The notes beneath the pieces were generated by a model. It was not told where the DNA came from. It did no database searches and was given only the letters and a program-made list of their open reading frames with translations. From the IMG/VR virus record IMGVR_UViG_2639762987_000002: DNA of 64,000 bases; one strand, given 5' to 3'. This document shows positions 1 to 64,000 of this stretch, one piece after another (position 1 is the first letter of the stretch; every line of letters starts with the position of its first letter). The position numbers were made by a program, and so were the translations under genes. This DNA is from a virus. Its lineage: Duplodnaviria > Heunggongvirae > Uroviricota > Caudoviricetes.

Positions 1-1
1 G

Positions 2-1579
2 GATCAATACGGCGATAACTGTGAAGTCTGCGGCGCGACATACAGCCCGACGGAACTGATCGAGCCGAAATCGGTAGTTTCTGGCGCTACGCCGGTAATG
101 CGTGATTCCGAACACTTCTTCTTTGATCTGCCTTCTTTCAGCGAAATGTTGCAGGCATGGACCCGCAGCGGTGCGTTGCAGGAGCAGGTGGCAAACAAAA
201 TGCAGGAGTGGTTTGAATCTGGCCTGCAACAGTGGGATATCTCCCGTGACGCACCTTACTTCGGTTTTGAAATTCCGAACGCACCGGGCAAATACTTCTA
301 CGTCTGGCTGGACGCGCCGATTGGCTACATGGGTTCCTTCAAGAATCTGTGCGACAAACGCGGCGACACTACCAGCTTCGACGAATACTGGAAGAAAGAC
401 TCCACCGCCGAGCTGTACCACTTCATCGGCAAAGATATCGTTTACTTCCACAGCCTGTTCTGGCCTGCCATGCTAGAAGGCAGCAACTTCCGCAAGCCGA
501 CCAACCTGTTTGTTCATGGCTATGTGACGGTGAACGGTGCGAAGATGTCCAAGTCTCGCGGCACCTTTATTAAAGCCAGCACCTGGCTGAATCATTTTGA
601 CGCTGACAGCCTGCGTTACTACTACACTGCGAAACTCTCTTCGCGCATTGATGATATCGATCTCAACCTGGAGGATTTCGTTCAGCGCGTGAATGCCGAT
701 ATCGTGAACAAAGTGGTGAATCTGGCGTCCCGTAACGCGGGCTTTATCAATAAGCGTTTTGACGGTGTGCTGGCAGGCGAACTGGCTGACCCGCAACTGT
801 ACAAAACCTTTACTGATGCCGCTGAAGTGATTGGCGAAGCATGGGAAAGCCGCGAATTTGGTAAAGCTATCCGTGAAATCATGGCACTGGCTGACCTGGC
901 TAACCGCTATGTCGATGAACAGGCTCCGTGGGTGGTGGCGAAGCAGGAAGGTCGCGATGCCGATCTGCAGGCGATTTGCTCTATGGGCATTAACCTGTTC
1001 CGCGTGCTGATGACGTACCTGAAACCGGTACTGCCAAAACTGACTGAACGTGCAGAGGCATTCCTCAATACGGAACTGACCTGGGATGGTATCCAGCAAC
1101 CGCTGTTGGGCCATAAAGTGAATCCGTTCAAAGCTCTGTATAACCGTATCGATATGAAGCAGGTTGAAGCACTGGTGGAAGCGTCTAAAGAAGAAGTCAA
1201 AGCCGCTGCCGCACCGGTAACTGGCCCGCTGGCAGACGATCCGATTCAGGAAACCATCACCTTTGACGACTTCGCCAAAGTTGACCTGCGCGTGGTACTG
1301 ATTGAAAACGCGGAGTTTGTCGAAGGTTCTGACAAACTGCTGCGCCTGACACTGGATCTCGGCGGAGAAAAACGTAATGTCTTCTCAGGCATTCGTTCCG
1401 CTTATCCAGATCCACAGGCACTGATTGGTCGTCACACCATTATGGTGGCTAACCTGGCACCGCGTAAAATGCGCTTCGGTATCTCCGAAGGCATGGTGAT
1501 GGCTGCTGGCCCTGGCGGAAAAGATATCTTCCTGTTAAGCCCGGATGCTGGTGCTAAACCAGGCCACCAAGTTAAGTAA
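2..1579 (+). CDS. metG: methionyl-tRNA synthetase, C-terminal ~526 codons (5'-truncated by window edge)
   Basis: Frame is open from the window start and in frame with the listed ORF 98..1579; translation [18 protein letters not shown]...KMSKSRGTF...GAKPGHQVK matches the class I MetRS zinc-knuckle, KMSKS motif and C-terminal tRNA-binding domain. Confidence 0.95.
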
Positions 1580-1601
1580 CTAAACAACCATTTTTCACAA
1601 T

Positions 1602-1626
1602 GCCCGGCAACACGCTGGGCATTTTC
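1602..1626 (+). terminator. Rho-independent terminator of metG
   Basis: Hairpin gcccggcaacacgctgggc followed by atttt, 23 nt after the metG stop. Confidence 0.6.
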
Positions 1627-1740
1627 ATATAGACACAATCCCTCCTGATTTACACAAGCCCTAAAACAATTTGTTTTCTACCTTTTGTTGATTGAGATAA
1701 TAAGCCACATAAGAAAACAACTTGTTTTGGAGTAGTTGAA

Positions 1741-2040
1741 ATGTTGAACATTACCCAAGCCTACCAGGTGGCATTGATCAGTTCATCTCATACATCAGAG
1801 GAAGATGCTCGCCGATTCATGATCGCAAGCAATGAGCTGGATTGGGTTTCACAAATTGATGGCGGTTGTATTGTTCACGCCGGGTTACAGAATGATGTCT
1901 GGAAAGACGACTTGCGTCGATATGGTATATCCGAAGGCGCGATTGCTAACATTCAGAAAGTACTTGATGTAGGCTTTGACTCTGTACATTTTGATTGTGG
2001 TGCGCCGGTCGTTGAAGGGCTTGAGTGCTGGAACTGGTAA
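1741..2040 (+). CDS. hypothetical early protein (99 aa)
   Basis: ORF with GGAG-type RBS; motif-1 palindrome 13 nt upstream. Confidence 0.55.
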   Translation: MLNITQAYQVALISSSHTSEEDARRFMIASNELDWVSQIDGGCIVHAGLQNDVWKDDLRRYGISEGAIANIQKVLDVGFDSVHFDCGAPVVEGLECWNW

Positions 2041-2085
2041 CAGATATTAAAGCATTGGTAGTTTGTTTTTAGGATTATCAAAGAA

Positions 2086-2820
2086 ATGAAAAAGTTGAAA
2101 AGTTTAGAAATCCCTGGGACTGGTTATAAATTCTTTATGGACAACGCGGAGTGTGCGCCTAACGCGTTGGAAAAAATACAAAGTCTTATCAACAGCCTTA
2201 CTGAAGAAGCGAAAGAACTGAAGAGCGAGGCGACAAAGGACAATACAGCTAAAATCCAATGCTTAAATCTCGTTTCTTATTGTTTATATCAAGTGTCCAA
2301 GACACTGATTAAAGGCAATATCTATTACGACGATGAAGACACCTCGACACCTGAAGAAAAAGATAGCGATGAAGAACTCTATGAAGATATCTCTACCAGT
2401 GCGGGTCATGCTGCCTTCGATGCTATGGGTGAATCGTCAGGCATCAGATCGTTTGTTGAACAGAACAATTCGACAATAATGATTGAGTACTGTGAACAAA
2501 CAAGCTCCAAGGCCATACATGTTCTTCACGATGTTGCTGCAGGGGTTCGCTGTGAGGCTGAAGCGGTCAGAAAAGATGTATTTGGTGCAGACAGTAATAC
2601 CGTGAAAGCGTTCATCAACAGTGCTCTGCTAAATTCTTACTCAAACCTTATCGTCAATGCGGCACTATGCGCGAATTCAGGTGAAGAACACATTGTCATA
2701 ACTGAAACCAAACATGAGCATCAACAGTCACCAACCATAGAAGAGGTAACTGCATTGGCTATCAAACAGGCGAGTGAAATTAGTGATGAAATTCTCTCTC
2801 TGCTAAACAAAACTATGTAA
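2086..2820 (+). CDS. hypothetical acidic early protein (244 aa)
   Basis: ORF; Asp/Glu-rich stretch (YYDDEDTSTPEEKDSDEELYED). Confidence 0.55.
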   Translation: MKKLKSLEIPGTGYKFFMDNAECAPNALEKIQSLINSLTEEAKELKSEATKDNTAKIQCLNLVSYCLYQVSKTLIKGNIYYDDEDTSTPEEKDSDEELYEDISTSAGHAAFDAMGESSGIRSFVEQNNSTIMIEYCEQTSSKAIHVLHDVAAGVRCEAEAVRKDVFGADSNTVKAFINSALLNSYSNLIVNAALCANSGEEHIVITETKHEHQQSPTIEEVTALAIKQASEISDEILSLLNKTM

Positions 2821-2930
2821 AACATTGATAATGGCGGTCACAATTTGATTCTTTTCTATAAGAATCCGTTGATCGCCACTACTCCCCTTCCATAGCTGCA
2901 ATCATATCTTTAAATATCAATAGGTTATGG

Positions 2931-3700
2931 TTGTTTATACAAATAAGAAAACAACTAAATAACAGATCAACGAAACGTCAACGCTTTCACCCGATTTGGT
3001 CTAAAAAATTGACGTTTTCACACATCACTTCTTATACCCGTAACTCTACGCAGCAGACAGCGCCACAGCGTCCAATTTTCACCACAGACGACCCAACACA
3101 CTACCAACAAAAACACACGCTCAAAATCGCTCCCGTTGCGTTACACAACCATATAAACAACTTATTTTCAGGCATAACAAAACAACTAAATAACACACAT
3201 GCCATTCCCAAAAACAACCAACCTCTTTATGGCAGGCTACCGAAAAGACCCACCTCTTCTCCCCAGGCTACCGGACAACCAACCTAACTTTCACAGGCAA
3301 TCCGAAAACATTCATACGCGCGATACCCACGACACGCCATTCCCCAAACAGCGAAGAAACACCAGAATCACTGAAACCCCAACGAAGCCTGTAACCGCAA
3401 GGATTCTCTCAATCCCAAAAGACACGAAACATAACAATCACGGGAAATGCCATTACCCAATACACGAATAACTACAAAAGCCTTTCACACACTCCAGACA
3501 AACAACTCAAACACAATAACGAAAGGAATCGCCCACCTGCCATTACTCCATACACGGAGAAGAACAATCACCAAAACGACGAGAACACCCCATAGAAGAA
3601 CCACCGCAAAACGAACGAAACCACATACACCGACAGAGAAAACAACACACCCAATTCACCAACAGAAATAGTCGCCGTATAGAACATTCTGGAAGGAGTG
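2931..3700. repeat. Non-coding CA-rich, G- and T-depleted region with four GCCATTMCC-type direct repeats
   Basis: Top strand roughly 40% A, 40% C, 10% G, 10% T by hand count of one 60-nt line; only low-complexity ORFs; repeats near 3200, 3337, 3448, 3539. Confidence 0.6.
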
Positions 3701-3870
3701 AGCATTAACGCCTATAGAGAGGTTGAGACAGATAAAACACAACATGTATAGCGAAGAAGCCAGGTATGTATAAGTGGGGAGGGAAGGAGGGGTGTCGCCT
3801 CCTTTTTCGTATTTATTCAACTCCTGATTTTATCCCCCCGTAACACCCCTACGGTCAGCCTTCGGTCCAT

Positions 3871-4012
3871 ACAGGGAAAAGGCTGCATCCCGCTACAGAA
3901 ACGGCTGGGTTGCCTTCGGGGAACGGCTGGAGGTTTTCAGGGAAACGGTCGAGTTACCTGTGTGGATTTCGGGAAAAGGCTCGATGCCGGTTCAGGAACG
4001 GTGGCGTACCGG
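3871..4012. repeat. Six tandem iteron-like direct repeats, ~22 bp period, core GGGAAA(A/C)GG(C/T)
   Basis: acagggaaaaggctg / acagaaacggctgg / ttcggggaacggctgg / ttcagggaaacggtcg / tttcgggaaaaggctcg / ttcaggaacggtggcg read directly. Confidence 0.6.
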
Positions 4013-4363
4013 TATAGCGAGAGGAAGAGTTGCGGCTACCCACCTGTAATGTGCGGGAAGAAGAGAGGCGCTCACGTAGGCGGACTTGCTTACCGCTGGA
4101 TTCCCTCTGAATGCCCAGCTACAGCGTAATTGTGCCAGACAGCCAACGGGTCACAATCGATTTCAGTAGGTTTTCGGGGAGAGGATTATTCTGCCCACCA
4201 GCCACTTTCGGCCACTAAATCAGAATAATGTAAAAAGTGTACTCGGTGCTGAACCTGAAAACTCACTGCCAAAACCACATTCACCGGAATAAAATCCTTT
4301 TTCGCCTGTGTGTTATTGCGATAATAACACCATCAAGAAAACATGTTGTTTAAGGATTGCTTT

Positions 4364-4693
4364 ATGTTTGCAAATATCGACATCAACCAAATCAAGAAAA
4401 TGACTCAAAAAGAGTTTGACCAGTTTTATGAGCTGGAAGGTTGGTCTTCCACTCTGATTAATTCAAGATGGGTGCTGGAACTGATGACTCGTGATGACGC
4501 ACCTGCTTTGATGATCAGCGACCTGGGTGAAGATGCTGACTTTATGGATATGAGCGAATTTTGTGTGGACACATACAACCGCAGCCAGAAGTACTACTTC
4601 ACATGCGATAGCGAAAATGACGTGATTTCTAAGGTCTATCTTCACCTCGTCCAGCATTGGGACGTTCAGGAGTTTCTTGAAGTATTCGAGTAA
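4364..4693 (+). CDS. hypothetical early protein (109 aa)
   Basis: ORF; start moved to ATG 4364 after RBS aaggat; the listed 4343 start lies inside the motif-1 palindrome. Confidence 0.55.
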   Translation: MFANIDINQIKKMTQKEFDQFYELEGWSSTLINSRWVLELMTRDDAPALMISDLGEDADFMDMSEFCVDTYNRSQKYYFTCDSENDVISKVYLHLVQHWDVQEFLEVFE

Positions 4694-4846
4694 CCCCAAC
4701 CAAAGCCAGCATTGCTGGCTTAATTTCTCTATAGCCGCAGGGAAGAACCTGCATATAGCTCATGCACCTGATCAATATGCTTTGTAGCCGTTTTCTTACT
4801 GGTATTATTTACGCCATTGAGAAAACAAGTTGTTTACGGAGTTGTG

Positions 4847-5158
4847 ATGAAAAAATCATTGGTTCTTGGTCTGGACAAAGACCAGAAGAGAAAAGAGAAG
4901 CCTGCGCTGGTTGCTCAATTAACTTTGCTGGACATCGTTGCCAATGGAACCTCTATTCGTCTGTTCCGTGAAACAGCGGTGTCTTTCGATAAAAACACCT
5001 TTACTCGTTATGTAATGAATGTTCGTCGCCAGCGTGGAAAAGGCTGGATGGCATATCAAAGAATGTGGCCGGAACATCAGCTCGAACTGGCTTTGATGGA
5101 AGTTAACCGCGTGGCCCAGCAAGAAATTCAGAGAGCATCAGTGATGGCAATAGCCTGA
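4847..5158 (+). CDS. hypothetical early protein (103 aa)
   Basis: ORF; ATG 4847 follows motif-1 and RBS acggag. Confidence 0.55.
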   Translation: MKKSLVLGLDKDQKRKEKPALVAQLTLLDIVANGTSIRLFRETAVSFDKNTFTRYVMNVRRQRGKGWMAYQRMWPEHQLELALMEVNRVAQQEIQRASVMAIA

Positions 5159-5194
5159 TAATGTGCAAGTGGTAATTAGTCGACAGTACGACAG

Positions 5195-5221
5195 CCCCGC
5201 CATCCTTACGGGGTTTTTTTG
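5195..5221 (+). terminator. Rho-independent terminator
   Basis: Hairpin ccccgccatccttacgggg followed by a run of T. Confidence 0.7.
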
Positions 5222-5284
5222 TATTGTAAGTACATACTTATGATCATAGAATATCAAAATAACCAATACACTATGGAGGGTGAA

Positions 5285-5680
5285 ATGACCGTTAAACGCG
5301 AAAAACTGACAGTTGATGTTTACTATGCCTCTGAAACTGCCGAAGGTAAGAATGTGGCAAAAATCACCGTTGTTACGTACAACACCGAAACTGGTGCCGA
5401 AGTCCAGGCCAGTACGATCGTGCGTAAAGGTGATGCCTCCGGCGGCGAGTACGCGACTCAATACCAGTCTATTCTCGATGCAACTGACCCGCTGCTGCTG
5501 AAAATCGAGAACTACTTCCGCCAGGTTGATGAAGAGGTGTTTGAAACCATGATGAGTATGGTTAATTCCGTATTCGCCTCCAGCCTGAACACCAGCACCA
5601 CCTGGATTGGCCAGTATGGTCTGCGCATTACCTCCGGCATTCCTGCTGACACCTTAATCCCTGAAAGCGTATTCGCTTAA
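5285..5680 (+). CDS. hypothetical protein (131 aa)
   Basis: ORF; ATG 5285 preceded by RBS ggaggg; motif-2 palindrome taagtacatactta at 5228-5241. Confidence 0.6.
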   Translation: MTVKREKLTVDVYYASETAEGKNVAKITVVTYNTETGAEVQASTIVRKGDASGGEYATQYQSILDATDPLLLKIENYFRQVDEEVFETMMSMVNSVFASSLNTSTTWIGQYGLRITSGIPADTLIPESVFA

Positions 5681-5691
5681 TCCTCTTTAAA

Positions 5692-5717
5692 TGGCGCGTA
5701 AACCGCGCCATTTTCTT
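5692..5717 (+). terminator. Rho-independent terminator
   Basis: Hairpin tggcgcgtaaaccgcgcca followed by ttttctt. Confidence 0.7.
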
Positions 5718-5797
5718 ATACCCGATAACAATTTGTTTTCTGCCTTATCTGATTTGTGAAAATGATTTCACTGAAGCAAGTTAATAAGGAAACCATC

Positions 5798-6172
5798 ATG
5801 GGACTTGATATCTATATCGAGACACAGCCTAAAAACGATCTGAATAACGAGGCATCCAGAAAGCAGGTTGCTTACTTCCGTAAGTTCAATGCGCTCGTTG
5901 GGTGGATGGAGCGCAACGTAGGTGAAGTCGAAAATTGTGAGCTTTTAGAATTAACGATGAATGACATTTGTTTTCTGAAGGCTCATTTGATGCACATAAA
6001 CGAAAGTAATTGCGAAGAGTACTTGCCTACCCGGGAAGGTTTTTTCTTCGGCAGTCAGGAGTACGATGAAGGTTACTGGCATGATGTGGGGGAGTTGAAA
6101 GAGCTTGTGGAAGATCTGATTAAGAACCACGACTTTCACAATAACAGACTGACCTTCTGCGCCTGGTGGTAA
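5798..6172 (+). CDS. hypothetical protein (124 aa; alternative start GTG 5756)
   Basis: ORF; ATG 5798 has RBS aagga at 7-nt spacing; motif-1 at 5725-5740. Confidence 0.5.
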   Translation: MGLDIYIETQPKNDLNNEASRKQVAYFRKFNALVGWMERNVGEVENCELLELTMNDICFLKAHLMHINESNCEEYLPTREGFFFGSQEYDEGYWHDVGELKELVEDLIKNHDFHNNRLTFCAWW

Positions 6173-6174
6173 AT

Positions 6175-6318
6175 ATGGGCGATTTCAAGAAAACCCTGAA
6201 GGAAAGAGCCGAGATGGTCAGAAAGCAAAACGCCTCTTCTGTCATCAGATACGCAAGGCAGTTTAGTCGCAACAACAAATCAGTTGAGGAAAAGATCCTT
6301 AGCGTAATCGGTCGATAA
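6175..6318 (+). CDS. small hypothetical protein (47 aa)
   Basis: Short ORF hand-translated MGDFKKTLKERAEMVRKQNAS...; starts 2 nt after previous stop with ggtgg upstream; below the ORF-track cutoff. Confidence 0.3.
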   Translation: MGDFKKTLKERAEMVRKQNASSVIRYARQFSRNNKSVEEKILSVIGR

Positions 6319-6522
6319 TTATTAAGGCCATCAGCATTGGTGGCCTTAAATGACCATCCTGTTTCCCGTAGGCTAAAAACACCAACCTCTTACCTCCAGG
6401 CAACCGACAAACCCACCTGTTCCCGTCCGGCTACCGCAACTTTCCACTTTGACGCCTTATTCGTACAACGATAATTAACACCAACAAGAAAACAATTTGT
6501 TATTTACGATAAGGAATTAATC

Positions 6523-7005
6523 ATGAATTTTATCGCTACTGTAAACGCACCCGCACATGGCAATATCGCTGTAACGTTCTCTGACATTGAAAAACGAGTA
6601 CTTGGTGCATGGCGCGACAATGAGACGGTAGAACTGTCAGCACAAGAAAAATGCATTATTGCACGCGACATCATTGGCAATCGTCGTTACTCGCGGGTAT
6701 TTGAGAAAGCGTATGTGGTAAATTCTGGATTCGGAACGTTCGTCTTTCCGGTGCGCTCCGGGCGATTCTGCCAGTCCAAGCTGATTGAGTTCGCTACGCA
6801 GATTTCTGTCTGGATTAAAACTCAATCGTCGTTCAAATTTTCCGACGATGAAGCAGTATCGCAGGGGATGCGGATCGCCAACAATGCAATTAAATGCAAA
6901 AACATTACGTATACCGCTGGCGTTGATACATGGAAACTGTTTTGCGCTAACTTTATGCTGAATGTATACGCAAGCAACCGCATCCACATCCTTGATGGCG
7001 TGTAA
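6523..7005 (+). CDS. hypothetical protein (160 aa)
   Basis: ORF with RBS aaggaa; motif-1 at 6485-6502. Confidence 0.6.
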   Translation: MNFIATVNAPAHGNIAVTFSDIEKRVLGAWRDNETVELSAQEKCIIARDIIGNRRYSRVFEKAYVVNSGFGTFVFPVRSGRFCQSKLIEFATQISVWIKTQSSFKFSDDEAVSQGMRIANNAIKCKNITYTAGVDTWKLFCANFMLNVYASNRIHILDGV

Positions 7006-7012
7006 CTGAGAA

Positions 7013-7036
7013 GAGGGCCAGAAACGGCCCTTTCTC
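7013..7036 (+). terminator. Rho-independent terminator
   Basis: Hairpin agggccagaaacggccct followed by ttctct. Confidence 0.55.
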
Positions 7037-7050
7037 TATAGCCACCAGCT

Positions 7051-7141
7051 GCCGCAGGGAAATTTTCAGAAACGGCAAGGAACGCATTCATGAGCCGATG
7101 GGAAACGGCCAGGATTTTTTCGGGAAACGGCTGCATTCGCC
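7051..7141. repeat. Second array of GGGAAACGGC-type direct repeats (3-4 copies)
   Basis: gcagggaaatttt / cagaaacggcaagg / gatgggaaacggccagg / ttcgggaaacggctgc; same family as 3871-4012. Confidence 0.55.
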
Positions 7142-7259
7142 TTTATGTAGAAAAAACATCGGGAAGCTGGTGGAATCCAACCAGCGGTTGTCGGACAGGT
7201 GAGCGGGGAAAATCATGATGACTTTCGTCGCCTGAGACATCCAGATTTCTTTCGTAGCG

Positions 7260-7315
7260 TAATCACATATGTGATTAAGTGGTGTGATTATGTGAAAAAT
7301 CACGCGCACATAATA
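7260..7315. promoter_or_regulatory. Operator-like nested palindromes, including a perfect 18-bp palindrome
   Basis: taatcacatatgtgatta (7260-7277) is its own reverse complement; followed by gtgattatgtg...cacataat inverted repeats. Confidence 0.5.
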
Positions 7316-7620
7316 CGCGAGCGGATACGGAACAAAACAAAATGCCGATCCGCGCCGACAAATAAACGCGGATCATAAAGCAAGACTAAAAGCCAATGAT
7401 TAACCATACTCTATAGCGCAATATAACGCGTTTTAAGCGCGTTAATGTGTTAAGTAATGGGTATGTACTGGCAAGGATATAAAAGCGCGTCTATGGCGTT
7501 ATTTTGGCGCTTATTTTTATGTTGTTGGAGTGAGTTAAAGACAATAAAAACGCGCCATCATTGGCGCGTTATGGTAGGTGTATTGGAAACGAAAAAAGCG
7601 CCCATAGTGGGCGCTCGATT

Positions 7621-7851
7621 TTATTTGTGTAAACTGATTTTAAATCCCATTTCTACAAACGCTTTTAACATTAAAAATATATCAGCGTCGTTCACGTCTG
7701 CTTTTTTTCGCTCCTGGTCGCTCAATAAGTCAATTTTGCGCGTCGTTTCATCTATAAGCTCGACTGCGCGCCCAGCGTAACCAGCGATCCCAGCGATGCG
7801 ATTAACATAATATTCATTATGGACGTTAACGCCAGCGATAAGAACAAACAT
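7621..7851 (-). CDS. hypothetical protein (76 aa)
   Basis: ORF in AT-rich minus-strand block; two tandem hairpin plus T-run terminators downstream on the minus strand (7548-7576, 7594-7622). Confidence 0.45.
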   Translation of the reverse strand: MFVLIAGVNVHNEYYVNRIAGIAGYAGRAVELIDETTRKIDLLSDQERKKADVNDADIFLMLKAFVEMGFKISLHK

Positions 7852-7872
7852 GATTAAGCTCCTTAAAAAAAA

Positions 7873-8121
7873 TTAAATAGAATTTTGAAGTTTTCCGATT
7901 AATGCGCTTAAACGTAAGTATTCACGTTTGCGCTTGCAATCTCGCTTGCTGTTAAGCAAATCAGAAAACGTAAAATTTAATTGGTCGCGTTGCGCGATCA
8001 AATCATCGATTAATTCCAGTTTATAAGCGCGATACTTTGCGCGATACTTTGCGCGGATCTTGTCATAGCTGACCATTTTTAAAGCTCCTTTAAAGCGCCC
8101 ATAGTGGGCGCTTGATTCCAT
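7873..8121 (-). CDS. hypothetical protein (82 aa; alternative internal start)
   Basis: ORF; contains a tandem 12-nt duplication encoding AKYRAKYRA. Confidence 0.4.
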   Translation of the reverse strand: MESSAHYGRFKGALKMVSYDKIRAKYRAKYRAYKLELIDDLIAQRDQLNFTFSDLLNSKRDCKRKREYLRLSALIGKLQNSI

Positions 8122-8124
8122 TAA

Positions 8125-8775
8125 TTACGCTTTAAAAGCATCAGCTAAATAATTGTAGAAATCATTCTTGATAAAGCGATATTGCTGTGTACCAGCTTTT
8201 GCGCTTCCCATTCCTTTGACTTTCTCAACAAGTCCAAGACGTTCGCAAAGATTGATCAACTGGTTGGCTTGAGTATAGCCAGCGTCCAATTTAATTTCGC
8301 ACGCTTTTTTAGCTTCATTCATTAAATCGAAAACAGCGCCATTGGTGAACGTGTCGATCTCGTCGTTAATCATATCGATTAAAGCGAATACACGAGATCC
8401 TGACATATCAGCGACGGAATAAACGCATTTACCAGCTTTAATGGATTTAACCAGATAAACCAGTTTTTCCAGTGAATAACTATTAGTCATAGCATCACGG
8501 AAAAATACTTCTGGCGCTTGTTTGCTTGCTTTAATCGCATAGTAGAAAACAGAGCATAATTTTTCGTCTTCTACTGCGTTTACGACGTTGTTGATGAAGT
8601 AAGCAAGTTTAGTGGTCGCAGCTTGCATATTTGCTTTGTCTGCTTTAGTGTGCGTACCATTTTTATAATGTTCGTTGTATGTTTGAGTTGCCAGATCTGC
8701 TTTTTCGCGCAGTTCATCGGATACAATGGAAGCAGCTTCAACGATGGATTTTTTAGAAATGATAATGTTAGCCAT
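8125..8775 (-). CDS. hypothetical protein (216 aa)
   Basis: ORF; no motif recognised. Confidence 0.55.
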   Translation of the reverse strand: MANIIISKKSIVEAASIVSDELREKADLATQTYNEHYKNGTHTKADKANMQAATTKLAYFINNVVNAVEDEKLCSVFYYAIKASKQAPEVFFRDAMTNSYSLEKLVYLVKSIKAGKCVYSVADMSGSRVFALIDMINDEIDTFTNGAVFDLMNEAKKACEIKLDAGYTQANQLINLCERLGLVEKVKGMGSAKAGTQQYRFIKNDFYNYLADAFKA

Positions 8776-9058
8776 GATGATTTTTCCTTATGTAAATTTA
8801 AAATTTATTGTCGTTAGCGTCTTCGCTTTCGACGAGTTCAATTATCGATACGCGAAAAAAGATTGCAAGTGTTTTTTTAAAATTTTTTGCAGGGATGAAA
8901 GTCCTAGAAATAAAAGCGAGATCGTCGAAGGTGTTCCCTAAATAAATAATCGATTCCGGCTTTCGACCTTATATATATTTAGGTTATTTGATTTATAGAT
9001 ATAAAGAAGTGATGTGAAAAATAATAACCGGACTTAGCCGGTTATTAACCTTATAGAT

Positions 9059-9367
9059 TTATTGAACAGACTCTACAGCCTTACGATTGGTGTCAAATAG
9101 CGCATCAACGAACTGTGCCGATGACTCGCTAGATTCGCAATCCAACATTGCCCGTTCTTCATTTGCCACTTTCTTACACAGTTCCACATTCTCGCCTATC
9201 GCTTTTCCTGCTTTTACGGCTGCCGAAAATTGATACATGCAAACTGATACATTCTGAGACGTTGAGCACACGTCATTCATCAGCGACTGAATGACAGGCT
9301 TATAGTCCATTGCATTTGCCGCAACTGAGCAAAGTAAAAATAATGGTGGTAACAATATCGATTTCAT
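9059..9367 (-). CDS. secreted Cys-rich protein with signal peptide (102 aa)
   Basis: N-terminus MKSILLPPLFLLCSVAANA is a classical Sec signal; six Cys in the mature part; terminator hairpin downstream on the minus strand (9029-9052). Confidence 0.6.
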   Translation of the reverse strand: MKSILLPPLFLLCSVAANAMDYKPVIQSLMNDVCSTSQNVSVCMYQFSAAVKAGKAIGENVELCKKVANEERAMLDCESSESSAQFVDALFDTNRKAVESVQ

Positions 9368-9370
9368 AAC

Positions 9371-9895
9371 TCAAAAAGGCAAAATTCGTTCAACCCAATC
9401 GAACAAAACAACTATTTTTCTACCGTTCTCGACACGTAGTGTAACCTGACAAGCATCTGCGCCTGCTGACACCCCCTCAATTTCACGGCCATCCGCCATG
9501 TACACCCTTATAGATTTGTTTGCTTTGTAGGCTTGGTTGCAAATTGCAAAAAAATCGCGGCGTGATGGCCGATTATCGACATAATCAGGGTGAACTGTTA
9601 GTCGACCTTTGAAATCGTGAGCGATACTGTCAACCACACCTGATTCAATTGTACTAATGCGTTCAAGTGGGAGCCTTATACGATTTTCTTTGTCAAAAGG
9701 GGCTGGGCAAAGGTCAACTTTGTTACGAGATGGCATGAGGCCATAAACGTACATGCAAAACGCCTGGCCATCTTCGAGAGTGACCCTTACAGGAATTTGT
9801 TCTCTGCGCCAGAACATCAGTAGTTTTTCAACGTTAGTGTAATCTCGCGGCCAGAGTTCAGCTTGGATACCGTAGGTAATATCTTTGGTTGTCAT
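9371..9895 (-). CDS. hypothetical protein (174 aa; the listed ORF extends to 9973)
   Basis: ORF; start at internal Met (MTTKDITYG) avoids a 74-nt overlap with the upstream gene. Confidence 0.5.
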   Translation of the reverse strand: MTTKDITYGIQAELWPRDYTNVEKLLMFWRREQIPVRVTLEDGQAFCMYVYGLMPSRNKVDLCPAPFDKENRIRLPLERISTIESGVVDSIAHDFKGRLTVHPDYVDNRPSRRDFFAICNQAYKANKSIRVYMADGREIEGVSAGADACQVTLRVENGRKIVVLFDWVERILPF

Positions 9896-9899
9896 GTCA

Positions 9900-10364
9900 T
9901 CACAGAGTTGTTGGCAGAATGTCGATGTCACCAGAATTGCTGGTGAACACCCTGAACGCTTTTGTGTCTCCATTCTTCAGAGTCGTTTCTCGCTCTTGAC
10001 GAGCGTGGTTTAGAGCACATAAACCTGCACCTTCAAGAGATGCACCCACAATTAATTCTCCGGCATTTAAATGGAAAGTCGCTTTTTCGCCTGTAGCCAG
10101 TTTTGCGACAGTTTCGCCGTTGATGAAAATGGAAGCATCACATCCAGCTCCTACAAAACCTGTGTCTCTCATTACCACCAACGTAGCTGGCGCTGCGCTT
10201 TGATACTTGAACACTTTGGCCTGCGGTGCTGGTTTGGCGTCATGGATTGATATTGGGCGTGATTGGCACGCGGTAAGCATCAACACTGGTAACGTTAGTA
10301 GAGGGAGAAGCGAGTATTTCATGATAGTTTTAGAACAGAAAGTGAACAGTATGGGAGACTTCAT
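9900..10364 (-). CDS. lipoprotein (154 aa)
   Basis: Lipobox LTAC after hydrophobic stretch LLPLLTLPVLM; strong RBS agggag before ATG at 10364. Confidence 0.6.
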   Translation of the reverse strand: MKSPILFTFCSKTIMKYSLLPLLTLPVLMLTACQSRPISIHDAKPAPQAKVFKYQSAAPATLVVMRDTGFVGAGCDASIFINGETVAKLATGEKATFHLNAGELIVGASLEGAGLCALNHARQERETTLKNGDTKAFRVFTSNSGDIDILPTTL

Positions 10365-10390
10365 CTTTGTCTCCCTAATTGATAGCGTGA

Positions 10391-10669
10391 TTATTTTAAT
10401 CTGCTTAATAGCGTTTCGAGATCTTCCTTTGTCATATTAGAGTTCTCATAGATACGCATGATTTTCTCACGAGTCTTAGCGGAAGCCCCGACAGAAGATA
10501 TAACCTTGTCAAAGTCGGCCATTGTCAATTGTTCCAGAATGGTATTTATGACTTCAGCCTTAGACATTTTGATATTTTTTTCTTTTAGTTTCACTTGAAA
10601 CTTTCCAAGTTTGTCATTGGCCTTATCAGACAATGCTACCTGACAATAAGTTGTTTTCTTTTCGCTCAT
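10391..10669 (-). CDS. hypothetical protein (92 aa)
   Basis: ORF directly downstream of the helicase gene. Confidence 0.5.
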   Translation of the reverse strand: MSEKKTTYCQVALSDKANDKLGKFQVKLKEKNIKMSKAEVINTILEQLTMADFDKVISSVGASAKTREKIMRIYENSNMTKEDLETLLSRLK

Positions 10670-10671
10670 AA

Positions 10672-12231
10672 CTAATCTCGTTTCAGAACTCCAAAATCGA
10701 ATGCTCCATCAATAGGCAATACACCTTCTGCAAAGCCAGGTGTGGTGTCGATGATGTGTTTTCGCTCATAAGAGTGAGACAACAGGTATTTGTTGCTAAT
10801 GTCAATGAAATCAGTGATAAAACACACGTTTGCCTGATTTTTTTTGGCTCGTAAGCCACGACCGACACGCTGCCTCATTTCAACTTCTGCTTTCCCACCA
10901 CCAGCAAGAATGACCGCACCAACGCTTGGCACATCAACACCGACATCCAGAATAGTCGAGCCTATTAAAACATCTATTTCTCCAGACGCTAAACTGTTCA
11001 GCTTTGCTTGCCTTGTCGCCTGGTTAGATTCCCCATAGATGAAGTCAACTCTAAGGCCGGACTCTTTCATCATTTCCATCAGGATTTGCCCGTGGCGTTT
11101 AAGACGAACCAGAGTCATACAATTGAGAGAATGTTGCTTATAGAGCAATGCTTCGCGAACAATGGCCTCGTTACGTCCCAAATTATACACGATCCCCAAC
11201 TGATAAGCCTTTTGGTAGGCGGTGCTCATACCAACTCTAAAATTGAGGTGTTTGTTGGCAAGTTCGGCCTTGATTCTGGCCTCGTCTGGCTTGTAGGCAA
11301 CTTTATGATAAAGAAAGTACGGCTTTGCCAGAATGCCTCGATCAATCAGGTACTTTTCTGTGACTTTAATTTCAATTCGCCCGGCCACCGCCATCAGGCG
11401 CATGTTGGCTTCCGTCGAATCCTTCATGAACGGCGTGGCTGTAAGCGCCAGACGATAGTCTGCGTTCACACATAATCTGGCGATGTCATAGAAATTTGAG
11501 CCTGAAGACTCATGCGCCTCTTCCAGAATAAGAAGAGAGACACTTGAAAGGAAGCGTTTCACCAACTCCCGACGTTTGAGGTGGTAGCTTTTCTTATCTG
11601 GTGTTGCATCGCGTGGTGGTTCTTCGAGGAAACTTGCAAGAGTTTGAACTGTAGCGACGTTGATATGTCGTGATACCTGGAACTCACCCGAGCCAATGAC
11701 TCCAACCTTTTGGTCTTTTAACCACGGTTCGCCATTTTCGGCGCGGTAGTCGATGGATCTCTGGAAGTTTTCGGCCATTTGAAACATCAGAACAGAGCGG
11801 GTTGTTAAAAATAATGTCATTCGACCGATACGTGCAGCTGCTTTGCAGGCAACGTTAGATTTCCCGCCACCAGTAGCGATCTGCGCAATCATCATTCCCT
11901 CTCGAACCAGTGTTTCCACAGTCTGATCCTGATACGCATAATCAGGATTGTATGGGAATGGGTTAACCGCAGGATTTGGTTTACCAAGCGCCGGGGCTTT
12001 GTCTTTGCGGATATGAACACATTTGATGCCCGCCTTGTTCAAGTTCGCCGCTACAGGCTTGGCAAAGCCAGCAGGGAACGAGTTTTTACTCCAGTTGAAC
12101 ATCGTGCTTGTGCCCTTCCAGTCGCCAGTCTCGACTTCGTAGCTCAACATCTGTTGCACCATTTGCTTTACCTTGTCATCTGCGCCAGAAATAAGCGCAT
12201 TAACTGCGTTAGATACAATCCGAACAGTCAT
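10672..12231 (-). CDS. superfamily 2 DNA helicase (519 aa)
   Basis: Walker A TGGGKSN, motif II LILEEAHE (DEAH-like), C-terminal helicase region QRVGRGLR. Confidence 0.8.
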   Translation of the reverse strand: MTVRIVSNAVNALISGADDKVKQMVQQMLSYEVETGDWKGTSTMFNWSKNSFPAGFAKPVAANLNKAGIKCVHIRKDKAPALGKPNPAVNPFPYNPDYAYQDQTVETLVREGMMIAQIATGGGKSNVACKAAARIGRMTLFLTTRSVLMFQMAENFQRSIDYRAENGEPWLKDQKVGVIGSGEFQVSRHINVATVQTLASFLEEPPRDATPDKKSYHLKRRELVKRFLSSVSLLILEEAHESSGSNFYDIARLCVNADYRLALTATPFMKDSTEANMRLMAVAGRIEIKVTEKYLIDRGILAKPYFLYHKVAYKPDEARIKAELANKHLNFRVGMSTAYQKAYQLGIVYNLGRNEAIVREALLYKQHSLNCMTLVRLKRHGQILMEMMKESGLRVDFIYGESNQATRQAKLNSLASGEIDVLIGSTILDVGVDVPSVGAVILAGGGKAEVEMRQRVGRGLRAKKNQANVCFITDFIDISNKYLLSHSYERKHIIDTTPGFAEGVLPIDGAFDFGVLKRD

Positions 12232-12313
12232 AAACCTCTTTCCTTAGTGCCTTTTGTATGTTATTTGGCTATTATAATAAGTAAGTGATTACTTAGTGGA
12301 TTGTAGCAATAAA

Positions 12314-12994
12314 ATGGATGTAAAAATCACGATTTTGCAGGTTGATGTTGCCAACCTTCGCCCGAATACCTGGAACACCAATTCGGTTGGTGCGCAGAAT
12401 TTTGAAAAACTGAAAGGTTCTATCGAAAAATTGGGCTTTTTTAAGCCAATTTTGGCTCGTGAACTTGAAGATGGATTTTTTGAAATCCTCGGCGGCGAAC
12501 ATCGCTGGCGTGCTGCTATTGAGCAAGGAATTTCAACGGTTCCGGTGCTTTCTGTGGGCAAAATTAGCGATGTCGTAGCTAAACAGATGTCACTGGTGGA
12601 CAACGAGCGATACGGTGAAGACGACCAAATCGCATTGCAACGCTTCATTGAAGAAATTCAGTCAGAACTTGACTATCAACTGTCTGAAATCGCCCCGTAT
12701 GACGACGAAATCTCGATGGTTTTAGCAAAAGAGGCGGCAATCGACCTTGAAGCACTGGAGGCGTTGTCTCGTGGTAGTGATGAGCCTGTCGATACCGACA
12801 AACGAGAGAAAACCGAACGTGTGGGTGCGGAACATCAGACCATGCGCTTCAAAGTAACTTTCGATGCGTCAGATCGTGTTGCAGAAACCATAAAAAACAT
12901 CATCAAAGAGCAGGCTATTAACACCGGTAATGAAATGGAGAACGCTGGTGAGGCTCTGGTGTGGCTGGTCGACTACTACAAGGAGCGTATGTAA
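12314..12994 (+). CDS. ParB-like nuclease-domain protein (226 aa)
   Basis: ILGGEHRWRAA matches the ParB/Srx-fold GxxR box; motif-2 palindrome at 12279-12296. Confidence 0.65.
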   Translation: MDVKITILQVDVANLRPNTWNTNSVGAQNFEKLKGSIEKLGFFKPILARELEDGFFEILGGEHRWRAAIEQGISTVPVLSVGKISDVVAKQMSLVDNERYGEDDQIALQRFIEEIQSELDYQLSEIAPYDDEISMVLAKEAAIDLEALEALSRGSDEPVDTDKREKTERVGAEHQTMRFKVTFDASDRVAETIKNIIKEQAINTGNEMENAGEALVWLVDYYKERM

Positions 12995-13662
12995 TGACCA
13001 AAAAGTTTGAAATCGTATATCGCGACCCGGCAGATCTTATTCCCTATGAGATGAATGCCAAAAAGCATGATGAACAGCAGATCCGAGATCTGGCCGCAGC
13101 CATTAAAAAGCGCGGATTTGACCAGCCAATTACGGTCGATAAGAACGACGTAATTATTACTGGCCACGGCCGCCGTGAGGCTGCAATTTTTGCTGGACTT
13201 GAGCGCGTACCGGTTATTGTTCGCGATGATCTCAGTGATGACGAGGTTCGTGCGAAGCGCCTTGAAGATAACCGACTTGCCAGCATTGATTACGATGCAA
13301 TTAAGCTACAGAAAGAGCTTGAGTCGCTCGTTCTGGACGATATCGAGGTTTTCGGCTTTGAAGAGCGTGAGTTGAATGTTCTCGTTGGCAGTATGACAGA
13401 AGAAATGGACACCGACTCGCTAGTTATCGATCTTGGCGAAGAAACTAAACGACAGAAGGATGAACACACCGAGATCAGTCGTGAAGTTGCAGCGGAAGAA
13501 GTACGTGTTGTCGACGTATTGGGCTTTAAAACGCTCCCTGCTGGCTCTGCCATTGTTGTTGGTGATTTGCTTGCCCACATGGAAGAAATGACGGGAGAAA
13601 GCGGGGTAGACGCATTTGTGGCATATGCGGAGAAGATCTCTTCCGGGGAGATGGCTGCATGA
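12994..13662 (+). CDS. ParB-like nuclease-domain protein, second copy (222 aa)
   Basis: ITGHGRREAAIFAG motif; start overlaps the previous stop (TAATG). Confidence 0.65.
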   Translation: MTKKFEIVYRDPADLIPYEMNAKKHDEQQIRDLAAAIKKRGFDQPITVDKNDVIITGHGRREAAIFAGLERVPVIVRDDLSDDEVRAKRLEDNRLASIDYDAIKLQKELESLVLDDIEVFGFEERELNVLVGSMTEEMDTDSLVIDLGEETKRQKDEHTEISREVAAEEVRVVDVLGFKTLPAGSAIVVGDLLAHMEEMTGESGVDAFVAYAEKISSGEMAA

Positions 13663-14324
13663 GCAAATACATCATCAACGTATCGTTTCAGACACGCGTA
13701 AATAAAACCACGCGCACGTTGGAAATCGCTGAGTCGTTCGGGCTTGGCCTGGACGAAAAAGAGTGGACGCTTTACGACAATCTGGAGCTGGAAGTGAAGC
13801 AGGGCGATGTGGTGTACATCACCGGCCAATCCGGTTCCGGCAAATCCGTTGTGCTGCGCGAGTTGCAACGACAGATGAAGGATGAAGGGCTGTCTGTAGC
13901 CTCCATCGATGATTTTACCTTCGATAATGAGGTTAACGTCATCGATCAGTTGGGCAAAACGACCAGTGATGCGCTTGGGTTGTTATCTATGGCTGGTCTG
14001 AACGATGCATATCTGTTTGTTCGCAAGCCTTCTGAAATGTCAGACGGCCAGAAATATCGTCTCAAGATTGCCAAACTGATTGAGTCAGGCGCTAAAGTGT
14101 GGGCTGCTGACGAGTTCGGCGCTGTTCTCGACCGTGTAACCGCTCAGGTTGTGGCGTCTAACCTCCAGCGTGCCGCGCGAAAGGTTGGTGCGACGGTAAT
14201 GGTGGCGACGACTCACGAAGACCTGAAGAACGCGCTGCGCCCGGATATGCAGATCACCAAGCACTACAAAGAACGCGTGAAGGTGGAATATCACAATGGT
14301 AGTCATGATGAGGTCCATTCATGA
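13659..14324 (+). CDS. ABC-type P-loop ATPase (221 aa)
   Basis: Walker A GQSGSGKS, signature-like SDGQKYRL, Walker B VWAADEF, H-loop ATTHED. Confidence 0.7.
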   Translation: MSKYIINVSFQTRVNKTTRTLEIAESFGLGLDEKEWTLYDNLELEVKQGDVVYITGQSGSGKSVVLRELQRQMKDEGLSVASIDDFTFDNEVNVIDQLGKTTSDALGLLSMAGLNDAYLFVRKPSEMSDGQKYRLKIAKLIESGAKVWAADEFGAVLDRVTAQVVASNLQRAARKVGATVMVATTHEDLKNALRPDMQITKHYKERVKVEYHNGSHDEVHS

Positions 14325-15211
14325 CGGACATCATCATTAAACGCTACCGCCCTGAAGAGTTTCCGCGTCATCTGGACTTTCTGGAGCGAATGACTGTTAC
14401 AAAGGGAACTGTAGAGGACTGGCACGCTCTTAAGTCGCTTCACTACAAAACAGACGGCAAACCTTTCGCGCCAACTTACTATCGCTGCGAACTTGATGAC
14501 CGTCTGGTGGGCGTCGTGGTTATGGCTTACCCGAAACTACTGTTGGCACCTCGCCACCGCATGTTTCCTAAGTTGAAACCAACCACTAATACCACCGTGG
14601 CTAACCAGTACTGGGGTCGGTACGTGAATAACAACTTTGCGGTGATCAGTCGCTCAGTTGTGGATACTCAGTATCGTGGCGTAGGCGTCTCTTATCGAAT
14701 GATTAACCTGGTTAGCAGGATGCATGACCGGCCAATCATTGAGATCCAGTCCTCGATGAGCAAATACAATCCCTTCGCCATGAAAGCAGGGTTTAAGTTC
14801 ATCCGCCCTGAGCGACCGAAGAGCTATGAAAGTGCACTGCGTGTATTCCAGCGCCATTTCCGTTCCGACCCGGGTGATAACGAGGCGATCGTCAAAGAGT
14901 TGTTCGCAATGAGCGAGTCTCGTCGTCGCCGTGCACTGCGTGATCTGGTGGCGGACTACCACAAGAACAGTTCCCTGGCAAAAGCTGGGCGGAATCGTGG
15001 CACGACGATTCAGGACATTGCCGACAGTCTGGTGGACGAGGCCAGCATTGTGAAGCTGCTCAAGGACATTCACAACCTGAGCTTTACGTCTCCGTTGTAT
15101 GGTGTGTACCGAAACCCTGACTTTGGCCGTCGACTGCCTGACACGCTGCCACTGCTGGCATTCGACAAACAACCTTTGGATAAACCGTTAGAAATTGCTT
15201 TACCGGCATAA
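14321..15211 (+). CDS. hypothetical protein with GNAT-like acetyltransferase motif (296 aa)
   Basis: RSVVDTQYRGVGVSYRMINLV resembles GNAT motif A; 4-nt overlap with the upstream ATPase gene. Confidence 0.45.
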   Translation: MTDIIIKRYRPEEFPRHLDFLERMTVTKGTVEDWHALKSLHYKTDGKPFAPTYYRCELDDRLVGVVVMAYPKLLLAPRHRMFPKLKPTTNTTVANQYWGRYVNNNFAVISRSVVDTQYRGVGVSYRMINLVSRMHDRPIIEIQSSMSKYNPFAMKAGFKFIRPERPKSYESALRVFQRHFRSDPGDNEAIVKELFAMSESRRRRALRDLVADYHKNSSLAKAGRNRGTTIQDIADSLVDEASIVKLLKDIHNLSFTSPLYGVYRNPDFGRRLPDTLPLLAFDKQPLDKPLEIALPA

Positions 15212-15220
15212 GGATTTGCC

Positions 15221-15487
15221 ATGACGTTAACCGACAAACAAAAGGACATCATCAAAACGCTCAATCTCGGTTATGAGCGAGGTCATCTACTTGATCTGGA
15301 CGAATTGCTTGAAGTTTTGCCGTACAAGACAACCAAGCAAAGTATCCAGTTCTCAATTCGCGCTCTGATAAAAAAGGGGCTGGTGGAGAAAGGGCATACG
15401 CGCCAACGCAGTGACAATCGCTATCACCGCCGGACTCTTGGGTTAACCACTTTAGGTCGAGCCAAAGCGAAGTTACTGGTGATGTAA
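15221..15487 (+). CDS. small basic putative DNA-binding protein (88 aa)
   Basis: ORF with RBS aagga; basic C-terminus. Confidence 0.5.
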   Translation: MTLTDKQKDIIKTLNLGYERGHLLDLDELLEVLPYKTTKQSIQFSIRALIKKGLVEKGHTRQRSDNRYHRRTLGLTTLGRAKAKLLVM

Positions 15488-15511
15488 TCGGTCTGGGAGC
15501 TTATTTAAAGA

Positions 15512-15567
15512 CCTGCTTCTGTATATATAAATAATAAGTAACTTATTAAATATATACGGAAGCAGGC
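15512..15567. repeat. 56-bp near-perfect palindrome, copy A
   Basis: cctgcttctgtatatataaataataagtaacttattaaatatatacggaagcagg; a second copy differing at one position lies at 47759-47813. Confidence 0.85.
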
Positions 15568-15682
15568 TTAGTAAGACATGCCAGACCTAATTAAACACCC
15601 CAGAAAACAAGTTGGTTAGCAGATGCAGTAAACAAGTTGTTTTAGAGCGCATGGACGCGCTCTGTGTGTTTTAGAGGGATCT

Positions 15683-16315
15683 ATGACGGTCGAAAAAGAC
15701 GAGGTAAAAACTCGCCTGACACCAGCGGAGTGGGCCGAAGCTGAAGCCAAATGGACGTCAGGCGAATATACACTCTCAAAGCTGGAGGAAGAGTACGGCA
15801 TTCGTCGTGAAACACTCTCCAGACATTTCAAAAAGCGAGGATTAGAGAAAGGCGCGGACTCTGTTGGGAAGATGGTTCGTGAGTCTCTTAAATCTGACGC
15901 AGAGCTTCGCGCTAAAGCCCGTGCGGAAAAGATAGAAGAACGTCGTACACGTTATGACGGCTGGGCGTATGCGTTGGGGCAGATGGTGATGGTCGAAGTC
16001 ACTACGGCCAAACGTGAGGGTAAGCCTTTAGGGGCGATTGAGGATTCTCTCAAGAGCTTACAGAGAGCCAGTAATACCCTTGCAAAATGCTTTGAAGTTT
16101 CGTCCAAAGCATTGGGCATGGATCATGCGGAAAATGACGAGGAAGAAATTCCGAACCTGGTATTTGGTGAGCTTACGCCTTCCCAGGTGGCGAAATTACG
16201 TCAGGAAGACGACGAGCCTGAAATCATCGATGACGAATTGCTTGAGACGTTGGAAGAAGAAGCTCTAAGCGAATTTGATGCGACAGATGATGGAAGTGAA
16301 GGGGAGGACGAATAA
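15683..16315 (+). CDS. terminase small subunit (210 aa)
   Basis: N-terminal HTH-like EYGIRRETLSRHFKKRG, acidic C-terminus, immediately upstream of the large terminase. Confidence 0.6.
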   Translation: MTVEKDEVKTRLTPAEWAEAEAKWTSGEYTLSKLEEEYGIRRETLSRHFKKRGLEKGADSVGKMVRESLKSDAELRAKARAEKIEERRTRYDGWAYALGQMVMVEVTTAKREGKPLGAIEDSLKSLQRASNTLAKCFEVSSKALGMDHAENDEEEIPNLVFGELTPSQVAKLRQEDDEPEIIDDELLETLEEEALSEFDATDDGSEGEDE

Positions 16316-17571
16316 TGGCAATCCCGTCCTCGCTCAGTCTTGTGCAACTGCATTCTGGACAGATGAAAGTCTTCCAGTCTCCGCATCGATTTAAAGTTGT
16401 TTGTGCTGGTCGACGCTGGGGAAAATCCCGGTTGTCGATCTCCACTATTATTCGTGCGGCGGCAAAGGAAAAAAAGCAAAGGGTCTGGTATGTCGCTCCT
16501 ACTTACCAGATGGCTCGCCAGATTTTGTGGGACGATCTACAGGAAGTTCTGCCTCGTAAGTGGGTTAGGAAAAAGAACGACACCACGATGACAATCGTGT
16601 TGAAGAACGGTTCGGAGATCGCCCTCAAAGGTGCTGATAAGCCTGACACTCTGCGCGGCGTAGCGTTGCATTTTGTAGTGCTTGATGAATTTCAGGATAT
16701 GAAGGCTGACACCTGGTACAAGGTGTTACGACCTACTCTTTCATCGACACGCGGCGGTGCACTGATCATTGGTACGCCAAAAGGCTTCTCGGAATTTCAC
16801 AAACTGTGGACTATAGGCCAGAACGTAGAGCTGCAAAGAAAGGGACAGTGGAAGAGCTGGCAGTTTGTAACTGCCGATTCTCCGTTTGTGCCTACGGCGG
16901 AAATTGAAGCTGCTAAGAACGATATGGACCCGAAATCGTTCGCTCAGGAGTACCTGGCGAGCTTTGAGAACATGTCCGGGCGCGTTTACTACCCGTTCGA
17001 TCGTAACGTGCATGTAAAACCGCTTCAGTTCAACCCTCGGTTGCCTATATGGGTAGGGCAGGACTTCAACATTGACCCGATGTCTTCAGTAATTTTGCAA
17101 CCTCAGCCAAATGGTGAGCTATGGGCAATTGATGAATTGGTGCTCTTTTCCTCTAACACGGCAGAGGTTTGTGATGAGCTTGAGAGACGCTTCTGGCGCT
17201 GGAAATCACAGATAACGGTATTTCCAGATCCGGCAGGTGCTTATCGCCAACATGCTCGCGGGGAGTCTGACGTCGACATATTCAAAGAGAAGGGATTCTT
17301 ACGTGTCGATTATTCGAAAAAGCACCCGCCAATTGCGGATCGTGTTAATGCTGTTAACCGAATGCTGATGACCGCATCTGGAGATATCCGGTTGTATATC
17401 GATCCGAAGTGCAAGCATTTGATTGATTCACTGGAAAAAGTCATCTACAAGCCTGGAACACGAGATATGGATAAGACAGGTGGCATTGAGCATAGTGCAG
17501 ACGCATTGGGCTATCCAGTACATCGTAGGTATCCAGTCAAAAACCGTGTTATTCTTGGTGGTTCTCGATAG
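16315..17571 (+). CDS. terminase large subunit (418 aa)
   Basis: Walker A-like VVCAGRRWGKS and Walker B VVLDEF; position before portal. Confidence 0.75.
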   Translation: MAIPSSLSLVQLHSGQMKVFQSPHRFKVVCAGRRWGKSRLSISTIIRAAAKEKKQRVWYVAPTYQMARQILWDDLQEVLPRKWVRKKNDTTMTIVLKNGSEIALKGADKPDTLRGVALHFVVLDEFQDMKADTWYKVLRPTLSSTRGGALIIGTPKGFSEFHKLWTIGQNVELQRKGQWKSWQFVTADSPFVPTAEIEAAKNDMDPKSFAQEYLASFENMSGRVYYPFDRNVHVKPLQFNPRLPIWVGQDFNIDPMSSVILQPQPNGELWAIDELVLFSSNTAEVCDELERRFWRWKSQITVFPDPAGAYRQHARGESDVDIFKEKGFLRVDYSKKHPPIADRVNAVNRMLMTASGDIRLYIDPKCKHLIDSLEKVIYKPGTRDMDKTGGIEHSADALGYPVHRRYPVKNRVILGGSR

Positions 17572-17597
17572 GTAAGTAATTATCTAAGGTTATTCAA

Positions 17598-19172
17598 ATG
17601 GAATTGAACGACAAACAAATTAAGGATCTGGTGGCGCGACGCCACCCGGAATACGAAAAGAAAAAAGAACATTGGGACTTCCTCGCCAGCACTTACGCTG
17701 GCGGGCGTGGTTGGTTTACAGACAATATCTTTCGTTACTTTAAAGAGGGAGATCAGGAGTTTAAGGAGCGAGTTGAGCGTGCTTATCGCTTCAACCACAC
17801 TCGTGAGGTGGTAAACCTCATCAACAAATATCTCTTTAAAGAAGACATTCATAGAAATATCGAAGAGGCACCAGAGCAGATCCGCAATTTCTGGAAACGT
17901 GCGACTCGCCAGAATGCCTCTATTGACTCATTTATGGCCGCTATTGATTTGCAGTCGTCTATTTACGGTCGCATATGGGTTGTTGTCGATAGCACGATGA
18001 GTGGTGATGTTGAGTCAGTAGCTGACGAGAAAAAGAAAGATGCTCGCGCCTACGCCTACTGGATTTCACCTCAGCAAATGCTGGATGTGGCATGGGACGA
18101 CGACGGGAATATGTTGTGGGCGTTAATTGTGGAAGTCGCTCGTGATGACGCAGATCCTTTTACTTCTACAGGTCAGGAATACCAACGTTATCGTCTGTGG
18201 ACACAAAACGAGTGGTATCTGTTCCGTGAGGAAGTGAAGAAGGGCGCTGGTGGAGCAGGTCGCCGTCAGGCTAAAGTTATTTTAGAGGATAGCGGTGAGC
18301 ATAATCTCGGCGTAGTTCCTGTGTTTCCTGTTGATTGTATTGGAGAAAGTGAATCACCGTATTTCAGCCCATCGTTGATCGATGATATCGCTTATCTTGA
18401 TCGTGCGGTTGCAAACTATCTGTCAAACCTTGATGCCATTATTCAGGATCAGACATTTAGCCAGTTGGCTATACCGGTACAGTCGCTTTTACCTGGTGAT
18501 GAAAACCACACTAAAGTGCTTGAAATGGGCACAAAGCGAGTCTTCACCTACGATTCTGAAGGTGGAAACCAGCCGTTTTATCTGTCACCAGACCCGAAAC
18601 AAGCTCAGATGATCATCACTACGATTAAGACGGTGATTAACGAAATCTACCATTCAGTTGGTGTAGCTGGTGAGCGAACGAAGCAGGACAACGCACAGGG
18701 AATCGATAATTCATCTGGTGCCGCAAAAATGTATGACTTCCAGCGTGTAAATAGCTTGCTTGTCACAAAAGCAGAGCGTCTGGAAAGGGCTGAACGCCAA
18801 ATCATGCTACTGGTTGCGAAATGGATGGGGGCAGATCTGGACGAAGACCACTCTTTAATTGCGTATCCAGAAAGTTTCGATATTCGTGGCCTTACTGATG
18901 AATTTTCTGTTGCCGAGAAACTGTCATTACTTCAGGCACCGGACTCTGTACGTCGTCACCAGATGGAAATGCTTATTGAGAAGATTTTCCCGAACATTAC
19001 TGAGGCGATGAAAAAGGAATTTGATAAAGATCTCTTGAATTTTCCTCCAAAAAATGATCTAAATACCCTTGAAAATAAGTCAGTACTTACTTATGATCGT
19101 GGTGCAGCCCAAGAAAGCGGGCAAGATCAACCCCGAGGGAATGGGGACTCATCTACTCAAGAGAACGAGTGA
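17598..19172 (+). CDS. portal protein (524 aa)
   Basis: Size and position between terminase and scaffold; motif-2 upstream. Confidence 0.65.
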   Translation: MELNDKQIKDLVARRHPEYEKKKEHWDFLASTYAGGRGWFTDNIFRYFKEGDQEFKERVERAYRFNHTREVVNLINKYLFKEDIHRNIEEAPEQIRNFWKRATRQNASIDSFMAAIDLQSSIYGRIWVVVDSTMSGDVESVADEKKKDARAYAYWISPQQMLDVAWDDDGNMLWALIVEVARDDADPFTSTGQEYQRYRLWTQNEWYLFREEVKKGAGGAGRRQAKVILEDSGEHNLGVVPVFPVDCIGESESPYFSPSLIDDIAYLDRAVANYLSNLDAIIQDQTFSQLAIPVQSLLPGDENHTKVLEMGTKRVFTYDSEGGNQPFYLSPDPKQAQMIITTIKTVINEIYHSVGVAGERTKQDNAQGIDNSSGAAKMYDFQRVNSLLVTKAERLERAERQIMLLVAKWMGADLDEDHSLIAYPESFDIRGLTDEFSVAEKLSLLQAPDSVRRHQMEMLIEKIFPNITEAMKKEFDKDLLNFPPKNDLNTLENKSVLTYDRGAAQESGQDQPRGNGDSSTQENE

Positions 19173-19193
19173 TAAGTAACAAAAGGAATTTTT

Positions 19194-20081
19194 ATGAATC
19201 TGTGGCAAATGCTTTTGGCCCGTCGTGGTCTGATGGATGTCGCTGAAGCGCATGAGCGTGGAGGCGCTGGCGGTGTAGCTGCTGATAATGAGCAGAGTAC
19301 ACAAGATCCTGACAAACAGGGTGAACAAAAAGAGCAGCCGAAGGGCGATGACGAATACGCTGGCATGACTCAGGAAGAGTTACTGGCCGAACTTCGTAAA
19401 ACCAAGAAAGCTGGTGCTGAACTGCTGAAGGAGAACATGAAGCGCAAAGAGAAAGAGCGCACATTGGCCGATCAGCTTGCTCAGTACGGTGATATCGATC
19501 CGGCTCGTGCTCGCCAGCTTTTAGAAGCTGAACAGGCCGCAGAAAACGCACGTCGTGAGGCGGAGCAAGCTGAACTGGAGCGTCGTGGTGAGTTCGATGC
19601 TGTTAAAAAACAGATGATCGAAGCACACCAGGCAGAGCTGGCACAGCGTGACGAACGTTATGCAGCACTGGAAAGTGAAAACGCATCACTGAAATCTCAA
19701 TTAGTCGAGATGACCGTGGGCGCTTCCTTCAGTAACTCTCTCTTCCTACGTGACAAAGTTCTGATGACCCCGGCAAAAGCCCGCGTGATCTACGGTTCTC
19801 ATTTTGAAGTGGGTGAAGACGGTAGCGTAGTGGGTTATGACAAACCGGCAGGTCATAAAGAACGAGCTGTTCTGGTTGACGGTGAAGGTAAGCCGTTGCC
19901 GTTTGAATCCGCGATTGAACGCATTGTGCGGGCAGATCCGGAAGCTGACGCATTGATGCGTAGCGAAGCCAAGCAGGGTGTAGGCTCACATTCCAAATCG
20001 ACCTACACAATATCCCAACCGAAGAACAAGTCGACTATGGATAAGTTGGCCTCCGGTCTGGGGAAAATTGGACTTAAGTAA
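19194..20081 (+). CDS. scaffolding protein (295 aa)
   Basis: Highly charged, predicted coiled-coil, directly upstream of the capsid gene. Confidence 0.6.
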   Translation: MNLWQMLLARRGLMDVAEAHERGGAGGVAADNEQSTQDPDKQGEQKEQPKGDDEYAGMTQEELLAELRKTKKAGAELLKENMKRKEKERTLADQLAQYGDIDPARARQLLEAEQAAENARREAEQAELERRGEFDAVKKQMIEAHQAELAQRDERYAALESENASLKSQLVEMTVGASFSNSLFLRDKVLMTPAKARVIYGSHFEVGEDGSVVGYDKPAGHKERAVLVDGEGKPLPFESAIERIVRADPEADALMRSEAKQGVGSHSKSTYTISQPKNKSTMDKLASGLGKIGLK

Positions 20082-20106
20082 CATCTAAATCAAAGGGAAT
20101 TGATAG

Positions 20107-20982
20107 ATGCCATTACTGCGTGAAGAAGCTGAAAAGCTGTCTAACAACGAACTTGAACAGGGTGTGATCGAAACTATCATCGATCGCGATGACCTGTTTG
20201 CCATCCTGCCTTTTATGAAAATTAATTCAAAGGCATATCTGTACAACCGTGAAAAAACGCTGAGTGAAGCTACCTTCATCGACGTTAACGACACCATCCC
20301 TGAAGGTGCAGCAACCTTCGAAGAATGCGTTGCGAAACTGCGTATTCTGGCTGGTGACGTAGACGTTGATAAATTCCTGGCGACCACTATGGCCGACACC
20401 AACAACCAGTTGGCTATTCAGGTTCGTCAGAAAGTTAAAGGTCTGGCTCGTGCGTTCCGTCGCAACCTGATTTTGGGTGACTCCAGCTCCAACAACAAGG
20501 CGTTTGACGGCATTCCACGCCTGATGCACGCAGATCAGAAGATCGATATCGCCGGTGCATCTATGACTTTCTCTATGTTCGACGAACTGGTCGATGCGGT
20601 GAAAGATCTTGGTGCTGACTGCATCATGATGCGTTCAGAGCACCTGCGTGCTTACCGTGCGCTGCTGCGTACAGTAAACGTAGGTCCGTCTGAAATCATG
20701 ATGGAGAACTTCGGTCGTCCGATGCTGTGTCATAACGGCGTTCCGTTCATCATCAACGACTTCATCCCGACCGATTCTGGCAAAGCAAGCATCTACTGCC
20801 TGCATCTGTCAGAAGAGAACGGCGTTACTGGTCTGTATGGCGGCGACAACGCAGGTATCGTTGTTGAAAACATTGGTACTGTACAGAACAAAGACGCAGT
20901 ACGTACCCGTGTGAAGTGGTACTGCTCTCTGGCGAATAAGCACGATAAGGCTATCGCTGCACTGACCAATGTAAAAATTTAA
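20107..20982 (+). CDS. major capsid protein (291 aa)
   Basis: Position after scaffold, typical size, strong terminator downstream. Confidence 0.65.
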   Translation: MPLLREEAEKLSNNELEQGVIETIIDRDDLFAILPFMKINSKAYLYNREKTLSEATFIDVNDTIPEGAATFEECVAKLRILAGDVDVDKFLATTMADTNNQLAIQVRQKVKGLARAFRRNLILGDSSSNNKAFDGIPRLMHADQKIDIAGASMTFSMFDELVDAVKDLGADCIMMRSEHLRAYRALLRTVNVGPSEIMMENFGRPMLCHNGVPFIINDFIPTDSGKASIYCLHLSEENGVTGLYGGDNAGIVVENIGTVQNKDAVRTRVKWYCSLANKHDKAIAALTNVKI

Positions 20983-21016
20983 TCAGTGTAGTAGATAAGT
21001 AGTTATCTATGTTAAA

Positions 21017-21043
21017 GGGTGGGCTATACGCCCACCCTTTTTG
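21017..21043 (+). terminator. Rho-independent terminator
   Basis: Hairpin gggtgggctatacgcccaccc followed by ttttt. Confidence 0.8.
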
Positions 21044-21055
21044 TAGGAGCGAGAA

Positions 21056-21976
21056 ATGCCAGAACAAAAGATGAAGATTACGGAAGAGGCATTTTCGGAT
21101 TTTACGGGGCATATGTGCCGTGCCGGATTTACCAATTCTATCTCCGATGAACCTTTAACCGAGCGGCAACAAAGTCAGCTATCTGCTTGTTTGCAGGCGG
21201 TTCCCCTCTCCCAATCCGTAAACATAACCCCGGCTTCACCGTCAGTTTTGGTTGGGAAAACTGTTCAACTTAGTGCAGGTATTAGTATGGGTAAGAGTGC
21301 CAGTTCATTCACCTGGAAGTCAGCCAATGACCAAATTGCAACCGTTAACGGCACTGGATTAGTAACTGGCGTAGCCCCAGGCAAAGTAAAAATTACTGCA
21401 ACTGATCAGGAAACCCAGCTTTCCGCTTCAGTGGAAGTCACCGTAAATCCGGTAGCCGTTCAATCCGTAACGGTAACGCCAGACTCAACCTCTGTTGAGA
21501 AAGGAAAATCAGTCAGTCTGAAAGCGAATGTTCAGCCGTCAAATGCGACGAATAAGGCTGTTACCTGGTCTTCCAAAAATGAAGATAAGGCAACGGTAGA
21601 CCAGAGCGGGAACGTAACTGGTGTAGAAGTTGGCACTGCGACGATTGAGATCGTTTCCCAAGATGGTAGCAAAAAGGCAACTGCAACGGTGGAAGTAACT
21701 GCGCCTGTTGTGGCTGTTACCGGCGTCGAAATCGGCCCAAATAGCACAACCGTTGAGGCAAACAAAACTGTTCAGCTGACAGCAAATGTCGAGCCGGCAG
21801 GAGCCACAAATAAAACCGTTACTTGGGAATCTAAAAATACCGAGTTTGCAACGGTTGACAGCGAAACCGGTGTTGTAACTGGTGTTGCGGCTGGTACTGC
21901 CACAATCGAGGTTACTACCCAAGATGGTAGCCACAAAGCGACAGCGACCGTACAAGTCACTGCTGCACAGGAATAA
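21056..21976 (+). CDS. Ig-like (Big_2-type) repeat protein, likely head decoration (306 aa)
   Basis: Three repeats of the pattern KAVTWSSKN...ATV...GTATIEIVSQDGSKKATATVEVTA. Confidence 0.6.
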   Translation: MPEQKMKITEEAFSDFTGHMCRAGFTNSISDEPLTERQQSQLSACLQAVPLSQSVNITPASPSVLVGKTVQLSAGISMGKSASSFTWKSANDQIATVNGTGLVTGVAPGKVKITATDQETQLSASVEVTVNPVAVQSVTVTPDSTSVEKGKSVSLKANVQPSNATNKAVTWSSKNEDKATVDQSGNVTGVEVGTATIEIVSQDGSKKATATVEVTAPVVAVTGVEIGPNSTTVEANKTVQLTANVEPAGATNKTVTWESKNTEFATVDSETGVVTGVAAGTATIEVTTQDGSHKATATVQVTAAQE

Positions 21977-22020
21977 TCAATATTGGGCGGCGAAAGCCGC
22001 CCATGTAGAGAGAATGCGTT

Positions 22021-22455
22021 ATGAAACCAGCAAAAATTGTTTTATTAGAACCGCAATTTTCCGGTTATTCGGGAATGTTGTGCGGCGTTCAGTTCGAGAA
22101 CGGGGTGTCCGTAGCGGAGTTGCCTTTTATCGATCAGCAAAGGATTTGTGCCTCAATGCGAGCATCAACAGTCGAGGGCAAAAATGTTTCTCCGTCTGCC
22201 GCATACAGTGATCGTGGCGAGTTGACCGCAGACCTGATTACCGAGCCAGCAGCACCTGACATTGTGCCAATGAAACGTGGGACACCAGATGAACCGGCCA
22301 AACAGATCCAGACTTTCACACGAGAAGAGTTGGAGTCAATTGCAGACAATGAAGGCATTGCCGGTCTACGTGTGATTGGTAATCAGGTTGGTGTCAAAGC
22401 GAAAGGAATTGTCGAGATGATTGAAGGCATCCTGAAAGCACAAGGCGGTGAGTAA
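22021..22455 (+). CDS. hypothetical head-tail module protein (144 aa)
   Basis: ORF in structural operon. Confidence 0.5.
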   Translation: MKPAKIVLLEPQFSGYSGMLCGVQFENGVSVAELPFIDQQRICASMRASTVEGKNVSPSAAYSDRGELTADLITEPAAPDIVPMKRGTPDEPAKQIQTFTREELESIADNEGIAGLRVIGNQVGVKAKGIVEMIEGILKAQGGE

Positions 22456-23288
22456 TGGCGCAGATCGACTCGTATCGCAGCGGTGAAGCTGTTTCCCTTT
22501 CATTTGCCTTCAACGTGCTGGATATCGAATCTGCTACCTACACAGTAAAGGACAGCACCGGGGCTATTCTCGTTGATGGCGAGCCGCTAGAAATTACCAG
22601 CGGTCAAATGTCGATTCCGGTTGTCGTGTCGGCTGAATATAACCAGCTCTCTGAGAAAGAGCGAGATCTGCGGTACGTCATTGTGAAGGCTGTTGCATCG
22701 GGTCTGACGCATGAAGAGCGGCAAATGTATGTTCTGCTGAATAGTTTTGAACTGTCGATACCAGAACAGTCGTTTGCAACTGTCGCTGATGCTCAAATGC
22801 AGGCGATCGATATGCTGAATGGGGACACTTTGCTGTCGGATGGTGAAGGCTTAATGCGCAAGCGTCTCATTGAGGCTACCAGACGAATTAAAACTTTACC
22901 GTTCTCAATCCGCAAAATTCTACGTATCGACTTTGACCGATACGATCGCCCTCAAAATATGCTGAATGTGTATGACATTCCGTGGGGAGCAGATGGAGCG
23001 TACCGGCATGATTTAGTCGATTGGGAAAAGATGACGCAGGAGAAGTTTGAAGAGTTCCCTGACCACTTCAAAGAAGCGTTGATGCTTGCCGTTGTCAACG
23101 AAGCGTGTGAGATCGCAAATGGCAATGATGTAGCCGCAGCACGAGAGGATGGCATTTTGTCAGAGTCCATCGGTGAAACAACCAACATGTACCGTACCGG
23201 TAAAGCTGCAAACGTGCATGTGGCTCGTAGTACCTGGCGCTTGCTGGTCAGTTACATCAACAACCGTATGATTGTTCGCCGTGCGTAA
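22455..23288 (+). CDS. hypothetical head-tail module protein (277 aa)
   Basis: ORF; start overlaps previous stop. Confidence 0.5.
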   Translation: MAQIDSYRSGEAVSLSFAFNVLDIESATYTVKDSTGAILVDGEPLEITSGQMSIPVVVSAEYNQLSEKERDLRYVIVKAVASGLTHEERQMYVLLNSFELSIPEQSFATVADAQMQAIDMLNGDTLLSDGEGLMRKRLIEATRRIKTLPFSIRKILRIDFDRYDRPQNMLNVYDIPWGADGAYRHDLVDWEKMTQEKFEEFPDHFKEALMLAVVNEACEIANGNDVAAAREDGILSESIGETTNMYRTGKAANVHVARSTWRLLVSYINNRMIVRRA

Positions 23289-23367
23289 CGCCAGTCGCAT
23301 TATTTACTTTTGGTCTAAAGGGTTTTTGGCCAGTAATGAGAGCGACCGACAACAACAGGGAGAGAGC

Positions 23368-23712
23368 ATGAATATTTCATGGCAAACAGAAATTGCGATC
23401 TACCGCTTTGGCGCAAAGAACGTTTACGGTGAGGCGCAATTACAATTCGTCAGGAAGACGAATGTCGGCGTGGTTAAGTTCGAACAGAGTAATGAGAAAT
23501 CGTCAGTTCGTGCTGATAGCTCTGGTAGTCGTGGTAAGGCGAGTCTGGAGCTGTTTGATGCTGTGTTAGTTGTCCCTTTAGAAGCGGCTGTACAACTTGA
23601 TGATGTACTGATCCTTGAAGGTCAAAAATTAAAGGTGTCCAGTGTTCATCGCCGCTGGGGGCTACGAGGAAGACCTGGGCATCTTGAAGTAGGGGCGAAT
23701 ATATGGGTCTGA
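23368..23712 (+). CDS. hypothetical head-tail joining protein (114 aa)
   Basis: ORF; ATG 23368 after RBS gggagagag (the listed ORF starts at 23272). Confidence 0.5.
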   Translation: MNISWQTEIAIYRFGAKNVYGEAQLQFVRKTNVGVVKFEQSNEKSSVRADSSGSRGKASLELFDAVLVVPLEAAVQLDDVLILEGQKLKVSSVHRRWGLRGRPGHLEVGANIWV

Positions 23713-24176
23713 AATACGATGCGCATCAGTTCAAACGTGCGGGGAATAGACTCAATAACAGCCAGAAAGCATTTAAGCGATATCTTATTCGGGACATGGA
23801 AAAGCTGGCGCGTTTGGTTGAGCGTCTCAGCCGTGCAATGGCCCCGCTGGAAACCGGATCTCTGGAGACAGCCATCTTTGCCAGGGTGATTAAAGAAGGT
23901 TATTCAGGGCTGCGCATTGAGCTTTCTGTGTCTGGAGCAAAACCACGTCAGGGGCATCCGGGCGTAGAAGTCGGTGACTATGCTAAGTACATGGAGCTGG
24001 GTAAATACCGACTCGGTTATCTTTCTCGAATGAAGAACGTGACAAACCCACCAATTGCCGGTGTTAAACCCCGTGTTGGGCCACACTTTCTGGAAAGAGC
24101 GGTGGAAATTAGCGAGAAGCAGTTCTCAGAAGCGATTCTTGAGGCTGCCAGAAAAGCCGGATTTACGAGAGGTTAA
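23703..24176 (+). CDS. hypothetical head-tail module protein (157 aa)
   Basis: ORF. Confidence 0.5.
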   Translation: MGLKYDAHQFKRAGNRLNNSQKAFKRYLIRDMEKLARLVERLSRAMAPLETGSLETAIFARVIKEGYSGLRIELSVSGAKPRQGHPGVEVGDYAKYMELGKYRLGYLSRMKNVTNPPIAGVKPRVGPHFLERAVEISEKQFSEAILEAARKAGFTRG

Positions 24177-24177
24177 T

Positions 24178-24561
24178 GTGTTTATTGAAGCGTTTGCAAG
24201 TTTGATGCAGAAGGCAAAGATTGGCACGGTCGGGACTGACATTTTCTGTCACTACTTGCCTGCCAATGTGAAATCTGGCGTCCTGCTTATTAACCCAAAT
24301 ACCGGTATCAGCATCGATCATGAGCTACAGGGCTTTTATCACGAATCATTCACAATCATTGTGCGTGGTTCGTCAATTACTACGACGGTTGAGAAAGCCA
24401 ATAAAATCATTGAGATGTTTCCAGTAGAGGAAACGGAATCTGGTGGTGTTTATTTTCGACTTGTACGACCGATGGCGATGCCAATCATTTATCCCAAAAA
24501 TGATGGAGCATTAATAGAAGCAGGCATTCCTGTTGAATTTGCTGGCTATTTATTGAATTAG
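24178..24561 (+). CDS. hypothetical tail completion-like protein (127 aa)
   Basis: GTG 24178 after RBS agagg; the listed 24055 start would overlap the upstream gene by 120 nt. Confidence 0.45.
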   Translation: MFIEAFASLMQKAKIGTVGTDIFCHYLPANVKSGVLLINPNTGISIDHELQGFYHESFTIIVRGSSITTTVEKANKIIEMFPVEETESGGVYFRLVRPMAMPIIYPKNDGALIEAGIPVEFAGYLLN

Positions 24562-24635
24562 GTTAATCGGTAAGTATATACTTACTGTTAGCGCAATGAA
24601 TGCGTAGAATTAACGGAAAAAGGAGTTTTCCATCA

Positions 24636-25382
24636 ATGTCTAATACCCATGTAAAAAACATCAAACTTGGTGCCTGTAAGGTGTCGTTTGGTGGTGTGGA
24701 TTTGGGTTACACCAAAGGTGGTGTTCAGGTTGAAGTAGCCACTGAAACGCTGAAAGTCACCGTCGATCAGTTGGGGCAGACCGTAATTTCCGAATTAGTT
24801 CAGGGGCGCAACATTACCATCACCGCGCCTCTGGCTGAGTCTGTACTCCAAAACATGGTTGACCTGATGCCTGGTTCTACTCTGAGCGAAGATGACAGCT
24901 CTGTCACGATCACATCTGCACAGGGCGTTAACCTGATTGATGTGGCGAAGGAGCTGGTTCTGACTCCGCAGGACACCACCGACTATGTGTTGACCATCCC
25001 GAAAGCGGCAACCGCGGGCAACTTCACTATGACCTACCAGTCTGATGATGTTCGTGTGTTCTCTGTTCAGTTCAGCGCATACCCGGATGATGAAGGCGTT
25101 CTGGGCAAAATGAGCGGTCCTAAACCGGTAAAAACCGTGTCGATCAAACCGGAATCTCCAACTGTAAAAGCAGGGGAGACTGTGCAACTGACAGCCGAAA
25201 TCACTCCAGCTGATGCCGCAGACAAAACCGGTGTTTGGGAATCCGAAGACCAGGAAAAGGCCACGGTAGATCAAACTGGTCTGGTACGTGGTGTGGCGCA
25301 GGGTTCTACAAATATCTCCTTCACCAGCAATAGCGGTGGTAAGAAGGCTACTAAGTCAGTAACGATTAACTCCGCAGGTTAA
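24636..25382 (+). CDS. major tail protein with C-terminal Ig-like domain (248 aa)
   Basis: C-terminal Big_2-like segment as in lambda gpV; position before the chaperone pair and tape measure; perfect 16-bp palindrome gtaagtatatacttac upstream. Confidence 0.65.
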   Translation: MSNTHVKNIKLGACKVSFGGVDLGYTKGGVQVEVATETLKVTVDQLGQTVISELVQGRNITITAPLAESVLQNMVDLMPGSTLSEDDSSVTITSAQGVNLIDVAKELVLTPQDTTDYVLTIPKAATAGNFTMTYQSDDVRVFSVQFSAYPDDEGVLGKMSGPKPVKTVSIKPESPTVKAGETVQLTAEITPADAADKTGVWESEDQEKATVDQTGLVRGVAQGSTNISFTSNSGGKKATKSVTINSAG

Positions 25383-25395
25383 TCAGTAATTAAGC

Positions 25396-25421
25396 AGAGG
25401 CTCAGGATGAGCCTCTCTTTT
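25396..25421 (+). terminator. Rho-independent terminator or attenuator
   Basis: Hairpin agaggctcaggatgagcctct followed by ctttt. Confidence 0.6.
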
Positions 25422-25437
25422 AAAAGGATTTTAACCA

Positions 25438-25755
25438 ATGACCAAATTACTCGATCTCGATTCCATTCTGCCTCCGAAGAAAAGCATCAAATTTGGCGGT
25501 CAGGAATATCCCATCGTTGAAATGACGGTAGGTCTGTTCGTTTCCATCAAGCAGATGGAAGGCAAAGATCTCATGAACATGTCTCCTGTTGAGCAAGTGA
25601 CAGCTTATGCAGATCTGGTTCGTAAGGTTATCCCTTCAGTACCTGACGAAGTTCTTGAAAAACTGACTGTTCCGCAACTCCAGCAGATCTTCACCTTCGC
25701 TATGGAAGTGATTGATGAAGAAAACGAAAAAGCGGCTGGCGAAGGGGCAAAGTAA
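25438..25755 (+). CDS. tail assembly chaperone (G-like, 105 aa)
   Basis: Acidic small protein immediately upstream of the tape measure gene. Confidence 0.6.
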   Translation: MTKLLDLDSILPPKKSIKFGGQEYPIVEMTVGLFVSIKQMEGKDLMNMSPVEQVTAYADLVRKVIPSVPDEVLEKLTVPQLQQIFTFAMEVIDEENEKAAGEGAK

Positions 25756-26105
25756 TTTCCCGCGATGAATCCGGGACAAGGACCGTCTCAATAGATCTCG
25801 GATTCTATTTCAGTCGTGTAGTTGCTCACTACGCCGTGTCGCCATTAGAGCTACTGAACGTTCCTCTCACGATGTTCTGGATGCTCAGTCGCAATATAGA
25901 CCGTCTGCGTGCGGAAGAGGATGTCCGCAACTTACAAGTCGCTCGTGCGTCCCAGGCGGATGGCGAGGCTGTGAAGGCGTTCATGGAGGGTTTGCAACTC
26001 AGGATTGGAAGACCAGTCGTAACAGATAAAGTCTACGATCCAAGCCAGGATAAGGCAGACCCTGACGCCAAAGAGCAACTGATGCAAATATTTGGCAGAG
26101 GATGA
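25719..26105 (+). CDS. tail assembly chaperone extension (GT-like), putatively reached by -1 frameshift
   Basis: The -1 frame is open from 25719 and overlaps the last ~35 nt of the upstream gene; the listed ORF 25836 starts with GTG and has no RBS. Confidence 0.45.
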   Translation, partial: RKRKSGWRRGKVISRDESGTRTVSIDLGFYFSRVVAHYAVSPLELLNVPLTMFWMLSRNIDRLRAEEDVRNLQVARASQADGEAVKAFMEGLQLRIGRPVVTDKVYDPSQDKADPDAKEQLMQIFGRG

Positions 26106-29100
26106 CAAGGGAATGTCACAAAACGTAGAGTTTATCCTGTCGCTGGAAGACAAACAGTTTACAGCGTCAATCGATCGTGCGGGGAAACTGCTTACTCGAT
26201 TTGGTGAGCAGGTAACAAAGCCTGCTCAAAAAATCCAAACCTTTGAACGCTCTTTGGGTTCGGTCGCCCGTATCATTGGCGTTCTGGAAAGCAAGCTCGA
26301 TTCTACGGCAGATAAACTACAGGATGTAGCTGCCGGTTTTGAGCTTGCTTCAGATGCTACGCGTAAAATGCGTGGCAACATCACCAGCCTCAATTCTGGT
26401 CTTAAAGCCCTGATTGAGCGCGTCGATACGACAACTTCTTCAGTAGATAAACTCACCGCGTCATTACGTAAAGTGCAATCAGAGCTAAATGATTTCTCTG
26501 ATTGGGCGACCTATGCAAGCAAAAGCGCAAGCCGCTTTGGTACGGAGGTCAAAGAAGCCTCTGCGTCCGTGAGTGGCATGAATACGCGCCTTAATACCAC
26601 GACGAAGCGACTCAGTAATTGGGGTGTCACAACGAGTCAGGCTGCCGAGGGACTGAAAAAGGTTCGTGAGCAGATGGACGAAGTTATCGGACGTCAGCAA
26701 CTGATTAGCAAGCCGGTACGCGTTCGTACATCTGGAAGTGGTGATGGTGGTAGCGGGCGGCGTAGCGGCGCTTCTGGCCATAGCGGTAAAAGTAACGAAG
26801 GAGGTATGTTCTCTGGCCTGCGTGGCAACATTTTCCTGCTTGGCGAGATCGGAGATGCAGCCAGAACGGTTACTGACATCATGTTTGGGTGGCAGAAGCC
26901 TATTGTTGAAGCTGCGGCCGAAATGGAACGTATGCGGGTGATGCTTCGAGGGTTGAATAAGGAGAAGTCCAACCCGGGCCAGGCTGCCGCTGATGATATG
27001 AAGTACATCGTAGACATGGCTCAAAATGCGCCGTTCGCGATGCAGGCGTTAACAGACTCCTTCGTGAAGTTTCGTTCTGCTGGCTTAGATCCAACCGATG
27101 GTTCTCTGAAGGCGCTGGTGGACTCCGTTGCTCGTTTTGGTGGTGATAGTGAGCTGTTGAAACGTGCGGCTGTGGCCGTTCAGCAGATGTCCGGTAAGGG
27201 CGTCGTGTCAATGGAAGAGCTACGTCAGCAATTAGGTGAAGCCGTTCCTAACGCGATGCAGGCAATGGCAGACGCCGCAGGCATCACTATGGGGGAACTG
27301 ACTAAAGCCGTTGCCAGCGGTACGGTTGAGGCAAAGCAGGCGTTGTCTCTGATGTTTGTTGGTCTGCGTGCGGAGAACGAGAACGCAGCGAAAGACATGA
27401 TGCAAACCTACACAGGTGCGCTGGCGCAACTTCAGACGTCATTCACGTTATTTGCTGATCGGGTTGGTCAGGCCGGATATCTGGATTCTCTATCGAAGGG
27501 GATGAAAGAACTGGCTTCAATCATGAATAGCGCCGAAGGGATTTCGTTTGCCAATTCTTTAGGTTCGGGGTTAACAACGGCAATCGATGGGTTGCGTCAG
27601 CTTGCTCAATGGTTAGCAAAGAACCAAGAGTTGGTAATTAATCTCGGTAAGGTCGTGGCCGCGATGGTTGCGTTCAAACTGATGCGAGCAGGGATCATGG
27701 GGGTAGTTGGCGCTGGGAGCCAGATGGTTAGCACCTTTGCCACGATGGCGACCGCCATACAGACTCCATTTAACCTCGGCGCTACAGCAGTAACTCGATT
27801 CAATCGTGCGGCACGTATGGGGCTGGCTCCGATCCCCTCTCTTATTTTCGCCATCCGTGGGGCGATTACGGGGCTTAAAGGCGCTTTTGCTGGATTAACG
27901 GCGTTCATTGCAGCAAACCCTATAGGGGCAGCATTTACAGTTGCCACTGTAGCTGTTGCTGGCCTAATCACGTACATGACCATGCTCCGCAGCGAAACTT
28001 CAAAGGTCGTTGACGAGATTAGGAAAATACCAGAAGCGATGACAGCGGCCAAACGTGCACAAATGGCCGACCGCGCAGAAAAGCTCGAAAAGCAGATTCT
28101 TGCTGATCAACGAGCATTAAAAACTGGTGAGGGTGTTAATTACGTATCTAACTCTGCCGGTGTTATTACTCACAAAGAGTCGAAGGCTGACATCGAAGCA
28201 CGCCTGAAAAAAAATCAGGAAGAGTATCAAAAGATAACCGGCACGATAGCTCTTGGTGACGGCGCTGTAGCAAAGCGTTTGGCTAAAGAGGCTGCCGAAT
28301 CTCAGATTGAGAAAATTCGAGCGGAAAACCAGATTTTCGCGGCAACATTCGTGAAAGCCCGGCAGGAGGCTCTGGATAAGATCCAGAAAATCAATGATGA
28401 CGGTTCACTTTCAGATGACGAAAAGAACAAGCTATTGGCACCGTTACGTGAAACGGTAAACAAAAGCTATCTGGAGCCTGCGCAAAAACTGGTTGATTCA
28501 CTTTCTTCTCGTAAGAATGCGACCGAGAAGCAAATCGCGACTCTTAATGATCAGCTTGAAAAAGCCAAAAAGGATGGCAATACCGAGCAAATCCAGAAAC
28601 TGCAAGGCAGTATTCGTGGTTATCAGGAGCATTTGGAAGCCGTTGCTCAGGAGCTGACTCAGGCAGAGTTCGAGAGAGATAACGCGGCCAAAACTGGTAA
28701 GGGCGTAATGTCAAACCAGGGGACTGTTCTTGGGTTAGGTACAACTGATAAAGCTGCTCAGAAGGCGCTGGCGCAATATATGCGAAACCAGATGGATTCT
28801 GCGACTTATCAACGTACTTTGCCTGACGGCACTCCGATGATGGACTTCGAAGGTAAGCCGATTATTGGGCCTAAACAACTCAAGACGCAGCTTAATTTGC
28901 AGAAAGCATCCAGCGCCAGCTCTCTAGAGAAAATGAGCGATGAAGAGCGTGCCGCAGCCATTGCTGCACTGACTAAAGCTCGTGAACAGGATGCAGCAGC
29001 TGCCGAGAAAGCAGCCCAACGATCAGCTAACGCCTCGCAGCGTGCGGCCAAGAAGGAACAGGCAGCGCAACAGAAACTGGCAGCCGGATACCAGAAGGCT

Positions 29101-30684
29101 CTGGACAAAGCCGATCAGCTTATGGGGCAAATGGGTGAAAGCTCTAAGGCTACGGTATCGTTTGATCAGTCTCTTCGCGATACAACGAAATCGCTGACAG
29201 ATTTGGCTAATGCGGTACCTAACGAGTTCATCACTCAAGAGATGATCGACAAGGCGAAAAAACGTCTTGAAGACCTCAAAAATGCGACACCTGAATATCG
29301 CGAGATGTTTAATCGCCGCAATGTTGAGCAGATGATCTCCACTTGGGCACCGGAGGCGGATTCCATTATTAGTGCTGGCTATACGCCGTCTCGCGAAGAG
29401 AAAGTTGCTGATTTCGAAGACACCTACAACCGCAATCTCAAAGCGTTGATAGAACTTCGTGATAAGGCGTCTGATCCTAAAGTTGTGGCGTTTTATACAA
29501 AGAAAATCAATCAACTGATTGCTGCTGGCAATACCGCGCTTATTAAAGAGACGGGGACTGCGACGCAGAAGTTGGCACTGGAATACGAAAACCTGGCAGA
29601 GCAGATCGAAAGCACTTGGACTGATTTGTTTAGTGGCTTAACTGATGTCCTGACTGATTTCGTTATTAACGGGAAGATGAGCTTCTCCAGCCTATCTCAG
29701 TCCATTTTGAAAGATATCACCAATATGGTCGTGAAGTCGCAGATCACGCTGCCTCTAATGAACATGTTGGGGATGGGAACCACCGCTGCTGGTAGTTCAC
29801 AGAGTGGTAATTTGCTGACCGGGGTTGCTTCCGCCGTTGCCAATCAAGGGGTACGAATGGGCAACACTGTTAACGGCGACAAGTCTGTAGGAGAAGCCAC
29901 GAAGGAGACGTCCAGTTCGGTAACTGGATTGGGGCAAACAACACAGCAGACCACCAGCGCAATTGGCACAGCAACAAATGCGATTGGTAGCTGGGTATCG
30001 GGGCTATTTGATAGCACCGAAGCCAAAGATGCTGAGACAAAAGCAGTGAAGGACTCCATCTTCTCGATGCAGAACCTCAGCTCTGTTACCGGCGCGCTGT
30101 CTGCCGCGTTTGCAATGCTTGGAGCTAATGCTTCCGGCTCTGGTAATAAGTGGTTGAGTTTTGGAGCAACGGTTGCATCTGGTCTTGTTTCAGCTTGGGC
30201 TGGCGGTGGATTCGATGGATTGATGTCCGGTTCTTCTGGCTCAACTTCCGGGTTCAACAATCTGACCAGTTCTGCTGCCGATGGCACGAATGGTATTCCT
30301 GCAATTCCGAAGTTTGCAAATGGTGGCATATTCGGAAAAGACGGCGTGATCCCGCTCCGGGCATACCAGAAAGGCGGTATCGCCAACTCACCTCAATTGG
30401 CGTTGTTTGGGGAAGGCGATATGAATGAGGCGTATGTTCCATTGCCTGATGGCCGAACAATCCCTGTAACGCTCAGTACCGATGGTATGAGTGGAGGCGG
30501 AAATGTTCTTTCTCCTGTATCAATTGAGATCAACGTCCATAGTGACGGTAGCACGACAGAATCCGGCGATACAGAAAGCATATGGAACAATGCCGCTCAA
30601 CGGATGAAAGCAATCGCGCTTGAGACTATCGCTCAAGAGAAACGCCCTGGCGGATCACTCAACCCAAACACTCAACGTAACTAA
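26092..30684 (+). CDS. tail tape measure protein (1530 aa)
   Basis: Very long, coiled-coil and Gly/Ala/Ser-rich hydrophobic segments, position after the chaperone pair. Confidence 0.85.
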   Translation: MAEDDKGMSQNVEFILSLEDKQFTASIDRAGKLLTRFGEQVTKPAQKIQTFERSLGSVARIIGVLESKLDSTADKLQDVAAGFELASDATRKMRGNITSLNSGLKALIERVDTTTSSVDKLTASLRKVQSELNDFSDWATYASKSASRFGTEVKEASASVSGMNTRLNTTTKRLSNWGVTTSQAAEGLKKVREQMDEVIGRQQLISKPVRVRTSGSGDGGSGRRSGASGHSGKSNEGGMFSGLRGNIFLLGEIGDAARTVTDIMFGWQKPIVEAAAEMERMRVMLRGLNKEKSNPGQAAADDMKYIVDMAQNAPFAMQALTDSFVKFRSAGLDPTDGSLKALVDSVARFGGDSELLKRAAVAVQQMSGKGVVSMEELRQQLGEAVPNAMQAMADAAGITMGELTKAVASGTVEAKQALSLMFVGLRAENENAAKDMMQTYTGALAQLQTSFTLFADRVGQAGYLDSLSKGMKELASIMNSAEGISFANSLGSGLTTAIDGLRQLAQWLAKNQELVINLGKVVAAMVAFKLMRAGIMGVVGAGSQMVSTFATMATAIQTPFNLGATAVTRFNRAARMGLAPIPSLIFAIRGAITGLKGAFAGLTAFIAANPIGAAFTVATVAVAGLITYMTMLRSETSKVVDEIRKIPEAMTAAKRAQMADRAEKLEKQILADQRALKTGEGVNYVSNSAGVITHKESKADIEARLKKNQEEYQKITGTIALGDGAVAKRLAKEAAESQIEKIRAENQIFAATFVKARQEALDKIQKINDDGSLSDDEKNKLLAPLRETVNKSYLEPAQKLVDSLSSRKNATEKQIATLNDQLEKAKKDGNTEQIQKLQGSIRGYQEHLEAVAQELTQAEFERDNAAKTGKGVMSNQGTVLGLGTTDKAAQKALAQYMRNQMDSATYQRTLPDGTPMMDFEGKPIIGPKQLKTQLNLQKASSASSLEKMSDEERAAAIAALTKAREQDAAAAEKAAQRSANASQRAAKKEQAAQQKLAAGYQKALDKADQLMGQMGESSKATVSFDQSLRDTTKSLTDLANAVPNEFITQEMIDKAKKRLEDLKNATPEYREMFNRRNVEQMISTWAPEADSIISAGYTPSREEKVADFEDTYNRNLKALIELRDKASDPKVVAFYTKKINQLIAAGNTALIKETGTATQKLALEYENLAEQIESTWTDLFSGLTDVLTDFVINGKMSFSSLSQSILKDITNMVVKSQITLPLMNMLGMGTTAAGSSQSGNLLTGVASAVANQGVRMGNTVNGDKSVGEATKETSSSVTGLGQTTQQTTSAIGTATNAIGSWVSGLFDSTEAKDAETKAVKDSIFSMQNLSSVTGALSAAFAMLGANASGSGNKWLSFGATVASGLVSAWAGGGFDGLMSGSSGSTSGFNNLTSSAADGTNGIPAIPKFANGGIFGKDGVIPLRAYQKGGIANSPQLALFGEGDMNEAYVPLPDGRTIPVTLSTDGMSGGGNVLSPVSIEINVHSDGSTTESGDTESIWNNAAQRMKAIALETIAQEKRPGGSLNPNTQRN

Positions 30685-30726
30685 CTATCGACTGCCCCGA
30701 CCGGGGCAGTCTCACAAGGATGTGAG

Positions 30727-31062
30727 ATGGAAAGACAAACGTTTAATTGGTATCCAGATTACGAATCTGAAAAGAGCGTAAAACCGAATGTAACGGTACT
30801 TAATTTTGGTGATGACTACGAGCAGCGACAGGCTCAAGGTCTTAATCGTATTAAAGAAGAATGGTCGTTAACCTTTACCAGATCATACAACGAAATTAAT
30901 GCAATCGATGATTTCCTGACTGAGCGATCAGGTGTTGAATCGTTCTATTGGGTTAATCCAAGAGGCAAGCAGATTGTAGTTGTATGTGACAGTCATACGG
31001 TCAAGCGATATCAGGGGTACTGTGTCTTAACTGCTACATTCAGACAAGTATTTGAGGCTTAA
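30727..31062 (+). CDS. minor tail protein, lambda M-like (111 aa)
   Basis: Size and position in the H-M-L-K-I-J order. Confidence 0.6.
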   Translation: MERQTFNWYPDYESEKSVKPNVTVLNFGDDYEQRQAQGLNRIKEEWSLTFTRSYNEINAIDDFLTERSGVESFYWVNPRGKQIVVVCDSHTVKRYQGYCVLTATFRQVFEA

Positions 31063-31144
31063 GCATCTGGATAAGTAAGTACTAATTTACTATCATTGTG
31101 GCGCTGACAGGATGTTAGCGCCTACTTATTTCAAGGATGAAACA

Positions 31145-31843
31145 ATGGGAATTAAAGCTGATATTCAGAGCTTATCTCCCTCTGCACTCATTGAGTTGTT
31201 CGTACTGGATATGTCGAACACAACTTCAGGGGGGAAGCTATTCTTCCACGCCGGAACAAACGAACTGATGCAACCGGTCGTCTGGCAAGGAGTAACATAC
31301 GAGCCGTGGCCAATCAAAGCATCAGGCTTTGACAAAACTGGCCAGGGAACGTTGCCACGTCCAAAAATTCAGGTATCGAACTTTGCCGGAACCGTCTCTG
31401 CGGAAGTTCAGGCGAACGACGATCTTGTTGGCTGCCGCATTATTCGCAAGATGACGCTGGCTCGCTTCCTCGATGCCGTTAATTTTAAAGACGGTAATCC
31501 AACAGCAGATCCAAACCAACATTTCCCGGATGAAATGTGGTTTATCGAACAGAAAACGCTCGAAACTCATCAGGTTGTCGAGTTTGAGTTGTCCAGTGTG
31601 TTCGATTTGATGGGGGTGCAACTGCCGTATCGTCAGATCATTAAAAACACCTGCCCGTGGAAATACCGAGGGCCAGAATGCGGCTATACCGGTCCATATT
31701 TCGACAAAAATAACCAGCAGACGTCTATGTCTGGTGCTGATTACTGCACAAAACGTTATGACGCCTGTAATGCGCGTCGGAATTATTTTGCCAACGGAGT
31801 GATCCATTTTGGCGGGTTTATTGGAGCTACGCGATATGGGTAA
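31145..31843 (+). CDS. minor tail protein, lambda L-like (232 aa)
   Basis: ARFLDAVNF and Cys cluster CPWKYRGPECGYTG as recalled for lambda gpL; ATG 31145 after RBS aagga. Confidence 0.75.
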   Translation: MGIKADIQSLSPSALIELFVLDMSNTTSGGKLFFHAGTNELMQPVVWQGVTYEPWPIKASGFDKTGQGTLPRPKIQVSNFAGTVSAEVQANDDLVGCRIIRKMTLARFLDAVNFKDGNPTADPNQHFPDEMWFIEQKTLETHQVVEFELSSVFDLMGVQLPYRQIIKNTCPWKYRGPECGYTGPYFDKNNQQTSMSGADYCTKRYDACNARRNYFANGVIHFGGFIGATRYG

Positions 31844-32633
31844 TAAAGCAATCCCTGAGCTTGGCTCTGATGTTATGCAGCAAATCTATCTCTGCGCCAT
31901 AAATCGCTACCCTAATGAAGCGTGTGGCTTTCTGGTGAGAACTAATGGCGACAAATATCGCTTTATGGAAGCGCGGAATGTTTCGGAGAACCCGCAGAAC
32001 ACTTTTGTAATGCACGTTGACGACATTATGGCGGCAGAGGATGCGGGTGATGTTATCGCAATCTGGCATTCACATACTGATGAATCAGCAGAAGCATCTG
32101 ATGCCGATCGTGCAGGCTGTGAAGCGACGGAAGTTCCGTGGATGATTCTGGCTATTCGCAAGAATGTTGAGGGAGATGCCCCTTTCCATTTTAGCGAGAT
32201 GAATGTGATCACACCTGATGGTTTCGAAATGCCATACCTGGGTAGACCGTATGTATTTGGCGTATTCGATTGCTGGATGTTGTGTCGGGACTATTTGAAG
32301 CGTGAGTTTAACGTCGAACTAAACCCGAACGCACACCTGCATATTCCATCGTGGTACACCGGCGATAACGACATTCTCGATCAGAACTACCGTAACGAGG
32401 GATTGGTGCGTCTTGCGCCCGGAACAGAGCCTCAACGTGGGGACGTATTCTTTATCCAATACGGGAAAATGCCTGACCACTGCGCGGTTTATATCGGCGA
32501 TGGAATGATTCTTCATCACCAGATCGACCGCCTAAGTTGTCGTGCTTATTACGGCGGAATGTATCAGAAACATACGACGCATCACTTGCGTCACAGAGAC
32601 TTGCTCAAGGGAGATGAGACGTGTCTGAGTTAG
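31836..32633 (+). CDS. tail protein, lambda K-like with JAMM/MPN motif (265 aa)
   Basis: IWHSHTDESAEASDAD fits the JAMM HxHx7Sx2D motif; start overlaps the L stop. Confidence 0.75.
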   Translation: MGNKAIPELGSDVMQQIYLCAINRYPNEACGFLVRTNGDKYRFMEARNVSENPQNTFVMHVDDIMAAEDAGDVIAIWHSHTDESAEASDADRAGCEATEVPWMILAIRKNVEGDAPFHFSEMNVITPDGFEMPYLGRPYVFGVFDCWMLCRDYLKREFNVELNPNAHLHIPSWYTGDNDILDQNYRNEGLVRLAPGTEPQRGDVFFIQYGKMPDHCAVYIGDGMILHHQIDRLSCRAYYGGMYQKHTTHHLRHRDLLKGDETCLS

Positions 32634-33211
32634 TTCATGTGCAGCTTGGCGGCCCTATGGCCAAACATTTTGGCCGCCACTGGCATCTAAAGGTGCGTAA
32701 TACAAAACAGGCTCTGGATTTAATTGAGGCCAACAAGCCTGGGTTTAAAGCATGGATGAAGCGCAATATCAAAACCTATGACAGATACCACATCCAGATC
32801 ACCAATAAACAGGGCCACAAGTGGTCTGTGGACGAGAGTGAATATCAGATGATGGGGCAGTCTGACAATATTGCAAAAATCCGCATTACACCTGTTCCGC
32901 GAGGAAGCGGTGGATCTGCTTTTGGATGGTTTCAGACGGTTGTTGGAGCAGTATTAATGGTTGCCTCGATATGGGTGCCCGCTCTTGCGCCTCTCGGTTT
33001 GTCACTGATGATGGGCGGTATAGCGCAAATCATATCTCCGCAAGCCACTAACGAAAGTGTGAGGCAGGCGGATAACTCGAACTCTTATTACTTTGATGGA
33101 CCTCAAAACACAACAAACCAGGGGAACCCTGTACAGCTTATCTATGGCGAGGAAATTTTAGTTGGCTCACAGGTCGTGAGTTCTTCTATCACCATCGACC
33201 AGCTTATGTAA
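32621..33211 (+). CDS. tail assembly protein, lambda I-like (196 aa)
   Basis: Position; hydrophobic segment VVGAVLMVASIWVPALAPLGLSLMMGG. Confidence 0.65.
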   Translation: MSELVHVQLGGPMAKHFGRHWHLKVRNTKQALDLIEANKPGFKAWMKRNIKTYDRYHIQITNKQGHKWSVDESEYQMMGQSDNIAKIRITPVPRGSGGSAFGWFQTVVGAVLMVASIWVPALAPLGLSLMMGGIAQIISPQATNESVRQADNSNSYYFDGPQNTTNQGNPVQLIYGEEILVGSQVVSSSITIDQLM

Positions 33212-33222
33212 TCAAGGATTTT

Positions 33223-36200
33223 TTGGACATGGAACAGTTCAAGAAGAAAAAATTACCGCTTCTTATTGCCGGTGCTGGTGGCAAGAAAAGTAAAAGCTCC
33301 AGCCGTACCCCGGTTGAAGCTGATGATACTGTCAATTCTCGTGCTATGGCAGCCATCCTCGACCTTCTTGGCGAGGGGGTTATCGGTGGCCTGGTAAATG
33401 GCGCAAAGTCGATCTTCATCGACGATTTACCGATCTTGAATGAAGATGGCTCTTCCAACTTCAGCGGTATTACATGGGATTTTCGTGACGGCTCACAAGA
33501 CCAGACGCCAATGGCTGGTTTTGATTTTGTTGAAACGCCTAAGTCCGTAAATATTCAGCTTAAAAAAACACACGACGTTACGGTTTCAATCGATAACGAT
33601 GAAGCTGATCGCGTTCGTGTCATCATGAAATTCCCCTCTTTACGTAGCGTTGATAAAAGCTCTGGCGATACAAATGGCACTACGGTGAAGTACAAATTCC
33701 AGATCGCCAACGCAGACGCAACATTTTCTGATGTAGTGGCAGAAGGTGAGAAAAGCGTTGATATCACGCTAACGGCAAAGAAAACAGGCGTGTATTACCG
33801 TAGCTATGAGCTGAAACTACCTAAGCCTGGTCGTGCATACAAGGTTAGGGTGATTCGTCTTACGGATGATAACAGTAGCCAGTACCTCTACAACGATACC
33901 TGGGTTGATTCCATCGGTGAGATTGTAGATACCCCCATGAACTACCCTAACTCTGCACTTGTTGGCTTAAAGGTCAATTCAGAGCAGTTTGGTAGCACAA
34001 TGCCTTCCCGTTCGTATTTGGTGCGCGGTATCAAAATTCGAGTGCCGTCAAACTACAACGAATACACCAATACTTATGTCGGCGTATGGGACGGTACTTT
34101 TAAGCTGTTGTCTTCTTCAAACCCTGCGTGGATTCTCTACGATTTGCTTACCAATACTCGGTATGGTCTTGGGCAATTTGTGTCGGAGTCCATGATTGAC
34201 CTCGGCCAGCTCTACCAGATTGGTCGATATTGTGACGAAGAGGTCGATGATGGCTTTGGGGGTAAAGAGAAACGCTTTGCAATCAATACGCAGATCACCA
34301 GTCGACAGGACGCATACCGATTAATTCAGGATATTGCCGGTGCATTCCGCGGCATGGTGTTTTGGGCTGGTGGCATGGTTAACATCATGCAGGATAGCCC
34401 ATCAGATCCGGTAATGATGTTTACCAACTCCAACGTCAAAGATGGACTGTTTACCTATAAAGGTTCTGCGCGTAAAGATCGCCCATCCGTTGCGCTCGTG
34501 ACCTACAACAACAAGGAGGACGGTTATAAGCAAAACATCGAGTACGTTGAAGATCAGGACGCAATGCGCCGTTATGGTGAGCGTAAAACAGAAGTCGTAG
34601 CATTTGGATGTACAAGCCGAGGCCAGGCCCACCGAGTTGGTTTGTGGCTTTTGTATACCGCCAGAATGGAGTCGGATGTAATTACATTTACTGCCGGCTT
34701 AGACGCCTCATTTCTGATGCCCGGTGAAACCGTTCTGATTCAGAACAAATATCGTGCAGGTAAACGTAACTCCGGTCGAATTGTGGAGTTTACCAAAAAC
34801 AGCATCACTCTCGATGCGCCTGTGTCGTTAGCTAAAAGCGGCAGCTTTATTCGGATATTGAATCAGGAAGGCAAAATCGTTGAACGCGATGTTCTTGAAA
34901 CTGGCGAAAACATAACAAAGGTTACGTTTTCAAAAGCCCTGTCGTCAGCGGAAACGCCTGTTTTGAACGGTGTCTGGACAATTACAGAACCAGATCTTGA
35001 ACCTATGCGCGTTCGCATCGTTAACATCGCGCAGGGGGAAACGCCGGGTAGCTTTGACATCACCGCTGTTGAGAACAATCCGTCTAAATATGAGGCAATC
35101 GACAATGGTGCAACGCTTATCCCGCAGAATACGACGGTATTGGACCCGACTTACTCCAAGCCGTCTAATTTGCAAATCACTGAAGGGACTTACCTCTCAA
35201 GCCCGGGCAACCTGTCAGTAAAACTGACTGCAACATGGGAAGGGAAATCTCCAGAGTATTGGATCAGTTGGCGACGTTCTGATGAAAACAATGTATCGAA
35301 CTGGCAATCGGCGCGTGTAACCGAAGAACAATACGAAATCGTTAATGTCGCGGAGAATGGACGCTACGACTTCCAACTGTATGCGGTTTCATTCAACGGT
35401 AAAAAAACAGAAATTATCAGTACCGTTTATCAGGTGCTGGGAACAATGACACCGCCGGATGCACCAACGTCATTAACGGCCGTTGGAGACTATCGTAATG
35501 TGATACTGAATTGGGTTAATCCAGATTCGGTAGACCTTGATCACATTAATGTTTACGCATCCCAGACCAACAATCTGGATACGGCGAAACTGATCGCAGA
35601 GTCTGCAAGCACCACCTTTACACATGCTGGTCTTGGGGATAGCGAAACGTGGTATTACTGGGTTCGAGCATCGAACAAGCGAGGTATGTTAAGCCCTCCG
35701 AACTCAAACTTGGGTACAGAGGCGACAACTCGCGATGTACTGTCGTTCCTGGCTGGCAAAATTACATCTTCCGAGCTTGGTCAGGCTCTGCTTGAGGACA
35801 TCAACAGCAAAGCCTCTCAAGAAGCAGTTGACGAGTTAAATGAGCATATCAACCAGAGCGTCGAATCTTTGGAGGGGTCGGTAAACGACGTTAAGGAAGA
35901 TATAGCTGAATTAGATAAGCAGTTCAGCGATAACCTCGCGGGTTTTGAAATAAAATTCAACGAGCGTAGCGATGCTTTGGAGAACGCACAAACCGAGCTT
36001 AAAGGTGAGGTTTCGGCAACGATCGACAAGGTCAATGAAGCGTTTGAAAAAATTGATGCTACTGATGCTGCAATTGTTGAAATCGAAAACACCGTATCTG
36101 AACACGATAAAGCTCTCGCTAATACAGTCGAGGCAATAAAGGCTGCAAGAGACGAAGCGGCGGCTCTTATTGCTAAGGAAAGCGAGGCTCGTGTTGAAGG

Positions 36201-37953
36201 TGATGCCGCAAACGCTAAACAACTGGAAGTGTTGCAGTCGACGGTAGAGGAAAGTTCCGCAGCCGTTGAAGAAATGAAAAAGACGGTTGCAGAGGTCGAT
36301 CGTGCCAGTGCAGAACTGACTACGAACATTGAGGCGTTAGCTAAAACAAATATTGACCTGGCTCTTCGTCAAGATGAAGACCAGCACAAGCAGATGGTCA
36401 ATAACGCGAAGATCGCAACAACACAGAAAACCTTTGCTGATGATATGTCTGCAATGGCCACGAAGGTTGAGGAAATTCGCGTAGAAATTGGCGAAGACAT
36501 TAAGGCCAGTATTCTGGAAGAGTCCACCGCTCGTGCCGATGGCGATGAAGCGTTGGCAAAGCGTGTCACTCAGCTGCAATCTAAGTTTGAAGGAGATATC
36601 AGCGCGGCGATTAGTACAGAACAGGAGGCTCGTACATCTGCCGATGAAGCTTTGACGAAACAAATAACTCAGCTTGAGTCGAAAGTAAGCAACGATATTG
36701 TCGCAGCCATTAAGGAAGAGCAAGAAGCCCGAGCAACGGAAGATTCGGCTCTGGCAAGCCAGATCACCCAACTTCAGGCAAAAGTTGATGATGATATTTC
36801 TGCTGCAATACGCAGTGAGCAGGAGGCGCGTGCGAGCGGAGACTCTGCGTTAGCTAAACAAATAAACCAGCTTCAAGCAAAGGTTGACGGTGATATATCC
36901 GCTGCCATCACTCAGGAGCAGGAGGCCAGAGCAAGTGCTGACCAGGCGCTCTCACGAGAAATTAACAGCCTGCGAGCACAAACCGGAACTGATATTGCCG
37001 CAGCGGTTGCTGTAGAGACAAAGGCAAGGACTGATGCCGATAGTGCATTGTCCACTCAGATTTCGTCTCTTACAGCAAAAGCTAATGATCTCGAGGCATC
37101 TCTTGCCAGAGAAACAACGGCTCGTGCTGATGGTGATACCGCTTTAACAAAAGAGGTTTCAAGTTTAAAAGCACAGACAGCGAAAGATATTAGTGCGGCC
37201 GTTGCAGTTGAAACGCAGGCTCGAACTGATGCTGACTCGGCGTTGTCGTCTCAGATCACCAAGCTGACCTCTCAATACAAAGAGGATATTAAAGCGGCTG
37301 TAGCAACCGAAACGAAAACGCGTACAGAGCAAGATGCTGCATTGGCGACTCAAATCACAAACTTAGAGTCTCAAACGGCAGCCAACATTTCCGCGGCGGT
37401 AACAACTGAAACGACAGCGAGAACGCAGGCAGATAATGCTCTGAGTGGGCGAATCGATACTCTGAAAGCAGAGGTGGATGGAAATACCGCGACAATTCAA
37501 CAGCAGGCAACAGCTATTGCTAATACCAACAAAAAAGTGTCAACCGCGTGGACGTTGAAAATGGAAACTTCAACGAGCGGAGGGCAGAAGTATGTTGCTG
37601 GTATTGCGCTTGGTATCGACACCACTGGCCTTTCTCAGTTTTTGGTGCAGGCTGACAGGTTTGGTTTGGTCAACTCTGTTAACGGGAAGATCACCACGCC
37701 ATTTGTTATCGAAAACAGTATCGCCTATATGAATGGTGCGTATATCAAGGATGGCACAATCACCAATGCAAAAGTAGGCGATCTGCAATCTACCAATTTT
37801 GTTAGCGGTAGATCTGGATGGCGGTTCGGCAAAAATGGAACGCTTGAGATCAACGGTAATAGCGGGGGTAATGGGCGACTGGTCATAAATGGTCAGCGGA
37901 TTGACGTTTATGACGATAACAACGTCTTACGAGTAAGAATTGGCCTTCTGTGA
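33223..37953 (+). CDS. central tail fibre / host specificity protein, lambda J-like (1576 aa)
   Basis: Blocks AFGCTSRGQAHRVGLWL, NPAWILYDLLTNTRYG and KYVAGIALGIDTTGLSQFLV match lambda J from memory; contains ~10 tandem 33-aa coiled-coil repeats. Confidence 0.85.
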   Translation: MDMEQFKKKKLPLLIAGAGGKKSKSSSRTPVEADDTVNSRAMAAILDLLGEGVIGGLVNGAKSIFIDDLPILNEDGSSNFSGITWDFRDGSQDQTPMAGFDFVETPKSVNIQLKKTHDVTVSIDNDEADRVRVIMKFPSLRSVDKSSGDTNGTTVKYKFQIANADATFSDVVAEGEKSVDITLTAKKTGVYYRSYELKLPKPGRAYKVRVIRLTDDNSSQYLYNDTWVDSIGEIVDTPMNYPNSALVGLKVNSEQFGSTMPSRSYLVRGIKIRVPSNYNEYTNTYVGVWDGTFKLLSSSNPAWILYDLLTNTRYGLGQFVSESMIDLGQLYQIGRYCDEEVDDGFGGKEKRFAINTQITSRQDAYRLIQDIAGAFRGMVFWAGGMVNIMQDSPSDPVMMFTNSNVKDGLFTYKGSARKDRPSVALVTYNNKEDGYKQNIEYVEDQDAMRRYGERKTEVVAFGCTSRGQAHRVGLWLLYTARMESDVITFTAGLDASFLMPGETVLIQNKYRAGKRNSGRIVEFTKNSITLDAPVSLAKSGSFIRILNQEGKIVERDVLETGENITKVTFSKALSSAETPVLNGVWTITEPDLEPMRVRIVNIAQGETPGSFDITAVENNPSKYEAIDNGATLIPQNTTVLDPTYSKPSNLQITEGTYLSSPGNLSVKLTATWEGKSPEYWISWRRSDENNVSNWQSARVTEEQYEIVNVAENGRYDFQLYAVSFNGKKTEIISTVYQVLGTMTPPDAPTSLTAVGDYRNVILNWVNPDSVDLDHINVYASQTNNLDTAKLIAESASTTFTHAGLGDSETWYYWVRASNKRGMLSPPNSNLGTEATTRDVLSFLAGKITSSELGQALLEDINSKASQEAVDELNEHINQSVESLEGSVNDVKEDIAELDKQFSDNLAGFEIKFNERSDALENAQTELKGEVSATIDKVNEAFEKIDATDAAIVEIENTVSEHDKALANTVEAIKAARDEAAALIAKESEARVEGDAANAKQLEVLQSTVEESSAAVEEMKKTVAEVDRASAELTTNIEALAKTNIDLALRQDEDQHKQMVNNAKIATTQKTFADDMSAMATKVEEIRVEIGEDIKASILEESTARADGDEALAKRVTQLQSKFEGDISAAISTEQEARTSADEALTKQITQLESKVSNDIVAAIKEEQEARATEDSALASQITQLQAKVDDDISAAIRSEQEARASGDSALAKQINQLQAKVDGDISAAITQEQEARASADQALSREINSLRAQTGTDIAAAVAVETKARTDADSALSTQISSLTAKANDLEASLARETTARADGDTALTKEVSSLKAQTAKDISAAVAVETQARTDADSALSSQITKLTSQYKEDIKAAVATETKTRTEQDAALATQITNLESQTAANISAAVTTETTARTQADNALSGRIDTLKAEVDGNTATIQQQATAIANTNKKVSTAWTLKMETSTSGGQKYVAGIALGIDTTGLSQFLVQADRFGLVNSVNGKITTPFVIENSIAYMNGAYIKDGTITNAKVGDLQSTNFVSGRSGWRFGKNGTLEINGNSGGNGRLVINGQRIDVYDDNNVLRVRIGLL

Positions 37954-38046
37954 TGGTAGAAAAAAATATTTATATCGGTAAAAATAAGTAGGTACTTACT
38001 TAATGGTGGGCAAGGATAGCCCACCAAATCAAGGAGCATATTCAAC

Positions 38047-41000
38047 ATGTGGTACAGGGAAGGTACTATCACATTTACACAGGGCAGCAATACTCTGGTT
38101 GGGGCAGGTACAGCCTGGAACGTAACAGCTAATGGTGTGTTGCCGGGGATGATCGTCATTGGCCCCGACAATAAGCTGTATGAGATCAAGCGCGTAACCA
38201 GTGATACGAACATTGTTCTCTCAGAACCTTATACCGGCGAAACTCAGTCTGAAGTTCCGTGCCGAATCATTACGACCTATGAAGGCGACTTAACACAGTT
38301 TAGCGCGCGCTTTACAGCACTAATGTCGCGTATGTCGGCTGATTCCAAGTCCATGCGCAGTTGGTTGACTGCTCTGGATGAGGTGACAATCGAGCGTGAA
38401 GACGGTACAGAAGTGACCGTTAAGCCGCTAATGCAGATCGTCAACGAGCACAACGAAAACGTTGAGTGGTATAAAAATAACACTGACGCGATTGATGCTG
38501 CTGGCGACAAAGCTCGTGAGGCGGCGGCCAGTGCTGCCGCAGCAGCAAAAAGCGCCAATGCCGCTGGAGAAAAAGCCTCTCAAGCGTCTCAAAGTGCATC
38601 CGCTGCGGCATCCTCACAAAGTGCCGCAAGTGCGAGTGCAACTGCTGCGAAAAAATCTGAAACGAATGCTGCAGCGTCACAAAAATCTGCAGCCACTTCT
38701 GCATCCACCGCGACCACGAAGGCGTCAGAAGCTGCCACCTCAGCCCGGGATGCGGCGGCCTCAAAAGAGGCAGCAAAATCATCAGAAACGAGCGCAGCCT
38801 CGAGCGCCAGTAATGCCGCTTCCTCGGCAACGGCGGCTGGAAATTCCGCGAAGGCGGCAAAAACGTCCGAGACGAACGCCAGGTCTTCTGAAACGGCAGC
38901 GGGACAGAGCGCCTCGGCTGCGGCAGGCTCAAAAACAGCGGCTGCGTCGTCTGCCAGTGCCGCGTCAACAAGTGCCGGGCAGGCCTCAGCCAGTGCCACC
39001 GCCGCCGGAAAATCGGCAGAAAGTGCCGCATCGTCTGCTTCAACGGCCACAACGAAGGCTGGCGAAGCCACTGAACAGGCCAGCGCAGCAGCGAGGTCTG
39101 CTTCCGCAGCGAAGACATCCGAAACGAACGCGAAAGCGTCGGAAACCCGTGCAGAATCCTCAAAAACGGCAGCCGCATCGTCCGCCAGTTCGGCAGCGTC
39201 ATCGGCATCATCTGCGTCTGCTTCAAAAGATGAGGCGACCAGACAGGCGTCAGCAGCGAAGGGCAGCGCCACGACGGCATCCACGAAAGCAACAGAGGCG
39301 GCAGGCAGTGCGACGGCTGCATCTCAGAGCAAAACTGCTGCCGAATCTGCTGCGACTCGTGCAGAAGCTGCCGCTGATCGTGCTGAAGAGATTGCCGGTG
39401 CAGTTGCGATGGAAGACGCAAGCCTTACAACTAAAGGTGTTGTGAAACTTAGCAGTGCTGTCGATAGCACCAGTGAATCGCTGGCTGCAACGCCAAAGGC
39501 AGTTAAAACTGTTAAAGATAGTTCAGTTCAAAAAACTGGCGACACAATGGGAGGGCAGTTAAAAATCGGCACGATAAATGCTCTTCGAATATTCAACCAA
39601 GCCTTTGGCCTTATTTTTAGGCGTTCCGAAGATTATATTCATCTTATCCCGACTAATGAAGGGGAGGGAGAAAATGGAGACATCGGTTCATTAAGACCAT
39701 TCTCTATAAACTTAAGATCAGGGTTGGTGTCCATCGGTAATGGACTAAAAGTTGGTGGTAGTGTTACTGGTAATTTGACCGGAAACGCAGATACTGCGAC
39801 CAAGATCAAGACAGCACGTAAGATTGGGGGCGTGGCATTTGATGGATCGGCAGATATCAACTTGCCTGGAGTCAACGCTACCGGTAATCAAAACACTACA
39901 GGTAATGCTGCGACCGCCACGAAACTTCAGGCAGCCAGAACGATTAACGGTGTGTCATTTGATGGTAGTGCAAATATCACATTGACCCCTTCAAATATTG
40001 GGGCGTTGGCATTAACTGGAGGGACTCTTTCAGGTGGTTTAACTGCTGCTGGTGAGATTATTTCAAAGTCAGCAAATGGTCTGCGTATTGCCTATGGCAA
40101 CTATGGATTCTTTATCCGAAATGATGGCTCAAATACATATTTTATGTTGACAGATTCGGGTAACAGTCTTGGTACGTACAATAGCTTAAGGCCGTTTATA
40201 ATTAGTAACTCTACTGGCAATGTTACAATTGCAACTAAATTAAACGCGAGTAGTGGTATCACTGGATCTTTATCGGGTAATGCAAGCACAGCAACCAAAT
40301 TGCAGACAGCAAGAACCATCGGTGGTGTTAGCTTCGATGGCACTGCGAATATTAATTTGCCTGGTGTTAATGCTGCCGGTAATCAGAACACTACCGGTAA
40401 CGCGGCCACAGCGACCAAGTTGCAAACAGCTAGAACTATTAACGGGGTGTCGTTTAACGGCTCTGCGAATATTTCAATACCAACAATTACGTCCAGAGGG
40501 CGCGTTACTGCGCTCACCGGTACAACACAAGGTGCTGCGACTGGATTGCAGATGTACGAGGCATATAACAATGGCTACCCTTCGTCTTACGGGAATGTGC
40601 TTCATCTTAAGGGCGCAACGGCCGTTGGTGAAGGTGAGTTGTTCATAGGTTGGAGCGGTACAAGTGGTGCTCATGCACCTGTACATGTACGTTCGCGACG
40701 AGATACGGATACATCCAGTTGGTCTGAATGGGCGCAAGTTTATACGTCCAAAGACTCAATTCCAGGTGTCAATGCCACCGGTAATCAGAACACTACTGGC
40801 AACGCAGCCTCTGCAACGAAGTTGCAGACAGCCAGAACAATTGGAGGTGTGTCGTTTAATGGCACCGCCAATATTAACTTGCCGGGTGTTAATATAGCGG
40901 GTAATCAGAATACGACTGGTAACGCAGCTTCAGCCACGAAGTTACAAACGGCTCGTACTATCGGTGGTGTTAGTTTTAACGGCACAGCCAATATTAACTT

Positions 41001-41571
41001 ACCTGGTGTGAATACGACCGGTAATCAGAACACTACTGGTAATGCTGCAACCGCCACAAAATTGCAGACAGCAAGGAAAATTGCTGGTGTGGCGTTTGAT
41101 GGCTCTGCCGATATAACTTTGACTGCGGCTAACCTTAATGCTTATACGAAAACAGAGGTAACAAACCTTCTCAGTTCCTATGTGAAGAGTAGTTCTCTTC
41201 CAAGCATGACTGTGCGAACTTCCTCTGTTTCTGGTGGGGATATGGGCATGAGTTTGTCCACATTCATTAGCCACCTTAAATCAAATGGGGCATTTAGCAA
41301 AAGTTATTGGATTGGCTTTGGCGATGCTATGGGATTCAATGCTGGCAGTATCAACAATATAACGGGATTTGGTGCTGTAGAATTAGCAGAATCTATAATC
41401 GAAGTTTTTAATCTACCTAACGGTGATTATACAATTCGTTTAACAACGTCACATAAAGCTGACTACGGTGGAGTGACAAACGCAATCCTCGTTTATCACT
41501 ACCGTAGTAATAGAAGTCCGTCAGGTCAATGGCTGAAATTTGCCGGTACTGTTGGGGCAACAAGCAACTGA
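38047..41571 (+). CDS. side tail fibre protein (1174 aa)
   Basis: Ala/Ser-rich low-complexity segment with KTSETNA repeats, then ~7 copies of GNQNTTGNAATATKLQTARTIGGVSFDG phage tail-fibre repeats. Confidence 0.8.
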   Translation: MWYREGTITFTQGSNTLVGAGTAWNVTANGVLPGMIVIGPDNKLYEIKRVTSDTNIVLSEPYTGETQSEVPCRIITTYEGDLTQFSARFTALMSRMSADSKSMRSWLTALDEVTIEREDGTEVTVKPLMQIVNEHNENVEWYKNNTDAIDAAGDKAREAAASAAAAAKSANAAGEKASQASQSASAAASSQSAASASATAAKKSETNAAASQKSAATSASTATTKASEAATSARDAAASKEAAKSSETSAASSASNAASSATAAGNSAKAAKTSETNARSSETAAGQSASAAAGSKTAAASSASAASTSAGQASASATAAGKSAESAASSASTATTKAGEATEQASAAARSASAAKTSETNAKASETRAESSKTAAASSASSAASSASSASASKDEATRQASAAKGSATTASTKATEAAGSATAASQSKTAAESAATRAEAAADRAEEIAGAVAMEDASLTTKGVVKLSSAVDSTSESLAATPKAVKTVKDSSVQKTGDTMGGQLKIGTINALRIFNQAFGLIFRRSEDYIHLIPTNEGEGENGDIGSLRPFSINLRSGLVSIGNGLKVGGSVTGNLTGNADTATKIKTARKIGGVAFDGSADINLPGVNATGNQNTTGNAATATKLQAARTINGVSFDGSANITLTPSNIGALALTGGTLSGGLTAAGEIISKSANGLRIAYGNYGFFIRNDGSNTYFMLTDSGNSLGTYNSLRPFIISNSTGNVTIATKLNASSGITGSLSGNASTATKLQTARTIGGVSFDGTANINLPGVNAAGNQNTTGNAATATKLQTARTINGVSFNGSANISIPTITSRGRVTALTGTTQGAATGLQMYEAYNNGYPSSYGNVLHLKGATAVGEGELFIGWSGTSGAHAPVHVRSRRDTDTSSWSEWAQVYTSKDSIPGVNATGNQNTTGNAASATKLQTARTIGGVSFNGTANINLPGVNIAGNQNTTGNAASATKLQTARTIGGVSFNGTANINLPGVNTTGNQNTTGNAATATKLQTARKIAGVAFDGSADITLTAANLNAYTKTEVTNLLSSYVKSSSLPSMTVRTSSVSGGDMGMSLSTFISHLKSNGAFSKSYWIGFGDAMGFNAGSINNITGFGAVELAESIIEVFNLPNGDYTIRLTTSHKADYGGVTNAILVYHYRSNRSPSGQWLKFAGTVGATSN

Positions 41572-41661
41572 TTTAGACATTATTTCTAATAAGGATAATT
41601 TATAAGATGGTTGTGAGGTCGATAAATATGGCCTCACAACCGCAGTTATAAGGATATATTT

Positions 41662-41916
41662 ATGAGCTATGGTGCACAGGTTTGGTCGCCATCAAGACAG
41701 GAGATGGTCGATGCGTTGGCCCCTGTTTATTACCTCGATTATTTTACTCCCTCTGGTTCAGGAAGTAGAACATATGAGGTTGAGGCGGGATTGGGAATCG
41801 ACTATTACATAATGGACGTAACCAATGGAAAATACACAAGTCTTACGGTTTCTGGAAATACCATTTCGTGGTCTGGAGCTAGTGGCAATTTAAACATATT
41901 GGTTTTTCAAAAATAA
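41662..41916 (+). CDS. hypothetical protein (84 aa)
   Basis: ORF downstream of tail fibre. Confidence 0.45.
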   Translation: MSYGAQVWSPSRQEMVDALAPVYYLDYFTPSGSGSRTYEVEAGLGIDYYIMDVTNGKYTSLTVSGNTISWSGASGNLNILVFQK

Positions 41917-42524
41917 TGTACGGAAGCAAGATATATCGATCTGACGGGAAGGTCTGGATGTCTCCTTCTTTGTCTCCTATCGTTTTTCAGAGAAAGCAGG
42001 TTGTTTCTTTGTCTGGCGGGACAGAGTTTAACACCCAAATATCTCCAGATCGTTCACCGATGATTTTTGTTGCCTATTCGAAAGCTGTTTCATTAATAGC
42101 CAACAGAATAGTGCGTAATAACCAGGTGATTTACAGTTTCGGAGGTCAGGGTAGCGACTCTAGTGCCACGATATACGTATTTTCGAAAGGTATAGCCAAA
42201 AAAGAAACTTGGGGCATGAGTTTTTTCAATGCGCGAGGAGAGGAGATCTATAATACGGCAAATATCCCACTTTCATTTACCTTTCTTAATAATACGGAGT
42301 GGAACAGTTCTGGAGGGCATGTTTTTGATTACCCGCCAGCGATAATCCCAACATATGCAAATGTGTTCGCGGTTCCAGTACCGGGCGGGGCCATGACAAT
42401 GGTTTATGGATATGCGGCATATGGAAATACTGTTAGTTCCATATTCGTAAACCAACTTAATGGCGGCCATAGTTTTAGCGTAAATGGCAGAGTACCGGTA
42501 ATAAATAGAAATCTGTATAACTGA
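41916..42524 (+). CDS. hypothetical protein, possible tail-fibre accessory (202 aa)
   Basis: ORF; no similarity to lambda Tfa recognised. Confidence 0.45.
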   Translation: MYGSKIYRSDGKVWMSPSLSPIVFQRKQVVSLSGGTEFNTQISPDRSPMIFVAYSKAVSLIANRIVRNNQVIYSFGGQGSDSSATIYVFSKGIAKKETWGMSFFNARGEEIYNTANIPLSFTFLNNTEWNSSGGHVFDYPPAIIPTYANVFAVPVPGGAMTMVYGYAAYGNTVSSIFVNQLNGGHSFSVNGRVPVINRNLYN

Positions 42525-42534
42525 TGAGTAAACG

Positions 42535-42765
42535 ATGAAAAGATTATTTCTAACAATAGCTGTTGTTCTCTCTCTTACTGGCTGTCAGAAATTGCCGACA
42601 CCCATATGTTATGGTGAGGCTATCATTGGTGGACAGGAGACAGTCATACCTATATATGCTGTTAAAAAGGTTAACGGCTATACCTTATACAAAGCGGGTA
42701 GCATCTATAACTGGCGATGGGTTGGAGTAGGTGCTTTCTCATCAGTGCGTTGCAATGCTGAATGA
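42535..42765 (+). CDS. small lipoprotein (76 aa)
   Basis: Signal MKRLFLTIAVVLSLTGC with lipobox LTGC. Confidence 0.6.
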   Translation: MKRLFLTIAVVLSLTGCQKLPTPICYGEAIIGGQETVIPIYAVKKVNGYTLYKAGSIYNWRWVGVGAFSSVRCNAE

Positions 42766-42846
42766 TAAGTAAGTACACACCTACAACAAAAGGGTGAAAT
42801 GTGATATAAATCCGCCATCCCGATTTGACTTTTCATGGAGGAAAAC

Positions 42847-43170
42847 ATGTCGAACGAGATGGCGGGCGTTACAACAGAGCAAGTTGAGCGTATTGCCGCG
42901 ATCGTTGCTAGGGAGGTTGTTGGCAAATTAGGTAAAGAGCTACGTGAAGAAATTGGCCAGGAGGTCAATAATCAGCTGAAAACCTACTTTGGTGATATGA
43001 CCCCGGCGCAACATAGTATTCAACACTCCAATCTGGACAAACTCCTTAACCGGTTAGATTCCATCTCCAGTGGGTTCTTTGGCGGCATTGTTTCTAAAAT
43101 AACGTCGTTCATTATTACTGCACTGCTTTTGGGGTTAGCCGCGTATGGCGTAAAAAATGGACTGCAATAA
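42847..43170 (+). CDS. membrane protein, possible holin (107 aa)
   Basis: Single C-terminal TM helix ITSFIITALLLGLAAYGV; ATG 42847 after RBS ggagg; first gene of putative lysis cassette. Confidence 0.4.
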   Translation: MSNEMAGVTTEQVERIAAIVAREVVGKLGKELREEIGQEVNNQLKTYFGDMTPAQHSIQHSNLDKLLNRLDSISSGFFGGIVSKITSFIITALLLGLAAYGVKNGLQ

Positions 43171-43183
43171 CAGGAGATCAAGG

Positions 43184-43876
43184 ATGAAGACTCCGAGAGG
43201 CATTCGTAATAATAACCCCGGTAATCTTGATAAAGGATCACCGTGGCAAGGTCTGGTTGCGAATCCAGGCGAACCGCGCTTTTGCACGTTTAAAGACCCT
43301 GTTTGGGGAATTCGTGCGCTGGCGGTGACTCTAATTACCTACCACGACAAACGTCGCGCAAAAGACGGCTCAAGTATCGATACCATTCGTGAAGTTATTG
43401 AACGTTGGGCACCGCCGAATGAAAACAATACTGACGCCTACATTAATGAGGTGTCTAAAGCCGTTGGTGTAACCGCAGACATGATCATCGATCTGCATGA
43501 TTACGACATCCTTCGACCTTTGGTTGAGGCAATCATTCGCCACGAGAATGGCCGAGGCCCGCTAAAAACGCTGAACACCTGGTATGCGGCAGAAGTAATT
43601 GAGGAAGGTCTGCGTCGAGCTGGCGTTGTTAAGCCGGTGAAAACCGTGAAGGCTGTTCCTGTAACTAAAGAAACCGCAGGCGCAACTGTTACAGCAGGTA
43701 TTGGTCTGGCGCAGCTGGCCGATGTTATGCCGCAGGTTTCCGCTGCTATGGATAAAGCACAAGGTCATATCTCTAGCGGGGATACAGTACGCATCATCTT
43801 CGGTATTGCCACTATTGTTGTGGCAGGATTCATTGCCTGGTCGCAGGTAAGAAAACACCAGAAAGGGATGGTCTAA
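43184..43876 (+). CDS. putative endolysin / cell-wall hydrolase with C-terminal membrane anchor (230 aa)
   Basis: Position between holin-like and spanin-like genes; conserved-looking RNNNPGNL motif; C-terminal hydrophobic helix; family not assigned. Confidence 0.4.
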   Translation: MKTPRGIRNNNPGNLDKGSPWQGLVANPGEPRFCTFKDPVWGIRALAVTLITYHDKRRAKDGSSIDTIREVIERWAPPNENNTDAYINEVSKAVGVTADMIIDLHDYDILRPLVEAIIRHENGRGPLKTLNTWYAAEVIEEGLRRAGVVKPVKTVKAVPVTKETAGATVTAGIGLAQLADVMPQVSAAMDKAQGHISSGDTVRIIFGIATIVVAGFIAWSQVRKHQKGMV

Positions 43877-43877
43877 T

Positions 43878-44129
43878 ATGCTAGGCAGCCTGATGACAAA
43901 GCTAAAAGTTGCTTTGATTACGCTGGCTGCCGTTCTTTTCGTTCTTGTCGGCGCTTACACGATGGGCGGGAATGCGGCGCGACGAGCAATGGAAGAGAAG
44001 GCAAAACAGGAAGACAGAAAACGACTTCAAAGCACAGTGGATGTCAAAAATGAAACGGTTAATGAAGTGCGGCAAAAAGATGCCTCTGGTGTTCATCGCG
44101 AGCTGTTTGATAAATGGGTGCGTGATTAA
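43878..44129 (+). CDS. i-spanin, Rz-like (83 aa)
   Basis: N-terminal TM helix then charged coiled-coil periplasmic domain. Confidence 0.55.
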   Translation: MLGSLMTKLKVALITLAAVLFVLVGAYTMGGNAARRAMEEKAKQEDRKRLQSTVDVKNETVNEVRQKDASGVHRELFDKWVRD

Positions 44130-44286
44130 GACGCAGGCTCCAGGCGTGCTATTCTGCGATGCTGCAAATCCTATTTATGTGAGTAGAGAGGATTTTATGA
44201 CTGAGGAAACGGAGCGACAGTTGCTTATCCACAATACGATAGGTGAAAGGCTGTGTGAGTGGGGGGCACCTGAACTGAGTCGATGA
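44041..44286 (+). CDS. putative o-spanin, Rz1-like lipoprotein, overlapping Rz in another frame
   Basis: Within the listed ORF 43945..44286: KRLMKCGKKMPLVFIASC gives a lipobox (IASC); start codon uncertain (44041, 44050 or 44062). Confidence 0.4.
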   Translation: MSKMKRLMKCGKKMPLVFIASCLINGCVIKTQAPGVLFCDAANPIYVSREDFMTEETERQLLIHNTIGERLCEWGAPELSR

Positions 44287-44502
44287 TTGATGAGTGGTCT
44301 CAGTTTACCTTTTATCCTAAAGATGGCATCTTCACTCATATACACGCCTGTTCACTCAAGCTCATGTTGAATCATTTAGTAATTTGATGTAGATTTATTA
44401 GGCATCCACGTAAGTGGGCACATACAGGCTACGCATCCTCGTAGCCTTCAACCCCGAGAGGGGTGCCGCAATGACACTTGTGTTAACGGCTAAGGTGGAC
44501 AC

Positions 44503-44886
44503 ATGCTGAACGAGAAACGTTCTATACAAACTATTCGCGATTGCACGAGTATTATCGAGACTCATGTGCTGAATCAGCACAAGCTTGAAGTACGTAAGCT
44601 CAATAATGACGCTATTGAACCGGAAGACTCACGCTTCATCGTTACCTTCAAAGACGATGTTGAGCGCGCTGGTGCAAGCGTGAAGCCATTAGCTGAAGCA
44701 ATTTACCTGAATGGTCGTGTTCGTTTTGTAGTCAAGCCAGCTAAACAGTACCCTGAGCTGTCTCGTTTTATCGAGGCTTTTTCGGAGGTTATTGAACATT
44801 CTATTCGCCGCTTCTTACGCAATCATGGTAGCATTGTCAGCACGGTTAAGGCTGATGATTCTGCTACAAAATGGCTCCTACACTAG
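44503..44886 (+). CDS. hypothetical protein (127 aa)
   Basis: ORF with RBS aaggtgg. Confidence 0.55.
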   Translation: MLNEKRSIQTIRDCTSIIETHVLNQHKLEVRKLNNDAIEPEDSRFIVTFKDDVERAGASVKPLAEAIYLNGRVRFVVKPAKQYPELSRFIEAFSEVIEHSIRRFLRNHGSIVSTVKADDSATKWLLH

Positions 44887-45623
44887 ATAGCGCATATTCA
44901 AAAGATCTAAGCGAGTTTCCTCATAAAGGGGAGACTCGTGTTGTTCGTTTTGGCTTTCTTATCAATGAAGCCTCCCTCTATAAAATCTCAGAAATTGAAA
45001 TCATTGAACCAGAAGATGACATTTGCCTGTATGTCTCTATGGAACTTGTAGGTGCGCGCGACCAAGGCGACCTGAGCGAATTCATCTTAGATCGAGCGGA
45101 TGAAGATGCCCCTGAAGAAGAGATTATCAAAGAGGTGCTCCAGTCCGGGCTTCTGGACGAAAACAAAAATACGATCGCTGGTAGGATAGCTCTGCGTGAA
45201 TATAGTTTTGTTGAAGACGGTAATGAGATCGAATGTTACCAGGTAGCCGGTGTCGAAACTGTCAGAGAGCGTCGTCAGCGAGGATTGTGTCACCGTACCT
45301 ATCTCTTTCTTCTTCATTGGTATGAGCATTTAGTCTGCGACGATACACAAACCATTCCTGGTGCTAAGATCTGGGCAGGGCCTCTCATGCGAACCGGCGA
45401 TGTGCGTATATACAATGCCAAAACAGAAACGTTCGAGGATGTGTTAGGTGAGTACGGGATGGGGAAAGAAACCGGATTTTTGCCGTGGAACAGAGGATTG
45501 TTGCTTGATGCAGAGTTAAGCTCTTGGCTCCCAAACAAAGTGCAAGTTAACGTTCAGAAATTTATCGTACTTATCATCTCCCGCAAAACAAGAACTCCAG
45601 TAGGTTTATACCTAAAAGATTAA
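44871..45623 (+). CDS. hypothetical protein (250 aa)
   Basis: ORF overlapping the upstream gene by 16 nt. Confidence 0.55.
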   Translation: MAPTLDSAYSKDLSEFPHKGETRVVRFGFLINEASLYKISEIEIIEPEDDICLYVSMELVGARDQGDLSEFILDRADEDAPEEEIIKEVLQSGLLDENKNTIAGRIALREYSFVEDGNEIECYQVAGVETVRERRQRGLCHRTYLFLLHWYEHLVCDDTQTIPGAKIWAGPLMRTGDVRIYNAKTETFEDVLGEYGMGKETGFLPWNRGLLLDAELSSWLPNKVQVNVQKFIVLIISRKTRTPVGLYLKD

Positions 45624-45628
45624 AAATC

Positions 45629-45652
45629 AGGCGACTTTGGTCGCCTTTTTTG
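45629..45652 (+). terminator. Rho-independent terminator
   Basis: Hairpin ggcgactttggtcgcc followed by tttttt. Confidence 0.8.
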
Positions 45653-45799
45653 TTAACAGCCATTGATTCTCGCCTAAAAATTCTAAGGCAGCACCTACCA
45701 TTTAACCTTTACACCACAGCCGTAGGCATTTAGGCTATATCACATATAAGAAAACAAGTTGTTTCAGACGATAATTATATACGCAAAGGGAACTCTCCA

Positions 45800-46468
45800 A
45801 TGACCAAGATCTTTGTGGTTGGCGGCACAAAGGGCGGGCCTGGCAAATCCACCGTTGCCCAGCAAATTGCCGTTTGCCTGAAAGTCAAAAAGAAGAAGAA
45901 GGTTTATATCACTGATATAGATATTCAGCGCACGACAACAAGCTGGTGTGAAGACCGTCGACAGAACGAAGACCTTGAGCTGATTCCTTTTGCATACGTT
46001 CAGGATGACATCATTAAGCACCTAAAATCGCTTCAGGGTAGAGCTGAGTTTGTAGTGGTAGATGCTGGTGGCTTCGACTCCGAAATTCAGCGACAAGCGA
46101 TGCTGATGGCTGACGTTATCATTATCCCGCTGCGTCCTAAGCGTCGTGATTTGAAATCTTTACGTGACATCGATCCTATTATCGACAATGTTCGCAATGT
46201 AAACGATAAAGTGAAGGTCCGCGCGGTCATGAACCAGTGCCCGGCTTTGCCATCACAAGTGTCTCGCATTCTGGCGGCTAAAGAGATTGTTGAGACGTTT
46301 GGCATCGAGTCTGCGCCAGTCAATCTATATAACCGCAACGTCTATGATGATGCGGAAGAGTCTGGTCGTTCTATCTTTGAAATGACCGGTAGCGAGCGCG
46401 ACAAAAAGGCGGAAGCCGAGTTTGAAGAATTTGTAGATTATCTGTTGAGTCTGGAGGAAGAAGAATAA
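45800..46468 (+). CDS. parA: ParA/ParF-type partition ATPase (222 aa)
   Basis: Deviant Walker A GGTKGGPGKST; followed by a small RHH protein; motif-1 upstream. Confidence 0.8.
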   Translation: MTKIFVVGGTKGGPGKSTVAQQIAVCLKVKKKKKVYITDIDIQRTTTSWCEDRRQNEDLELIPFAYVQDDIIKHLKSLQGRAEFVVVDAGGFDSEIQRQAMLMADVIIIPLRPKRRDLKSLRDIDPIIDNVRNVNDKVKVRAVMNQCPALPSQVSRILAAKEIVETFGIESAPVNLYNRNVYDDAEESGRSIFEMTGSERDKKAEAEFEEFVDYLLSLEEEE

Positions 46469-46827
46469 TGTCCATGAAAATGGGTGACCTAGCAAAGCGC
46501 AAAGAGCCTGATGCACCGGCTAAGAACACAACTCCTTTGCGCCAACCAGTCAGACCACAGGGACGCCCGACTCGTGGCAAAGAGAAAATTAAAAGCCGCA
46601 CAATGTCACTGGAGGACGAATACTTCGAACTGCTGGAGATGATGAAGTTCATCCCTCGCTTCGAGAAGTTCACTCGTTCTGACGTGATTCGAGCAGCCAT
46701 TTTCCATCTGGCAGAGAAGTCACCGCAGGAAATCGAGGACATCGTGAAATTGAATGAGGCGATCACCGCTGCCGATGTCACGATGCGTACCGATGAAATT
46801 AAACGAGAGTTGATGAAGAAAGGTTAA
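46468..46827 (+). CDS. ParG-like ribbon-helix-helix centromere-binding protein (119 aa)
   Basis: C-terminal RHH-like segment, basic disordered N-terminus, start overlaps parA stop. Confidence 0.65.
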   Translation: MSMKMGDLAKRKEPDAPAKNTTPLRQPVRPQGRPTRGKEKIKSRTMSLEDEYFELLEMMKFIPRFEKFTRSDVIRAAIFHLAEKSPQEIEDIVKLNEAITAADVTMRTDEIKRELMKKG

Positions 46828-46828
46828 A

Positions 46829-46868
46829 AGTTATGCATTGGCGCAATGTACGCGCCAATGCATAACTA
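46829..46868. terminator. Perfect 15-bp-arm inverted repeat, probable bidirectional terminator
   Basis: gttatgcattggcgc aatgtac gcgccaatgcataac between convergent genes. Confidence 0.55.
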
Positions 46869-46879
46869 CAGTGTCAGCT

Positions 46880-47647
46880 TTATGCCGCGCTAACACTATG
46901 TTCAGTCCTAACCACCCCAACCTTCACAAAAGGGCTACCGTAGCTTGGTGGCTTCTTGATTAATTTGCCTACATACAGTTTTCTAATATGCTCATCGGCT
47001 ATTCTGCCAACAAATTCATAACGTTTTGTGTCGGGGCCAAGAGCTATATCCCTTGTAAAGTACTGCTGAGAACCGGCTTTGACCCAGCATTCAATCTGAT
47101 AAACTTCCATTATCAGCCCACCATATGTAGCGTAGGCATATTTGAGATTCTCGTCTCTTGGAACCTTTGCCCATACGCCACGCGTAGCTTCATATAATGC
47201 CAGAGCGGACATTCCTGACTTGTAGGTGCTGTTTAGCAGGAAGGCAAGACCGGCGTGCTCAGGAGCAATTTCAGTTTCCTCTTGCAGCACTAAGTGATGG
47301 TAGGCGTCCAGTGATATTCTGCCCATCATGGAACCACTTCCTCGTACCTTATTCGTAAGCTCTCCGACCCCCATAAGGTCGATGCATGTCGCCTCAACAA
47401 GTTTGGCTGTGGTTTCATCCATACCATGACGAAGTATATCTATGCCTAATTTTTTATTAGCCAAAAGTTCTTTGATCCGCATGGATTTGGGAGAGTCATC
47501 GGGATACTTGATGTGATCGAGACAACGAGTCGATTTGCCTTTTCCTATGTAAAACGGTCTTTTCATCTTGTCTTCTGTATCATAGAGACAGTAAACATAG
47601 TATTTAGCCTTATCCAATGATCTCGCGTATACCGATAAATCGTCCAT
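46880..47647 (-). CDS. GIY-YIG domain protein, free-standing endonuclease-like (255 aa)
   Basis: N-terminal YVYCLYD...(11 aa)...FYIGKGK fits the GIY-(x9-11)-YIG motif; lone minus-strand gene between large palindromes. Confidence 0.6.
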   Translation of the reverse strand: MDDLSVYARSLDKAKYYVYCLYDTEDKMKRPFYIGKGKSTRCLDHIKYPDDSPKSMRIKELLANKKLGIDILRHGMDETTAKLVEATCIDLMGVGELTNKVRGSGSMMGRISLDAYHHLVLQEETEIAPEHAGLAFLLNSTYKSGMSALALYEATRGVWAKVPRDENLKYAYATYGGLIMEVYQIECWVKAGSQQYFTRDIALGPDTKRYEFVGRIADEHIRKLYVGKLIKKPPSYGSPFVKVGVVRTEHSVSAA

Positions 47648-47758
47648 TATTGCATCTCTTTGCTACTGACTAATGCGTTCTATTTTACACATAAGTTTTT
47701 AATCAATTTAACAGGCTCAAAGTGTAGAGCTTCTGGGCGTCTAAGACGACAAGTTATG

Positions 47759-47813
47759 CCTGTTTCTGTATATATAAATAATAAGTAACTTATTAAATAT
47801 ATACGGAAGCAGG
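47759..47813. repeat. 55-bp near-perfect palindrome, copy B
   Basis: cctgtttctgtatatataaataataagtaacttattaaatatatacggaagcagg; one difference from copy A. Confidence 0.85.
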
Positions 47814-47920
47814 TCTTTTAAAAGACACCACCAGAACAACTCCCTTCCGTTTCCACTTCCAAAAACTGCCACCAGTCGCTATCATCCGCTCATTGTGATA
47901 AGTAAGTAACTACCTACCAG

Positions 47921-48670
47921 GTGAGCCACATGAGCCAAATCTTTTTCGATACCATCGACAACGACCAGTACGACTTCATGACAGAGTGGAATACCGCTGT
48001 TATGGACAAGTGGGTCGCTGAAAACATTGGTTTGTCGCGCTGTAAAGACGAGGCTGAACTCTTCGAGACGAAGTGGTTTGATTACCGCGACATGCATCCT
48101 CTCATGGCCACCTGTCTTTTTACGGAGGCATACAAACGTCAGTACTCAAATATCATGCTGACGCACGGTCGCGAACACTTTGAAACAGCTCCGTTCACCA
48201 CCGGGTTAAAACGCCTGCCTTATCAGGAGTTGTCGACTGCCAATAAAACGTCGCTATGGAAAGCACGCCAGTTTGCGGATCGCTATTGCTGCTCATACGA
48301 CTACTTTATCTCCACCGTTCTTTCCGCAGCTGCACGACGGCTGTGGGACAAGCTGCCGCGCCCACAGCATTTGTGGCAGCCAGAACTGATTGAGATATTT
48401 GAAGAGAAATTAGCCAGACGCGCAACAACCCGTCTGGATGACTCTCTGGTTAGCTTTAAGCATATGGGAGACATGCAGTTCAACCCGATTCAGGAAAGCT
48501 ATTTTGAGTGGATTCTGGAGCGTTTGCGCACCATCCCTCGCAGCAAGCGCATACGCGCAATTTTCTCCGCTATCTGGCTAATGGAAATCGTTCCAGAGCG
48601 CCTTATTTCCGCCCACTTTCCAGAAGAACTGGAAGAAGCACGGCGGTTTATTGATCCCCTATCTAATTAA
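47921..48670 (+). CDS. hypothetical protein, first gene of replication module (249 aa)
   Basis: ORF; motif-2 upstream. Confidence 0.55.
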   Translation: MSHMSQIFFDTIDNDQYDFMTEWNTAVMDKWVAENIGLSRCKDEAELFETKWFDYRDMHPLMATCLFTEAYKRQYSNIMLTHGREHFETAPFTTGLKRLPYQELSTANKTSLWKARQFADRYCCSYDYFISTVLSAAARRLWDKLPRPQHLWQPELIEIFEEKLARRATTRLDDSLVSFKHMGDMQFNPIQESYFEWILERLRTIPRSKRIRAIFSAIWLMEIVPERLISAHFPEELEEARRFIDPLSN

Positions 48671-48713
48671 CTAATACTAGAAAACAATTTGTTTAAAAAA
48701 CAAAGGAAAGCAC

Positions 48714-50054
48714 ATGACCGAACTTTGCCATACAGGACGCGGGCTGTCCGAAGAGTTTGATGAAGATTTCCAGAACAGACTGACGGCATATTTTTGTCGT
48801 GATCACGAGTTTCTTACTCGTGCGGGAGATCTGGTTGTGCCTAGCCAGTTTGCCAATGCGGCCAATGCCATATTGGTTAATATGGTTTCGGGCTATTACC
48901 GTATGTACAAGAGCGCGCCCTCTTCATCTGCAATTCTGGATATGCTTAAGCGTGCGAAACGCGATAAGACTATCCGTGAGGAACTATTCGCCGATGTTGT
49001 TGCTGCGTTTAAGCGCATTCTTGCAGAAAAATTGTCCGATACCTCGTACATGGTTGACCAGGTATCAACCTTCGCAAAAAGTGTAGCGTTTGATGATGCT
49101 CTGATTAAGGCTGCTGAACTGAAAGAGAAAGGCGACTTTCAGGGGGCGATGGCAATCATGGCCAAGGTTCAGCAGATTGGATCGAACGAAGCGACCGGAA
49201 TCTATGACTACTACACCTCCGCAAGTGAGCGATTGAAAGCGCGTGAATATGAGGCTTCAGAGGAGTATGTACCAAACAGTATTACAACTGGACTCCCTCT
49301 TCTCGATAGGTTGCTGTACCAAAAAGGCTGGGCAAAGCGCGAAATGGTGCTCTTCATGGGGTTCGCTAAATCCGGTAAATCGACCGCAATGGGTGAGTTT
49401 TCCATAAACGCAACGCTTGCTGGCTACAATGTTCTGTATCTCTCGCTGGAGGTTCACACCACCATTTTATCCGACCGTTTTGATGCAAGATTGTCGGAGA
49501 CAGAAATGTCCAAGCTGGTGGAACGGCGCGATGAGGTTCATCGTAAGTTGGCAGAGTTGGGAGCCACGAAGGGGATTGGTAGTTTGTGGGTGGTTGAGCG
49601 TCCGTCAGGAAGTATGTCACCGGCAGATCTGGACCGTATGCTTAACAGCATGAAAGCCAACGGCATGGTACCTGACATGGTTGTTGTCGACTACGCAGAT
49701 TTGATGCGTGCCAGTTATGACCTTCGTGATGATCGCGCCAACATTCGTAGTATCTACACCGATTTACGTGCTCTTTATGACAAGCATAACGTTGCTGGGA
49801 TCACGGCATCGCAGACAAACCGTGAAGGTGGCGCGTCAGAAGTTGCCACAATGATGCACGCTGCCGACAACATCGAAAAAGTACGTATTGCTGACCTGGT
49901 AATAACGATCAACAAAACCGAAGAAGAAGAAGCGAAAGGAGAGGCTCGTCTCTACTTTGCCGGTTCACGTAACCAGCAGGGAGGGATCAGCATTCGCGTT
50001 AAACAAAACCTCGAACAAATGCGCTTCATTGAGCGAATCTTAGACGTTACCTAA
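48714..50054 (+). CDS. DnaB-like replicative helicase (446 aa)
   Basis: C-terminal RecA-like core: Walker A GFAKSGKST, Walker B MVVVDYADLM; motif-1 18 nt upstream. Confidence 0.75.
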   Translation: MTELCHTGRGLSEEFDEDFQNRLTAYFCRDHEFLTRAGDLVVPSQFANAANAILVNMVSGYYRMYKSAPSSSAILDMLKRAKRDKTIREELFADVVAAFKRILAEKLSDTSYMVDQVSTFAKSVAFDDALIKAAELKEKGDFQGAMAIMAKVQQIGSNEATGIYDYYTSASERLKAREYEASEEYVPNSITTGLPLLDRLLYQKGWAKREMVLFMGFAKSGKSTAMGEFSINATLAGYNVLYLSLEVHTTILSDRFDARLSETEMSKLVERRDEVHRKLAELGATKGIGSLWVVERPSGSMSPADLDRMLNSMKANGMVPDMVVVDYADLMRASYDLRDDRANIRSIYTDLRALYDKHNVAGITASQTNREGGASEVATMMHAADNIEKVRIADLVITINKTEEEEAKGEARLYFAGSRNQQGGISIRVKQNLEQMRFIERILDVT

Positions 50055-50060
50055 AAAATA

Positions 50061-50083
50061 AGCGTGGAGAACACCTCCACGCT
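50061..50083 (+). terminator. stem-loop, weak terminator or attenuator
   Basis: 8-bp stem gcgtggag/ctccacgc; no clean T-run. Confidence 0.35.
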
Positions 50084-50135
50084 TGATTCATTGGTGAAAC
50101 AACTTTTCTTTTGCCAAACCACAAAAGAAAAACAC

Positions 50136-51317
50136 ATGAGCCTTTATGTTATATCAACATTTAGGTTGGTCACAATATTGCCTGTTAAAAGTGGAATTAT
50201 CGTGAGCGAGCTGAAAGAGCTAATTACCGAATTAGATTTTGAACAATGGTTGGATACTGAAGGTATCGTTTATCGACGTGGAGGCGTGAGTACTCGCGGT
50301 CGTGAAGTGAATATCAAGGAGTGTCCGGTATGCGGCAGCTCCAACTGGAAGGTATATTTCAATCTGACCAGTGGCGTCGGTAAATGCTTCGCTGGTGATC
50401 ATCCCGAAGAGATTCAGTTCAATAAGCTGGTCTTCCTCAAGCACTACAGCGGCAAATCACGACGACAGTTCGAGGAATATGTGCAGAACGCCCTTCTTTC
50501 CCAGGGGTGGGCACCAAAGAAAGAAGAGCTAGTGCTTGCAAGCACAGTCGAGTTAGAGGAGCCAGTTGCACTCCCTCGTCATTACGAGCTTCCTATAGAT
50601 GGCCGTCTTCCAGACTATCTGGTTGAACGAAACATATCGCCTGAAATGGCAAAGTATTTTGACCTACGATACTGCGTCGAAGGCAAGCACGCCTATGTAG
50701 ATCCGTATACAGATCAGGTTAAAGGACAGATATTCGATATGCGAATACTGATACCGGTTTACGATCTGGATGGGGTAATGAAGACATTTCAGGGACGAGA
50801 CATTACCGGTACAGCAGAACGCCGCTACCTCTTTCCTATGCAACTTCCAGCTTCAGGTAAGTTTCTCTACAACGGCCATAATGCAGTCGGCAAACAGACT
50901 GTAGTTGTCTGTGAGGGGGCGTTCGATGTTATGGGGGTTAAACGAGCTATTTTTGACGAAGAAACATTACGTGATTACGTGGAACCAATAGGAACGTTCG
51001 GGATGCATCTATCTGGTAACACCACTCAGGATGCAGAAGATCAGTTAGGCGCGTTCCTGACGCTCAAGGCGCGTGGATTACGTAATGTGATCATGATGTG
51101 GGATAGTGAAAAGCAAGCTATACGCAACACGATGGCCGCAGCCAGGCGACTGACCAGTATCGGTCTTAATGTCAAAGTTGCGTGTTTGGGTGAGGAAGGA
51201 CTCGACCCGGGCGGTGCAACGCCAGAACAAATTATCAAAGCCTATTATCGGGCAAAACCGTATACCAAACAGTTGGAGTTGCAAAGCAAGGTTTTGGGCA
51301 TTAAGGCTCTATCATAA
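50136..51317 (+). CDS. DNA primase, zinc-binding plus TOPRIM (393 aa)
   Basis: CPVCGSSNWKVYFNLTSGVGKCFAGDH zinc-ribbon and TOPRIM VVVCEGAFDVMG; start moved to ATG 50136 because the listed 50064 start lies in the upstream hairpin. Confidence 0.75.
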   Translation: MSLYVISTFRLVTILPVKSGIIVSELKELITELDFEQWLDTEGIVYRRGGVSTRGREVNIKECPVCGSSNWKVYFNLTSGVGKCFAGDHPEEIQFNKLVFLKHYSGKSRRQFEEYVQNALLSQGWAPKKEELVLASTVELEEPVALPRHYELPIDGRLPDYLVERNISPEMAKYFDLRYCVEGKHAYVDPYTDQVKGQIFDMRILIPVYDLDGVMKTFQGRDITGTAERRYLFPMQLPASGKFLYNGHNAVGKQTVVVCEGAFDVMGVKRAIFDEETLRDYVEPIGTFGMHLSGNTTQDAEDQLGAFLTLKARGLRNVIMMWDSEKQAIRNTMAAARRLTSIGLNVKVACLGEEGLDPGGATPEQIIKAYYRAKPYTKQLELQSKVLGIKALS

Positions 51318-51392
51318 CAATCACCTTTAAAATAAGTAGATGATTACTTATCTTTCTGTGAGAATACTTTCATCTGTTAGCTAGGAGTTGGT

Positions 51393-52169
51393 ATGAAAGA
51401 CGAAATTCAGAAATTAGCCTGCGACATCATTGATAAAACTGGTTTAGAAATCAGCGAGAGCAATCGACTAGACATCATTGAAAAAGCGGTAAAAACAGCA
51501 ATGGATCATATCGCCACTCGTTTGGTCGAGATCCCGCTACCGGGGCTACCTTATCTGAAGGTTAAGTTACACGTATGGGGTGAACCTTCTTGTGCACGAC
51601 GTTCTGCATTAGTTGTTTTTATTAGCAAAGAAAACCCGCTCAGTCTTAAAGTGCAGGTTGGAGCATGGCTTGATGGCAGAGTGATCTACACAAATACCGT
51701 TTTTTGTCTTTCAAACGATGAAACTATTGAAGCGGCCATTCAAGAAGCAGTTCTAGCAATGCGCAGCAGCGGTTTGATGAAGAATAACTACGAAGAGTAC
51801 TTGCGTTCGATAAGTGGTGAAAAGACATTATCTCTGAAAGCAGATTTCGTTACCCCGAAAAATCTGTTGGAAGTCTTGCTTAATAAAGGGGCTAATGATG
51901 CCGTAAATGTAATCAGAGAGAGTGAGTATGCGTCTCTTTGCGACATGTGCAAAAGCCAGTTGGATCTGGTGCATATCGTTATTGATGCTGGGAAGGCATG
52001 TGATGGCGTAATGGCGGAATTTGCTTGGAAGGTGGTCAGGATTGCTAACGAATTACCGATGATAGAGCAAGAGGCTAAATCATACGCCACCAATCATGTC
52101 ACAGAGCTTCTTGCCCCCTATCGCTTAGAAAGCAATCAGCGCAAGATGATTAGCTGGGGAAGTTGGTAA
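51393..52169 (+). CDS. hypothetical protein (258 aa)
   Basis: ORF; motif-2 palindrome upstream. Confidence 0.55.
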   Translation: MKDEIQKLACDIIDKTGLEISESNRLDIIEKAVKTAMDHIATRLVEIPLPGLPYLKVKLHVWGEPSCARRSALVVFISKENPLSLKVQVGAWLDGRVIYTNTVFCLSNDETIEAAIQEAVLAMRSSGLMKNNYEEYLRSISGEKTLSLKADFVTPKNLLEVLLNKGANDAVNVIRESEYASLCDMCKSQLDLVHIVIDAGKACDGVMAEFAWKVVRIANELPMIEQEAKSYATNHVTELLAPYRLESNQRKMISWGSW

Positions 52170-52224
52170 TCTCTCCGCGCGTCGTTTTTTACGCAAATAA
52201 CGATAGGTAAGTACAAGATTATTT

Positions 52225-52707
52225 ATGGCGGTAGTTGTGAAAGCTGACTTGTCAAAAATCCCCTCTATTTCAGGAAATAATGGTTATTCACTTCGTTGTG
52301 AGGAAGTAAAGATAAACGGTGAGTCGGCATATTGCAGCTACTCCGTTTGCCAGCACACCATTCTTGCCTTCAAAGAAAACCGTCTTCCTCGAACTTCATT
52401 CCAGTCGTGCGCAACCGCTATCAAAGCAGGCAAATGCAAGGCGTTAAAAATGATGGTTGAAGAGATTCGTAAAGGAGAATCTCTGTATTTCGAAGATATG
52501 ACCGTGCTCATTAAGGAGGTTGAAGAACGGAATAAACAAGCCAGAACTTTAAAACGAAAACGTGACAGTGTAACGATTAATGGCATGGTTAAGAAGAGCA
52601 CCACATCACAAACAGCGATCACTGACGTGTATGCGGCGTTGCTTGAAGAAACAACAAAAGAAACACATGAGCAAATCGATCAACATATGGAGGTAAAACA
52701 ACAATGA
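52225..52707 (+). CDS. hypothetical Cys-rich protein (160 aa)
   Basis: ORF. Confidence 0.5.
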   Translation: MAVVVKADLSKIPSISGNNGYSLRCEEVKINGESAYCSYSVCQHTILAFKENRLPRTSFQSCATAIKAGKCKALKMMVEEIRKGESLYFEDMTVLIKEVEERNKQARTLKRKRDSVTINGMVKKSTTSQTAITDVYAALLEETTKETHEQIDQHMEVKQQ

Positions 52708-54026
52708 AAAAGTTGATCGCACTTAAGCATAAGCTGGACGAAATGAAAGCTATGGGAACCAATGCAAAAAAAGAGGCATTGGCCAACATGGATGACTTCG
52801 AGCAAAGCATGGTTTCATTGATGCTCAACCCTTTCATCCGTTTTGGGGTAAAGAAATACAAAGTGGCAGAGCCGCTTAGTGAGTCCATCCCAAGTGACGA
52901 AAAAGCCATTGATGTACTGAATAAGCTGGCCTCTCGCGAGCTAACGGGGAACGCAGCAATAGCAGCTGTTGAGTCTATCGTGGCGTCAATGTGCGCCGAT
53001 GGGCAGGACGTGTTCCGTCGTTTCCTCTTAAAAGACCCGAAAGCAGGTGTTGGGATTAGCCTATGCAACAAGGTTTTTGAAAATCCCATTCCGAAATTCG
53101 AGGTGCAGCTGGCGTCACCGTATAAAGAAAAAGGCGACAAATACCCCTTCAAGCCAAATCCTAAAGCAAAATGGCCGATGATTGGCAGTCTTAAGCTCGA
53201 TGGTTTGCGAGTAATTTGCGAGGTTATTGTTGACGAGGAAGAGGTTAACTTCCTTTCTCGTACTGGTAATCCAATCACGTCTCTCGATCACCTAAAGCCA
53301 GCAATGCTCGAATTAGGCAAACTTTCAGGCCACAAACACATCTTCTTCGATGGTGAAGGAACTGCCGGTTCATTTAACCAGTCCGTATCTGCATTGCGCA
53401 AAAAGAACGTGCAGGCAATTGGCGCTATTTATCATGTTTTCGACTTCTTCCTACCGGAATGGCGAGCACAGGCTAAATCCAAAGAGTATGCAAAGACAGG
53501 TATGAAGCTGAAAGAGCGCCTGGCTATGCTGGTGGCGTTGTTCAAAAACGATCGCAGTGAAGGCTACACACAAGACATTCACCTGCATCCGTTCTATATC
53601 ATCCATAGCCACGAAGACTTCATCGAACGCTTCATGAAACGCCTGGACGATAACGAAGAAGGGGAGATGGGCAAAGATCCGAACTCTGTTTACGAGTTTA
53701 AACGTACCCGCAGCTGGTGGAAGTTAAAAGACGAAGATTCAGAAGATGGTGAAATTATCGACTTTGAGCCGGGCGACCCGGACTCTGGTTTTGCCAACAC
53801 ACTTGGAAAAATTGTTATTCGTCTTGAAAACGGCGTCATCGTTCGTGCGAGCGGCATTAAGCATAAATATCTGGATGAGTTCTGGAACAACAAAGAGAAG
53901 TACCGTGGTCGTATTGTCGAGGTTCATTGTCACGAGAAAACACCGGACGGCAGCTTACGCCACCCACGACTGAAATGGCCGCGTTGCTTACGCGATACAG
54001 AAGATCGAATCGGAGATAAAGAATGA
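52704..54026 (+). CDS. ATP-dependent DNA ligase (440 aa)
   Basis: Adenylation motif I KLDG in IGSLKLDGLRVI. Confidence 0.75.
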   Translation: MKKLIALKHKLDEMKAMGTNAKKEALANMDDFEQSMVSLMLNPFIRFGVKKYKVAEPLSESIPSDEKAIDVLNKLASRELTGNAAIAAVESIVASMCADGQDVFRRFLLKDPKAGVGISLCNKVFENPIPKFEVQLASPYKEKGDKYPFKPNPKAKWPMIGSLKLDGLRVICEVIVDEEEVNFLSRTGNPITSLDHLKPAMLELGKLSGHKHIFFDGEGTAGSFNQSVSALRKKNVQAIGAIYHVFDFFLPEWRAQAKSKEYAKTGMKLKERLAMLVALFKNDRSEGYTQDIHLHPFYIIHSHEDFIERFMKRLDDNEEGEMGKDPNSVYEFKRTRSWWKLKDEDSEDGEIIDFEPGDPDSGFANTLGKIVIRLENGVIVRASGIKHKYLDEFWNNKEKYRGRIVEVHCHEKTPDGSLRHPRLKWPRCLRDTEDRIGDKE

Positions 54027-54202
54027 TGCTCGGCTGGATGATTGCATTTTTAGCAGTTGGTTTTTTCATAGGTATTGTGGTGATGTCCAGTTGCATCAAT
54101 GACTACATTAAAAGCGGTGTTATAGAAAGACGCGGTCGTATTTATCGCATTGTAGAAATAACCAACACCCTGAAGGAGATTAAGGATGATCGTATTAAGT
54201 AA
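54023..54202 (+). CDS. small membrane protein (59 aa)
   Basis: Hand-translated MMLGWMIAFLAVGFFIGIVVMSSCINDYIKSGVIERRGRIYRIVEITN...; paralogous to 54398..54550. Confidence 0.4.
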   Translation: MMLGWMIAFLAVGFFIGIVVMSSCINDYIKSGVIERRGRIYRIVEITNTLKEIKDDRIK

Positions 54203-54401
54203 ACGGGAGAAGGAAACGCTTCATGAAATCAGTAAGTGGCCGGAGTTCCCTGAGTACTGGAAGCCTAAAACGCGAGCTAAGTTAGAGCGTTTAGGGTTGG
54301 TTGCAAACGTTTCTGAAACGTGGTGTTCGGCCAACTACCAGTTAACTGATAAAGGGAAAGTATTGCTACAGCAATTAGTAGAATCAGGAGTGTTAAAATG
54401 A
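54186..54401 (+). CDS. hypothetical protein (71 aa)
   Basis: ORF with RBS ggagat. Confidence 0.45.
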   Translation: MIVLSKREKETLHEISKWPEFPEYWKPKTRAKLERLGLVANVSETWCSANYQLTDKGKVLLQQLVESGVLK

Positions 54402-54550
54402 TTCCATACATCTCATTAGCTTTTATGGGTGGCTTCCTTATCGGCTTCGGCATCTGTCGTGATTTAATTAAGCAGGAACTTAAAACCAAAACACTGTGCA
54501 TCGGAAAGCGTGTGTATCGGGTAGTTCATGAAACAAAGGTGAAAAAATGA
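54398..54550 (+). CDS. small membrane protein, paralogue of 54023..54202 (50 aa)
   Basis: Hand-translated MIPYISLAFMGGFLIGFGICRDLIKQELKTKTLCIGKRVYRVVHETKVKK. Confidence 0.4.
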   Translation: MIPYISLAFMGGFLIGFGICRDLIKQELKTKTLCIGKRVYRVVHETKVKK

Positions 54551-54837
54551 GCAATTTAACTTCTTGGGAATGGTGGTTGGCCACCTATTTCTTAGCGGCC
54601 GGAGTCGCATTCGCCTTTTACGTAGGTCAGTTAGTCGTAAAACTGTTGCTGATTAAATTTGCTAGTCATAAACGTATCGATGATGGTCTGTGGCGTCTTG
54701 GCACCCTAGTGGAAACTCGCTACGGGCAACTTAAGGAGAACGAAACCATTACTATCCAAGCGAAACGATTCACTGCCACCATTACAAGAACACCTAGTCG
54801 TAGAGTGGCCTTGATCAAAAAAGTCACAACCGAATAA
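54547..54837 (+). CDS. membrane protein (96 aa)
   Basis: N-terminal TM helix WWLATYFLAAGVAFAFYVGQLVV. Confidence 0.5.
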   Translation: MSNLTSWEWWLATYFLAAGVAFAFYVGQLVVKLLLIKFASHKRIDDGLWRLGTLVETRYGQLKENETITIQAKRFTATITRTPSRRVALIKKVTTE

Positions 54838-55615
54838 AAACATATTGATAAGTATTTACTTACTTATCTTTTGTGTATAAGATGACTTTGTTTTCGTTGA
54901 GACGCGACTGTTTGAACTTAAATACAAGTGCAAACGAAGAAGTCTATCTGGCAGTAGCCTAATAAGCCAAACACCAGCGAGGTCAGTTTCCAGCCTCGTT
55001 ACCGAAATGGGACACACTGAGCGAGTGTGATTGCAGAACGCAGGAGGGAACATTCATGTTCCCTCCGATGAAGTAACAGAATGGGCGGTTGGTATATTTT
55101 CAACTCCATATGACTCCCGGATTCTTAGCCACTGACCGCCCATCCTGTTACGTCATTTTGTTCAATTATGTCGTTTATACTGGGTTAAAAAGCGGCGACG
55201 TAGCCCGGCTGGTATGGTTAGCCAGCACACAACGTTGAGGCCATTACATTTTTATCAATTCTAAGGTTCTATTCACAGAGATACCGGCGAGCGTTGATAT
55301 GTAACATGTTGGGCAAACATTCAATCGGAGTAGTGGCCTCAACGTTGTGAAGACGGGATTGTTGTGTAGGTTTAACCACTGTTGCCATTGGTGCCTGTTT
55401 TCACAACAAATGATTCCATACATCACATTGTATAAATTACAAAGTAGGTGCTGTCCTCAGAAACATCATCTACTTAAAGATTTTGCCTTCTACTATTGAG
55501 CGAAGTCGAAAGCGTCTGGCACTAACGAAAAGTGCAAGTAGCGGTGCGTTTCCTGGCAGAAACTAAACCGTCGCGATTGGCACTGTTGAGTAATAAATAC
55601 TGGCAGTGCTGAATT

Positions 55616-55690
55616 GATGGTGTAGCTCAGCGGTAGAGCAGTTGGCTGTTAACCAACTGGTCGGTGGTTCGAATCCACCCACCATCGCCA
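55616..55690 (+). tRNA. tRNA-Asn (anticodon GTT)
   Basis: Hand-folded cloverleaf: acceptor gatggtg/caccatc, anticodon loop ctGTTaa, T-loop ttcgaat, encoded CCA. Confidence 0.85.
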
Positions 55691-55695
55691 ATTTA

Positions 55696-55782
55696 GGGGA
55701 GTTAGTCCGTAGAGGTAGCGGTGTAGACTGTAAATCTACTGTCATGGCGACTCGGGTGGTTCGACTCCATCACTCCCCACCA
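55696..55782 (+). tRNA. tRNA-Tyr (anticodon GTA), long variable arm
   Basis: Acceptor ggggagt/actcccc, anticodon stem-loop gtaga-ctGTAaa-tctac, 87 nt, encoded CCA. Confidence 0.8.
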
Positions 55783-55786
55783 AATT

Positions 55787-55862
55787 GCCGGTTTAGCTCA
55801 GTTGGTAGAGCGCCTGCCTTGTAAGCAGGATGTCAGCGGTTCGAGTCCGTTAACCGGCACCA
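55787..55862 (+). tRNA. tRNA-Thr (anticodon TGT)
   Basis: Acceptor gccggtt/aaccggc, D-arm gctcagttggtagagc, anticodon loop ctTGTaa, encoded CCA. Confidence 0.85.
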
Positions 55863-56079
55863 ACACAACAGGAAAGAGCATTGAAAACCGCCGAGACTGC
55901 CCTGTTTTAAGCGTAAGTCCGTGCAAACGTCATACAGTGCTCTTTTCGTTGTGGTTGATGCGCAGACTGATGCGCGGAAAGAAATGCCCCAGCGACACAC
56001 GAGGCGAGTTCACACACTGCAATGCAGTCAGTAGCCGGGGTCGCTAAGCCGGAGATCAGTACCGGTAACCACAACAATT

Positions 56080-56166
56080 GGAGAGTAGGGAGCATGGTGC
56101 TCAAGCGGTCTTGAAAACCGTCCCATTGTGCAAACGATGATGGTTCGATTCCATTACTCTCCGCCA
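56080..56166 (+). tRNA. tRNA-Ser (anticodon TGA), long variable arm
   Basis: Acceptor ggagagt/actctcc, anticodon loop ctTGAaa, 87 nt, encoded CCA. Confidence 0.8.
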
Positions 56167-56278
56167 GACACAGCGTTGAGCGGTTTGGCCTTTTAATCAA
56201 CTCGATTAAGACTCCGCTAACATAAACCAGACCGCTCAACGCTGTGATAGATAATTACGGCAGACGTTCTTAACCATA

Positions 56279-56346
56279 GCTTGCTAACATCCTAGCAACA
56301 CTTTTTTCAGCGCAAAATTCAAAGGGGCTTCGGCCCCTTTTTTGTT
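56279..56346 (+). terminator. Two tandem Rho-independent terminators after the tRNA cluster
   Basis: ttgctaacatcctagcaa plus cactttttt, then ggggcttcggcccc plus ttttttt. Confidence 0.8.
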
Positions 56347-56358
56347 GAACAGTGCAAT

Positions 56359-57621
56359 TTACTTTGCATAGTCGCCCAATTTTAATATTTCGCGCTTATA
56401 TTCATTAACCATGCTACTGGATTCAGTATAAATTCGATTTAAAAGATTATCGTTATCTTTATTTTCATTTATCTTAATTAGTGCTAATTTATATTCATAG
56501 TCATCAAATGCCACAATTAAATGGTGGCCTGGGATTATATCTTCGTCACTCTTAAAGTATATATCTTCAAGTATGTAATCTAGTTGATTAGATTTTCTTT
56601 TCTCGATGTAATCTTCAGCCATAGCTATTACATCATTCCTGTCATTTAACCTGTTTTTTTCGGAAGGCACATCTTCGTAATGTTGCACGATTGAACAACC
56701 AATAAGGCGTGGGATGTAAACGTCAAAATGAGTAACTCTATCATTCGCGGTTTTAAGTAGTTCCTCAAAGTAGTTTCTTACATGTAAAGGCAACTTCTCA
56801 AAGTAATCATTAATTATAGGAGAACAAGGAGTTTTATAATTCATAAGAACCGACGGTACGAGCTTTGGGTGTCGAAACATCCAGTCCCTTTTAACGTCCG
56901 ATGGAACATAATAACTTTTAATGATATTATCAAAATAATTTATCATTCGAGATTTGAATATTTTGTTGAATCTAAGGTTTATGAATGTATCCAGATAAGG
57001 CATATTTGAATAAGCATCATCAAAAAATATTTCTTCATTGAAGAAATCATATTTATTTAATAAATAAAACAGTTTTTCCGAATTAATATGTTCACAATAA
57101 TCGATTTTTAATCCAAAGATAGCAATGATCAACTTCATCTGAGGTGGGATTTTAAAAATTAATTGTGACACATACGCTCTTTTTTCCTTGAGACATTCCC
57201 CATCAATATAAAATGAACCATCCACATACTCAAATATATTAATAATATGCTTCACATACTGTATTACCTCATGCTGTCTTACCAATGGATAATATAGTCT
57301 ATGTAACTCATCGCTGTTTAAATTAATTTTGTGTTTATCGATAATTTGTTTTGCAAGAAGACATAACTCATCATGTTGATTTAATAAGGAATCAAACCAT
57401 TGTTTAAATGCACTCTTTCGCATTTCGAACAATGATTCAGTTGTTAATTGAAGGGCTGAAAAAGCCGCTTTTGCACTTTTTCTCGCTTCGTAGGCATTCC
57501 ATGCTGTTGCTATAAAAGCAAATGCTGTAGCCAATGTTCCAACAGTTTGACCATTTAAAACAACCCAATCCCAAAAAATGACGGTGAGCAGTAGTATAAT
57601 AATGAAAATTAAAAAAGGCAT
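56359..57621 (-). CDS. AT-rich membrane-anchored protein of unknown function (420 aa)
   Basis: Visibly AT-rich versus neighbours; N-terminal hydrophobic helices (FLIFIIILLLTVIFWDWVV, TLATAFAFIATAW); no catalytic motif recognised. Confidence 0.7.
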   Translation of the reverse strand: MPFLIFIIILLLTVIFWDWVVLNGQTVGTLATAFAFIATAWNAYEARKSAKAAFSALQLTTESLFEMRKSAFKQWFDSLLNQHDELCLLAKQIIDKHKINLNSDELHRLYYPLVRQHEVIQYVKHIINIFEYVDGSFYIDGECLKEKRAYVSQLIFKIPPQMKLIIAIFGLKIDYCEHINSEKLFYLLNKYDFFNEEIFFDDAYSNMPYLDTFINLRFNKIFKSRMINYFDNIIKSYYVPSDVKRDWMFRHPKLVPSVLMNYKTPCSPIINDYFEKLPLHVRNYFEELLKTANDRVTHFDVYIPRLIGCSIVQHYEDVPSEKNRLNDRNDVIAMAEDYIEKRKSNQLDYILEDIYFKSDEDIIPGHHLIVAFDDYEYKLALIKINENKDNDNLLNRIYTESSSMVNEYKREILKLGDYAK

Positions 57622-57729
57622 GTATGTATTTCACTCTACTAACTATAAAATATTAGGCTAATGTTAACCAAACAATGCCTTAATTAATAGATTGATCGAG
57701 GCTTTAATAGCTTTATAATGCAGACCGCA

Positions 57730-57755
57730 AAGATAGGTATGCACATACCTATCTT
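57730..57755. promoter_or_regulatory. 26-bp operator-like palindrome with 11-bp perfect arms
   Basis: aagataggtat gcac atacctatctt, followed by gtaagtaaagttac. Confidence 0.5.
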
Positions 57756-57795
57756 CTTTGTAAGTAAAGTTACATATCAATTCTACGAGGTCACA

Positions 57796-58041
57796 ATGAC
57801 GATCACTATCTACGGACGAGATAACTGCTCATACTGCAAACGTGCGGTCGAGCTGGCGAAGCAACTAAAGGGACATGGCTACGGTGATTATGAGTACATC
57901 GACATCACCACTGCCGGTATCGACAAGGAAAAACTAAGTGAAATTGTTGGTAAACCGGTAGAGACTATCCCCCAAGTGCTGATCGATGGCCAACCGATTG
58001 GCGGATACACAGAACTGGCTGCATACGTCAGCACCCTCTGA
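57796..58041 (+). CDS. grxA: glutaredoxin 1-like protein (81 aa)
   Basis: CSYC active site and GKPVETIPQVLIDGQPIGGYTELAAYV, closely resembling E. coli GrxA from memory. Confidence 0.8.
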   Translation: MTITIYGRDNCSYCKRAVELAKQLKGHGYGDYEYIDITTAGIDKEKLSEIVGKPVETIPQVLIDGQPIGGYTELAAYVSTL

Positions 58042-58046
58042 TTTTA

Positions 58047-58070
58047 ACGGCTCACAGGAGCCGTTTTTAT
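58047..58070 (+). terminator. Rho-independent terminator
   Basis: Hairpin acggctcacaggagccgt followed by ttttt. Confidence 0.75.
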
Positions 58071-58251
58071 TCCCACCAAACTCACTCCCGTTTCCCTTAA
58101 AATTCAAAAAACAACGTCAAAATGATTCCATACCTACTATGTATGGAATCATTGCTGAAAATGAGTTACTTTTACTCTTGATCCTATAAGAATCTATGCC
58201 TAATATACTGTTTACTTATACAGTGCATCGGCGTAACTCGGTGATTGTCAT

Positions 58252-59355
58252 ATGAAAAATAGCTTTGACAGAGCACGCGCTGCGGAGAACACCTCAAAAG
58301 AGGCGATAGAGTATCTCGAAAGAGCATCTCAAATGCAGGCCGTTATGATCTCGCAGGTTAGCAATGACATGAGATTCTCGGACGCATTCATGTTATTCAC
58401 TCGCTTATCTCTGCTGATAACCAGACGTCGGCCAGAGATCGCTGTTCATTGTATTTTGATACATGTTTTGCCGCACATTGCCGATGTAAAAGTAAGTGAC
58501 ATTAATAGGTTCATGGTGAACCAACTGGTCAACCCACTAATACTGGATGGCAAAATTGTTATGGGCCGCCGCGTTTTCTCTCTGATGAAGCAGTTCCTTA
58601 GCTGGTGCGCCTTCCAGGGGATGATAGACGTGTCACCGTTAAACGATATGTCACTAAACAAAGTTGCCGGTGGCGCAAAGCCCACACCTCGCGAGCGGAA
58701 GCTGACCGACGCAGAGGTATGGGTGTTCTGGAATATATGGGACTACTTCAATGTGTGCGCTGGTACAAAATGGGCGGCCAGGCTGTGTCTTGTATCCGCA
58801 AGACGACCTGACGAAGTACTGCGGGCTAAAAAAAGTGAGTTCAATCTTAAGCGTGGGGTTTGGAATCAAGGCAAGAGGAACAAATCTGCCCGTGAGCATT
58901 CGCTGCCTTTAAGCACATTAATGCGCACATGTATTGAAGAGTTGTTCGAATACGGTAAAGGCAGCCAGTGGCTCGTGCCTTCGAATAAAAAAATCGGGAA
59001 AGACCTTCCTATGTCTAAAGTGGCAATAGCCCAGGCATTACGTCGTATCCTGGAACGACCAGAACTGATGGAGCTTGAGCCATTTACACCCCGAGACTTG
59101 CGCCGTACTGCGCGTAGTTACTTCCCAGCATTAGGCATAAGCCAGGAGGTATCACGTAAAATCATGAACCACAGTCTTGAGGGGATAGATCGAGTCTACG
59201 ACCGGCACGATTATATGGACGAGATGCGAGACGCCTTAGAAAGTTTCTCGACGTACATCGCATCAATCGTAGAGCAACCGGATTTAGACGAAATTGACCA
59301 CAAATTTAAGGGAGATCGTCTATCAACAGAGCTTATTCGTGTAAATTTTTCATAG
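58252..59355 (+). CDS. int: tyrosine recombinase / integrase (367 aa)
   Basis: C-terminal catalytic region with conserved R (PRDLRRTARS), HxxR-like and Y (VYDRHDY) residues. Confidence 0.8.
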   Translation: MKNSFDRARAAENTSKEAIEYLERASQMQAVMISQVSNDMRFSDAFMLFTRLSLLITRRRPEIAVHCILIHVLPHIADVKVSDINRFMVNQLVNPLILDGKIVMGRRVFSLMKQFLSWCAFQGMIDVSPLNDMSLNKVAGGAKPTPRERKLTDAEVWVFWNIWDYFNVCAGTKWAARLCLVSARRPDEVLRAKKSEFNLKRGVWNQGKRNKSAREHSLPLSTLMRTCIEELFEYGKGSQWLVPSNKKIGKDLPMSKVAIAQALRRILERPELMELEPFTPRDLRRTARSYFPALGISQEVSRKIMNHSLEGIDRVYDRHDYMDEMRDALESFSTYIASIVEQPDLDEIDHKFKGDRLSTELIRVNFS

Positions 59356-59736
59356 AGACTTTATGGCCTCAACAACCTTTTGTGATGCGCCTTTCTCTTT
59401 ACCGAATCGCTCGTTATATGCAGCAAGAACCTGTTTTTCGTCCTCGTTAAGAGGAGCAGTGCCTTCTTTGTATAAAAATGCTGCGAGTTCGGGTTGGCGT
59501 TCTTCCAGCACCATCATCATAAGACGACTTGGCTCAATACCCAGTGCCAGCGCCAGCGGACGAACCTTATCGATAGGCAAAGGAATTTTGCCGCTTTTAA
59601 TTAAAGAAAGGTTGTTGGCGTTTTTATACCCAATTGTTTTGGCTATCTGGGCCTGGCTCATAGGTGAGGATTCAATCAACCCTGCGATAAAAGCAGCGTA
59701 GCGACTTTCTATAAATTCAATCTTGTTATCAGACAT
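59350..59736 (-). CDS. XRE-family HTH transcriptional regulator, repressor-like (128 aa)
   Basis: HTH SQAQIAKTIGYKNANNLSLIKSGK; divergent from the downstream + strand genes. Confidence 0.7.
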   Translation of the reverse strand: MSDNKIEFIESRYAAFIAGLIESSPMSQAQIAKTIGYKNANNLSLIKSGKIPLPIDKVRPLALALGIEPSRLMMMVLEERQPELAAFLYKEGTAPLNEDEKQVLAAYNERFGKEKGASQKVVEAIKSL

Positions 59737-59987
59737 GGTTACAACCTTTGCGCGTTCAATTCTCTCTGGTAAGTGCTTACCGATATTACATCAAAGGTTA
59801 GGGTTGTAAAGCTATTATCATTTTTTTCGATAGGCACTTAAAAGACCGGTTAAAGGCCATTGCACGGAGAAAAATTAGCCCAAAATAGGTAAGAAAATTA
59901 ACTTGCATATGATATGAATGTATTCAGTATTGATACAAATTTTAGTAGTATTCCTTACCATAGTATAAGTTAGAATGGATTGATTGA

Positions 59988-60200
59988 ATGAACACCACTA
60001 TTTCCAGCCTAATCGCTCTTGAGATCGGACACGTACAGAAATTAGCTGATGAGTGTGTAGCTGACATCCTCACCGATCTACCGAATGAGCAGATTCAGGT
60101 TGGTGTGAATGACACAACTGGCTTTATATTCGAACTTAACAACAAACGCTTCACGCTTCTCAATACCGGCTCCGAGTCTTTAGCCGTCAGAATCTGTTAA
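59988..60200 (+). CDS. hypothetical protein (70 aa)
   Basis: ORF. Confidence 0.4.
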   Translation: MNTTISSLIALEIGHVQKLADECVADILTDLPNEQIQVGVNDTTGFIFELNNKRFTLLNTGSESLAVRIC

Positions 60201-60298
60201 CCCCTCTTCTCCCTGCGCGAATGGCTTAGTTCCCTGTTCGCGCAGTGCTACATTAAACACACTAGTAAATAATTTGTTTTCATAACAAAGGATTAGCC

Positions 60299-62407
60299 AT
60301 GTCTAAAAAACGTTCCATCAAAGAGGTTCAGGACTTCCGTGACAGTGTAAAACGAGTAGTCGCTCTCCTTTCAGGTAAAAACATCCCTGTTGCAGAACGA
60401 GGAGACGACGCTTATGTACGCTATAACGATGATGGAGAGCCAATTCTCGTAAACATCCCATCAATCCCGGATAACGCAACACCGGCATTGATGAATGCTG
60501 TGCGCGGATTTCTCGATCATGAGGTTGCTCACATTTTGTTTACCGATATTCGTGTGTCCAACAAAATGAGAGAAAAAGAACGCGTTCCTTCTTGGTCGCT
60601 ATGGAATGCCTTAGAAGACGTGTTCATCGAGCGAAAAATGGGGCAGGTCTTTAACGGAACAAGACGTAATCTGATGGCAACTCAGCGCCTTATAATCGAA
60701 AAAGTCTTTAAACCAAAGGCTTCAGAGGCTATTGCTTATTGTGGCAAAGATCAGCGCGCGCTTTTTCTAAACTTCTTTCTCTGTCCGGTTGTAAGAGCCT
60801 GGGATGGCCAAGCACCGTTCGTAGATTTCATGGATGAATACTGGCCTGTCATTGAGAAACCAATTTCATTATTAAAAGAACATGGTATCGATGTGGCCGT
60901 GCGTAACATGTCTTGCACCGAGGATTGTGTAAAGGTGGCTGCGACCATAGCTAAGATCCTCAAAGACACTGAAAGTGAAAGCAAAGGTAAGGAGTCAGCT
61001 CCGGGAAAAACTTCCGATCCTTCAGACGCTGACCAGACGGATGCCTCTGGAGAAAACAGTGAAGACAACGAAGATCATGAGACACCCTCAGCGTTAGATA
61101 ATCACAAATCTATCAAATCAGAATCACATAGTAGGTACAAACATGATAATAACGACAGTGATGATTCAGATAATTCTGAATCATCAGAAACAATATTCGA
61201 TGATACAGAAAATGATAAAGAGGTATCAGATTCTGATGCTTCTGATAACGCGGCGTCAGAATCATTAACCGCTGACCACGAAAAAAGAAAAACGACAGAA
61301 GACGGCTCTTCAGATATCCCAACTCCGTCAAAAATGAGTCTGGAAGAGGCTTTAGAGGAGTTGGATAGCATGGAAGATGAAGTCGGAGGCATGACAGAAG
61401 ATGCGCTATCCGAAACGATTAAAAGCGAGTTAACAGAAAGCTCGAAAAGCGAATACAGGCCATACAATCGCTCATACGACTTCATCGGCTCGATTGATCA
61501 GGCAGAAGCCCATATCAAACGGCTTATTAAAACATTCTCCGATATTGATTTGGGAGGATATCCAATCAGCCGCTATCGCATCGTTCCTGAAGGCAACCAG
61601 CTCTTCGACAAATATATTGAAAAGCACCTTTCGTCAGGTGTTTCGTCGACGCTGGCAAAAGACCTGGAACGTGCAATAGCAAGCAGAAACAGAGTTCAGT
61701 TTATACCTGGCCAGCGTCGGGGGCGCATTCATGGTTCAAGTATCTACAGATTAACAATGAATGATGATCGCGTGTTTCGTAAAAAAGAAGAATCTAAAGC
61801 CGTTAACGCCTGTGTTCAACAAGTGATTGATTTATCGGGTTCAATGAGTGGCGAAACGATAAAACTAGCTCTTGCAAGTGCATATACCATCGCCGATGCA
61901 CTTGATCGAATAAATGTTCCCAACATTATCACCGGCTTCACTACATTTGGCAGTCATATGGCAGCAGGAGAACTTAAGGCTATCAAATATGAGTTCTCTC
62001 GCTTTGAATCTTTAATGCTACCTATCATCAAAAATTGGAATGAAAAAGCAAATTCTCGCGAAGTTCGCTCACGTATGGGGTGCGTAGGCTACACATTCCC
62101 ACTTCTTAATAACGTGGATGGTGAAAGCATAGCCAGCCTTGCATCGTTATTTTCCGGTCGCATGGAGGACAGGAAGATCATGCTTGTTCTGAGTGATGGC
62201 GCGCCGTGGGCTGTTGGGAGAGGTTTTGACGCTCATTTGCGTTCAGTTGCGAAGCAAATTGAAACGCAGACTGATATTGATTTGATGGCAATTGGCATCA
62301 TGACTGACGCACCGGAGAGATTTTACTCAAATCATGCCCTGGTAACGAGCGTTGATAGTCTTGGTTCATCTGTAGTTACTGAACTATCTCGTATCATTTT
62401 AAAGTGA
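60299..62407 (+). CDS. vWA-domain protein, CobT-like (702 aa)
   Basis: C-terminal MIDAS motif VIDLSGSMSG; central Asp/Ser/Glu-rich low-complexity linker; motif-1 upstream. Confidence 0.7.
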   Translation: MSKKRSIKEVQDFRDSVKRVVALLSGKNIPVAERGDDAYVRYNDDGEPILVNIPSIPDNATPALMNAVRGFLDHEVAHILFTDIRVSNKMREKERVPSWSLWNALEDVFIERKMGQVFNGTRRNLMATQRLIIEKVFKPKASEAIAYCGKDQRALFLNFFLCPVVRAWDGQAPFVDFMDEYWPVIEKPISLLKEHGIDVAVRNMSCTEDCVKVAATIAKILKDTESESKGKESAPGKTSDPSDADQTDASGENSEDNEDHETPSALDNHKSIKSESHSRYKHDNNDSDDSDNSESSETIFDDTENDKEVSDSDASDNAASESLTADHEKRKTTEDGSSDIPTPSKMSLEEALEELDSMEDEVGGMTEDALSETIKSELTESSKSEYRPYNRSYDFIGSIDQAEAHIKRLIKTFSDIDLGGYPISRYRIVPEGNQLFDKYIEKHLSSGVSSTLAKDLERAIASRNRVQFIPGQRRGRIHGSSIYRLTMNDDRVFRKKEESKAVNACVQQVIDLSGSMSGETIKLALASAYTIADALDRINVPNIITGFTTFGSHMAAGELKAIKYEFSRFESLMLPIIKNWNEKANSREVRSRMGCVGYTFPLLNNVDGESIASLASLFSGRMEDRKIMLVLSDGAPWAVGRGFDAHLRSVAKQIETQTDIDLMAIGIMTDAPERFYSNHALVTSVDSLGSSVVTELSRIILK

Positions 62408-62502
62408 ACAAAACAGCCTTAACGATAAGTAACCACTTACGATAGATAATGATATATTTATATAAGAAGTTGAACGCTCATTAGAAAACAAAGGAAAAAC
62501 GC

Positions 62503-63738
62503 ATGACTACTACTGCACTGCAAAATGAAAAAAATCCTTCTGATTACCTTGTTTGCAAGTGGTGCGGAAAATCATTTCACTATTTTAAGTCCCATGTAGC
62601 CAATGGTAATTGCGAGGGCATTCCTGAGTCAGTAAAAGATGCCGATCCTGACACCGTACTGAAAATGTACACAACACAGTTTCCAGATGAGCCAACGCTA
62701 TCGAAAAAGGCACTTGATGCAATTCAAGCTAAACGTGCCGAGCAAAAAAGCGAAATGGCCAAATCATCTGGCGTGACCAGTAGCCCAGGCTACACAGGCA
62801 CAGTTGAGTACAAGACAGATCTGGTCGCAGCTCACGAACTGCTAAATGTAACGGTGAAAGAACTCGGAACAAAACGTGGGACGCCGCTCATGGTTAGCGT
62901 CAACGTCAATACGCCGTTTCCAGAGTTCGTTCCAGAAGTGAAGAAGGGATACGTATATGGCGACTTCGAACTGATCAAAGACATTTTCATGATGCTTGAA
63001 CTTGGCATACCTGGCTATTTGTGGGGTCATGCAGGAACAGGCAAATCTTCATTGCCTACACAACTATGTGCTTTGCTCAATCGTCCGTTAATCCGTGCCC
63101 AACATACAGCATCAATGGAAGAGGCTCATGTTACGGGACAAATTCTGGCGCGTGATGGCTCTACGTATTTCGAGCCTGGCTTGCTTGCGCTCGCAATGAA
63201 GCATGGCTGGGTTTACCTCGCGGATGAATACGACTTTGCGTTTCCACAGATTCTTGGCGTGTATCAGCCAGTGCTGGAAGGTGAAGCGTTGGTCATCAAA
63301 GAGGCGACTCCAGAATGGCGTCGCATTACTCCGCATGAACGGTTTGCTTTCATTGGCACTGGCAACACGAACGGATCTGGTGATGAAACCGGCTTGTACC
63401 AGGGTACAAACATCCAGAACGCCGCGAACTTTTCGCGTTTTGGCATCGTTTCGAATGTGAAATACATGAGCAAAGAGGCAGAGATCAACATGTTGATAAA
63501 TGCCGGTATCGTGGATGAATACGCAGAAAAGATGGTTAAGTTTGCCGGTATCGTTCGCGATGGATACGAAGAACACCTTATCAGTCAGCCAATTGGCCCT
63601 CGTGAACTTTTGTTGTCGGCCAAGATTGGAATGATGCGAGGCGACTTTGTGACAGGTATTGAGCGTTCTTTCATTAACAAACTCCCTTCAGCTTCTGCAC
63701 AAGCGGCTCGTGAAGTTGTTCAAAAAATATTTGGTTAA
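62503..63738 (+). CDS. AAA+ ATPase, CobS/MoxR-like (411 aa)
   Basis: Walker A GHAGTGKSS, Walker B VYLADEYD; paired with the upstream vWA protein. Confidence 0.7.
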   Translation: MTTTALQNEKNPSDYLVCKWCGKSFHYFKSHVANGNCEGIPESVKDADPDTVLKMYTTQFPDEPTLSKKALDAIQAKRAEQKSEMAKSSGVTSSPGYTGTVEYKTDLVAAHELLNVTVKELGTKRGTPLMVSVNVNTPFPEFVPEVKKGYVYGDFELIKDIFMMLELGIPGYLWGHAGTGKSSLPTQLCALLNRPLIRAQHTASMEEAHVTGQILARDGSTYFEPGLLALAMKHGWVYLADEYDFAFPQILGVYQPVLEGEALVIKEATPEWRRITPHERFAFIGTGNTNGSGDETGLYQGTNIQNAANFSRFGIVSNVKYMSKEAEINMLINAGIVDEYAEKMVKFAGIVRDGYEEHLISQPIGPRELLLSAKIGMMRGDFVTGIERSFINKLPSASAQAAREVVQKIFG

Positions 63739-63740
63739 TC

Positions 63741-63944
63741 GTGCGTAAAGGATGTTTCGGCTCTCTTATCGCTGCTTCTGAAACTGGTAAGGCTTGTCTG
63801 GTGTGTCCAGACAAGCCCGATTGTCACCAATCAGCAAAAGAAGTTGCGATTTCGATGCATGGGAAGTTCGTAGGCTTCCCCAATGACAAAATCAAAAAAA
63901 CCAGAAAGGTAAAAACACATGAAGGCACTGATGGTTCGAACTGA
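63741..63944 (+). CDS. small Cys-containing hypothetical protein (67 aa)
   Basis: ORF 2 nt after the AAA gene stop. Confidence 0.35.
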   Translation: MRKGCFGSLIAASETGKACLVCPDKPDCHQSAKEVAISMHGKFVGFPNDKIKKTRKVKTHEGTDGSN

Positions 63945-64000
63945 CTTCTCACTTGGGGAGTCGGCTCTAAAAGCAGAAAACGCGGTGAAGATTGCCAGAG

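What the first reader, a model, noticed from the sequence alone, without database searches (positions are those of the whole stretch)
15512..47813. Two near-identical ~55-bp palindromes bracket the packaging-to-partition module
Copy A (15512-15567) and copy B (47759-47813) differ at one position. Each is a long imperfect palindrome with 17-bp outer arms around a motif-2-like centre. A sits just upstream of TerS and B just upstream of the replication module. Such long palindromes can form cruciforms and may be recombination or packaging sites, strong regulatory operators, or module-boundary elements.
Basis: seen in the sequence. Interest (0 to 1): 0.6.

Follow-up and report, generated by a model that had tools for sequence, protein, structure and literature searches.

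The report
Conserved boundary hairpins of SSU5-type phage-plasmids
The two near-identical 55-base palindromes are real, belong to a whole family of phage-plasmids, and most likely act as transcription stop or insulator hairpins at the borders between gene modules, which is a useful but fairly ordinary kind of element.

Summary
Copy A (15512-15566) and copy B (47759-47813) differ at one base, lie in the same orientation, and are the only two copies in the window.

The window is an SSU5/pLF82-type phage-plasmid of E. coli. The palindrome is not a host repeat: it occurs in 260 of 5426 complete E. coli genomes, and 1046 of 1048 places are on plasmids. It is present at both positions in all E. coli, Salmonella and Klebsiella lineages sampled, and some elements carry a third copy.

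The 14-nt outer arms are the most conserved part (93-98% pairwise identity). The AT-rich centre varies in sequence and in length (23-29 nt). More distant relatives keep the arm pairing through compensatory changes. This fits a folded strand better than a fixed-spacing protein operator.

Site B carries a conserved T-run after the stem and G·U-type asymmetry on the + strand. In published RNA-seq of the close relative Cyrano, transcript level falls from log2 5.7-10.4 to 2.3-4.2 across it. B also bounds a variable cargo slot.

Best reading: B is an intrinsic terminator or insulator protecting the phage replication operon. A is a paralogue without the T-run, extended by its flanks, and its role is less certain. 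No A/B recombinant junctions were found. An origin, cruciform or packaging role is not excluded.

The parts
15512..15566 (+). Palindrome copy A: 17-nt arms (one T·G), 21-nt AT-only centre with an inner 7-bp stem
   Evidence: present upstream of terS in all 47 unique TerS-anchored relatives that could be read
15490..15587 (+). Flank-extended dyad around copy A (GGTCTGG...CCAGACC plus inner flanks). It lengthens the hairpin to about 98 nt (RNA -48.9 kcal/mol, z -8.7).
   Evidence: In all 37 A variants the flanks pair more than shuffled flanks do (27 vs 16 pairs, mean z -4.0). Compensatory pairs in alignment A1.
47759..47813 (+). Palindrome copy B, one base different from A (T at position 5, giving a second T·G)
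   Evidence: present upstream of the 246-aa gene in all 62 unique Rep-anchored relatives
47814..47821 (+). T-run TCTTTTAA directly after the stem of B (the U-tract of a terminator)
   Evidence: 41 of 44 B variants have at least 5 T in the 8 nt after the stem, mean 5.3, against about 3 for A
15221..15487 (+). 88-aa gene that ends 25 nt before copy A (weak winged-helix regulator similarity; phrog_900)
15683..16315 (+). TerS-like DNA-binding protein gene, starting 117 nt after copy A; followed by TerL (16315-17571)
   Evidence: annotation of Cyrano and SSU5
15643..15674 (+). Second, conventional hairpin plus T-run between copy A and the terS ribosome-binding site
   Evidence: the stem is conserved in SSU5 and Klebsiella relatives, with a compensatory change in L323
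45800..46827 (+). Partition operon: ParA (MipZ-type) and a 119-aa partner upstream of the cargo slot
46880..47647 (-). Cargo gene (LEM-3-like GIY-YIG domain) in the variable slot immediately left of copy B
   Evidence: RefSeq name; unrelated genes occupy this slot in SSU5 and Cyrano
47930..51317 (+). Phage replication operon downstream of copy B: 246-aa protein of unknown function, DnaB-like helicase, primase
47857..47885 (+). Possible sigma-70 promoter of the replication operon (TTCCAA-17-TATCAT), read by eye and not called by the scan tool; followed by a motif-2 site at 47898-47916
   Evidence: sequence; conserved block; one search found no consensus promoter, so this part is inference

Best explanation
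The palindromes are copies of a conserved intergenic stem-loop cassette of SSU5-type phage-plasmids. The cassette works when the + strand is transcribed.

Copy B is an intrinsic (factor-independent) terminator: an unusually long hairpin with a G+C-rich base, followed by a U-tract. It ends transcription coming from the partition/cargo operon, which is expressed in the lysogen. It thereby insulates the silent phage replication operon (246-aa protein, helicase, primase) that starts 117 nt further on. Because B stays with the replication module while the genes to its left are swapped, it also marks a recombination boundary.

Copy A is a paralogue of the same hairpin placed in front of terS. It has lost the U-tract and gained flank pairing that extends it to about 100 nt. 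It probably acts as a leaky attenuator or an RNA processing/stability hairpin inside the packaging gene row, rather than as a full stop.

The identity of A and B in this window, including the fast-evolving centre, is best explained by recent gene conversion between the two copies.

Shown: sequence, conservation, pairing pattern, T-run, the transcript drop across B in a close relative, and the variable left flank.
Inferred: termination as the mechanism of that drop, the role of A, and gene conversion.
For: 1. The cassette is family-wide and element-specific. It is found in 260 of 5426 E. coli genomes, with 1046 of 1048 places on plasmids. Sites A and B are present in all TerS- and Rep-anchored relatives. 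A third site, C, lies between a Dam methylase gene and a 75-aa gene in some elements.

2. The evidence fits pairing rather than a fixed protein site.
- Arm spacing varies from 23 to 29 nt.
- Arm changes follow the path C·G, T·G, T·A.
- More distant relatives keep the dyad with compensatory arm changes: CCTGCTTTCGTAT/ATACGAAAGCAGG in L323, and CCTGCTCCCCAT/ATGGGAAGCAGG in Raoultella.
- The flanks of A pair in all 37 variants with lineage-specific sequences.

3. The + strand is favoured.
- 41 of 44 B variants have at least 5 T in the 8 nt after the stem; C has 5.
- The + strand RNA hairpin is more stable than the - strand one in 24 of 29 B variants.
- In the window the values are -25.9 vs -15.9 kcal/mol.

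4. Position. The cassette lies 22-25 nt after the stop codon of a co-directional gene at A (window), at B in SSU5 and at B in Cyrano.

5. In vivo data. In Table S1 of PMC9928086, the gene before B (CYRAN_30) reads log2(fpkm+5) 5.7-10.4. The gene after it (CYRAN_31) reads 2.3-4.2 in all ten samples, for example 10.42 to 2.56. The palindrome is the only hairpin in that 193-nt spacer. Across A the drop is about 0.6-2 log2 units in the eight samples with signal.

6. Calibration. The ordinary hairpin at 15643-15664 shows the same pattern as the arms: stem conserved across lineages, loop free, and a compensatory change in L323.
Against: - A has no U-tract (about 3 T in 8) and shows no strand bias in stability (10 vs 9 variants). 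It also carries uncompensated arm mismatches in the Cyrano and Klebsiella lineages. A is therefore not a canonical terminator.
- The hairpin is atypical for a terminator. It is 55 nt long with an almost pure A+T upper part, and in two distant relatives the centre is an unpaired loop of 25-29 nt.
- The extreme A+T content of the centre (87-93% in the true hits tabulated) and the G+C-rich ends are also what a DNA unwinding or cruciform site would need.
- The arms are the same at A, B and C in every close lineage. Raoultella A and B share derived arm features. This calls for either gene conversion or a sequence-specific factor.
- The RNA-seq values are per gene, come from a relative (Cyrano) whose B centre differs, and do not map 3' ends.
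- In the window itself the gene next to B is on the opposite strand, so B would stop only read-through from parAB.
Confidence: 0.55

Rival explanations
1. DNA-level melting or cruciform site used in phage replication. The conserved arms would be binding sites for an element-encoded initiator, possibly the 246-aa protein encoded next to B. They would flank an easily unwound A+T centre, giving two or three lytic origins per genome. This is the logic of HSV oriS/oriL or the two distant origins of phage SPP1 (own knowledge, not tested here).
For: - The centre is 87-93% A+T in the true hits tabulated, with (TA)n tracts that vary by slippage.
- The arms are the most conserved part (0.93-0.98) and are the same at all sites.
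- B lies directly upstream of the 246-aa/helicase/primase genes.
- Raoultella A and B share derived arm variants.
Against: - A and C are not next to replication genes.
- The T-run and the G·U asymmetry are strand-specific, which a double-stranded site does not predict.
- Variable spacing between arms.
- pMT1 keeps A but lacks the replication module.
- No GC-skew change at A or B, although skew here follows gene direction and is uninformative.
- No initiator family could be assigned to the 246-aa protein.
Confidence: 0.17
2. Copy A is the packaging recognition or cleavage site (cos or pac) used by the TerS/TerL encoded just downstream. B and C would be non-functional or secondary look-alikes.
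For: - A lies 117 nt upstream of terS, the usual place for cos or pac.
- The linear SSU5 record is cut inside A (...CTTATTA|AATATATACGG).
- A alone has the extended outer dyad.
- pMT1 keeps A together with the packaging genes.
Against: - The Cyrano record start only copies SSU5; it is plasmid pLF82 re-ordered.
- A start chosen anywhere in the 195-nt spacer would fall in the palindrome about 28% of the time.
- B is as well conserved as A in every lineage, so it is not a tolerated look-alike.
- The TerL relatives (25-27% identity) include both headful-type and terminal-repeat phages, so no cos prediction is possible.
- Metagenomic contigs do not end at A.
Confidence: 0.1
3. Binding site of a sequence-specific element-encoded protein that acts on transcription. 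It could be a roadblock like the mycobacteriophage 'stoperators', or an antiterminator target that switches the terS and replication operons on together during lytic growth.
For: - Identical arms at two or three sites, each about 107-122 nt upstream of the first gene of an operon. Both distances are exactly 117 nt in the window.
- B segregates with the downstream module.
- An 88-aa winged-helix-like protein is encoded next to A.
Against: - Spacing between half-sites varies by 6 nt.
- Compensatory arm changes fit pairing.
- The centres of A and B are freely mixed between elements, so there is no matched specificity.
- No candidate protein was tested.
Confidence: 0.12
4. Site-specific or homologous recombination sites whose crossing-over excises or exchanges the 32-kb packaging-to-partition segment.
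For: The copies are direct repeats of 55 bp. The left border of B is a recombination junction between lineages. The identical centres of A and B in this lineage imply exchange between the copies.
Against: - 0 of 257-261 E. coli genomes carry an A-left/B-right or B-left/A-right junction, and none was seen among the IMG/VR loci.
- The architecture does not match tyrosine or serine recombinase core sites.
- The integrase gene lies about 10 kb away.
Confidence: 0.04

Closest known systems
Rho-independent (intrinsic) transcription terminators, including phage terminators that double as processing sites (lambda tI/sib)
   Same: The RNA hairpin has a G+C-rich base, followed at B and C by a U-tract on the transcribed strand. 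It lies 22-25 nt after a stop codon. Transcript level drops strongly across B in vivo. The stem evolves through wobble intermediates and compensatory changes.
   Different: The hairpin is much longer than usual (55 nt, up to about 100 nt at A) and has an almost pure A+T upper half. The same arm sequence is kept at two or three sites across a whole family. A lacks the U-tract.
PeSL (promoter-early stem-loop) cassettes of T4-type phages (own knowledge; Arbiol, Comeau and Krisch 2010)
   Same: A repeated intergenic stem-loop sits next to a promoter-like region at the borders of variable genes, associated with modular shuffling. This element also encodes T4-like recombination proteins (UvsY, gp32-like, RecA/UvsX-like).
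   Different: There are only two or three copies per genome rather than dozens. The sequence is unrelated. Circle formation between copies was not seen.
Herpes simplex oriS/oriL and SPP1 oriL/oriR type origins (own knowledge)
   Same: A palindrome with conserved arms around an A+T centre, in several copies per genome, one of them next to replication genes.
   Different: No initiator has been identified. The strand-specific T-run and wobble bias are not expected for an origin. Two of the three sites are not near replication genes.
Protelomerase target telRL of N15-type linear phage-plasmids
   Same: A phage-plasmid with a palindrome of about 55 bp.
   Different: The centre is odd-numbered, bulged and variable. 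There is no protelomerase gene and the replicons are circular.

Membership tests
Intrinsic (Rho-independent) terminator | Stable stem-loop with a G+C-rich base in the RNA of the transcribed strand | tested here: met
   + strand RNA folds at -27.7 (A) and -25.9 (B) kcal/mol, z about -9.7. The mean over 29 B variants is -22.5 kcal/mol.
Intrinsic (Rho-independent) terminator | U-tract immediately 3' of the stem | tested here: inconclusive
   Met at B (41 of 44 variants have at least 5 T in 8; window TCTTTTAA) and at C (5 of 8). Not met at A (mean 2.95 of 8).
Intrinsic (Rho-independent) terminator | Short loop and compact hairpin | tested here: not met
   The hairpin is 55 nt with an internal loop. 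In L321 and L319 the centre is an unpaired stretch of 25-29 nt.
Intrinsic (Rho-independent) terminator | Transcripts end there in vivo | tested here: inconclusive
   Per-gene RNA-seq of the relative Cyrano: 5.7-10.4 before B against 2.3-4.2 after B (log2 fpkm+5) in 10 of 10 samples. The drop across A is about 0.6-2 units in the eight samples with signal. 3' ends are not mapped and the data are not from this element.
cos/pac packaging site | Virion DNA ends or packaging series start at the site | not testable with these tools
   The only hint is that the SSU5 linear record is cut inside A. No read data were available.
cos/pac packaging site | Located next to the terminase genes | tested here: inconclusive
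   A is next to the terminase genes (117 nt upstream of terS). B and C, which are equally conserved, are not.
Protelomerase target (telRL) | Perfect even-length dyad at the centre, a protelomerase gene, and a linear replicon with hairpin ends | tested here: not met
   The centre is odd-numbered with a 3/1 internal loop. No protelomerase appears in the Cyrano annotation. PLSDB and RefSeq records are circular.
Replication origin (initiator sites plus unwinding element) | A+T-rich unwinding region flanked by repeated initiator-binding sites | tested here: inconclusive
   The A+T centre is present (87-93% in the true hits tabulated). Only one inverted pair of arms is present, with no iterons and no identified initiator.
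Replication origin (initiator sites plus unwinding element) | Supports initiation of replication | not testable with these tools
   There is no GC-skew switch at A or B, but skew follows gene direction here.
Dimeric repressor operator | Inverted half-sites at fixed spacing, overlapping a promoter | tested here: not met
   Spacing is 23-29 nt. B ends 43 nt upstream of the nearest candidate -35 hexamer.
Site-specific recombination site pair | Recombinant junctions between copies occur | tested here: not met
   0 of 257 and 0 of 261 E. coli genomes cover at least 80% of either chimeric junction.
Host-wide repetitive extragenic palindrome (REP/BIME) or MITE | Many copies dispersed in host chromosomes | tested here: not met
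   1046 of 1048 places are on plasmids, with 2-3 copies per element. Among 185,579 species genomes, true hits occur only in Kluyvera, Buttiauxella, Y. pestis and one contaminated MAG.

The most novel reading that the evidence does not exclude
The palindrome may be a dual-use cis element recognised in a sequence-specific way by an element-encoded factor. In the lysogen it would fold in RNA as a terminator that silences the packaging and replication operons. After induction, a phage protein binding the invariant arms (as RNA hairpin or as extruded DNA) would either override termination at all copies at once, or use the same A+T-centred palindromes as lytic replication start sites. A single motif would then couple the switch-on of replication and packaging modules across a 100-kb phage-plasmid.
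Probability: 0.15. Interest if true: 0.6.

Novelty: new member of a known kind. Interest (0 to 1): 0.33.

Why it matters
SSU5-type phage-plasmids are common in E. coli, Klebsiella, Salmonella and Enterobacter and include Yersinia pestis pMT1. The A region alone matches 798 PLSDB plasmids, and these elements often carry resistance genes. Very little is known about how they keep lytic genes silent while plasmid genes are expressed.

A conserved insulator hairpin in front of the phage replication genes, and its paralogue in front of terS, gives a concrete and testable piece of that regulation. It also marks the right-hand border of a cargo slot where unrelated genes are swapped, which helps in reading the mosaic structure of these elements.

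A practical point: a repeat of about 55 bp with a (TA)n tract explains why short-read assemblies of these plasmids often break at exactly these two places.

Tried and rejected
- Rfam search of both regions gave only chance microRNA-hairpin matches far below threshold.
- The literature held nothing on SSU5 termini, packaging or these palindromes. The SSU5 genome note and the Gilcrease and Casjens paper were not held.
- The Cyrano record start is not independent evidence for termini, because it is plasmid pLF82 re-ordered to match SSU5.
- TerL relatives are too distant (25-27% identity) and too mixed in packaging type to predict cos or headful packaging.
- The idea that the centres of A and B co-evolve within an element was rejected. 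Centre types are freely mixed between elements, with only occasional conversion.
- The exact T4 late-promoter consensus TATAAATA occurs in the palindrome. It is not conserved in relatives and is not found upstream of late genes.
- Single arms elsewhere in the window: the 10-nt arm core (CTTCYGTATA) occurs nowhere else. The only other matches are five exact copies of the 8-nt outer arm on the - strand inside coding sequence, about the number expected by chance.
- The degenerate two-arm scan of species genomes was too loose. About 45 of the 54 loci were chance matches with G+C-rich or unrelated centres.
- The idea that the gene left of B is an inverted copy of the SSU5 gene was rejected; the proteins are unrelated.
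- GC skew is uninformative here.
- The RNAalifold consensus on the MAFFT alignment recovered only part of the extended A stem, because the alignment is not structure-aware. The per-sequence folding test was used instead.
Full report
**1.

Copy A is at 15512-15566 and copy B at 47759-47813. They differ at one base (position 5, C in A and T in B) and are in the same orientation. A search allowing three mismatches finds only these two sites, against none in 100 shuffles.

Each copy has 17-nt outer arms with a G+C-rich outer part and a (TA)n inner part. A has one T·G mismatch and B has two. The centre is 21 nt of A and T only, apart from one G and one C, with its own 7-bp dyad.

A lies 25 nt after the stop of an 88-aa gene and 117 nt before the start of the TerS-like gene. 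B lies 117 nt before the start (47930) of a 246-aa gene, which is followed by a DnaB-like helicase and a primase.

**2. What the window is**

The window is an SSU5/pLF82-type phage-plasmid of E. coli. It is 99.7% identical over the tested kilobase to 'Escherichia phage CMS-2020a', and close to PhiR41_1 and Cyrano (= pLF82).

In the Cyrano annotation, the genes after B belong to a phage-type replication and recombination set: helicase, primase, ligase, Pol III alpha, UvsY, gp32-like SSB, RecA, SbcCD and RuvC. The plasmid RepA gene lies about 29 kb further on, outside the window. So B precedes the phage replication module, not the plasmid replicon.

**3. It is not a host repeat**

In 5426 complete E. 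coli genomes the palindrome occurs in 260, with 1046 of 1048 places on plasmids. The median of four places equals two copies, because each palindrome matches both strands.

Plasmids identical to the window have exactly two copies, so nothing is hidden in the part of the element outside the window.

A degenerate two-arm scan of one genome per species found true copies only in Kluyvera, Buttiauxella, Yersinia pestis and one contaminated MAG. The rest were chance matches.

**4. Family-wide conservation at fixed positions**

I anchored on the TerS-like protein and on the 246-aa protein in IMG/VR, so that retrieval did not depend on the palindrome.
- Site A was found in all 47 unique upstream regions that could be read.
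- Site B was found in all 62.

Y. pestis pMT1 has A only. Its copy is identical to that of SSU5, and pMT1 lacks the replication module.

Some elements have a third site, C, between a phage Dam methylase gene and a 75-aa gene on the same strand. These are Kluyvera, pYLPI6a and the E. coli plasmids with six BLAST places.

Pairwise identity by part:

| Part | Mean identity |
|---|---|
| Arms | 0.93-0.98 |
| Centre | 0.78-0.89 |
| Right flank | about 0.73 |
| Left flank of A | 0.84 |
| Left flank of B | 0.54 |

The genes to the left of B in the window, SSU5 and Cyrano are unrelated proteins. The window gene is a LEM-3-like GIY-YIG protein on the minus strand. B is therefore the fixed right-hand border of a variable cargo slot and travels with the replication module.

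**5. Pairing or protein site?**

Several results point to intrastrand pairing rather than a rigid double-stranded binding site.
- The distance between the arms varies from 23 to 29 nt, largely through (TA)n slippage.
- Arm variation is concentrated at positions 5, 8 and 9. It follows the path C·G, T·G, T·A.
- More distant relatives keep the dyad with changed sequence. L323 has CCTGCTTTCGTAT/ATACGAAAGCAGG. A Raoultella element has CCTGCTCCCCAT/ATGGGAAGCAGG.
- At site A the flanks extend the hairpin to about 100 nt in all 37 variants: 27 flank pairs against 16 in shuffled flanks, mean z -4.0. The flank sequences are lineage-specific, and compensatory pairs appear in the alignment.
- The ordinary hairpin at 15643-15664 shows the same pattern of conservation, so the constancy of the arms is not by itself exceptional.

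Against a purely structural view:
- The arms are the same at A, B and C in all close lineages.
- Raoultella A and B share derived features.
- In the window lineage A and B are identical even in the fast-evolving centre.

Centre types are freely mixed between elements. Occasional gene conversion is therefore the simplest account, but a sequence-specific factor is not excluded.

**6. Which strand, and which molecule?**

Site B has a conserved T-run directly after the stem on the + strand: TCTTTT, with at least 5 T in 8 nt in 41 of 44 variants. Site C also has it. Site A does not, at about 3 of 8.

The mismatches at B are of the kind that pair as G·U on the + strand and as A·C on the minus strand.
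- The + strand RNA hairpin is the more stable one in 24 of 29 B variants.
- In the window the values are -25.9 against -15.9 kcal/mol.
- Site A shows no such bias (10 against 9).

These are the marks of an intrinsic terminator read in the direction of the genes.

**7. In vivo evidence from a close relative**

Table S1 of the LF82 prophage study (PMC9928086) gives per-gene RNA levels for Cyrano in ten samples, as log2(fpkm+5).

| Genes | Position | Level |
|---|---|---|
| CYRAN_28-30 (partition/cargo operon) | before B | CYRAN_30: 5.7-10.4 |
| CYRAN_31 | 193 nt downstream, after B | 2.3-4.2 |
| CYRAN_123 | before A | 2.9-6.6 |
| CYRAN_1 | after A | 2.7-5.6 |

The floor of the scale is 2.32. In one sample the level falls from 10.42 to 2.56 across B. 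The palindrome with its T-run is the only hairpin in that spacer.

Across A the drop is only about 0.6-2 units. It cannot be assigned to A alone, because a second hairpin with a T-run lies between A and terS.

These values are per gene, come from a relative, and do not map 3' ends. They do show a very efficient stop at the place where B lies.

**8. Interpretation**

B, and probably C, is an unusually long intrinsic terminator. It insulates a lytic operon from transcription of plasmid-maintenance and cargo genes that are active in the lysogen. It belongs to the downstream module, which explains why the DNA to its left is exchangeable.

A is a paralogue in front of terS. It has lost the T-run and gained flank pairing. 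Its role is uncertain: a leaky attenuator, an RNA processing or stability hairpin, or a DNA-level site.

I put 0.55 on this overall account: about 0.7 for B as a terminator and about 0.35 for A having a related RNA-level role.

**9. Rival readings**

*Origin or cruciform reading (0.17).* This is kept alive by the A+T centre, the G+C-rich ends, the position of B next to helicase-primase genes, and the constancy of the arms. It does not explain the strand-specific features or sites A and C.

*Packaging site at A (0.10).* This rests only on its position and on the SSU5 record being cut inside it.
- The Cyrano record copies that start.
- A cut placed anywhere in the spacer would fall in the palindrome about 28% of the time.
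- TerL similarity is uninformative.

*Protein roadblock or antiterminator target (0.12).* This is compatible with the fixed distance of about 117 nt to the downstream start codons. It conflicts with the variable arm spacing.

*Recombination between the two direct copies.* No trace was found: 0 of 257-261 E. coli genomes have either hybrid junction, and none of the IMG/VR loci do.

Telomere-resolution sites, host REP elements and classical operators fail defining features (see the membership table).

**10. Novelty and interest**

I found no description of these palindromes in the searchable literature. No Rfam family matches.

The element is best filed as a new member of a known kind: a conserved, duplicated terminator-type boundary hairpin, comparable in logic to the stem-loop cassettes of T4-type phages.

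It is useful for understanding and annotating a clinically common phage-plasmid family. It would not surprise a specialist unless the factor-dependent or origin reading turns out to be true.

Noticed in passing
window 1663-1677, 1714-1728, 4338-4352, 4822-4836, 5725-5739, 6489-6503, 15604-15618, 15629-15643, 45751-45765, 48681-48695, 60266-60280: A 15-bp palindromic motif, AAAACAAnTTGTTTT, is often preceded by TAATTAAC. It lies about 5-70 nt upstream of at least 11 gene starts, including two copies between palindrome A and terS, one before parA and one before the helicase gene. It looks like a dispersed promoter/operator set, in the manner of the scattered C1 operators of P1.
   Followed up: partly
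One copy lies in the leader of the 246-aa gene after palindrome B. Its function is unknown.
   Followed up: partly
window 15643-15674: A conventional G+C hairpin (GAGCGCATGGACGCGCTC) followed by TGTGTGTTTTAG lies immediately before the terS ribosome-binding site. It is conserved in SSU5 and Klebsiella relatives, with a compensatory change in L323. This suggests an attenuator or antitermination-controlled entry to the late operon.
   Followed up: partly
window 46880-47647 (- strand): A gene for a LEM-3-like GIY-YIG nuclease-domain protein occupies the variable slot left of palindrome B. SSU5 has a DUF2971 gene there and Cyrano has an unrelated 267-aa gene, both on the + strand. A branched-DNA nuclease fold next to a long palindrome may be a coincidence.
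   Followed up: partly
L287, L307, L057, L096, L011 (Kluyvera, E. coli pYLPI6a and IMG/VR contigs): A third copy of the palindrome (site C) lies between a phage Dam methylase gene and a 75-aa gene. It has the same outer GTCTGGG...CCCAGAC flanks as site A, plus a T-run. Neither gene is present in this window.
   Followed up: partly
window 55228-55349 and 56169-56246; tRNAs at 55616-56166: Two inverted repeats with 20-nt arms that share CACARCGTTGAG flank a cluster of four tRNA genes (Asn, Tyr, Thr, Ser). The second begins 3 nt after tRNA-Ser.
   Followed up: no
window 39772-41123 and 21614-21963: Diverged direct repeats lie inside structural genes. Four copies of about 215 nt (64-72% identity to the reference copy) lie in the large gene at 38047-41571. 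Two copies of 89 nt (74%) lie near 21.6-22.0 kb. They are probably repeated protein domains.
   Followed up: no
L181, L194 and other IMG/VR contigs; SSU5 record ends: Several draft-genome contigs begin or end inside palindrome B. The (TA)n tract differs in length between otherwise identical elements. The repeat is thus a frequent assembly break point and a slippage hotspot.
   Followed up: partly
window 12961-15487: The four genes before palindrome A form a conserved block directly upstream of the terminase genes in all relatives: a ParB-like nuclease-domain protein, an ABC-type ATPase, a 296-aa ATPase-like protein and an 88-aa winged-helix-like protein. They may belong to the packaging machinery.
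   Followed up: no

What the first reader, a model, noticed from the sequence alone, without database searches (positions are those of the whole stretch)
25719..26105. Probable programmed -1 frameshift joining the two tail assembly chaperone ORFs
The -1 frame is open from 25719, overlapping the last ~35 nt of the upstream chaperone gene, while the downstream listed ORF has only a GTG with no RBS. An A-run gaaaaag (25726-25732) lies in the overlap, but no canonical X-XXY-YYZ heptamer is present in the correct register, so the slip site would be non-canonical.
Basis: partly seen in the sequence, partly recalled or inferred. Interest (0 to 1): 0.4.

Follow-up and report, generated by a model that had tools for sequence, protein, structure and literature searches.

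The report
Unannotated tail-chaperone −1 frameshift, minimal site
This phage-plasmid almost certainly makes its second tail-assembly chaperone by letting a few ribosomes slip back one base on the last codon of the first chaperone gene. This is an ordinary trick of tailed phages, but here it uses an unusually small slip signal and is missing from every database annotation checked.

Summary
The window is an SSU5/pLF82 (Cyrano)-type phage-plasmid. It has a 105-codon G-like gene (25438-25755), then a −1-frame ORF open from 25719 to 26105, lying between the Ig-domain tail tube gene and the tape measure gene. The −1 ORF has no usable start: its first canonical start is GTG 25836, without a Shine-Dalgarno sequence.

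Comparison of 94 distinct relatives moves the slip site. In 39 of them a −1-frame TGA leaves only 13 nt of overlap, so the A-run gaaaaag (25726-32) cannot be the conserved site. Every relative ends N_G[C/U]A_AAG_UA[A/G].

The wobble A of codon 104 (25749) is the only invariant third base among 17 four-fold-degenerate codon columns, although the amino acid itself varies between Ala and Val. The 27 start-less codons after the G stop show pN/pS of 0.19–0.32 against divergent relatives, like the rest of T.

Distant relatives carry canonical in-register heptamers at or near the same place: A_AAA_AAG_UAA, G_GGA_AAG_UAA and G_GGA_AAC_UAA.

Verdict: a genuine lambda G/GT-type programmed −1 frameshift, on the tetramer A_AAG (25749-25752) abutting the stop codon. 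A downstream hairpin may assist. It is a new member of a known kind, of modest interest, and mainly an annotation fix. The fused product has not been shown experimentally.

The parts
25438..25755 (+). G-like tail assembly chaperone gene (105 codons, 11.7 kDa, pI 4.6), the zero-frame product
25749..25752 (+). Proposed slip site A_AAG: wobble A of codon 104 plus Lys codon 105. tRNA-Lys re-pairs from AAG (25750-52) to AAA (25749-51).
   Evidence: Present in 94 of 94 distinct SSU5-like loci. Codon 104's third base is the only invariant one among 17 four-fold-degenerate columns, while its amino acid varies Ala/Val. It is the only shift-prone motif inside the 13-nt overlap that 39 of 94 loci have. 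A_AA.G is the most shift-prone tetramer in E. coli (PMC4066793).
25753..25755 (+). Zero-frame stop TAA directly after the slip codon. A possible 'shifty stop' contribution.
   Evidence: TAA in 88 and TAG in 6 of 94 loci, always abutting AAG. Distant relatives L165, L172 and L174 also have their heptamer abutting the stop.
25752..26105 (+). T extension read in the −1 frame after the slip (GTA 25752-54 … TGA 26103-05). It adds 117 residues, giving a 222-aa, 24.8-kDa GT fusion.
   Evidence: Translation. PHROG 1131. pN/pS 0.19-0.32 against divergent relatives for the 27 start-less codons 25755-25835, as for the rest of T. AlphaFold pLDDT 90-97 for residues 1-30.
25719..25751 (+). Part of the −1 frame that is open upstream of the slip site in this window only. 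It is not conserved.
   Evidence: Overlap is 37 nt in 47, 13 nt in 39 and 97 nt in 8 of 94 loci.
25726..25732 (+). It holds an in-register A_AAA tetramer (25728-31), a possible minor secondary slip site in this window but not the conserved one.
   Evidence: register. The run is replaced by GAAGCCG in the L008, L009, L016 and L161 groups, and is followed by a −1-frame TGA in SSU5, pMT1 and others.
25761..25818 (+). Candidate stimulatory hairpin. Outer helix 25761-66/25813-18; inner helix 25767-74/25798-805. It starts 8 nt after the AAG.
   Evidence: RNAalifold consensus. 91.6% of cells paired in 11 diverse relatives, against 28-54% for slid controls. Two compensatory changes. Shuffles reaching the observed value: 4/500 for pairing and 13/500 for compensatory changes. 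ΔG is −17.9 kcal/mol, but z is only −1.17. Suggestive only.
25836..25838 (+). GTG used as the start of the separately annotated downstream ORF. Probably not a real start.
   Evidence: No SD. The position of the first start codon varies among relatives: +26, +83, +101, +113, +116, +119 and +131 nt after the first base of the G stop codon.
26113..30684 (+). Tape measure protein gene. This is context: the expected binding partner of G and GT.
   Evidence: Pfam TMP_3, E 3.4e-30. Annotated as tape measure in Cyrano and SSU5.
24600..25382 (+). Major tail (tube) protein with a C-terminal Big_2 Ig-like domain. This is context: the expected partner of the T domain.
   Evidence: Pfam Big_2, E 7.8e-26. 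PHROG major-tail-protein families.

Best explanation
Genes 25438-25755 and 25752-26105 are the G and T parts of a lambda-type tail assembly chaperone pair in an SSU5/Cyrano-like siphovirus phage-plasmid.

Most ribosomes terminate at UAA 25753-55 and release G (105 aa). A small fraction slip back one nucleotide while tRNA-Lys decodes the last sense codon. The anticodon leaves AAG (25750-52) and re-pairs with AAA (25749-51). The next codon read is then GUA (25752-54), and translation continues in the −1 frame to UGA 26103-05. The product is a 222-aa GT fusion (…GEGAK-VISRDESG…).

By analogy with lambda, the G part binds the tape measure protein and the T part recruits the tail tube protein. Neither ends up in the virion.

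Shown here:
- the frame arrangement;
- the lack of any conserved start codon;
- purifying selection on the start-less codons;
- selection on the A_AAG motif beyond what protein coding requires;
- canonical heptamers at the homologous place in distant relatives;
- a TAC-like fold for G.

Inferred:
- that the slip really happens, and at what rate;
- whether tRNA-Lys slips in the A site (during translocation) or in the P site while the stop codon waits for a release factor;
- that the 25761-25818 hairpin stimulates the slip;
- the binding partners.
For: 1. Synteny is tail tube (Big_2) – G – T(−1) – tape measure.

2. The 27 codons between the G stop and the first start codon have pN/pS 0.19-0.32 against relatives with pS 0.15-0.74. 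This equals the rest of T, and indels come in multiples of three.

3. The first canonical start in the −1 frame sits at seven different positions, never with an SD. In L008 it is 131 nt downstream of the G stop.

4. In 94 distinct loci, all end N_G[C/T]A_AAG_TA[A/G]. Only 4 of 105 third codon positions are invariant (codons 1, 4, 104, 105). Codon 104 is the only one of 17 four-fold-degenerate columns with an invariant third base, even though it switches between Ala and Val.

5. In 39 of 94 loci the −1 frame opens only 13 nt before the end of G, so the slip must occur within AGG GGC AAA G.

6. Distant T-family members (30-50% identity) always have T in the −1 frame after a 105-125-aa G-like ORF and before a tape measure gene. 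Their in-register motifs are A_AAA_AAG_TAA (L165), G_GGA_AAG (L167), G_GGA_AAG_TAA (L172), G_GGA_AAC_TAA (L174), G_GGA_AAC (L166, L170), A_AAA_AAA (L169) and A_AAC_CCT (L171).

7. An exhaustive HMMER search found 226 T-family clusters. All of the 150 best hits listed are stand-alone ORFs of 30-157 aa starting abruptly inside the conserved domain. None is a long in-frame fusion or has a conserved N-terminus.

9. The T model has pLDDT 90-97 over residues 1-30, the part that has no start codon.

10. Literature: A_AA.G is by far the best −1 tetramer in E. coli, reaching 5.6% with a pseudoknot (PMC4066793). A_AAG sites are used by IS1222 and occur in B. subtilis cdd. Lambda G:GT is about 30:1 (PMC5009743).
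Against: - No protein evidence exists. No mass-spectrometry or reporter data were found for SSU5, Cyrano, pMT1 or pHCM2.
- In E. coli reporters, A_AAG alone is barely above background (about 0.15%) without a stimulator (PMC4066793).
- The candidate hairpin is thermodynamically unremarkable (z −1.17). Its covariation support is modest and confounded by coding constraint. It is disrupted in the most divergent A_AAG-bearing relative, L164.
- UAA-U is an efficient termination context (own knowledge). This argues against long pausing at the stop.
- G and T match no Pfam, NCBIfam or PDB sequence family, so chaperone identity rests on position and a medium-confidence fold match.
- The T fold has no named match.
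Confidence: 0.8

Rival explanations
1. The slip occurs in the A-run the first reader flagged: the in-register A_AAA tetramer at 25728-31 within gaaaaag. The fusion would be …EENEK-SGWRRGKVISR….
For: The −1 frame is open from 25719 in this window and in 47 of 94 relatives. A_AAA is in register and is a weakly shift-prone tetramer in E. coli (PMC4066793).
Against: In 39 of 94 loci (SSU5, pMT1, Cronobacter and others) a −1-frame TGA lies downstream of it. In the L008, L009, L016 and L161 groups the run is GAAGCCG. The −1 peptide SGWRRGK is not conserved. A_AA.A ranks far below A_AA.G. At most this is a minor, lineage-specific extra site.
Confidence: 0.07
2. There is no recoding. The downstream ORF is translated on its own as a small protein, from GTG 25836 (89 aa) or from the internal ATG that PGAP uses (about 74 aa), as in current annotations.
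For: This is how Cyrano, SSU5 and every RefSeq plasmid record looked at annotate it. ORFs with ATG or GTG do exist.
Against: There is no SD before any candidate start. The position of the first start varies from +26 to +131 nt after the first base of the G stop codon among relatives. The 27 upstream codons are conserved at the protein level with pN/pS about 0.2-0.3, and they are predicted with pLDDT above 90 as part of the fold. Distant relatives have canonical slippery heptamers in register.
Confidence: 0.06
3. Termination-reinitiation: ribosomes finishing G at UAA restart nearby in the −1 frame on a non-canonical codon such as AUU 25755-57. This would give a free T protein that includes the conserved N-terminus.
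For: AUU overlaps the stop codon (UAAUU) in the window. The purine-rich GAAGGGG lies 7 nt upstream.
Against: The AUU is GUU, GUA or GAA in the TAG-ending relatives, and the purine-rich tract degenerates to GAAGAAG or GAAGACG. This rival does not explain why the wobble A25749 is invariant. It also does not explain why distant relatives carry classic slippery heptamers.
Confidence: 0.04
4. Transcriptional slippage by RNA polymerase on the A5 run produces a −1 mRNA subpopulation.
For: An A5 run exists at 25727-31. One ENA assembly (P0001) carries a 1-nt deletion there.
Against: Five A's are far below the roughly 8-9-nt homopolymers needed for productive bacterial transcriptional slippage (own knowledge; review PMC5009743). 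The run is not conserved, and it is followed by a −1-frame stop in many relatives. P0001 also has a second frame error, which is typical of assembly noise.
Confidence: 0.01

Closest known systems
Phage lambda gpG/gpGT programmed −1 frameshift, and the conserved G/GT frameshift of dsDNA tailed phages (Levin et al. 1993 and Xu et al. 2004, as cited in PMC5009743)
   Same: - Two overlapping ORFs lie between the major tail gene and the tape measure gene.
- The downstream ORF is in the −1 frame, without its own start.
- The slip is near the 3' end of G.
- The shifting tRNA is tRNA-Lys on AAG.
- G is small and acidic.
- The expected fusion is about twice the size of G.
   Different: - Lambda uses the heptamer G_GGA_AAG, where both P- and A-site tRNAs re-pair. 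Here the P-site codon is GCA or GUA and cannot re-pair, leaving only the tetramer A_AAG.
- The motif abuts the stop codon.
- There is no detectable sequence similarity to lambda G or T, or to any Pfam TAC family.
Tetranucleotide Z_ZZN −1 frameshift sites: A_AAG in IS1222 (G_CGA_AAG), B. subtilis cdd (A_CGA_AAG), and IS1/IS3-family members (PMC5009743, PMC4066793)
   Same: The minimal motif A_AAG is decoded by the single tRNA-Lys(UUU) of enterobacteria. The efficiency is low and depends on stimulators. The preceding codon is non-slippery (CGA there, GCA or GUA here).
   Different: Those cases are transposase or incidental cellular frameshifts. This one is in a phage tail chaperone, with a stop codon immediately 3' of the motif, and its stimulator is not identified with confidence.
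Distant members of the same T family with canonical sites (loci L165, L167, L172, L174 from metagenomes and genomes)
   Same: They have homologous G-like and T proteins, the same gene order, and a −1 frame. In L165, L172 and L174 the slip motif also directly abuts the stop codon.
   Different: They keep full heptamers (A_AAA_AAG, G_GGA_AAG, G_GGA_AAC). The SSU5-like clade appears to have lost the P-site half of the heptamer.
'Shifty stop' frameshifting (Weiss et al. 1987; prfB +1 at CUU_UGA), as reviewed in PMC5009743
   Same: A slippery last sense codon is followed directly by a stop codon, so termination and slippage could compete.
   Different: The classic utilised cases are +1. Here the shift is −1, and a stimulatory role for the stop codon is untested.

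Membership tests
Tail assembly chaperone G/GT programmed frameshift (lambda paradigm) | Two consecutive small ORFs located between the major tail protein gene and the tape measure gene | tested here: met
   Order is 24600-25382 (Big_2 tail protein), 25438-25755, 25719-26105, then 26113-30684 (TMP_3). Cyrano and SSU5 have the same order.
Tail assembly chaperone G/GT programmed frameshift (lambda paradigm) | The downstream ORF overlaps the 3' end of the upstream ORF in another frame and lacks its own conserved start and RBS | tested here: met
   −1 frame. Overlap is 37 nt here and 13 nt in 39 of 94 relatives. The first start codon is variable and has no SD.
Tail assembly chaperone G/GT programmed frameshift (lambda paradigm) | Canonical X_XXY_YYZ slippery heptamer in register within the overlap | tested here: not met
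   The window has no heptamer in any register, only the tetramer A_AAG. Distant homologues do have heptamers in register.
Tail assembly chaperone G/GT programmed frameshift (lambda paradigm) | The arrangement is conserved across related phages, with the extension under purifying selection | tested here: met
   94 distinct SSU5-like loci and 9 distant loci. pN/pS 0.19-0.32 against divergent relatives.
Tail assembly chaperone G/GT programmed frameshift (lambda paradigm) | The G product has the tail-assembly-chaperone fold or sequence family | tested here: inconclusive
Tail assembly chaperone G/GT programmed frameshift (lambda paradigm) | A GT fusion protein is made at a few per cent of G and is required for tail assembly | not testable with these tools
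   Needs Western blot or mass spectrometry, and genetics. No such data were found in the literature searches.
Z_ZZN tetranucleotide −1 frameshift sites (A_AAG class) | A_AAG in register with the zero frame, so that tRNA-Lys can re-pair AAG→AAA | tested here: met
   25749-25752. Invariant in 94 of 94 loci, including the synonymous wobble A.
Z_ZZN tetranucleotide −1 frameshift sites (A_AAG class) | A flanking stimulator (downstream structure 5-9 nt away, or an upstream SD-like element) | tested here: inconclusive
   A hairpin at 25761-25818 starts 8 nt downstream. It has 91.6% pairing across relatives and two compensatory changes, but z is −1.17 and coding constraint confounds the result. There is no conserved upstream SD.
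Z_ZZN tetranucleotide −1 frameshift sites (A_AAG class) | The host decodes AAA and AAG with a single tRNA-Lys(mnm5s2UUU) | not tested
   This is established for E. coli (PMC5009743). The hosts here are Enterobacterales. The window itself encodes no tRNA-Lys.
'Shifty stop' recoding | A stop codon immediately 3' of the slippery codon that raises the frameshift level | tested here: inconclusive
   Adjacency is met in 94 of 94 loci (TAA or TAG) and in L165, L172 and L174. The stimulatory effect cannot be tested computationally.

The most novel reading that the evidence does not exclude
The invariant A_AAG_UAR arrangement is a termination-coupled −1 'shifty stop'. tRNA-Lys slips in the P site while the A-site stop codon waits for a release factor. 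The G:GT ratio, and hence tail assembly, would then be set by competition between release-factor binding and Val-tRNA binding. That would make it a −1 counterpart of the prfB +1 sensor, responsive to the host's translational state. This mechanism would have allowed the SSU5 clade to dispense with the P-site half of the ancestral heptamer.
Probability: 0.15. Interest if true: 0.55.

Novelty: new member of a known kind. Interest (0 to 1): 0.3.

Why it matters
Practically, it corrects a systematic misannotation. Every record looked at (Cyrano, SSU5 and the RefSeq/GenBank plasmids examined, including Yersinia pestis pMT1, from a family of 785 matching PLSDB plasmids) lists two 'hypothetical proteins'. 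RefSeq records show a false ~125-nt intergenic gap. The correct annotation is one chaperone gene with a ribosomal-slippage isoform.

Biologically, it is a natural example of a phage chaperone frameshift that has been reduced from a heptamer to the minimal tetramer A_AAG next to a stop codon. Its canonical-heptamer cousins are available for comparison. That makes it a convenient system for asking how little signal suffices to keep a ~30:1 product ratio.

It does not change any concept.

Tried and rejected
- **Word-index protein search with the fused 222-aa sequence.** It returned only six aberrant or chimeric entries. It was useless for finding annotated fusions.
- **Sequence-family searches.** Pfam, NCBIfam and PDB sequence searches of G and T found no significant family.
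- **Structure prediction from locus translations.** I redid it with database homologues.
- **Fold search of T against BFVD.** It found only unnamed members of T's own family, so T's function rests on position alone.
- **Upstream SD-like stimulator.** GAAGGGG lies 1 nt before the motif in the window, but it degenerates in relatives, and by known spacing rules it is too close for −1 stimulation. Rejected.
- **Inner hairpin alone.** 38 of 500 shuffles reached the observed value, which is not convincing. Adding the outer helix improves this. Single-sequence folding z-scores are unremarkable.
- **ATG at 25765.** It is in the zero frame and opens only a 9-codon ORF, and it is absent in relatives. 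Rejected.
- **Literature searches.** Searches for a reported frameshift in SSU5 or Cyrano found nothing.

Full report
**What the window is.**
The 741-nt segment around the finding is 99.7-99.9% identical to Escherichia phage Cyrano (the pLF82 phage-plasmid) and CMS-2020a, and 91% identical to Salmonella phage SSU5. It has 785 matches among PLSDB plasmids, including Yersinia pestis pMT1 and plasmids of Salmonella, Klebsiella, Enterobacter and Cronobacter. The local gene order on the + strand is:
- a 260-aa tail protein with a C-terminal Big_2 Ig-like domain (24600-25382);
- a 105-codon ORF (25438-25755);
- a −1-frame ORF;
- a 1,500-aa tape measure protein (ATG 26113-30684; Pfam TMP_3, E 3.4e-30).

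Every annotated record I opened (Cyrano, SSU5 and seven plasmids) lists the two small ORFs as separate hypothetical proteins. None has a joined feature.

**Checking the observation.**
- The upstream gene is in frame 1 and ends with TAA at 25753-55.
- In the −1 frame there is a TGA at 25716-18, followed by 128 stop-free codons to TGA 26103-05. The chance of this from local composition is about 0.001.
- The first canonical start codon in that frame is GTG 25836, with no Shine-Dalgarno motif.
- gaaaaag is at 25726-32.
- No X_XXY_YYZ heptamer exists in any register.

**Is the start-less stretch really coding?**
I collected relatives from annotated plasmids, GTDB genomes, IMG/VR and metagenomes. 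This gave 94 distinct loci with a 105-codon G gene.

The peptide read in the −1 frame directly after the G stop is strongly conserved: VISR[DE]ESG..TVSID[LF]GFYFSRV[VI]A[HY]YA. Its indels come only in multiples of three.

For the 27 codons between the G stop and GTG 25836, Nei-Gojobori pN/pS against divergent relatives is 0.19-0.32, at pS 0.15-0.74. This is indistinguishable from the rest of T, which gives 0.14-0.26.

The first canonical start codon in this frame lies at seven different offsets after the first base of the G stop codon: +26, +83, +101, +113, +116, +119 and +131 nt. None has an SD. The conserved N-terminal part of T therefore cannot be reached by normal initiation.

An AlphaFold model of T, built from 34 homologues, has pLDDT 90-97 over residues 1-30. 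These form a β-hairpin and the first helix of the domain.

**Where is the slip?**
In 39 of the 94 loci (SSU5, pMT1, Cronobacter and others) a synonymous GGC→GGT change in G creates a TGA in the −1 frame. The −1 frame is then open for only 13 nt before the end of G. In other clades the A-run is replaced by GAAGCCG. The gaaaaag run therefore cannot be the conserved site.

All 94 loci end N_G[C/T]A_AAG_TA[A/G].

The telling position is 25749, the wobble base of codon 104.
- Of the 17 codon columns in G where every sequence has a four-fold-degenerate codon, 16 vary at the third base.
- Only codon 104 is invariant (A in 94 of 94), even though its amino acid changes between Ala (GCA) and Val (GTA).
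- Overall, only 4 of 105 third positions are invariant: codons 1, 4, 104 and 105.

This is selection on the nucleotide motif A_AAG, not on either protein. After a −1 re-pairing of tRNA-Lys from AAG to AAA, the next codon is GUA (Val). The result is a 222-aa, 24.8-kDa fusion …GEGAK-VISRDESG….

**Family-wide support.**
An exhaustive HMMER search with T found 226 clusters at E ≤ 1e-3. Among the 150 best hits listed, every protein is a stand-alone ORF of 30-157 aa that begins abruptly inside the conserved domain. This is the usual signature of a frameshift extension called as a gene.

I examined the genomic context of nine distant members (30-50% identity). In all nine, T is in the −1 frame behind a 105-125-aa G-like ORF and in front of a tape measure gene. 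Eight of the nine carry a classical slippery heptamer in register near, or directly abutting, the G stop:
- A_AAA_AAG_TAA (L165);
- G_GGA_AAG (L167);
- G_GGA_AAG_TAA (L172);
- G_GGA_AAC_TAA (L174);
- G_GGA_AAC (L166, L170);
- A_AAA_AAA (L169);
- A_AAC_CCT (L171).

L173 has only C_CCT.

The SSU5-like clade thus looks like a derivative in which the P-site half of the heptamer (GGA or AAA) has decayed to GCA or GUA. The A_AAG half has been retained next to the stop codon.

**Is G a tail assembly chaperone?**
There is no sequence-family match: Pfam, NCBIfam and PDB give nothing, and PHROGs 893 and 1131 are both 'unknown function'.

A medium-confidence model of G (pLDDT 72.8; β-hairpin plus four helices) gives the following matches.
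- The top BFVD hit is a protein named tail assembly chaperone (E 5.8e-4, TM 0.62). About a dozen more TACs appear among the top 40.

Together with gene position, size and acidity (pI 4.6), the assignment is reasonable. However, the fold evidence alone would not carry it. T has no named structural match.

**Mechanism and stimulators.**
According to Sharma et al. (PMC4066793):
- A_AA.G is by far the most −1-prone tetramer in E. coli;
- it reaches 5.6% with the IS3 pseudoknot;
- it is hardly above background without a stimulator.

According to the Atkins et al. review (PMC5009743):
- A_AAG preceded by a non-slippery codon is used by IS1222 and occurs in B. subtilis cdd;
- E. coli has a single tRNA-Lys, whose modified U34 favours AAA;
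- lambda needs a G:GT ratio of about 30:1.

So a few per cent is the target, and some stimulator is expected. There are two candidates.

(a) The stop codon directly 3' of the motif. This would be a 'shifty stop', with a P-site slip while the A site awaits a release factor. It recurs in L165, L172 and L174. However, UAA-U is an efficient terminator context (own knowledge).

(b) An imperfect hairpin at 25761-25818 that starts 8 nt after AAG.
- Across 11 diverse relatives, 91.6% of cells are paired, against 28-54% when the partners are slid.
- There are two compensatory changes and many G·U-compatible single changes.
- 4 of 500 shuffles reach the observed pairing, and 13 of 500 reach the observed compensatory changes.
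- Against it: both arms encode conserved peptide, ΔG is −17.9 kcal/mol with z of only −1.17, and L164 breaks the inner helix.

I regard the hairpin as suggestive only. Computation cannot decide whether tRNA-Lys slips in the A site or the P site, because the product is the same.

**Rivals.**
- *Slip on the in-register A_AAA within the A-run.* This is possible in this window as a minor extra event but is not conserved (confidence 0.07).
- *Independent initiation at GTG 25836 or the PGAP ATG.* This is contradicted by the conservation of the start-less codons (0.06).
- *Termination-reinitiation at AUU 25755.* The codon is not conserved, and this rival does not explain the invariant wobble A (0.04).
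- *Transcriptional slippage on A5.* The run is too short and not conserved (0.01).

**Verdict.**
The finding is real, and its interpretation is supported. This is the conserved tail-assembly-chaperone −1 frameshift, unannotated in every record I looked at from a large and medically visible family of phage-plasmids. The slip site moves from the A-run to A_AAG at 25749-25752.

It is a new member of a known kind. Its mildly unusual trait is a minimal tetramer abutting the stop codon.

No experimental confirmation exists. The Cyrano paper (PMC9928086) mentions neither a frameshift nor a chaperone, and the other searches returned no paper reporting one for SSU5 or Cyrano.

Noticed in passing
window 25392-25421: A terminator-like hairpin lies between the tail tube gene stop (25382) and the G start (25438). 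It has a 9-bp GC-rich stem (AGAGGCUCA/GAGCCUCU) followed by UUUU. ΔG is −15.6 kcal/mol and z is −2.69, with 2 of 200 shuffles folding as well. The consensus scan misses it by one T. It could lower transcription of G/GT and the tape measure gene relative to the abundant tube protein.
   Followed up: partly
window 55616-56166: A cluster of four tRNA genes on the + strand: Asn-GTT, Tyr-GTA, Thr-TGT and Ser-TGA. There is no tRNA-Lys, so the frameshifting tRNA is the host's.
   Followed up: no
L003-L009 (plasmid records), equivalent to window 25756-25880: RefSeq/PGAP calls the T ORF from an internal ATG (225-228 nt). This leaves a ~125-nt 'intergenic' gap that is in fact conserved coding sequence. 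The same pattern appears in the sampled records of the 785 matching PLSDB plasmids, including Y. pestis pMT1.
   Followed up: yes
protein P0001 (ENA assembly), equivalent to window 25726-25732: One metagenome assembly encodes G fused to the −1 frame at the A5 run (…EENEKSGWRRGKVISRDESG…). That implies a 1-nt deletion in gaaaaag, and it is followed by a second frame error. This is probably assembly or sequencing noise rather than biology.
   Followed up: partly
L008 (K. pneumoniae pCRKP18622-1), locus 1095-1320: In this relative an IS1B transposase gene sits where the tape measure gene should begin, so the tail module of that phage-plasmid is probably inactivated.
   Followed up: no
window 25765-25794: There is a short zero-frame ORF (ATG 25765, 9 codons, TAG at 25792-94) just after the G stop. 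The ATG is absent in divergent relatives (GCGAAG), so it is probably meaningless.
   Followed up: partly

What the first reader, a model, noticed from the sequence alone, without database searches (positions are those of the whole stretch)
33223..37953. Lambda J-like central fibre with a ~330-aa tandem coiled-coil insertion and a shortened C-terminus
The N-terminal two-thirds align to lambda J by conserved blocks, but between them sits an array of about ten 33-aa heptad-like repeats (~36480-37470). The protein ends about 110 aa after the SQFLV block, lacking most of the lambda receptor-binding domain. This suggests an extended fibre shaft with receptor binding delegated to the adjacent side tail fibre.
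Basis: partly seen in the sequence, partly recalled or inferred. Interest (0 to 1): 0.5.

Follow-up and report, generated by a model that had tools for sequence, protein, structure and literature searches.

The report
Long-shaft J-like phage central fibre
This is the central tail-tip fibre protein of an SSU5-like phage-plasmid of E. coli: lambda's short helical neck is expanded into a roughly 85-nm helical shaft built partly from ten 33-residue repeats, an architecture already known from phage T1 and F-type pyocins, so it is a good example rather than a new kind of thing.

Summary
ORF 33229-37953 (+) encodes a 1574-aa lambda-J-like central fibre protein. Residues 20-858 align with lambda J 3-835 and residues 1419-1507 with lambda J 841-931. 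About 560 aa (859-1418) lie between these, more than the 330 aa reported. The last 329 aa of that stretch are ten 33-aa repeats (nt 36496-37482).

Three corrections:
- The periodicity is hendecad-like (3.65 residues), not heptad.
- The insert expands lambda's own alpha-helical shaft.
- The C-terminus is not truncated. It has a full-length Phage_Tail_Tip beta-prism domain and an ending shared with T1 gp33, DEV gp56, the SU10 tip fibre and the F2-pyocin central fibre. It does lack lambda's receptor-binding domain.

Each repeat carries, twice and in opposite orientation, the SxSxxMxxLxS motif reported in 2026 for the F7-pyocin central fibre, whose coiled coil refolds into a beta-prism. Close relatives differ by whole repeat units (5-11 profile hits, against 11 in this protein).

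The side fibre's N-terminus weakly matches the F2-pyocin side-fibre domain that docks on the shaft. The shaft has an invariant acidic kink.

Verdict: a new member of a known kind, of moderate-to-low interest. The fold switch is inferred, not shown.

The parts
33229..37953 (+). CDS of the J-like central fibre / tail-tip protein (1574 aa plus stop). An in-frame TTG at 33223 is the mechanical ORF start.
   Evidence: 99% identical to P0121 (E. coli 'phage tail protein'). 94% nt identity to the Escherichia phage Cyrano gene 'tail host specificity protein J'.
33286..35802 (+). Hub domains plus FNIII domains, aa 20-858, collinear with lambda J 3-835. Pfam FNIII-A_GpJ at aa 101-235, Phage-tail_3 at 357-520, fn3 at 744-823.
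   Evidence: BLASTP 32% identity, E 8e-119. Pfam. PDB sequence hits to the F2-pyocin central fibre, T1 gp33 and lambda gpJ.
35728..37443 (+). Predicted alpha-helical shaft, aa 834-1405. About 85 nm if fully helical at 0.148 nm per residue.
   Evidence: AF2 models: helix at aa 834-1044 and 1051-1259 (mean pLDDT 69.7, shallow MSA) and at aa 1256-1405 (pLDDT ~95). No proline in 859-1418. Length arithmetic.
35803..37482 (+). Segment with no counterpart in lambda J (aa 859-1418, ~560 aa). It lies between lambda J residues 835 and 841, inside lambda's own alpha-helical shaft.
   Evidence: Lambda domain names from PMC11101478.
36058..36252 (+). Two degenerate repeat-like units (aa ~944-1008). Each has a reverse and a forward motif pair at the same 15-aa spacing (947/962 and 979/994).
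   Evidence: The repeat HMM also hits aa 979-1007 weakly (13.9 bits).
36331..36390 (+). Invariant acidic kink 'EALAKTNIDLALRQDEDQHK' (aa 1035-1054), within a conserved island at aa ~1010-1090. Candidate docking site for the side fibre (inferred).
   Evidence: 98-99% conserved among 16 relatives whose flanking shaft is 24-70% conserved. AF2 helix break at aa 1045-1050, pLDDT below 50 at 1039-1051. Analogy with the acidic kink of the F2/F7 pyocin shafts.
36496..37482 (+). Array of ten 33-aa repeats (aa 1090-1418; unit 7 is 32 aa). Consensus DISAAIxxETxARTxADxALxxQITxLxAKxxx. Invariant residues A4, E9, R13, D17, A19, L20, L27.
   Evidence: Motif SxLxxMxxSxS at position 4 and SxSxxMxxLxS at position 19 in 10 of 10 units. 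Copy number varies among relatives.
37492..37896 (+). Beta-prism 'central straight fibre' domain, Pfam PF09327 Phage_Tail_Tip (aa 1422-1556). Homologous to lambda J ~841-971.
   Evidence: Pfam E 2.3e-41, profile positions 1-138 of 139. PDB hits 8xcj, 8iyk, 9wca. AF2 all-beta from aa ~1408. Foldseek hits to 7z4b_EA and 8xcj/8xci.
37732..37950 (+). C-terminal ending (aa 1502-1574, '...GWRFGKNGTLEINGNSGGNGRLVINGQRIDVYDDNNVLRVRIGLL'). Shared with T1 gp33, DEV gp56, the SU10 tip fibre and the F2-pyocin central fibre. Replaces lambda's receptor-binding domain.
   Evidence: Alignments reach T1 gp33 residue 1167 of 1172, DEV gp56 426 of 429, and SU10 320 of 322. 92-99% conserved among relatives (89% over the part present in a truncated database entry) even where the shaft is 60-70% identical.
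38047..41571 (+). Side tail fibre (1174 aa), context. N-terminal domain aa 2-107 (nt 38050-38367) resembles the F2-pyocin side-fibre N-terminus. Ala/Ser-rich shaft like lambda Stf. T4 gp34 trimerisation domain at aa 617-719. Mu S-like tip.

Best explanation
What it is. The gene encodes the trimeric central fibre / tail-tip protein (lambda gpJ homologue) of an SSU5-like siphovirus phage-plasmid of E. coli. It belongs to the long-shaft class represented by T1 gp33 and the F-type pyocin central fibres.

Shown here:
- The domain order is hub, FNIII, alpha-helical shaft, beta-prism (PF09327), then a T1-type C-terminal ending with no lambda receptor-binding domain.
- The shaft is lambda's ~35-aa helical shaft expanded to ~570 aa.
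- Its distal 329 aa are ten 33-aa (three-hendecad) repeats.
- Relatives differ by whole repeat units.

Inferred:
1. Three chains form a parallel coiled coil about 85 nm long. The invariant E9-R13-D17 of each repeat form buried salt bridges, as described for F7 pyocin.
2. Each 33-aa unit holds one reverse and one forward copy of SxSxxMxxLxS. On this reading each unit is one beta-hairpin of a latent triangular beta-prism.
3. When the distal end engages the cell surface, the beta-prism that starts at aa ~1408 would seed conversion of the coiled coil into beta-prism, as seen in F7 pyocin. The array would shorten from about 49 nm to about 10 nm. That would pull the tail tip to the membrane, free the FNIII plug and release the tape measure protein and DNA.
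4. The side fibre encoded next door would dock by its N-terminal OB-like domain on the invariant acidic kink of the shaft (aa ~1035-1054). It would supply primary host recognition.
For: Family and context:
- Gene order M-L-K-I-J-fibre.
- BLASTP to lambda J, Pfam and PDB sequence hits.
- The F2-pyocin central fibre aligns over aa 1269-1546, E 3.7e-25. T1 gp33 contains the same kind of 33-aa units and the same ending.

Helical shaft:
- AF2 helix at aa 834-1044, 1051-1259 and 1256-1405.
- Hydrophobic periodicity of 3.65 residues and no proline.
- Register-preserving indels of 7, 11 and 25 aa, and of 33, 65, 66, 99 and 131 aa.

Fold-switch motif:
- 10 of 10 units carry the reverse motif at position 4 and the forward motif at position 19. 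In total there are 14 forward and 11 reverse matches, against about 2.4 each in shuffles (maxima 8 and 9).
- Composition at S positions is 73% Ala, 13% Ser, 13% Thr. L positions are 100% L/I/V. M positions are 50% Glu and 50% I/V. R13 sits at i+4 from the M-position Glu.
- The preprint reports 68% Ala, 11% Ser and 7% Thr at S positions, and describes the Glu-Arg i+4 pair (10.64898/2026.01.28.702463).
- Beta structure starts directly after the array, matching the proposed 'seed'.
- Lambda itself converts residues 841-861 of its shaft from helix to beta on LamB binding (PMC11101478). Those residues align with aa 1419-1440 here.

Side-fibre docking:
- Conserved acidic helix break.
- The side fibre's N-terminus matches the F2-pyocin side fibre at residues 3-104 (E 4e-4) and 3-74 (profile, E 1.7e-4).
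- In the pyocins the side fibre docks on an acidic kink of the shaft.
Against: - No trimer prediction or experiment was possible. AF2 on the monomer gives only the helical state, so the beta-prism state is untested for this protein.
- The fold switch has been shown experimentally only for F7 pyocin, in a preprint. For phages it is AlphaFold-based.
- The motif counts are not independent, because the ten units are copies of one another.
- The array is twice the length of the 163-residue F7 segment. Whether all of it would switch is unknown.
- The match between the side-fibre N-terminus and PyoF13 is weak (about 24 bits).
- The F2 kink (residues 953-956) would align nearer aa ~1311-1314, in the 32-aa unit, than to aa 1045. 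That part of the alignment is of low confidence.
- No PyoF11/12-like, DEV gp54/55-like or T1-type small receptor-binding gene is recognisable next to J.
- The C-terminal domain is nearly invariant among relatives. That fits an adaptor role or a conserved receptor equally well.
Confidence: 0.55

Rival explanations
1. Static spacer. The coiled coil is only a rigid or flexible extension that sets the reach of the distal tip and side fibres through O-antigen or capsule. Repeat copy number tunes the length. Tail opening is triggered as in lambda or T5, without large-scale refolding of the shaft.
For: - Whole-unit and register-preserving indels among close relatives show that length is the freely varying property.
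- AF2 gives a confident helix.
- The 33-aa unit also occurs in many proteins with neither the J N-terminus nor this C-terminus: 93 of the top 147 representatives. That suggests a general fibre-shaft building block.
Against: - Invariant small residues (A4, A12, A19) lie outside the a/d/e/h core positions assigned here (an inference, not computed). Their strictly alternating motif orientation is not needed for a plain coiled coil, and it matches the published dual-fold pattern.
- Even lambda refolds part of the homologous shaft.
Confidence: 0.3
2. The distal beta-prism and C-terminal ending are themselves the receptor binder, for example for the LPS core, which is the reported receptor of SSU5. 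The side fibre is then an accessory for reversible adsorption, so receptor binding is not delegated.
For: - SSU5 is reported to use LPS core oligosaccharide (PMC4138488, citing Kim et al. 2014).
- No separate small receptor-binding gene is recognisable next to J.
- The C-terminal domain is 92-99% conserved, as expected for a conserved receptor such as the LPS core.
Against: - In DEV and the F-pyocins, which share this ending, it is reported or predicted to recruit separate receptor-binding proteins. A similar arrangement is proposed for Drexlerviridae.
- The SSU5 J gene matches this one at DNA level only over ~240 nt, so the SSU5 receptor data may not transfer.
Confidence: 0.3
3. The gene is a truncated or decaying lambda-type J that lost its receptor-binding domain, in a defective element.
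For: Lambda residues ~972-1132 have no counterpart.
Against: - The Phage_Tail_Tip match is full length, and the ending is shared to the last residues with T1, DEV, SU10 and F2-pyocin proteins.
- The same ending is conserved in the 120 listed close relatives, whose clusters hold thousands of member sequences, and in plaque-forming phages such as Cyrano.
- tblastn finds the repeat-plus-C-terminus module in 1712 phage records.
Confidence: 0.02

Closest known systems
F-type pyocin central fibre proteins: F7 CFP (PDB 9YG8-9YGD, bioRxiv 10.64898/2026.01.28.702463) and F2 PyoF10 (PDB 25vf, PMC13455828)
   Same: - Lambda-like hub and FNIII domains, then a long trimeric alpha-helical shaft, then a beta-prism, with no lambda-type receptor-binding domain.
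- Sequence homology over aa 1269-1546 (E 3.7e-25).
- The SxSxxMxxLxS motif in alternating orientation, with Glu/Arg i+4 pairs.
- An acidic kink in the shaft.
- A side fibre whose N-terminus resembles PyoF13.
   Different: - The shaft here is ~570 aa, against 163 aa in F7.
- It includes a regular ten-unit 33-aa array with copy-number polymorphism.
- This is a DNA-containing phage-plasmid, not a tailocin.
- No PyoF11/F12-like genes follow J.
- The side fibre is a 1174-aa mosaic (lambda Stf-like, T4 gp34-like and Mu S-like parts) rather than a 363-aa R-pyocin-like fibre.
Phage T1 central fibre protein gp33 (PDB 9l9p_S; PMC11945409) and the gpJ-like proteins of Drexlerviridae
   Same: - Collinear over the hub (E 1.3e-133).
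- Contains the same kind of 33-aa units ('DIQASLTDIREVIATETEALSREIDQLKAQIGD').
- Has the same C-terminal ending to within 5 residues of the end.
- The C-terminal part is long, flexible and unresolved by cryo-EM. AlphaFold3 predicts it to protrude ~37 nm.
   Different: - T1 gp33 is 1172 aa with only a few units, against ten (plus degenerate ones) here.
- Drexlerviridae are proposed to carry a small receptor-binding protein gene next to gpJ (as summarised in PMC12892993). None is recognisable here.
Lambda gpJ (PDB 8iyk, 8xcj, 8xci; PMC11101478)
   Same: - Gene position after M, L, K, I.
- 32% identity over 839 aa.
- FNIII domains, an alpha-helical shaft and a beta-prism central straight fibre.
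- Part of lambda's shaft (residues 841-861) also turns from helix to beta on receptor binding.
   Different: - Lambda's shaft is ~35 aa.
- Lambda has the C-terminal Ig-like domain that binds LamB, which is absent here.
- The NCBIfam lambda_TipJ score is 529 bits against a cut-off of 1950.
Pseudomonas podophage DEV gp56 (PDB 9ze4_N; PMC12892993) and the SU10 tail tip fibre (7z4b_EA)
   Same: - Share the repeat-type helix (DEV 142-251 aligns with aa 1082-1191) and the C-terminal ending.
- DEV gp56 is a structural adaptor that recruits the true receptor-binding protein.
   Different: - They are short fibres of podoviruses with no J hub.
- DEV has gp55 and gp54 encoded downstream as partners.

Membership tests
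Lambda gpJ-type tail tip / central fibre protein | N-terminal hub domains homologous to gpJ | tested here: met
   BLASTP 32% identity over aa 20-858, E 8e-119. Pfam FNIII-A_GpJ and Phage-tail_3. phrog_31 'central tail fiber J'.
Lambda gpJ-type tail tip / central fibre protein | Position in the tail gene block after the M, L, K and I homologues | tested here: met
   30727 Phage_min_tail (M), 31112 Phage_tail_L, 31809 JAB plus NlpC/P60 (K-like), 32621 phrog_32 tail assembly protein (I-like). Same order is annotated in Cyrano.
Lambda gpJ-type tail tip / central fibre protein | Beta-prism central straight fibre domain (PF09327) | tested here: met
   E 2.3e-41, full-length profile match. Foldseek hits to 8xcj/8xci.
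Lambda gpJ-type tail tip / central fibre protein | C-terminal Ig-like receptor-binding domain (lambda residues ~999-1132) | tested here: not met
   No alignment beyond lambda residue 971. Only ~20-28 aa remain after that point, and they follow the T1-type ending.
Lambda gpJ-type tail tip / central fibre protein | NCBIfam lambda_TipJ (NF049904) curated cut-off | tested here: not met
   529 bits against a cut-off of 1950. So it is a homologue, not an equivalent of lambda J.
Long-shaft, fold-switching central fibre proteins (F7/F2 pyocin, T1 type) | Long alpha-helical coiled coil between FNIII-2 and the beta-prism | tested here: met
   AF2 helix at aa 834-1405 with one break. Periodicity 3.65, no proline. 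Register-preserving indels. The trimeric state itself could not be modelled.
Long-shaft, fold-switching central fibre proteins (F7/F2 pyocin, T1 type) | Sequence homology of the C-terminal region to a pyocin or T1 central fibre | tested here: met
   F2 pyocin E 3.7e-25 and T1 gp33 E 2.8e-30 for the C-terminal 717 aa.
Long-shaft, fold-switching central fibre proteins (F7/F2 pyocin, T1 type) | SxSxxMxxLxS motif in alternating orientation, with acidic M positions paired with Arg at i+/-4 | tested here: met
   Both orientations present in 10 of 10 units. Composition at S, L and M positions matches the published values. E9/R13 are invariant. Motif definition.
Long-shaft, fold-switching central fibre proteins (F7/F2 pyocin, T1 type) | Non-switching beta-prism strands directly after the coiled coil (the 'seed') | tested here: met
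   AF2 strands begin at aa ~1408, right after unit 10.
Long-shaft, fold-switching central fibre proteins (F7/F2 pyocin, T1 type) | Actual coiled-coil to beta-prism conversion on cell contact | not testable with these tools
   Only monomer AF2 was available and it gave the helical state. This needs trimer modelling or cryo-EM.
Long-shaft, fold-switching central fibre proteins (F7/F2 pyocin, T1 type) | Side fibres docked on an acidic kink of the shaft through an N-terminal OB-like domain | tested here: inconclusive
   Invariant acidic helix break at aa 1035-1054. Side-fibre N-terminus matches PyoF13 residues 3-104 at E 4e-4 (single sequence) and 1.7e-4 (profile). The match is weak and there is no structural test.
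Long-shaft, fold-switching central fibre proteins (F7/F2 pyocin, T1 type) | Separate small receptor-binding proteins encoded next to the central fibre gene (PyoF11/F12, DEV gp54/55, Drexlerviridae RBP) | tested here: inconclusive
   The next gene is the 1174-aa fibre. Two uncharacterised ORFs (84 and 202 aa) follow it, with no Pfam or PDB match.

The most novel reading that the evidence does not exclude
The ten-unit array may be a modular, length-tunable conformational spring. On this reading each 33-aa unit is three hendecads of trimeric coiled coil before infection and one beta-hairpin layer of a triangular prism after it. The whole 49-nm array would collapse to about 10 nm. That is two to three times the stroke of the F7-pyocin segment. 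Natural copy-number variants (5-11 profile hits in close relatives, about 20 or more in other proteins) would tune stroke and stored energy, for example to the thickness of the host's surface layer. The side fibres, docked on the shaft's acidic kink, would act as the latch that must release first.
Probability: 0.35. Interest if true: 0.6.

Novelty: new member of a known kind. Interest (0 to 1): 0.35.

Why it matters
Non-contractile tails have no sheath to supply force, and how they breach the outer membrane is still debated. A 2026 preprint proposes that a coiled coil in the central fibre stores that energy and releases it by refolding into a beta-prism.

This protein, and the family of copy-number variants around it, offers a regular natural series for testing the idea: one hairpin per 33-aa unit, with 5-11 profile hits per protein. 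The hosts are E. coli phage-plasmids that can be induced and engineered.

There are also practical uses.
- For annotation: a J homologue without lambda's receptor-binding domain is complete, not truncated.
- For host range: specificity in these elements should be sought in the side fibre or in tip-bound partners, not in the J C-terminus.

Tried and rejected
- Tandem Repeats Finder on the DNA found only a 12-nt micro-repeat. The units are only ~51% identical at nucleotide level, so the array had to be defined at protein level.
- The first homologue search, with the last 320 aa, returned only fragments under 560 aa. It was useful as an MSA but not for copy number. The full-length search was needed for that.
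- AF2 on the monomer with a 103-sequence MSA gave only the helical state. It cannot test the beta-prism state.
- The second AF2 job (aa 820-1260) had a shallow MSA and modest confidence (mean pLDDT 69.7). I used it only for helix continuity and for the break.
Only four hits were significant, from SU10 and lambda gpJ.
- The lambda Stf N-terminus shows no similarity to this side fibre's N-terminus. Only the Ala/Ser-rich shaft is shared, so a Ur-lambda-type collar attachment has no support.
- A possible link between the tRNA cluster (Asn, Tyr, Thr, Ser) and codon use in J or the fibre showed no clear signal.
- The 'truncated J' reading was rejected.
- The 'heptad' reading was rejected.
- No paper was found that describes the 33-residue or hendecad unit in central fibres. 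Absence from that library is not proof.

Full report
**What is at the coordinates**

The + strand ORF at 33223-37953 is real. The probable start is the ATG at 33229, which has an AAGGA about 11 nt upstream. The same start is annotated in Escherichia phage Cyrano. It gives a protein of 1574 aa.

At DNA level the gene is 94-95% identical over its full length to two records: Cyrano's 'tail host specificity protein J' and 'Escherichia phage CMS-2020a'. More distant records match only the first 56% of the gene (PhiR41_1 and Klebsiella phage-plasmids). SSU5 matches only ~240 nt.

The surrounding genes are, in order:
- tape measure protein;
- M homologue;
- L homologue;
- K-like protein with JAB plus NlpC/P60 domains;
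- I-like protein;
- this gene;
- a 1174-aa side fibre;
- lysis genes, and then (in the Cyrano annotation) plasmid partition genes.

The window is therefore an SSU5-like phage-plasmid of E. coli, and the gene is its gpJ homologue.

**Checking the observation**

BLASTP against lambda J gives two collinear blocks:
- aa 20-858 with lambda 3-835 (32% identity, E 8e-119);
- aa 1419-1507 with lambda 841-931 (33% identity).

phmmer extends the second block to about lambda residue 971. About 560 aa (859-1418) therefore occupy the place of five lambda residues. This segment has no proline, is 18.6% Ala and has 1.2% aromatic residues.

Its last 329 aa (aa 1090-1418, nt 36496-37482) are ten tandem units, nine of 33 aa and one of 32 aa.
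- Mean pairwise identity is 48%.
- Seven positions are invariant: A4, E9, R13, D17, A19, L20, L27.
- At DNA level the units are 51% identical on average, against 26% for in-frame controls. They are old, diverged copies kept similar at protein level, which is why Tandem Repeats Finder missed them.

Three points need correcting.

1. The insertion is ~560 aa, not ~330.
2. The hydrophobic periodicity peaks at 3.65 residues, close to 11/3. The peak power is 109, against a maximum of 73 in shuffles, and there is nothing at 3.50. The units are three hendecads, not heptads.
3. The C-terminus is not a shortened lambda end.
   - The Pfam Phage_Tail_Tip (PF09327) match covers profile positions 1-138 of 139.
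   - The last ~70 aa align to the final residues of T1 gp33 (to 1167 of 1172), Pseudomonas phage DEV gp56 (426 of 429), the SU10 tip fibre (320 of 322) and the F2-pyocin central fibre.
   - Lambda's receptor-binding domain is indeed absent.

**What the shaft is**

In lambda, gpJ runs hub, FNIII-1, FNIII-2, a short alpha-helical shaft, a beta-prism 'central straight fibre', then the receptor-binding domain (PMC11101478). The extra 560 aa here fall inside that helical shaft.

AF2 models of the monomer:

| Region modelled | MSA | Confidence | Result |
|---|---|---|---|
| aa 1255-1574 | 103 sequences | mean pLDDT 86.8; helix ~95 | one unbroken helix at aa 1256-1405, all-beta from aa ~1408 |
| aa 820-1260 | 16 sequences (shallow) | mean pLDDT 69.7 | helix at aa 834-1044 and 1051-1259, one break at 1045-1050 |

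If fully helical, aa 834-1405 would span about 85 nm (arithmetic).

Comparison with relatives gives independent support for a register-constrained coiled coil. The 120 closest database proteins are E. coli, Shigella and Escherichia marmotae phage-plasmid J proteins of 1353-1575 aa. The repeat profile finds 5, 6, 7, 8, 9 or 11 units in them, and 11 in this protein, where the eleventh is a weak degenerate hit at aa 979-1007. Their indels relative to this protein fall into two groups:
- inside the array: 33, 65, 66, 99 and 131 aa, which are all whole units;
- in the proximal shaft: 7, 11 and 25 aa, which are one heptad, one hendecad, and two heptads plus a hendecad.

**How widespread it is**

A profile of the 33-aa unit finds 2034 representative proteins at E <= 1e-3 among 1.84 billion. 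Some have 20-31 matched stretches. The top 147 break down as follows:

| J N-terminus | This C-terminus | Proteins |
|---|---|---|
| yes | yes | 12 (up to 21 units in a 2138-aa protein) |
| no | yes | 24 |
| yes | no | 18 |
| no | no | 93 |

tblastn of the array plus the C-terminus hits 1712 phage records. They include T1-like phages of E. coli and Klebsiella, lambdoid mEp213 and mEp237, and the podovirus LIT1. The ten-unit array is therefore mid-range for a common fibre building block, not an outlier. Neither Pfam nor NCBIfam has a model covering the shaft.

**Link to recent literature**

Two 2026 papers describe the same architecture in F-type pyocins.

The F2-pyocin central fibre (PyoF10) has a markedly longer central straight fibre region than lambda, including an extended alpha-helical shaft. 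[quoted passage not shown] Three side-fibre trimers dock on a negatively charged kink of the shaft through an N-terminal OB domain and a basic stem (PMC13455828).

For F7 pyocin, a preprint reports the following (10.64898/2026.01.28.702463):
- A 163-residue trimeric coiled coil converts into a triangular beta-prism on cell contact.
- This opens the tip and ejects the tape measure protein.
- Mutants that destabilise the prism assemble but do not kill.
- 21 of 24 phage homologues are predicted to adopt both folds.
- Each prism strand carries SxSxxMxxLxS, with its direction following the strand orientation.
- Acidic M positions pair with Arg at i+/-4.

I tested that motif here.
- All ten units have the reverse form at position 4 (A-x-[ILV]-x-x-E-x-x-A-x-[TAS]) and the forward form at position 19 (A-x-[AST]-x-x-[IV]-x-x-L-x-[AS]).
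- In total there are 14 forward and 11 reverse matches in the array. Shuffles give about 2.4 each, with maxima of 8 and 9.
- Two further reverse/forward pairs with the same 15-aa spacing lie upstream, at 947/962 and 979/994.
- S positions are 73% Ala, 13% Ser and 13% Thr. The published values are 68%, 11% and 7%.
- L positions are all L/I/V. M positions are half Glu and half I/V.
- R13 lies at i+4 from the M-position E9 and is invariant, as is D17.

On this reading, one 33-aa unit is three hendecads of coiled coil or one beta-hairpin of prism. The non-switching beta 'seed' the authors describe corresponds to the beta structure that begins right after unit 10.

Lambda itself turns residues 841-861 of its shaft from helix to sheet on LamB binding. 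Those residues align with aa 1419-1440 here.

The caveats are real.
- The units are copies of each other, so the counts are not independent.
- The switch has been demonstrated only for F7 pyocin.
- My monomer AF2 runs show only the helical state.

**Receptor binding and the side fibre**

Among relatives, the C-terminal 156 aa stay 92-99% identical (89% over the part present in one truncated database entry) even where the shaft is only 60-70% identical. That is not how a host-range-determining tip usually behaves.

In studied proteins with the same ending, a separate protein binds the receptor.
- DEV gp56 recruits gp55 and gp54, and gp54 binds LptD (PMC12892993).
- PyoF11 and PyoF12 are predicted to sit on the pyocin fibre tip.
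- Drexlerviridae are proposed to encode a small receptor-binding protein next to gpJ (as summarised).

Here the next gene is the 1174-aa side fibre, which is a mosaic:
- an Ala/Ser-rich shaft 54-72% identical to lambda Stf;
- a T4 gp34 trimerisation domain;
- a Mu S-like tip.

Its N-terminal ~105 aa has one significant solved-structure match, the F2-pyocin side fibre. That match covers residues 3-104 at E 4e-4 with the single sequence, and residues 3-74 at E 1.7e-4 with a 13-sequence profile. This is the part of the pyocin fibre that docks on the shaft.

The shaft of J also has a conserved island at aa ~1010-1090. It peaks at 98-99% conservation over 'EALAKTNIDLALRQDEDQHK' (aa 1035-1054), while the flanking shaft is 24-70% conserved. 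The peak coincides with the only predicted helix break and with the lowest pLDDT.

By analogy, this acidic kink is my candidate docking site. The evidence is suggestive, not decisive. The low-confidence alignment to F2 would place the pyocin kink nearer the 32-aa unit 7.

Whether the J tip also binds a receptor remains open. SSU5 is reported to use the LPS core (PMC4138488).

**Verdict**

The protein is a new member of a known kind, the long-shaft J-like central fibres of the T1 and F-pyocin type. What is not spelled out in the papers I could read is:
- the regular 33-aa unit that maps one-to-one onto a reverse-plus-forward motif pair;
- its hendecad register;
- the whole-unit copy-number polymorphism among near-identical phage-plasmids.

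These make the family a convenient natural test series for the fold-switch model. They do not change the category. I score interest at 0.35.

Noticed in passing
window 41662-41916 and 41916-42524 (+): Two ORFs (84 aa, phrog_557 'outer membrane protein'; 202 aa, phrog_425 'membrane associated protein', moron) lie between the side-fibre gene and the lysis genes. In phage Cyrano the fibre gene is followed directly by the holin. Neither translation shows a signal peptide, a lipobox Cys or a hydrophobic stretch, and neither has a Pfam hit; the 84-aa ORF also has no PDB hit. The membrane labels look doubtful. They could be fibre-associated proteins (chaperone, adhesin or tip binder).
   Followed up: partly
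window 36331-36390 (J aa 1035-1054), within 36256-36495: An invariant acidic segment 'EALAKTNIDLALRQDEDQHK' lies in an otherwise variable coiled-coil shaft. It coincides with the only AF2 helix break. It is a candidate side-fibre docking kink by analogy with F2/F7 pyocins.
   Followed up: partly
window 38047-41571 (+): The side fibre is a four-way mosaic: a PyoF13-like N-terminal domain, a lambda Stf-like Ala/Ser-rich shaft (54-72% identity), a T4 gp34 trimerisation domain, and a Mu S-like tip. It is 1174 aa here and 1341 aa in Cyrano, so the distal part has been exchanged between close relatives.
   Followed up: partly
window 38441-39421 (-), 38462-39445 (+), 38589-39284 (-): ORFs of 231-327 aa, in an alternative + frame and on the opposite strand, lie inside the Ala/Ser-rich part of the fibre gene. 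They are most likely compositional artefacts of the low-complexity coding sequence, not genes.
   Followed up: no
window 55616-56166 (+): A cluster of four tRNA genes: Asn-GTT, Tyr-GTA, Thr-TGT and Ser-TGA. Thr and Ser are enriched in J and the fibre, but the share of the cognate ACA and TCA codons is not clearly higher there than in other genes.
   Followed up: partly
window 37090-37185 (J aa 1288-1319, repeat unit 7): This is the only unit of 32 rather than 33 aa. It starts 'LEASL' instead of 'DISAAI', which shifts the register by one residue in the middle of the array. AF2 still predicts a continuous helix. A low-confidence alignment places the F2-pyocin shaft kink near here.
   Followed up: no
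window 37732-37950 (J C-terminus): Among close relatives, the last four residues vary only at the penultimate position (IGLL, IGRL or IGQL), while the preceding ~150 aa are almost invariant.
   Followed up: no
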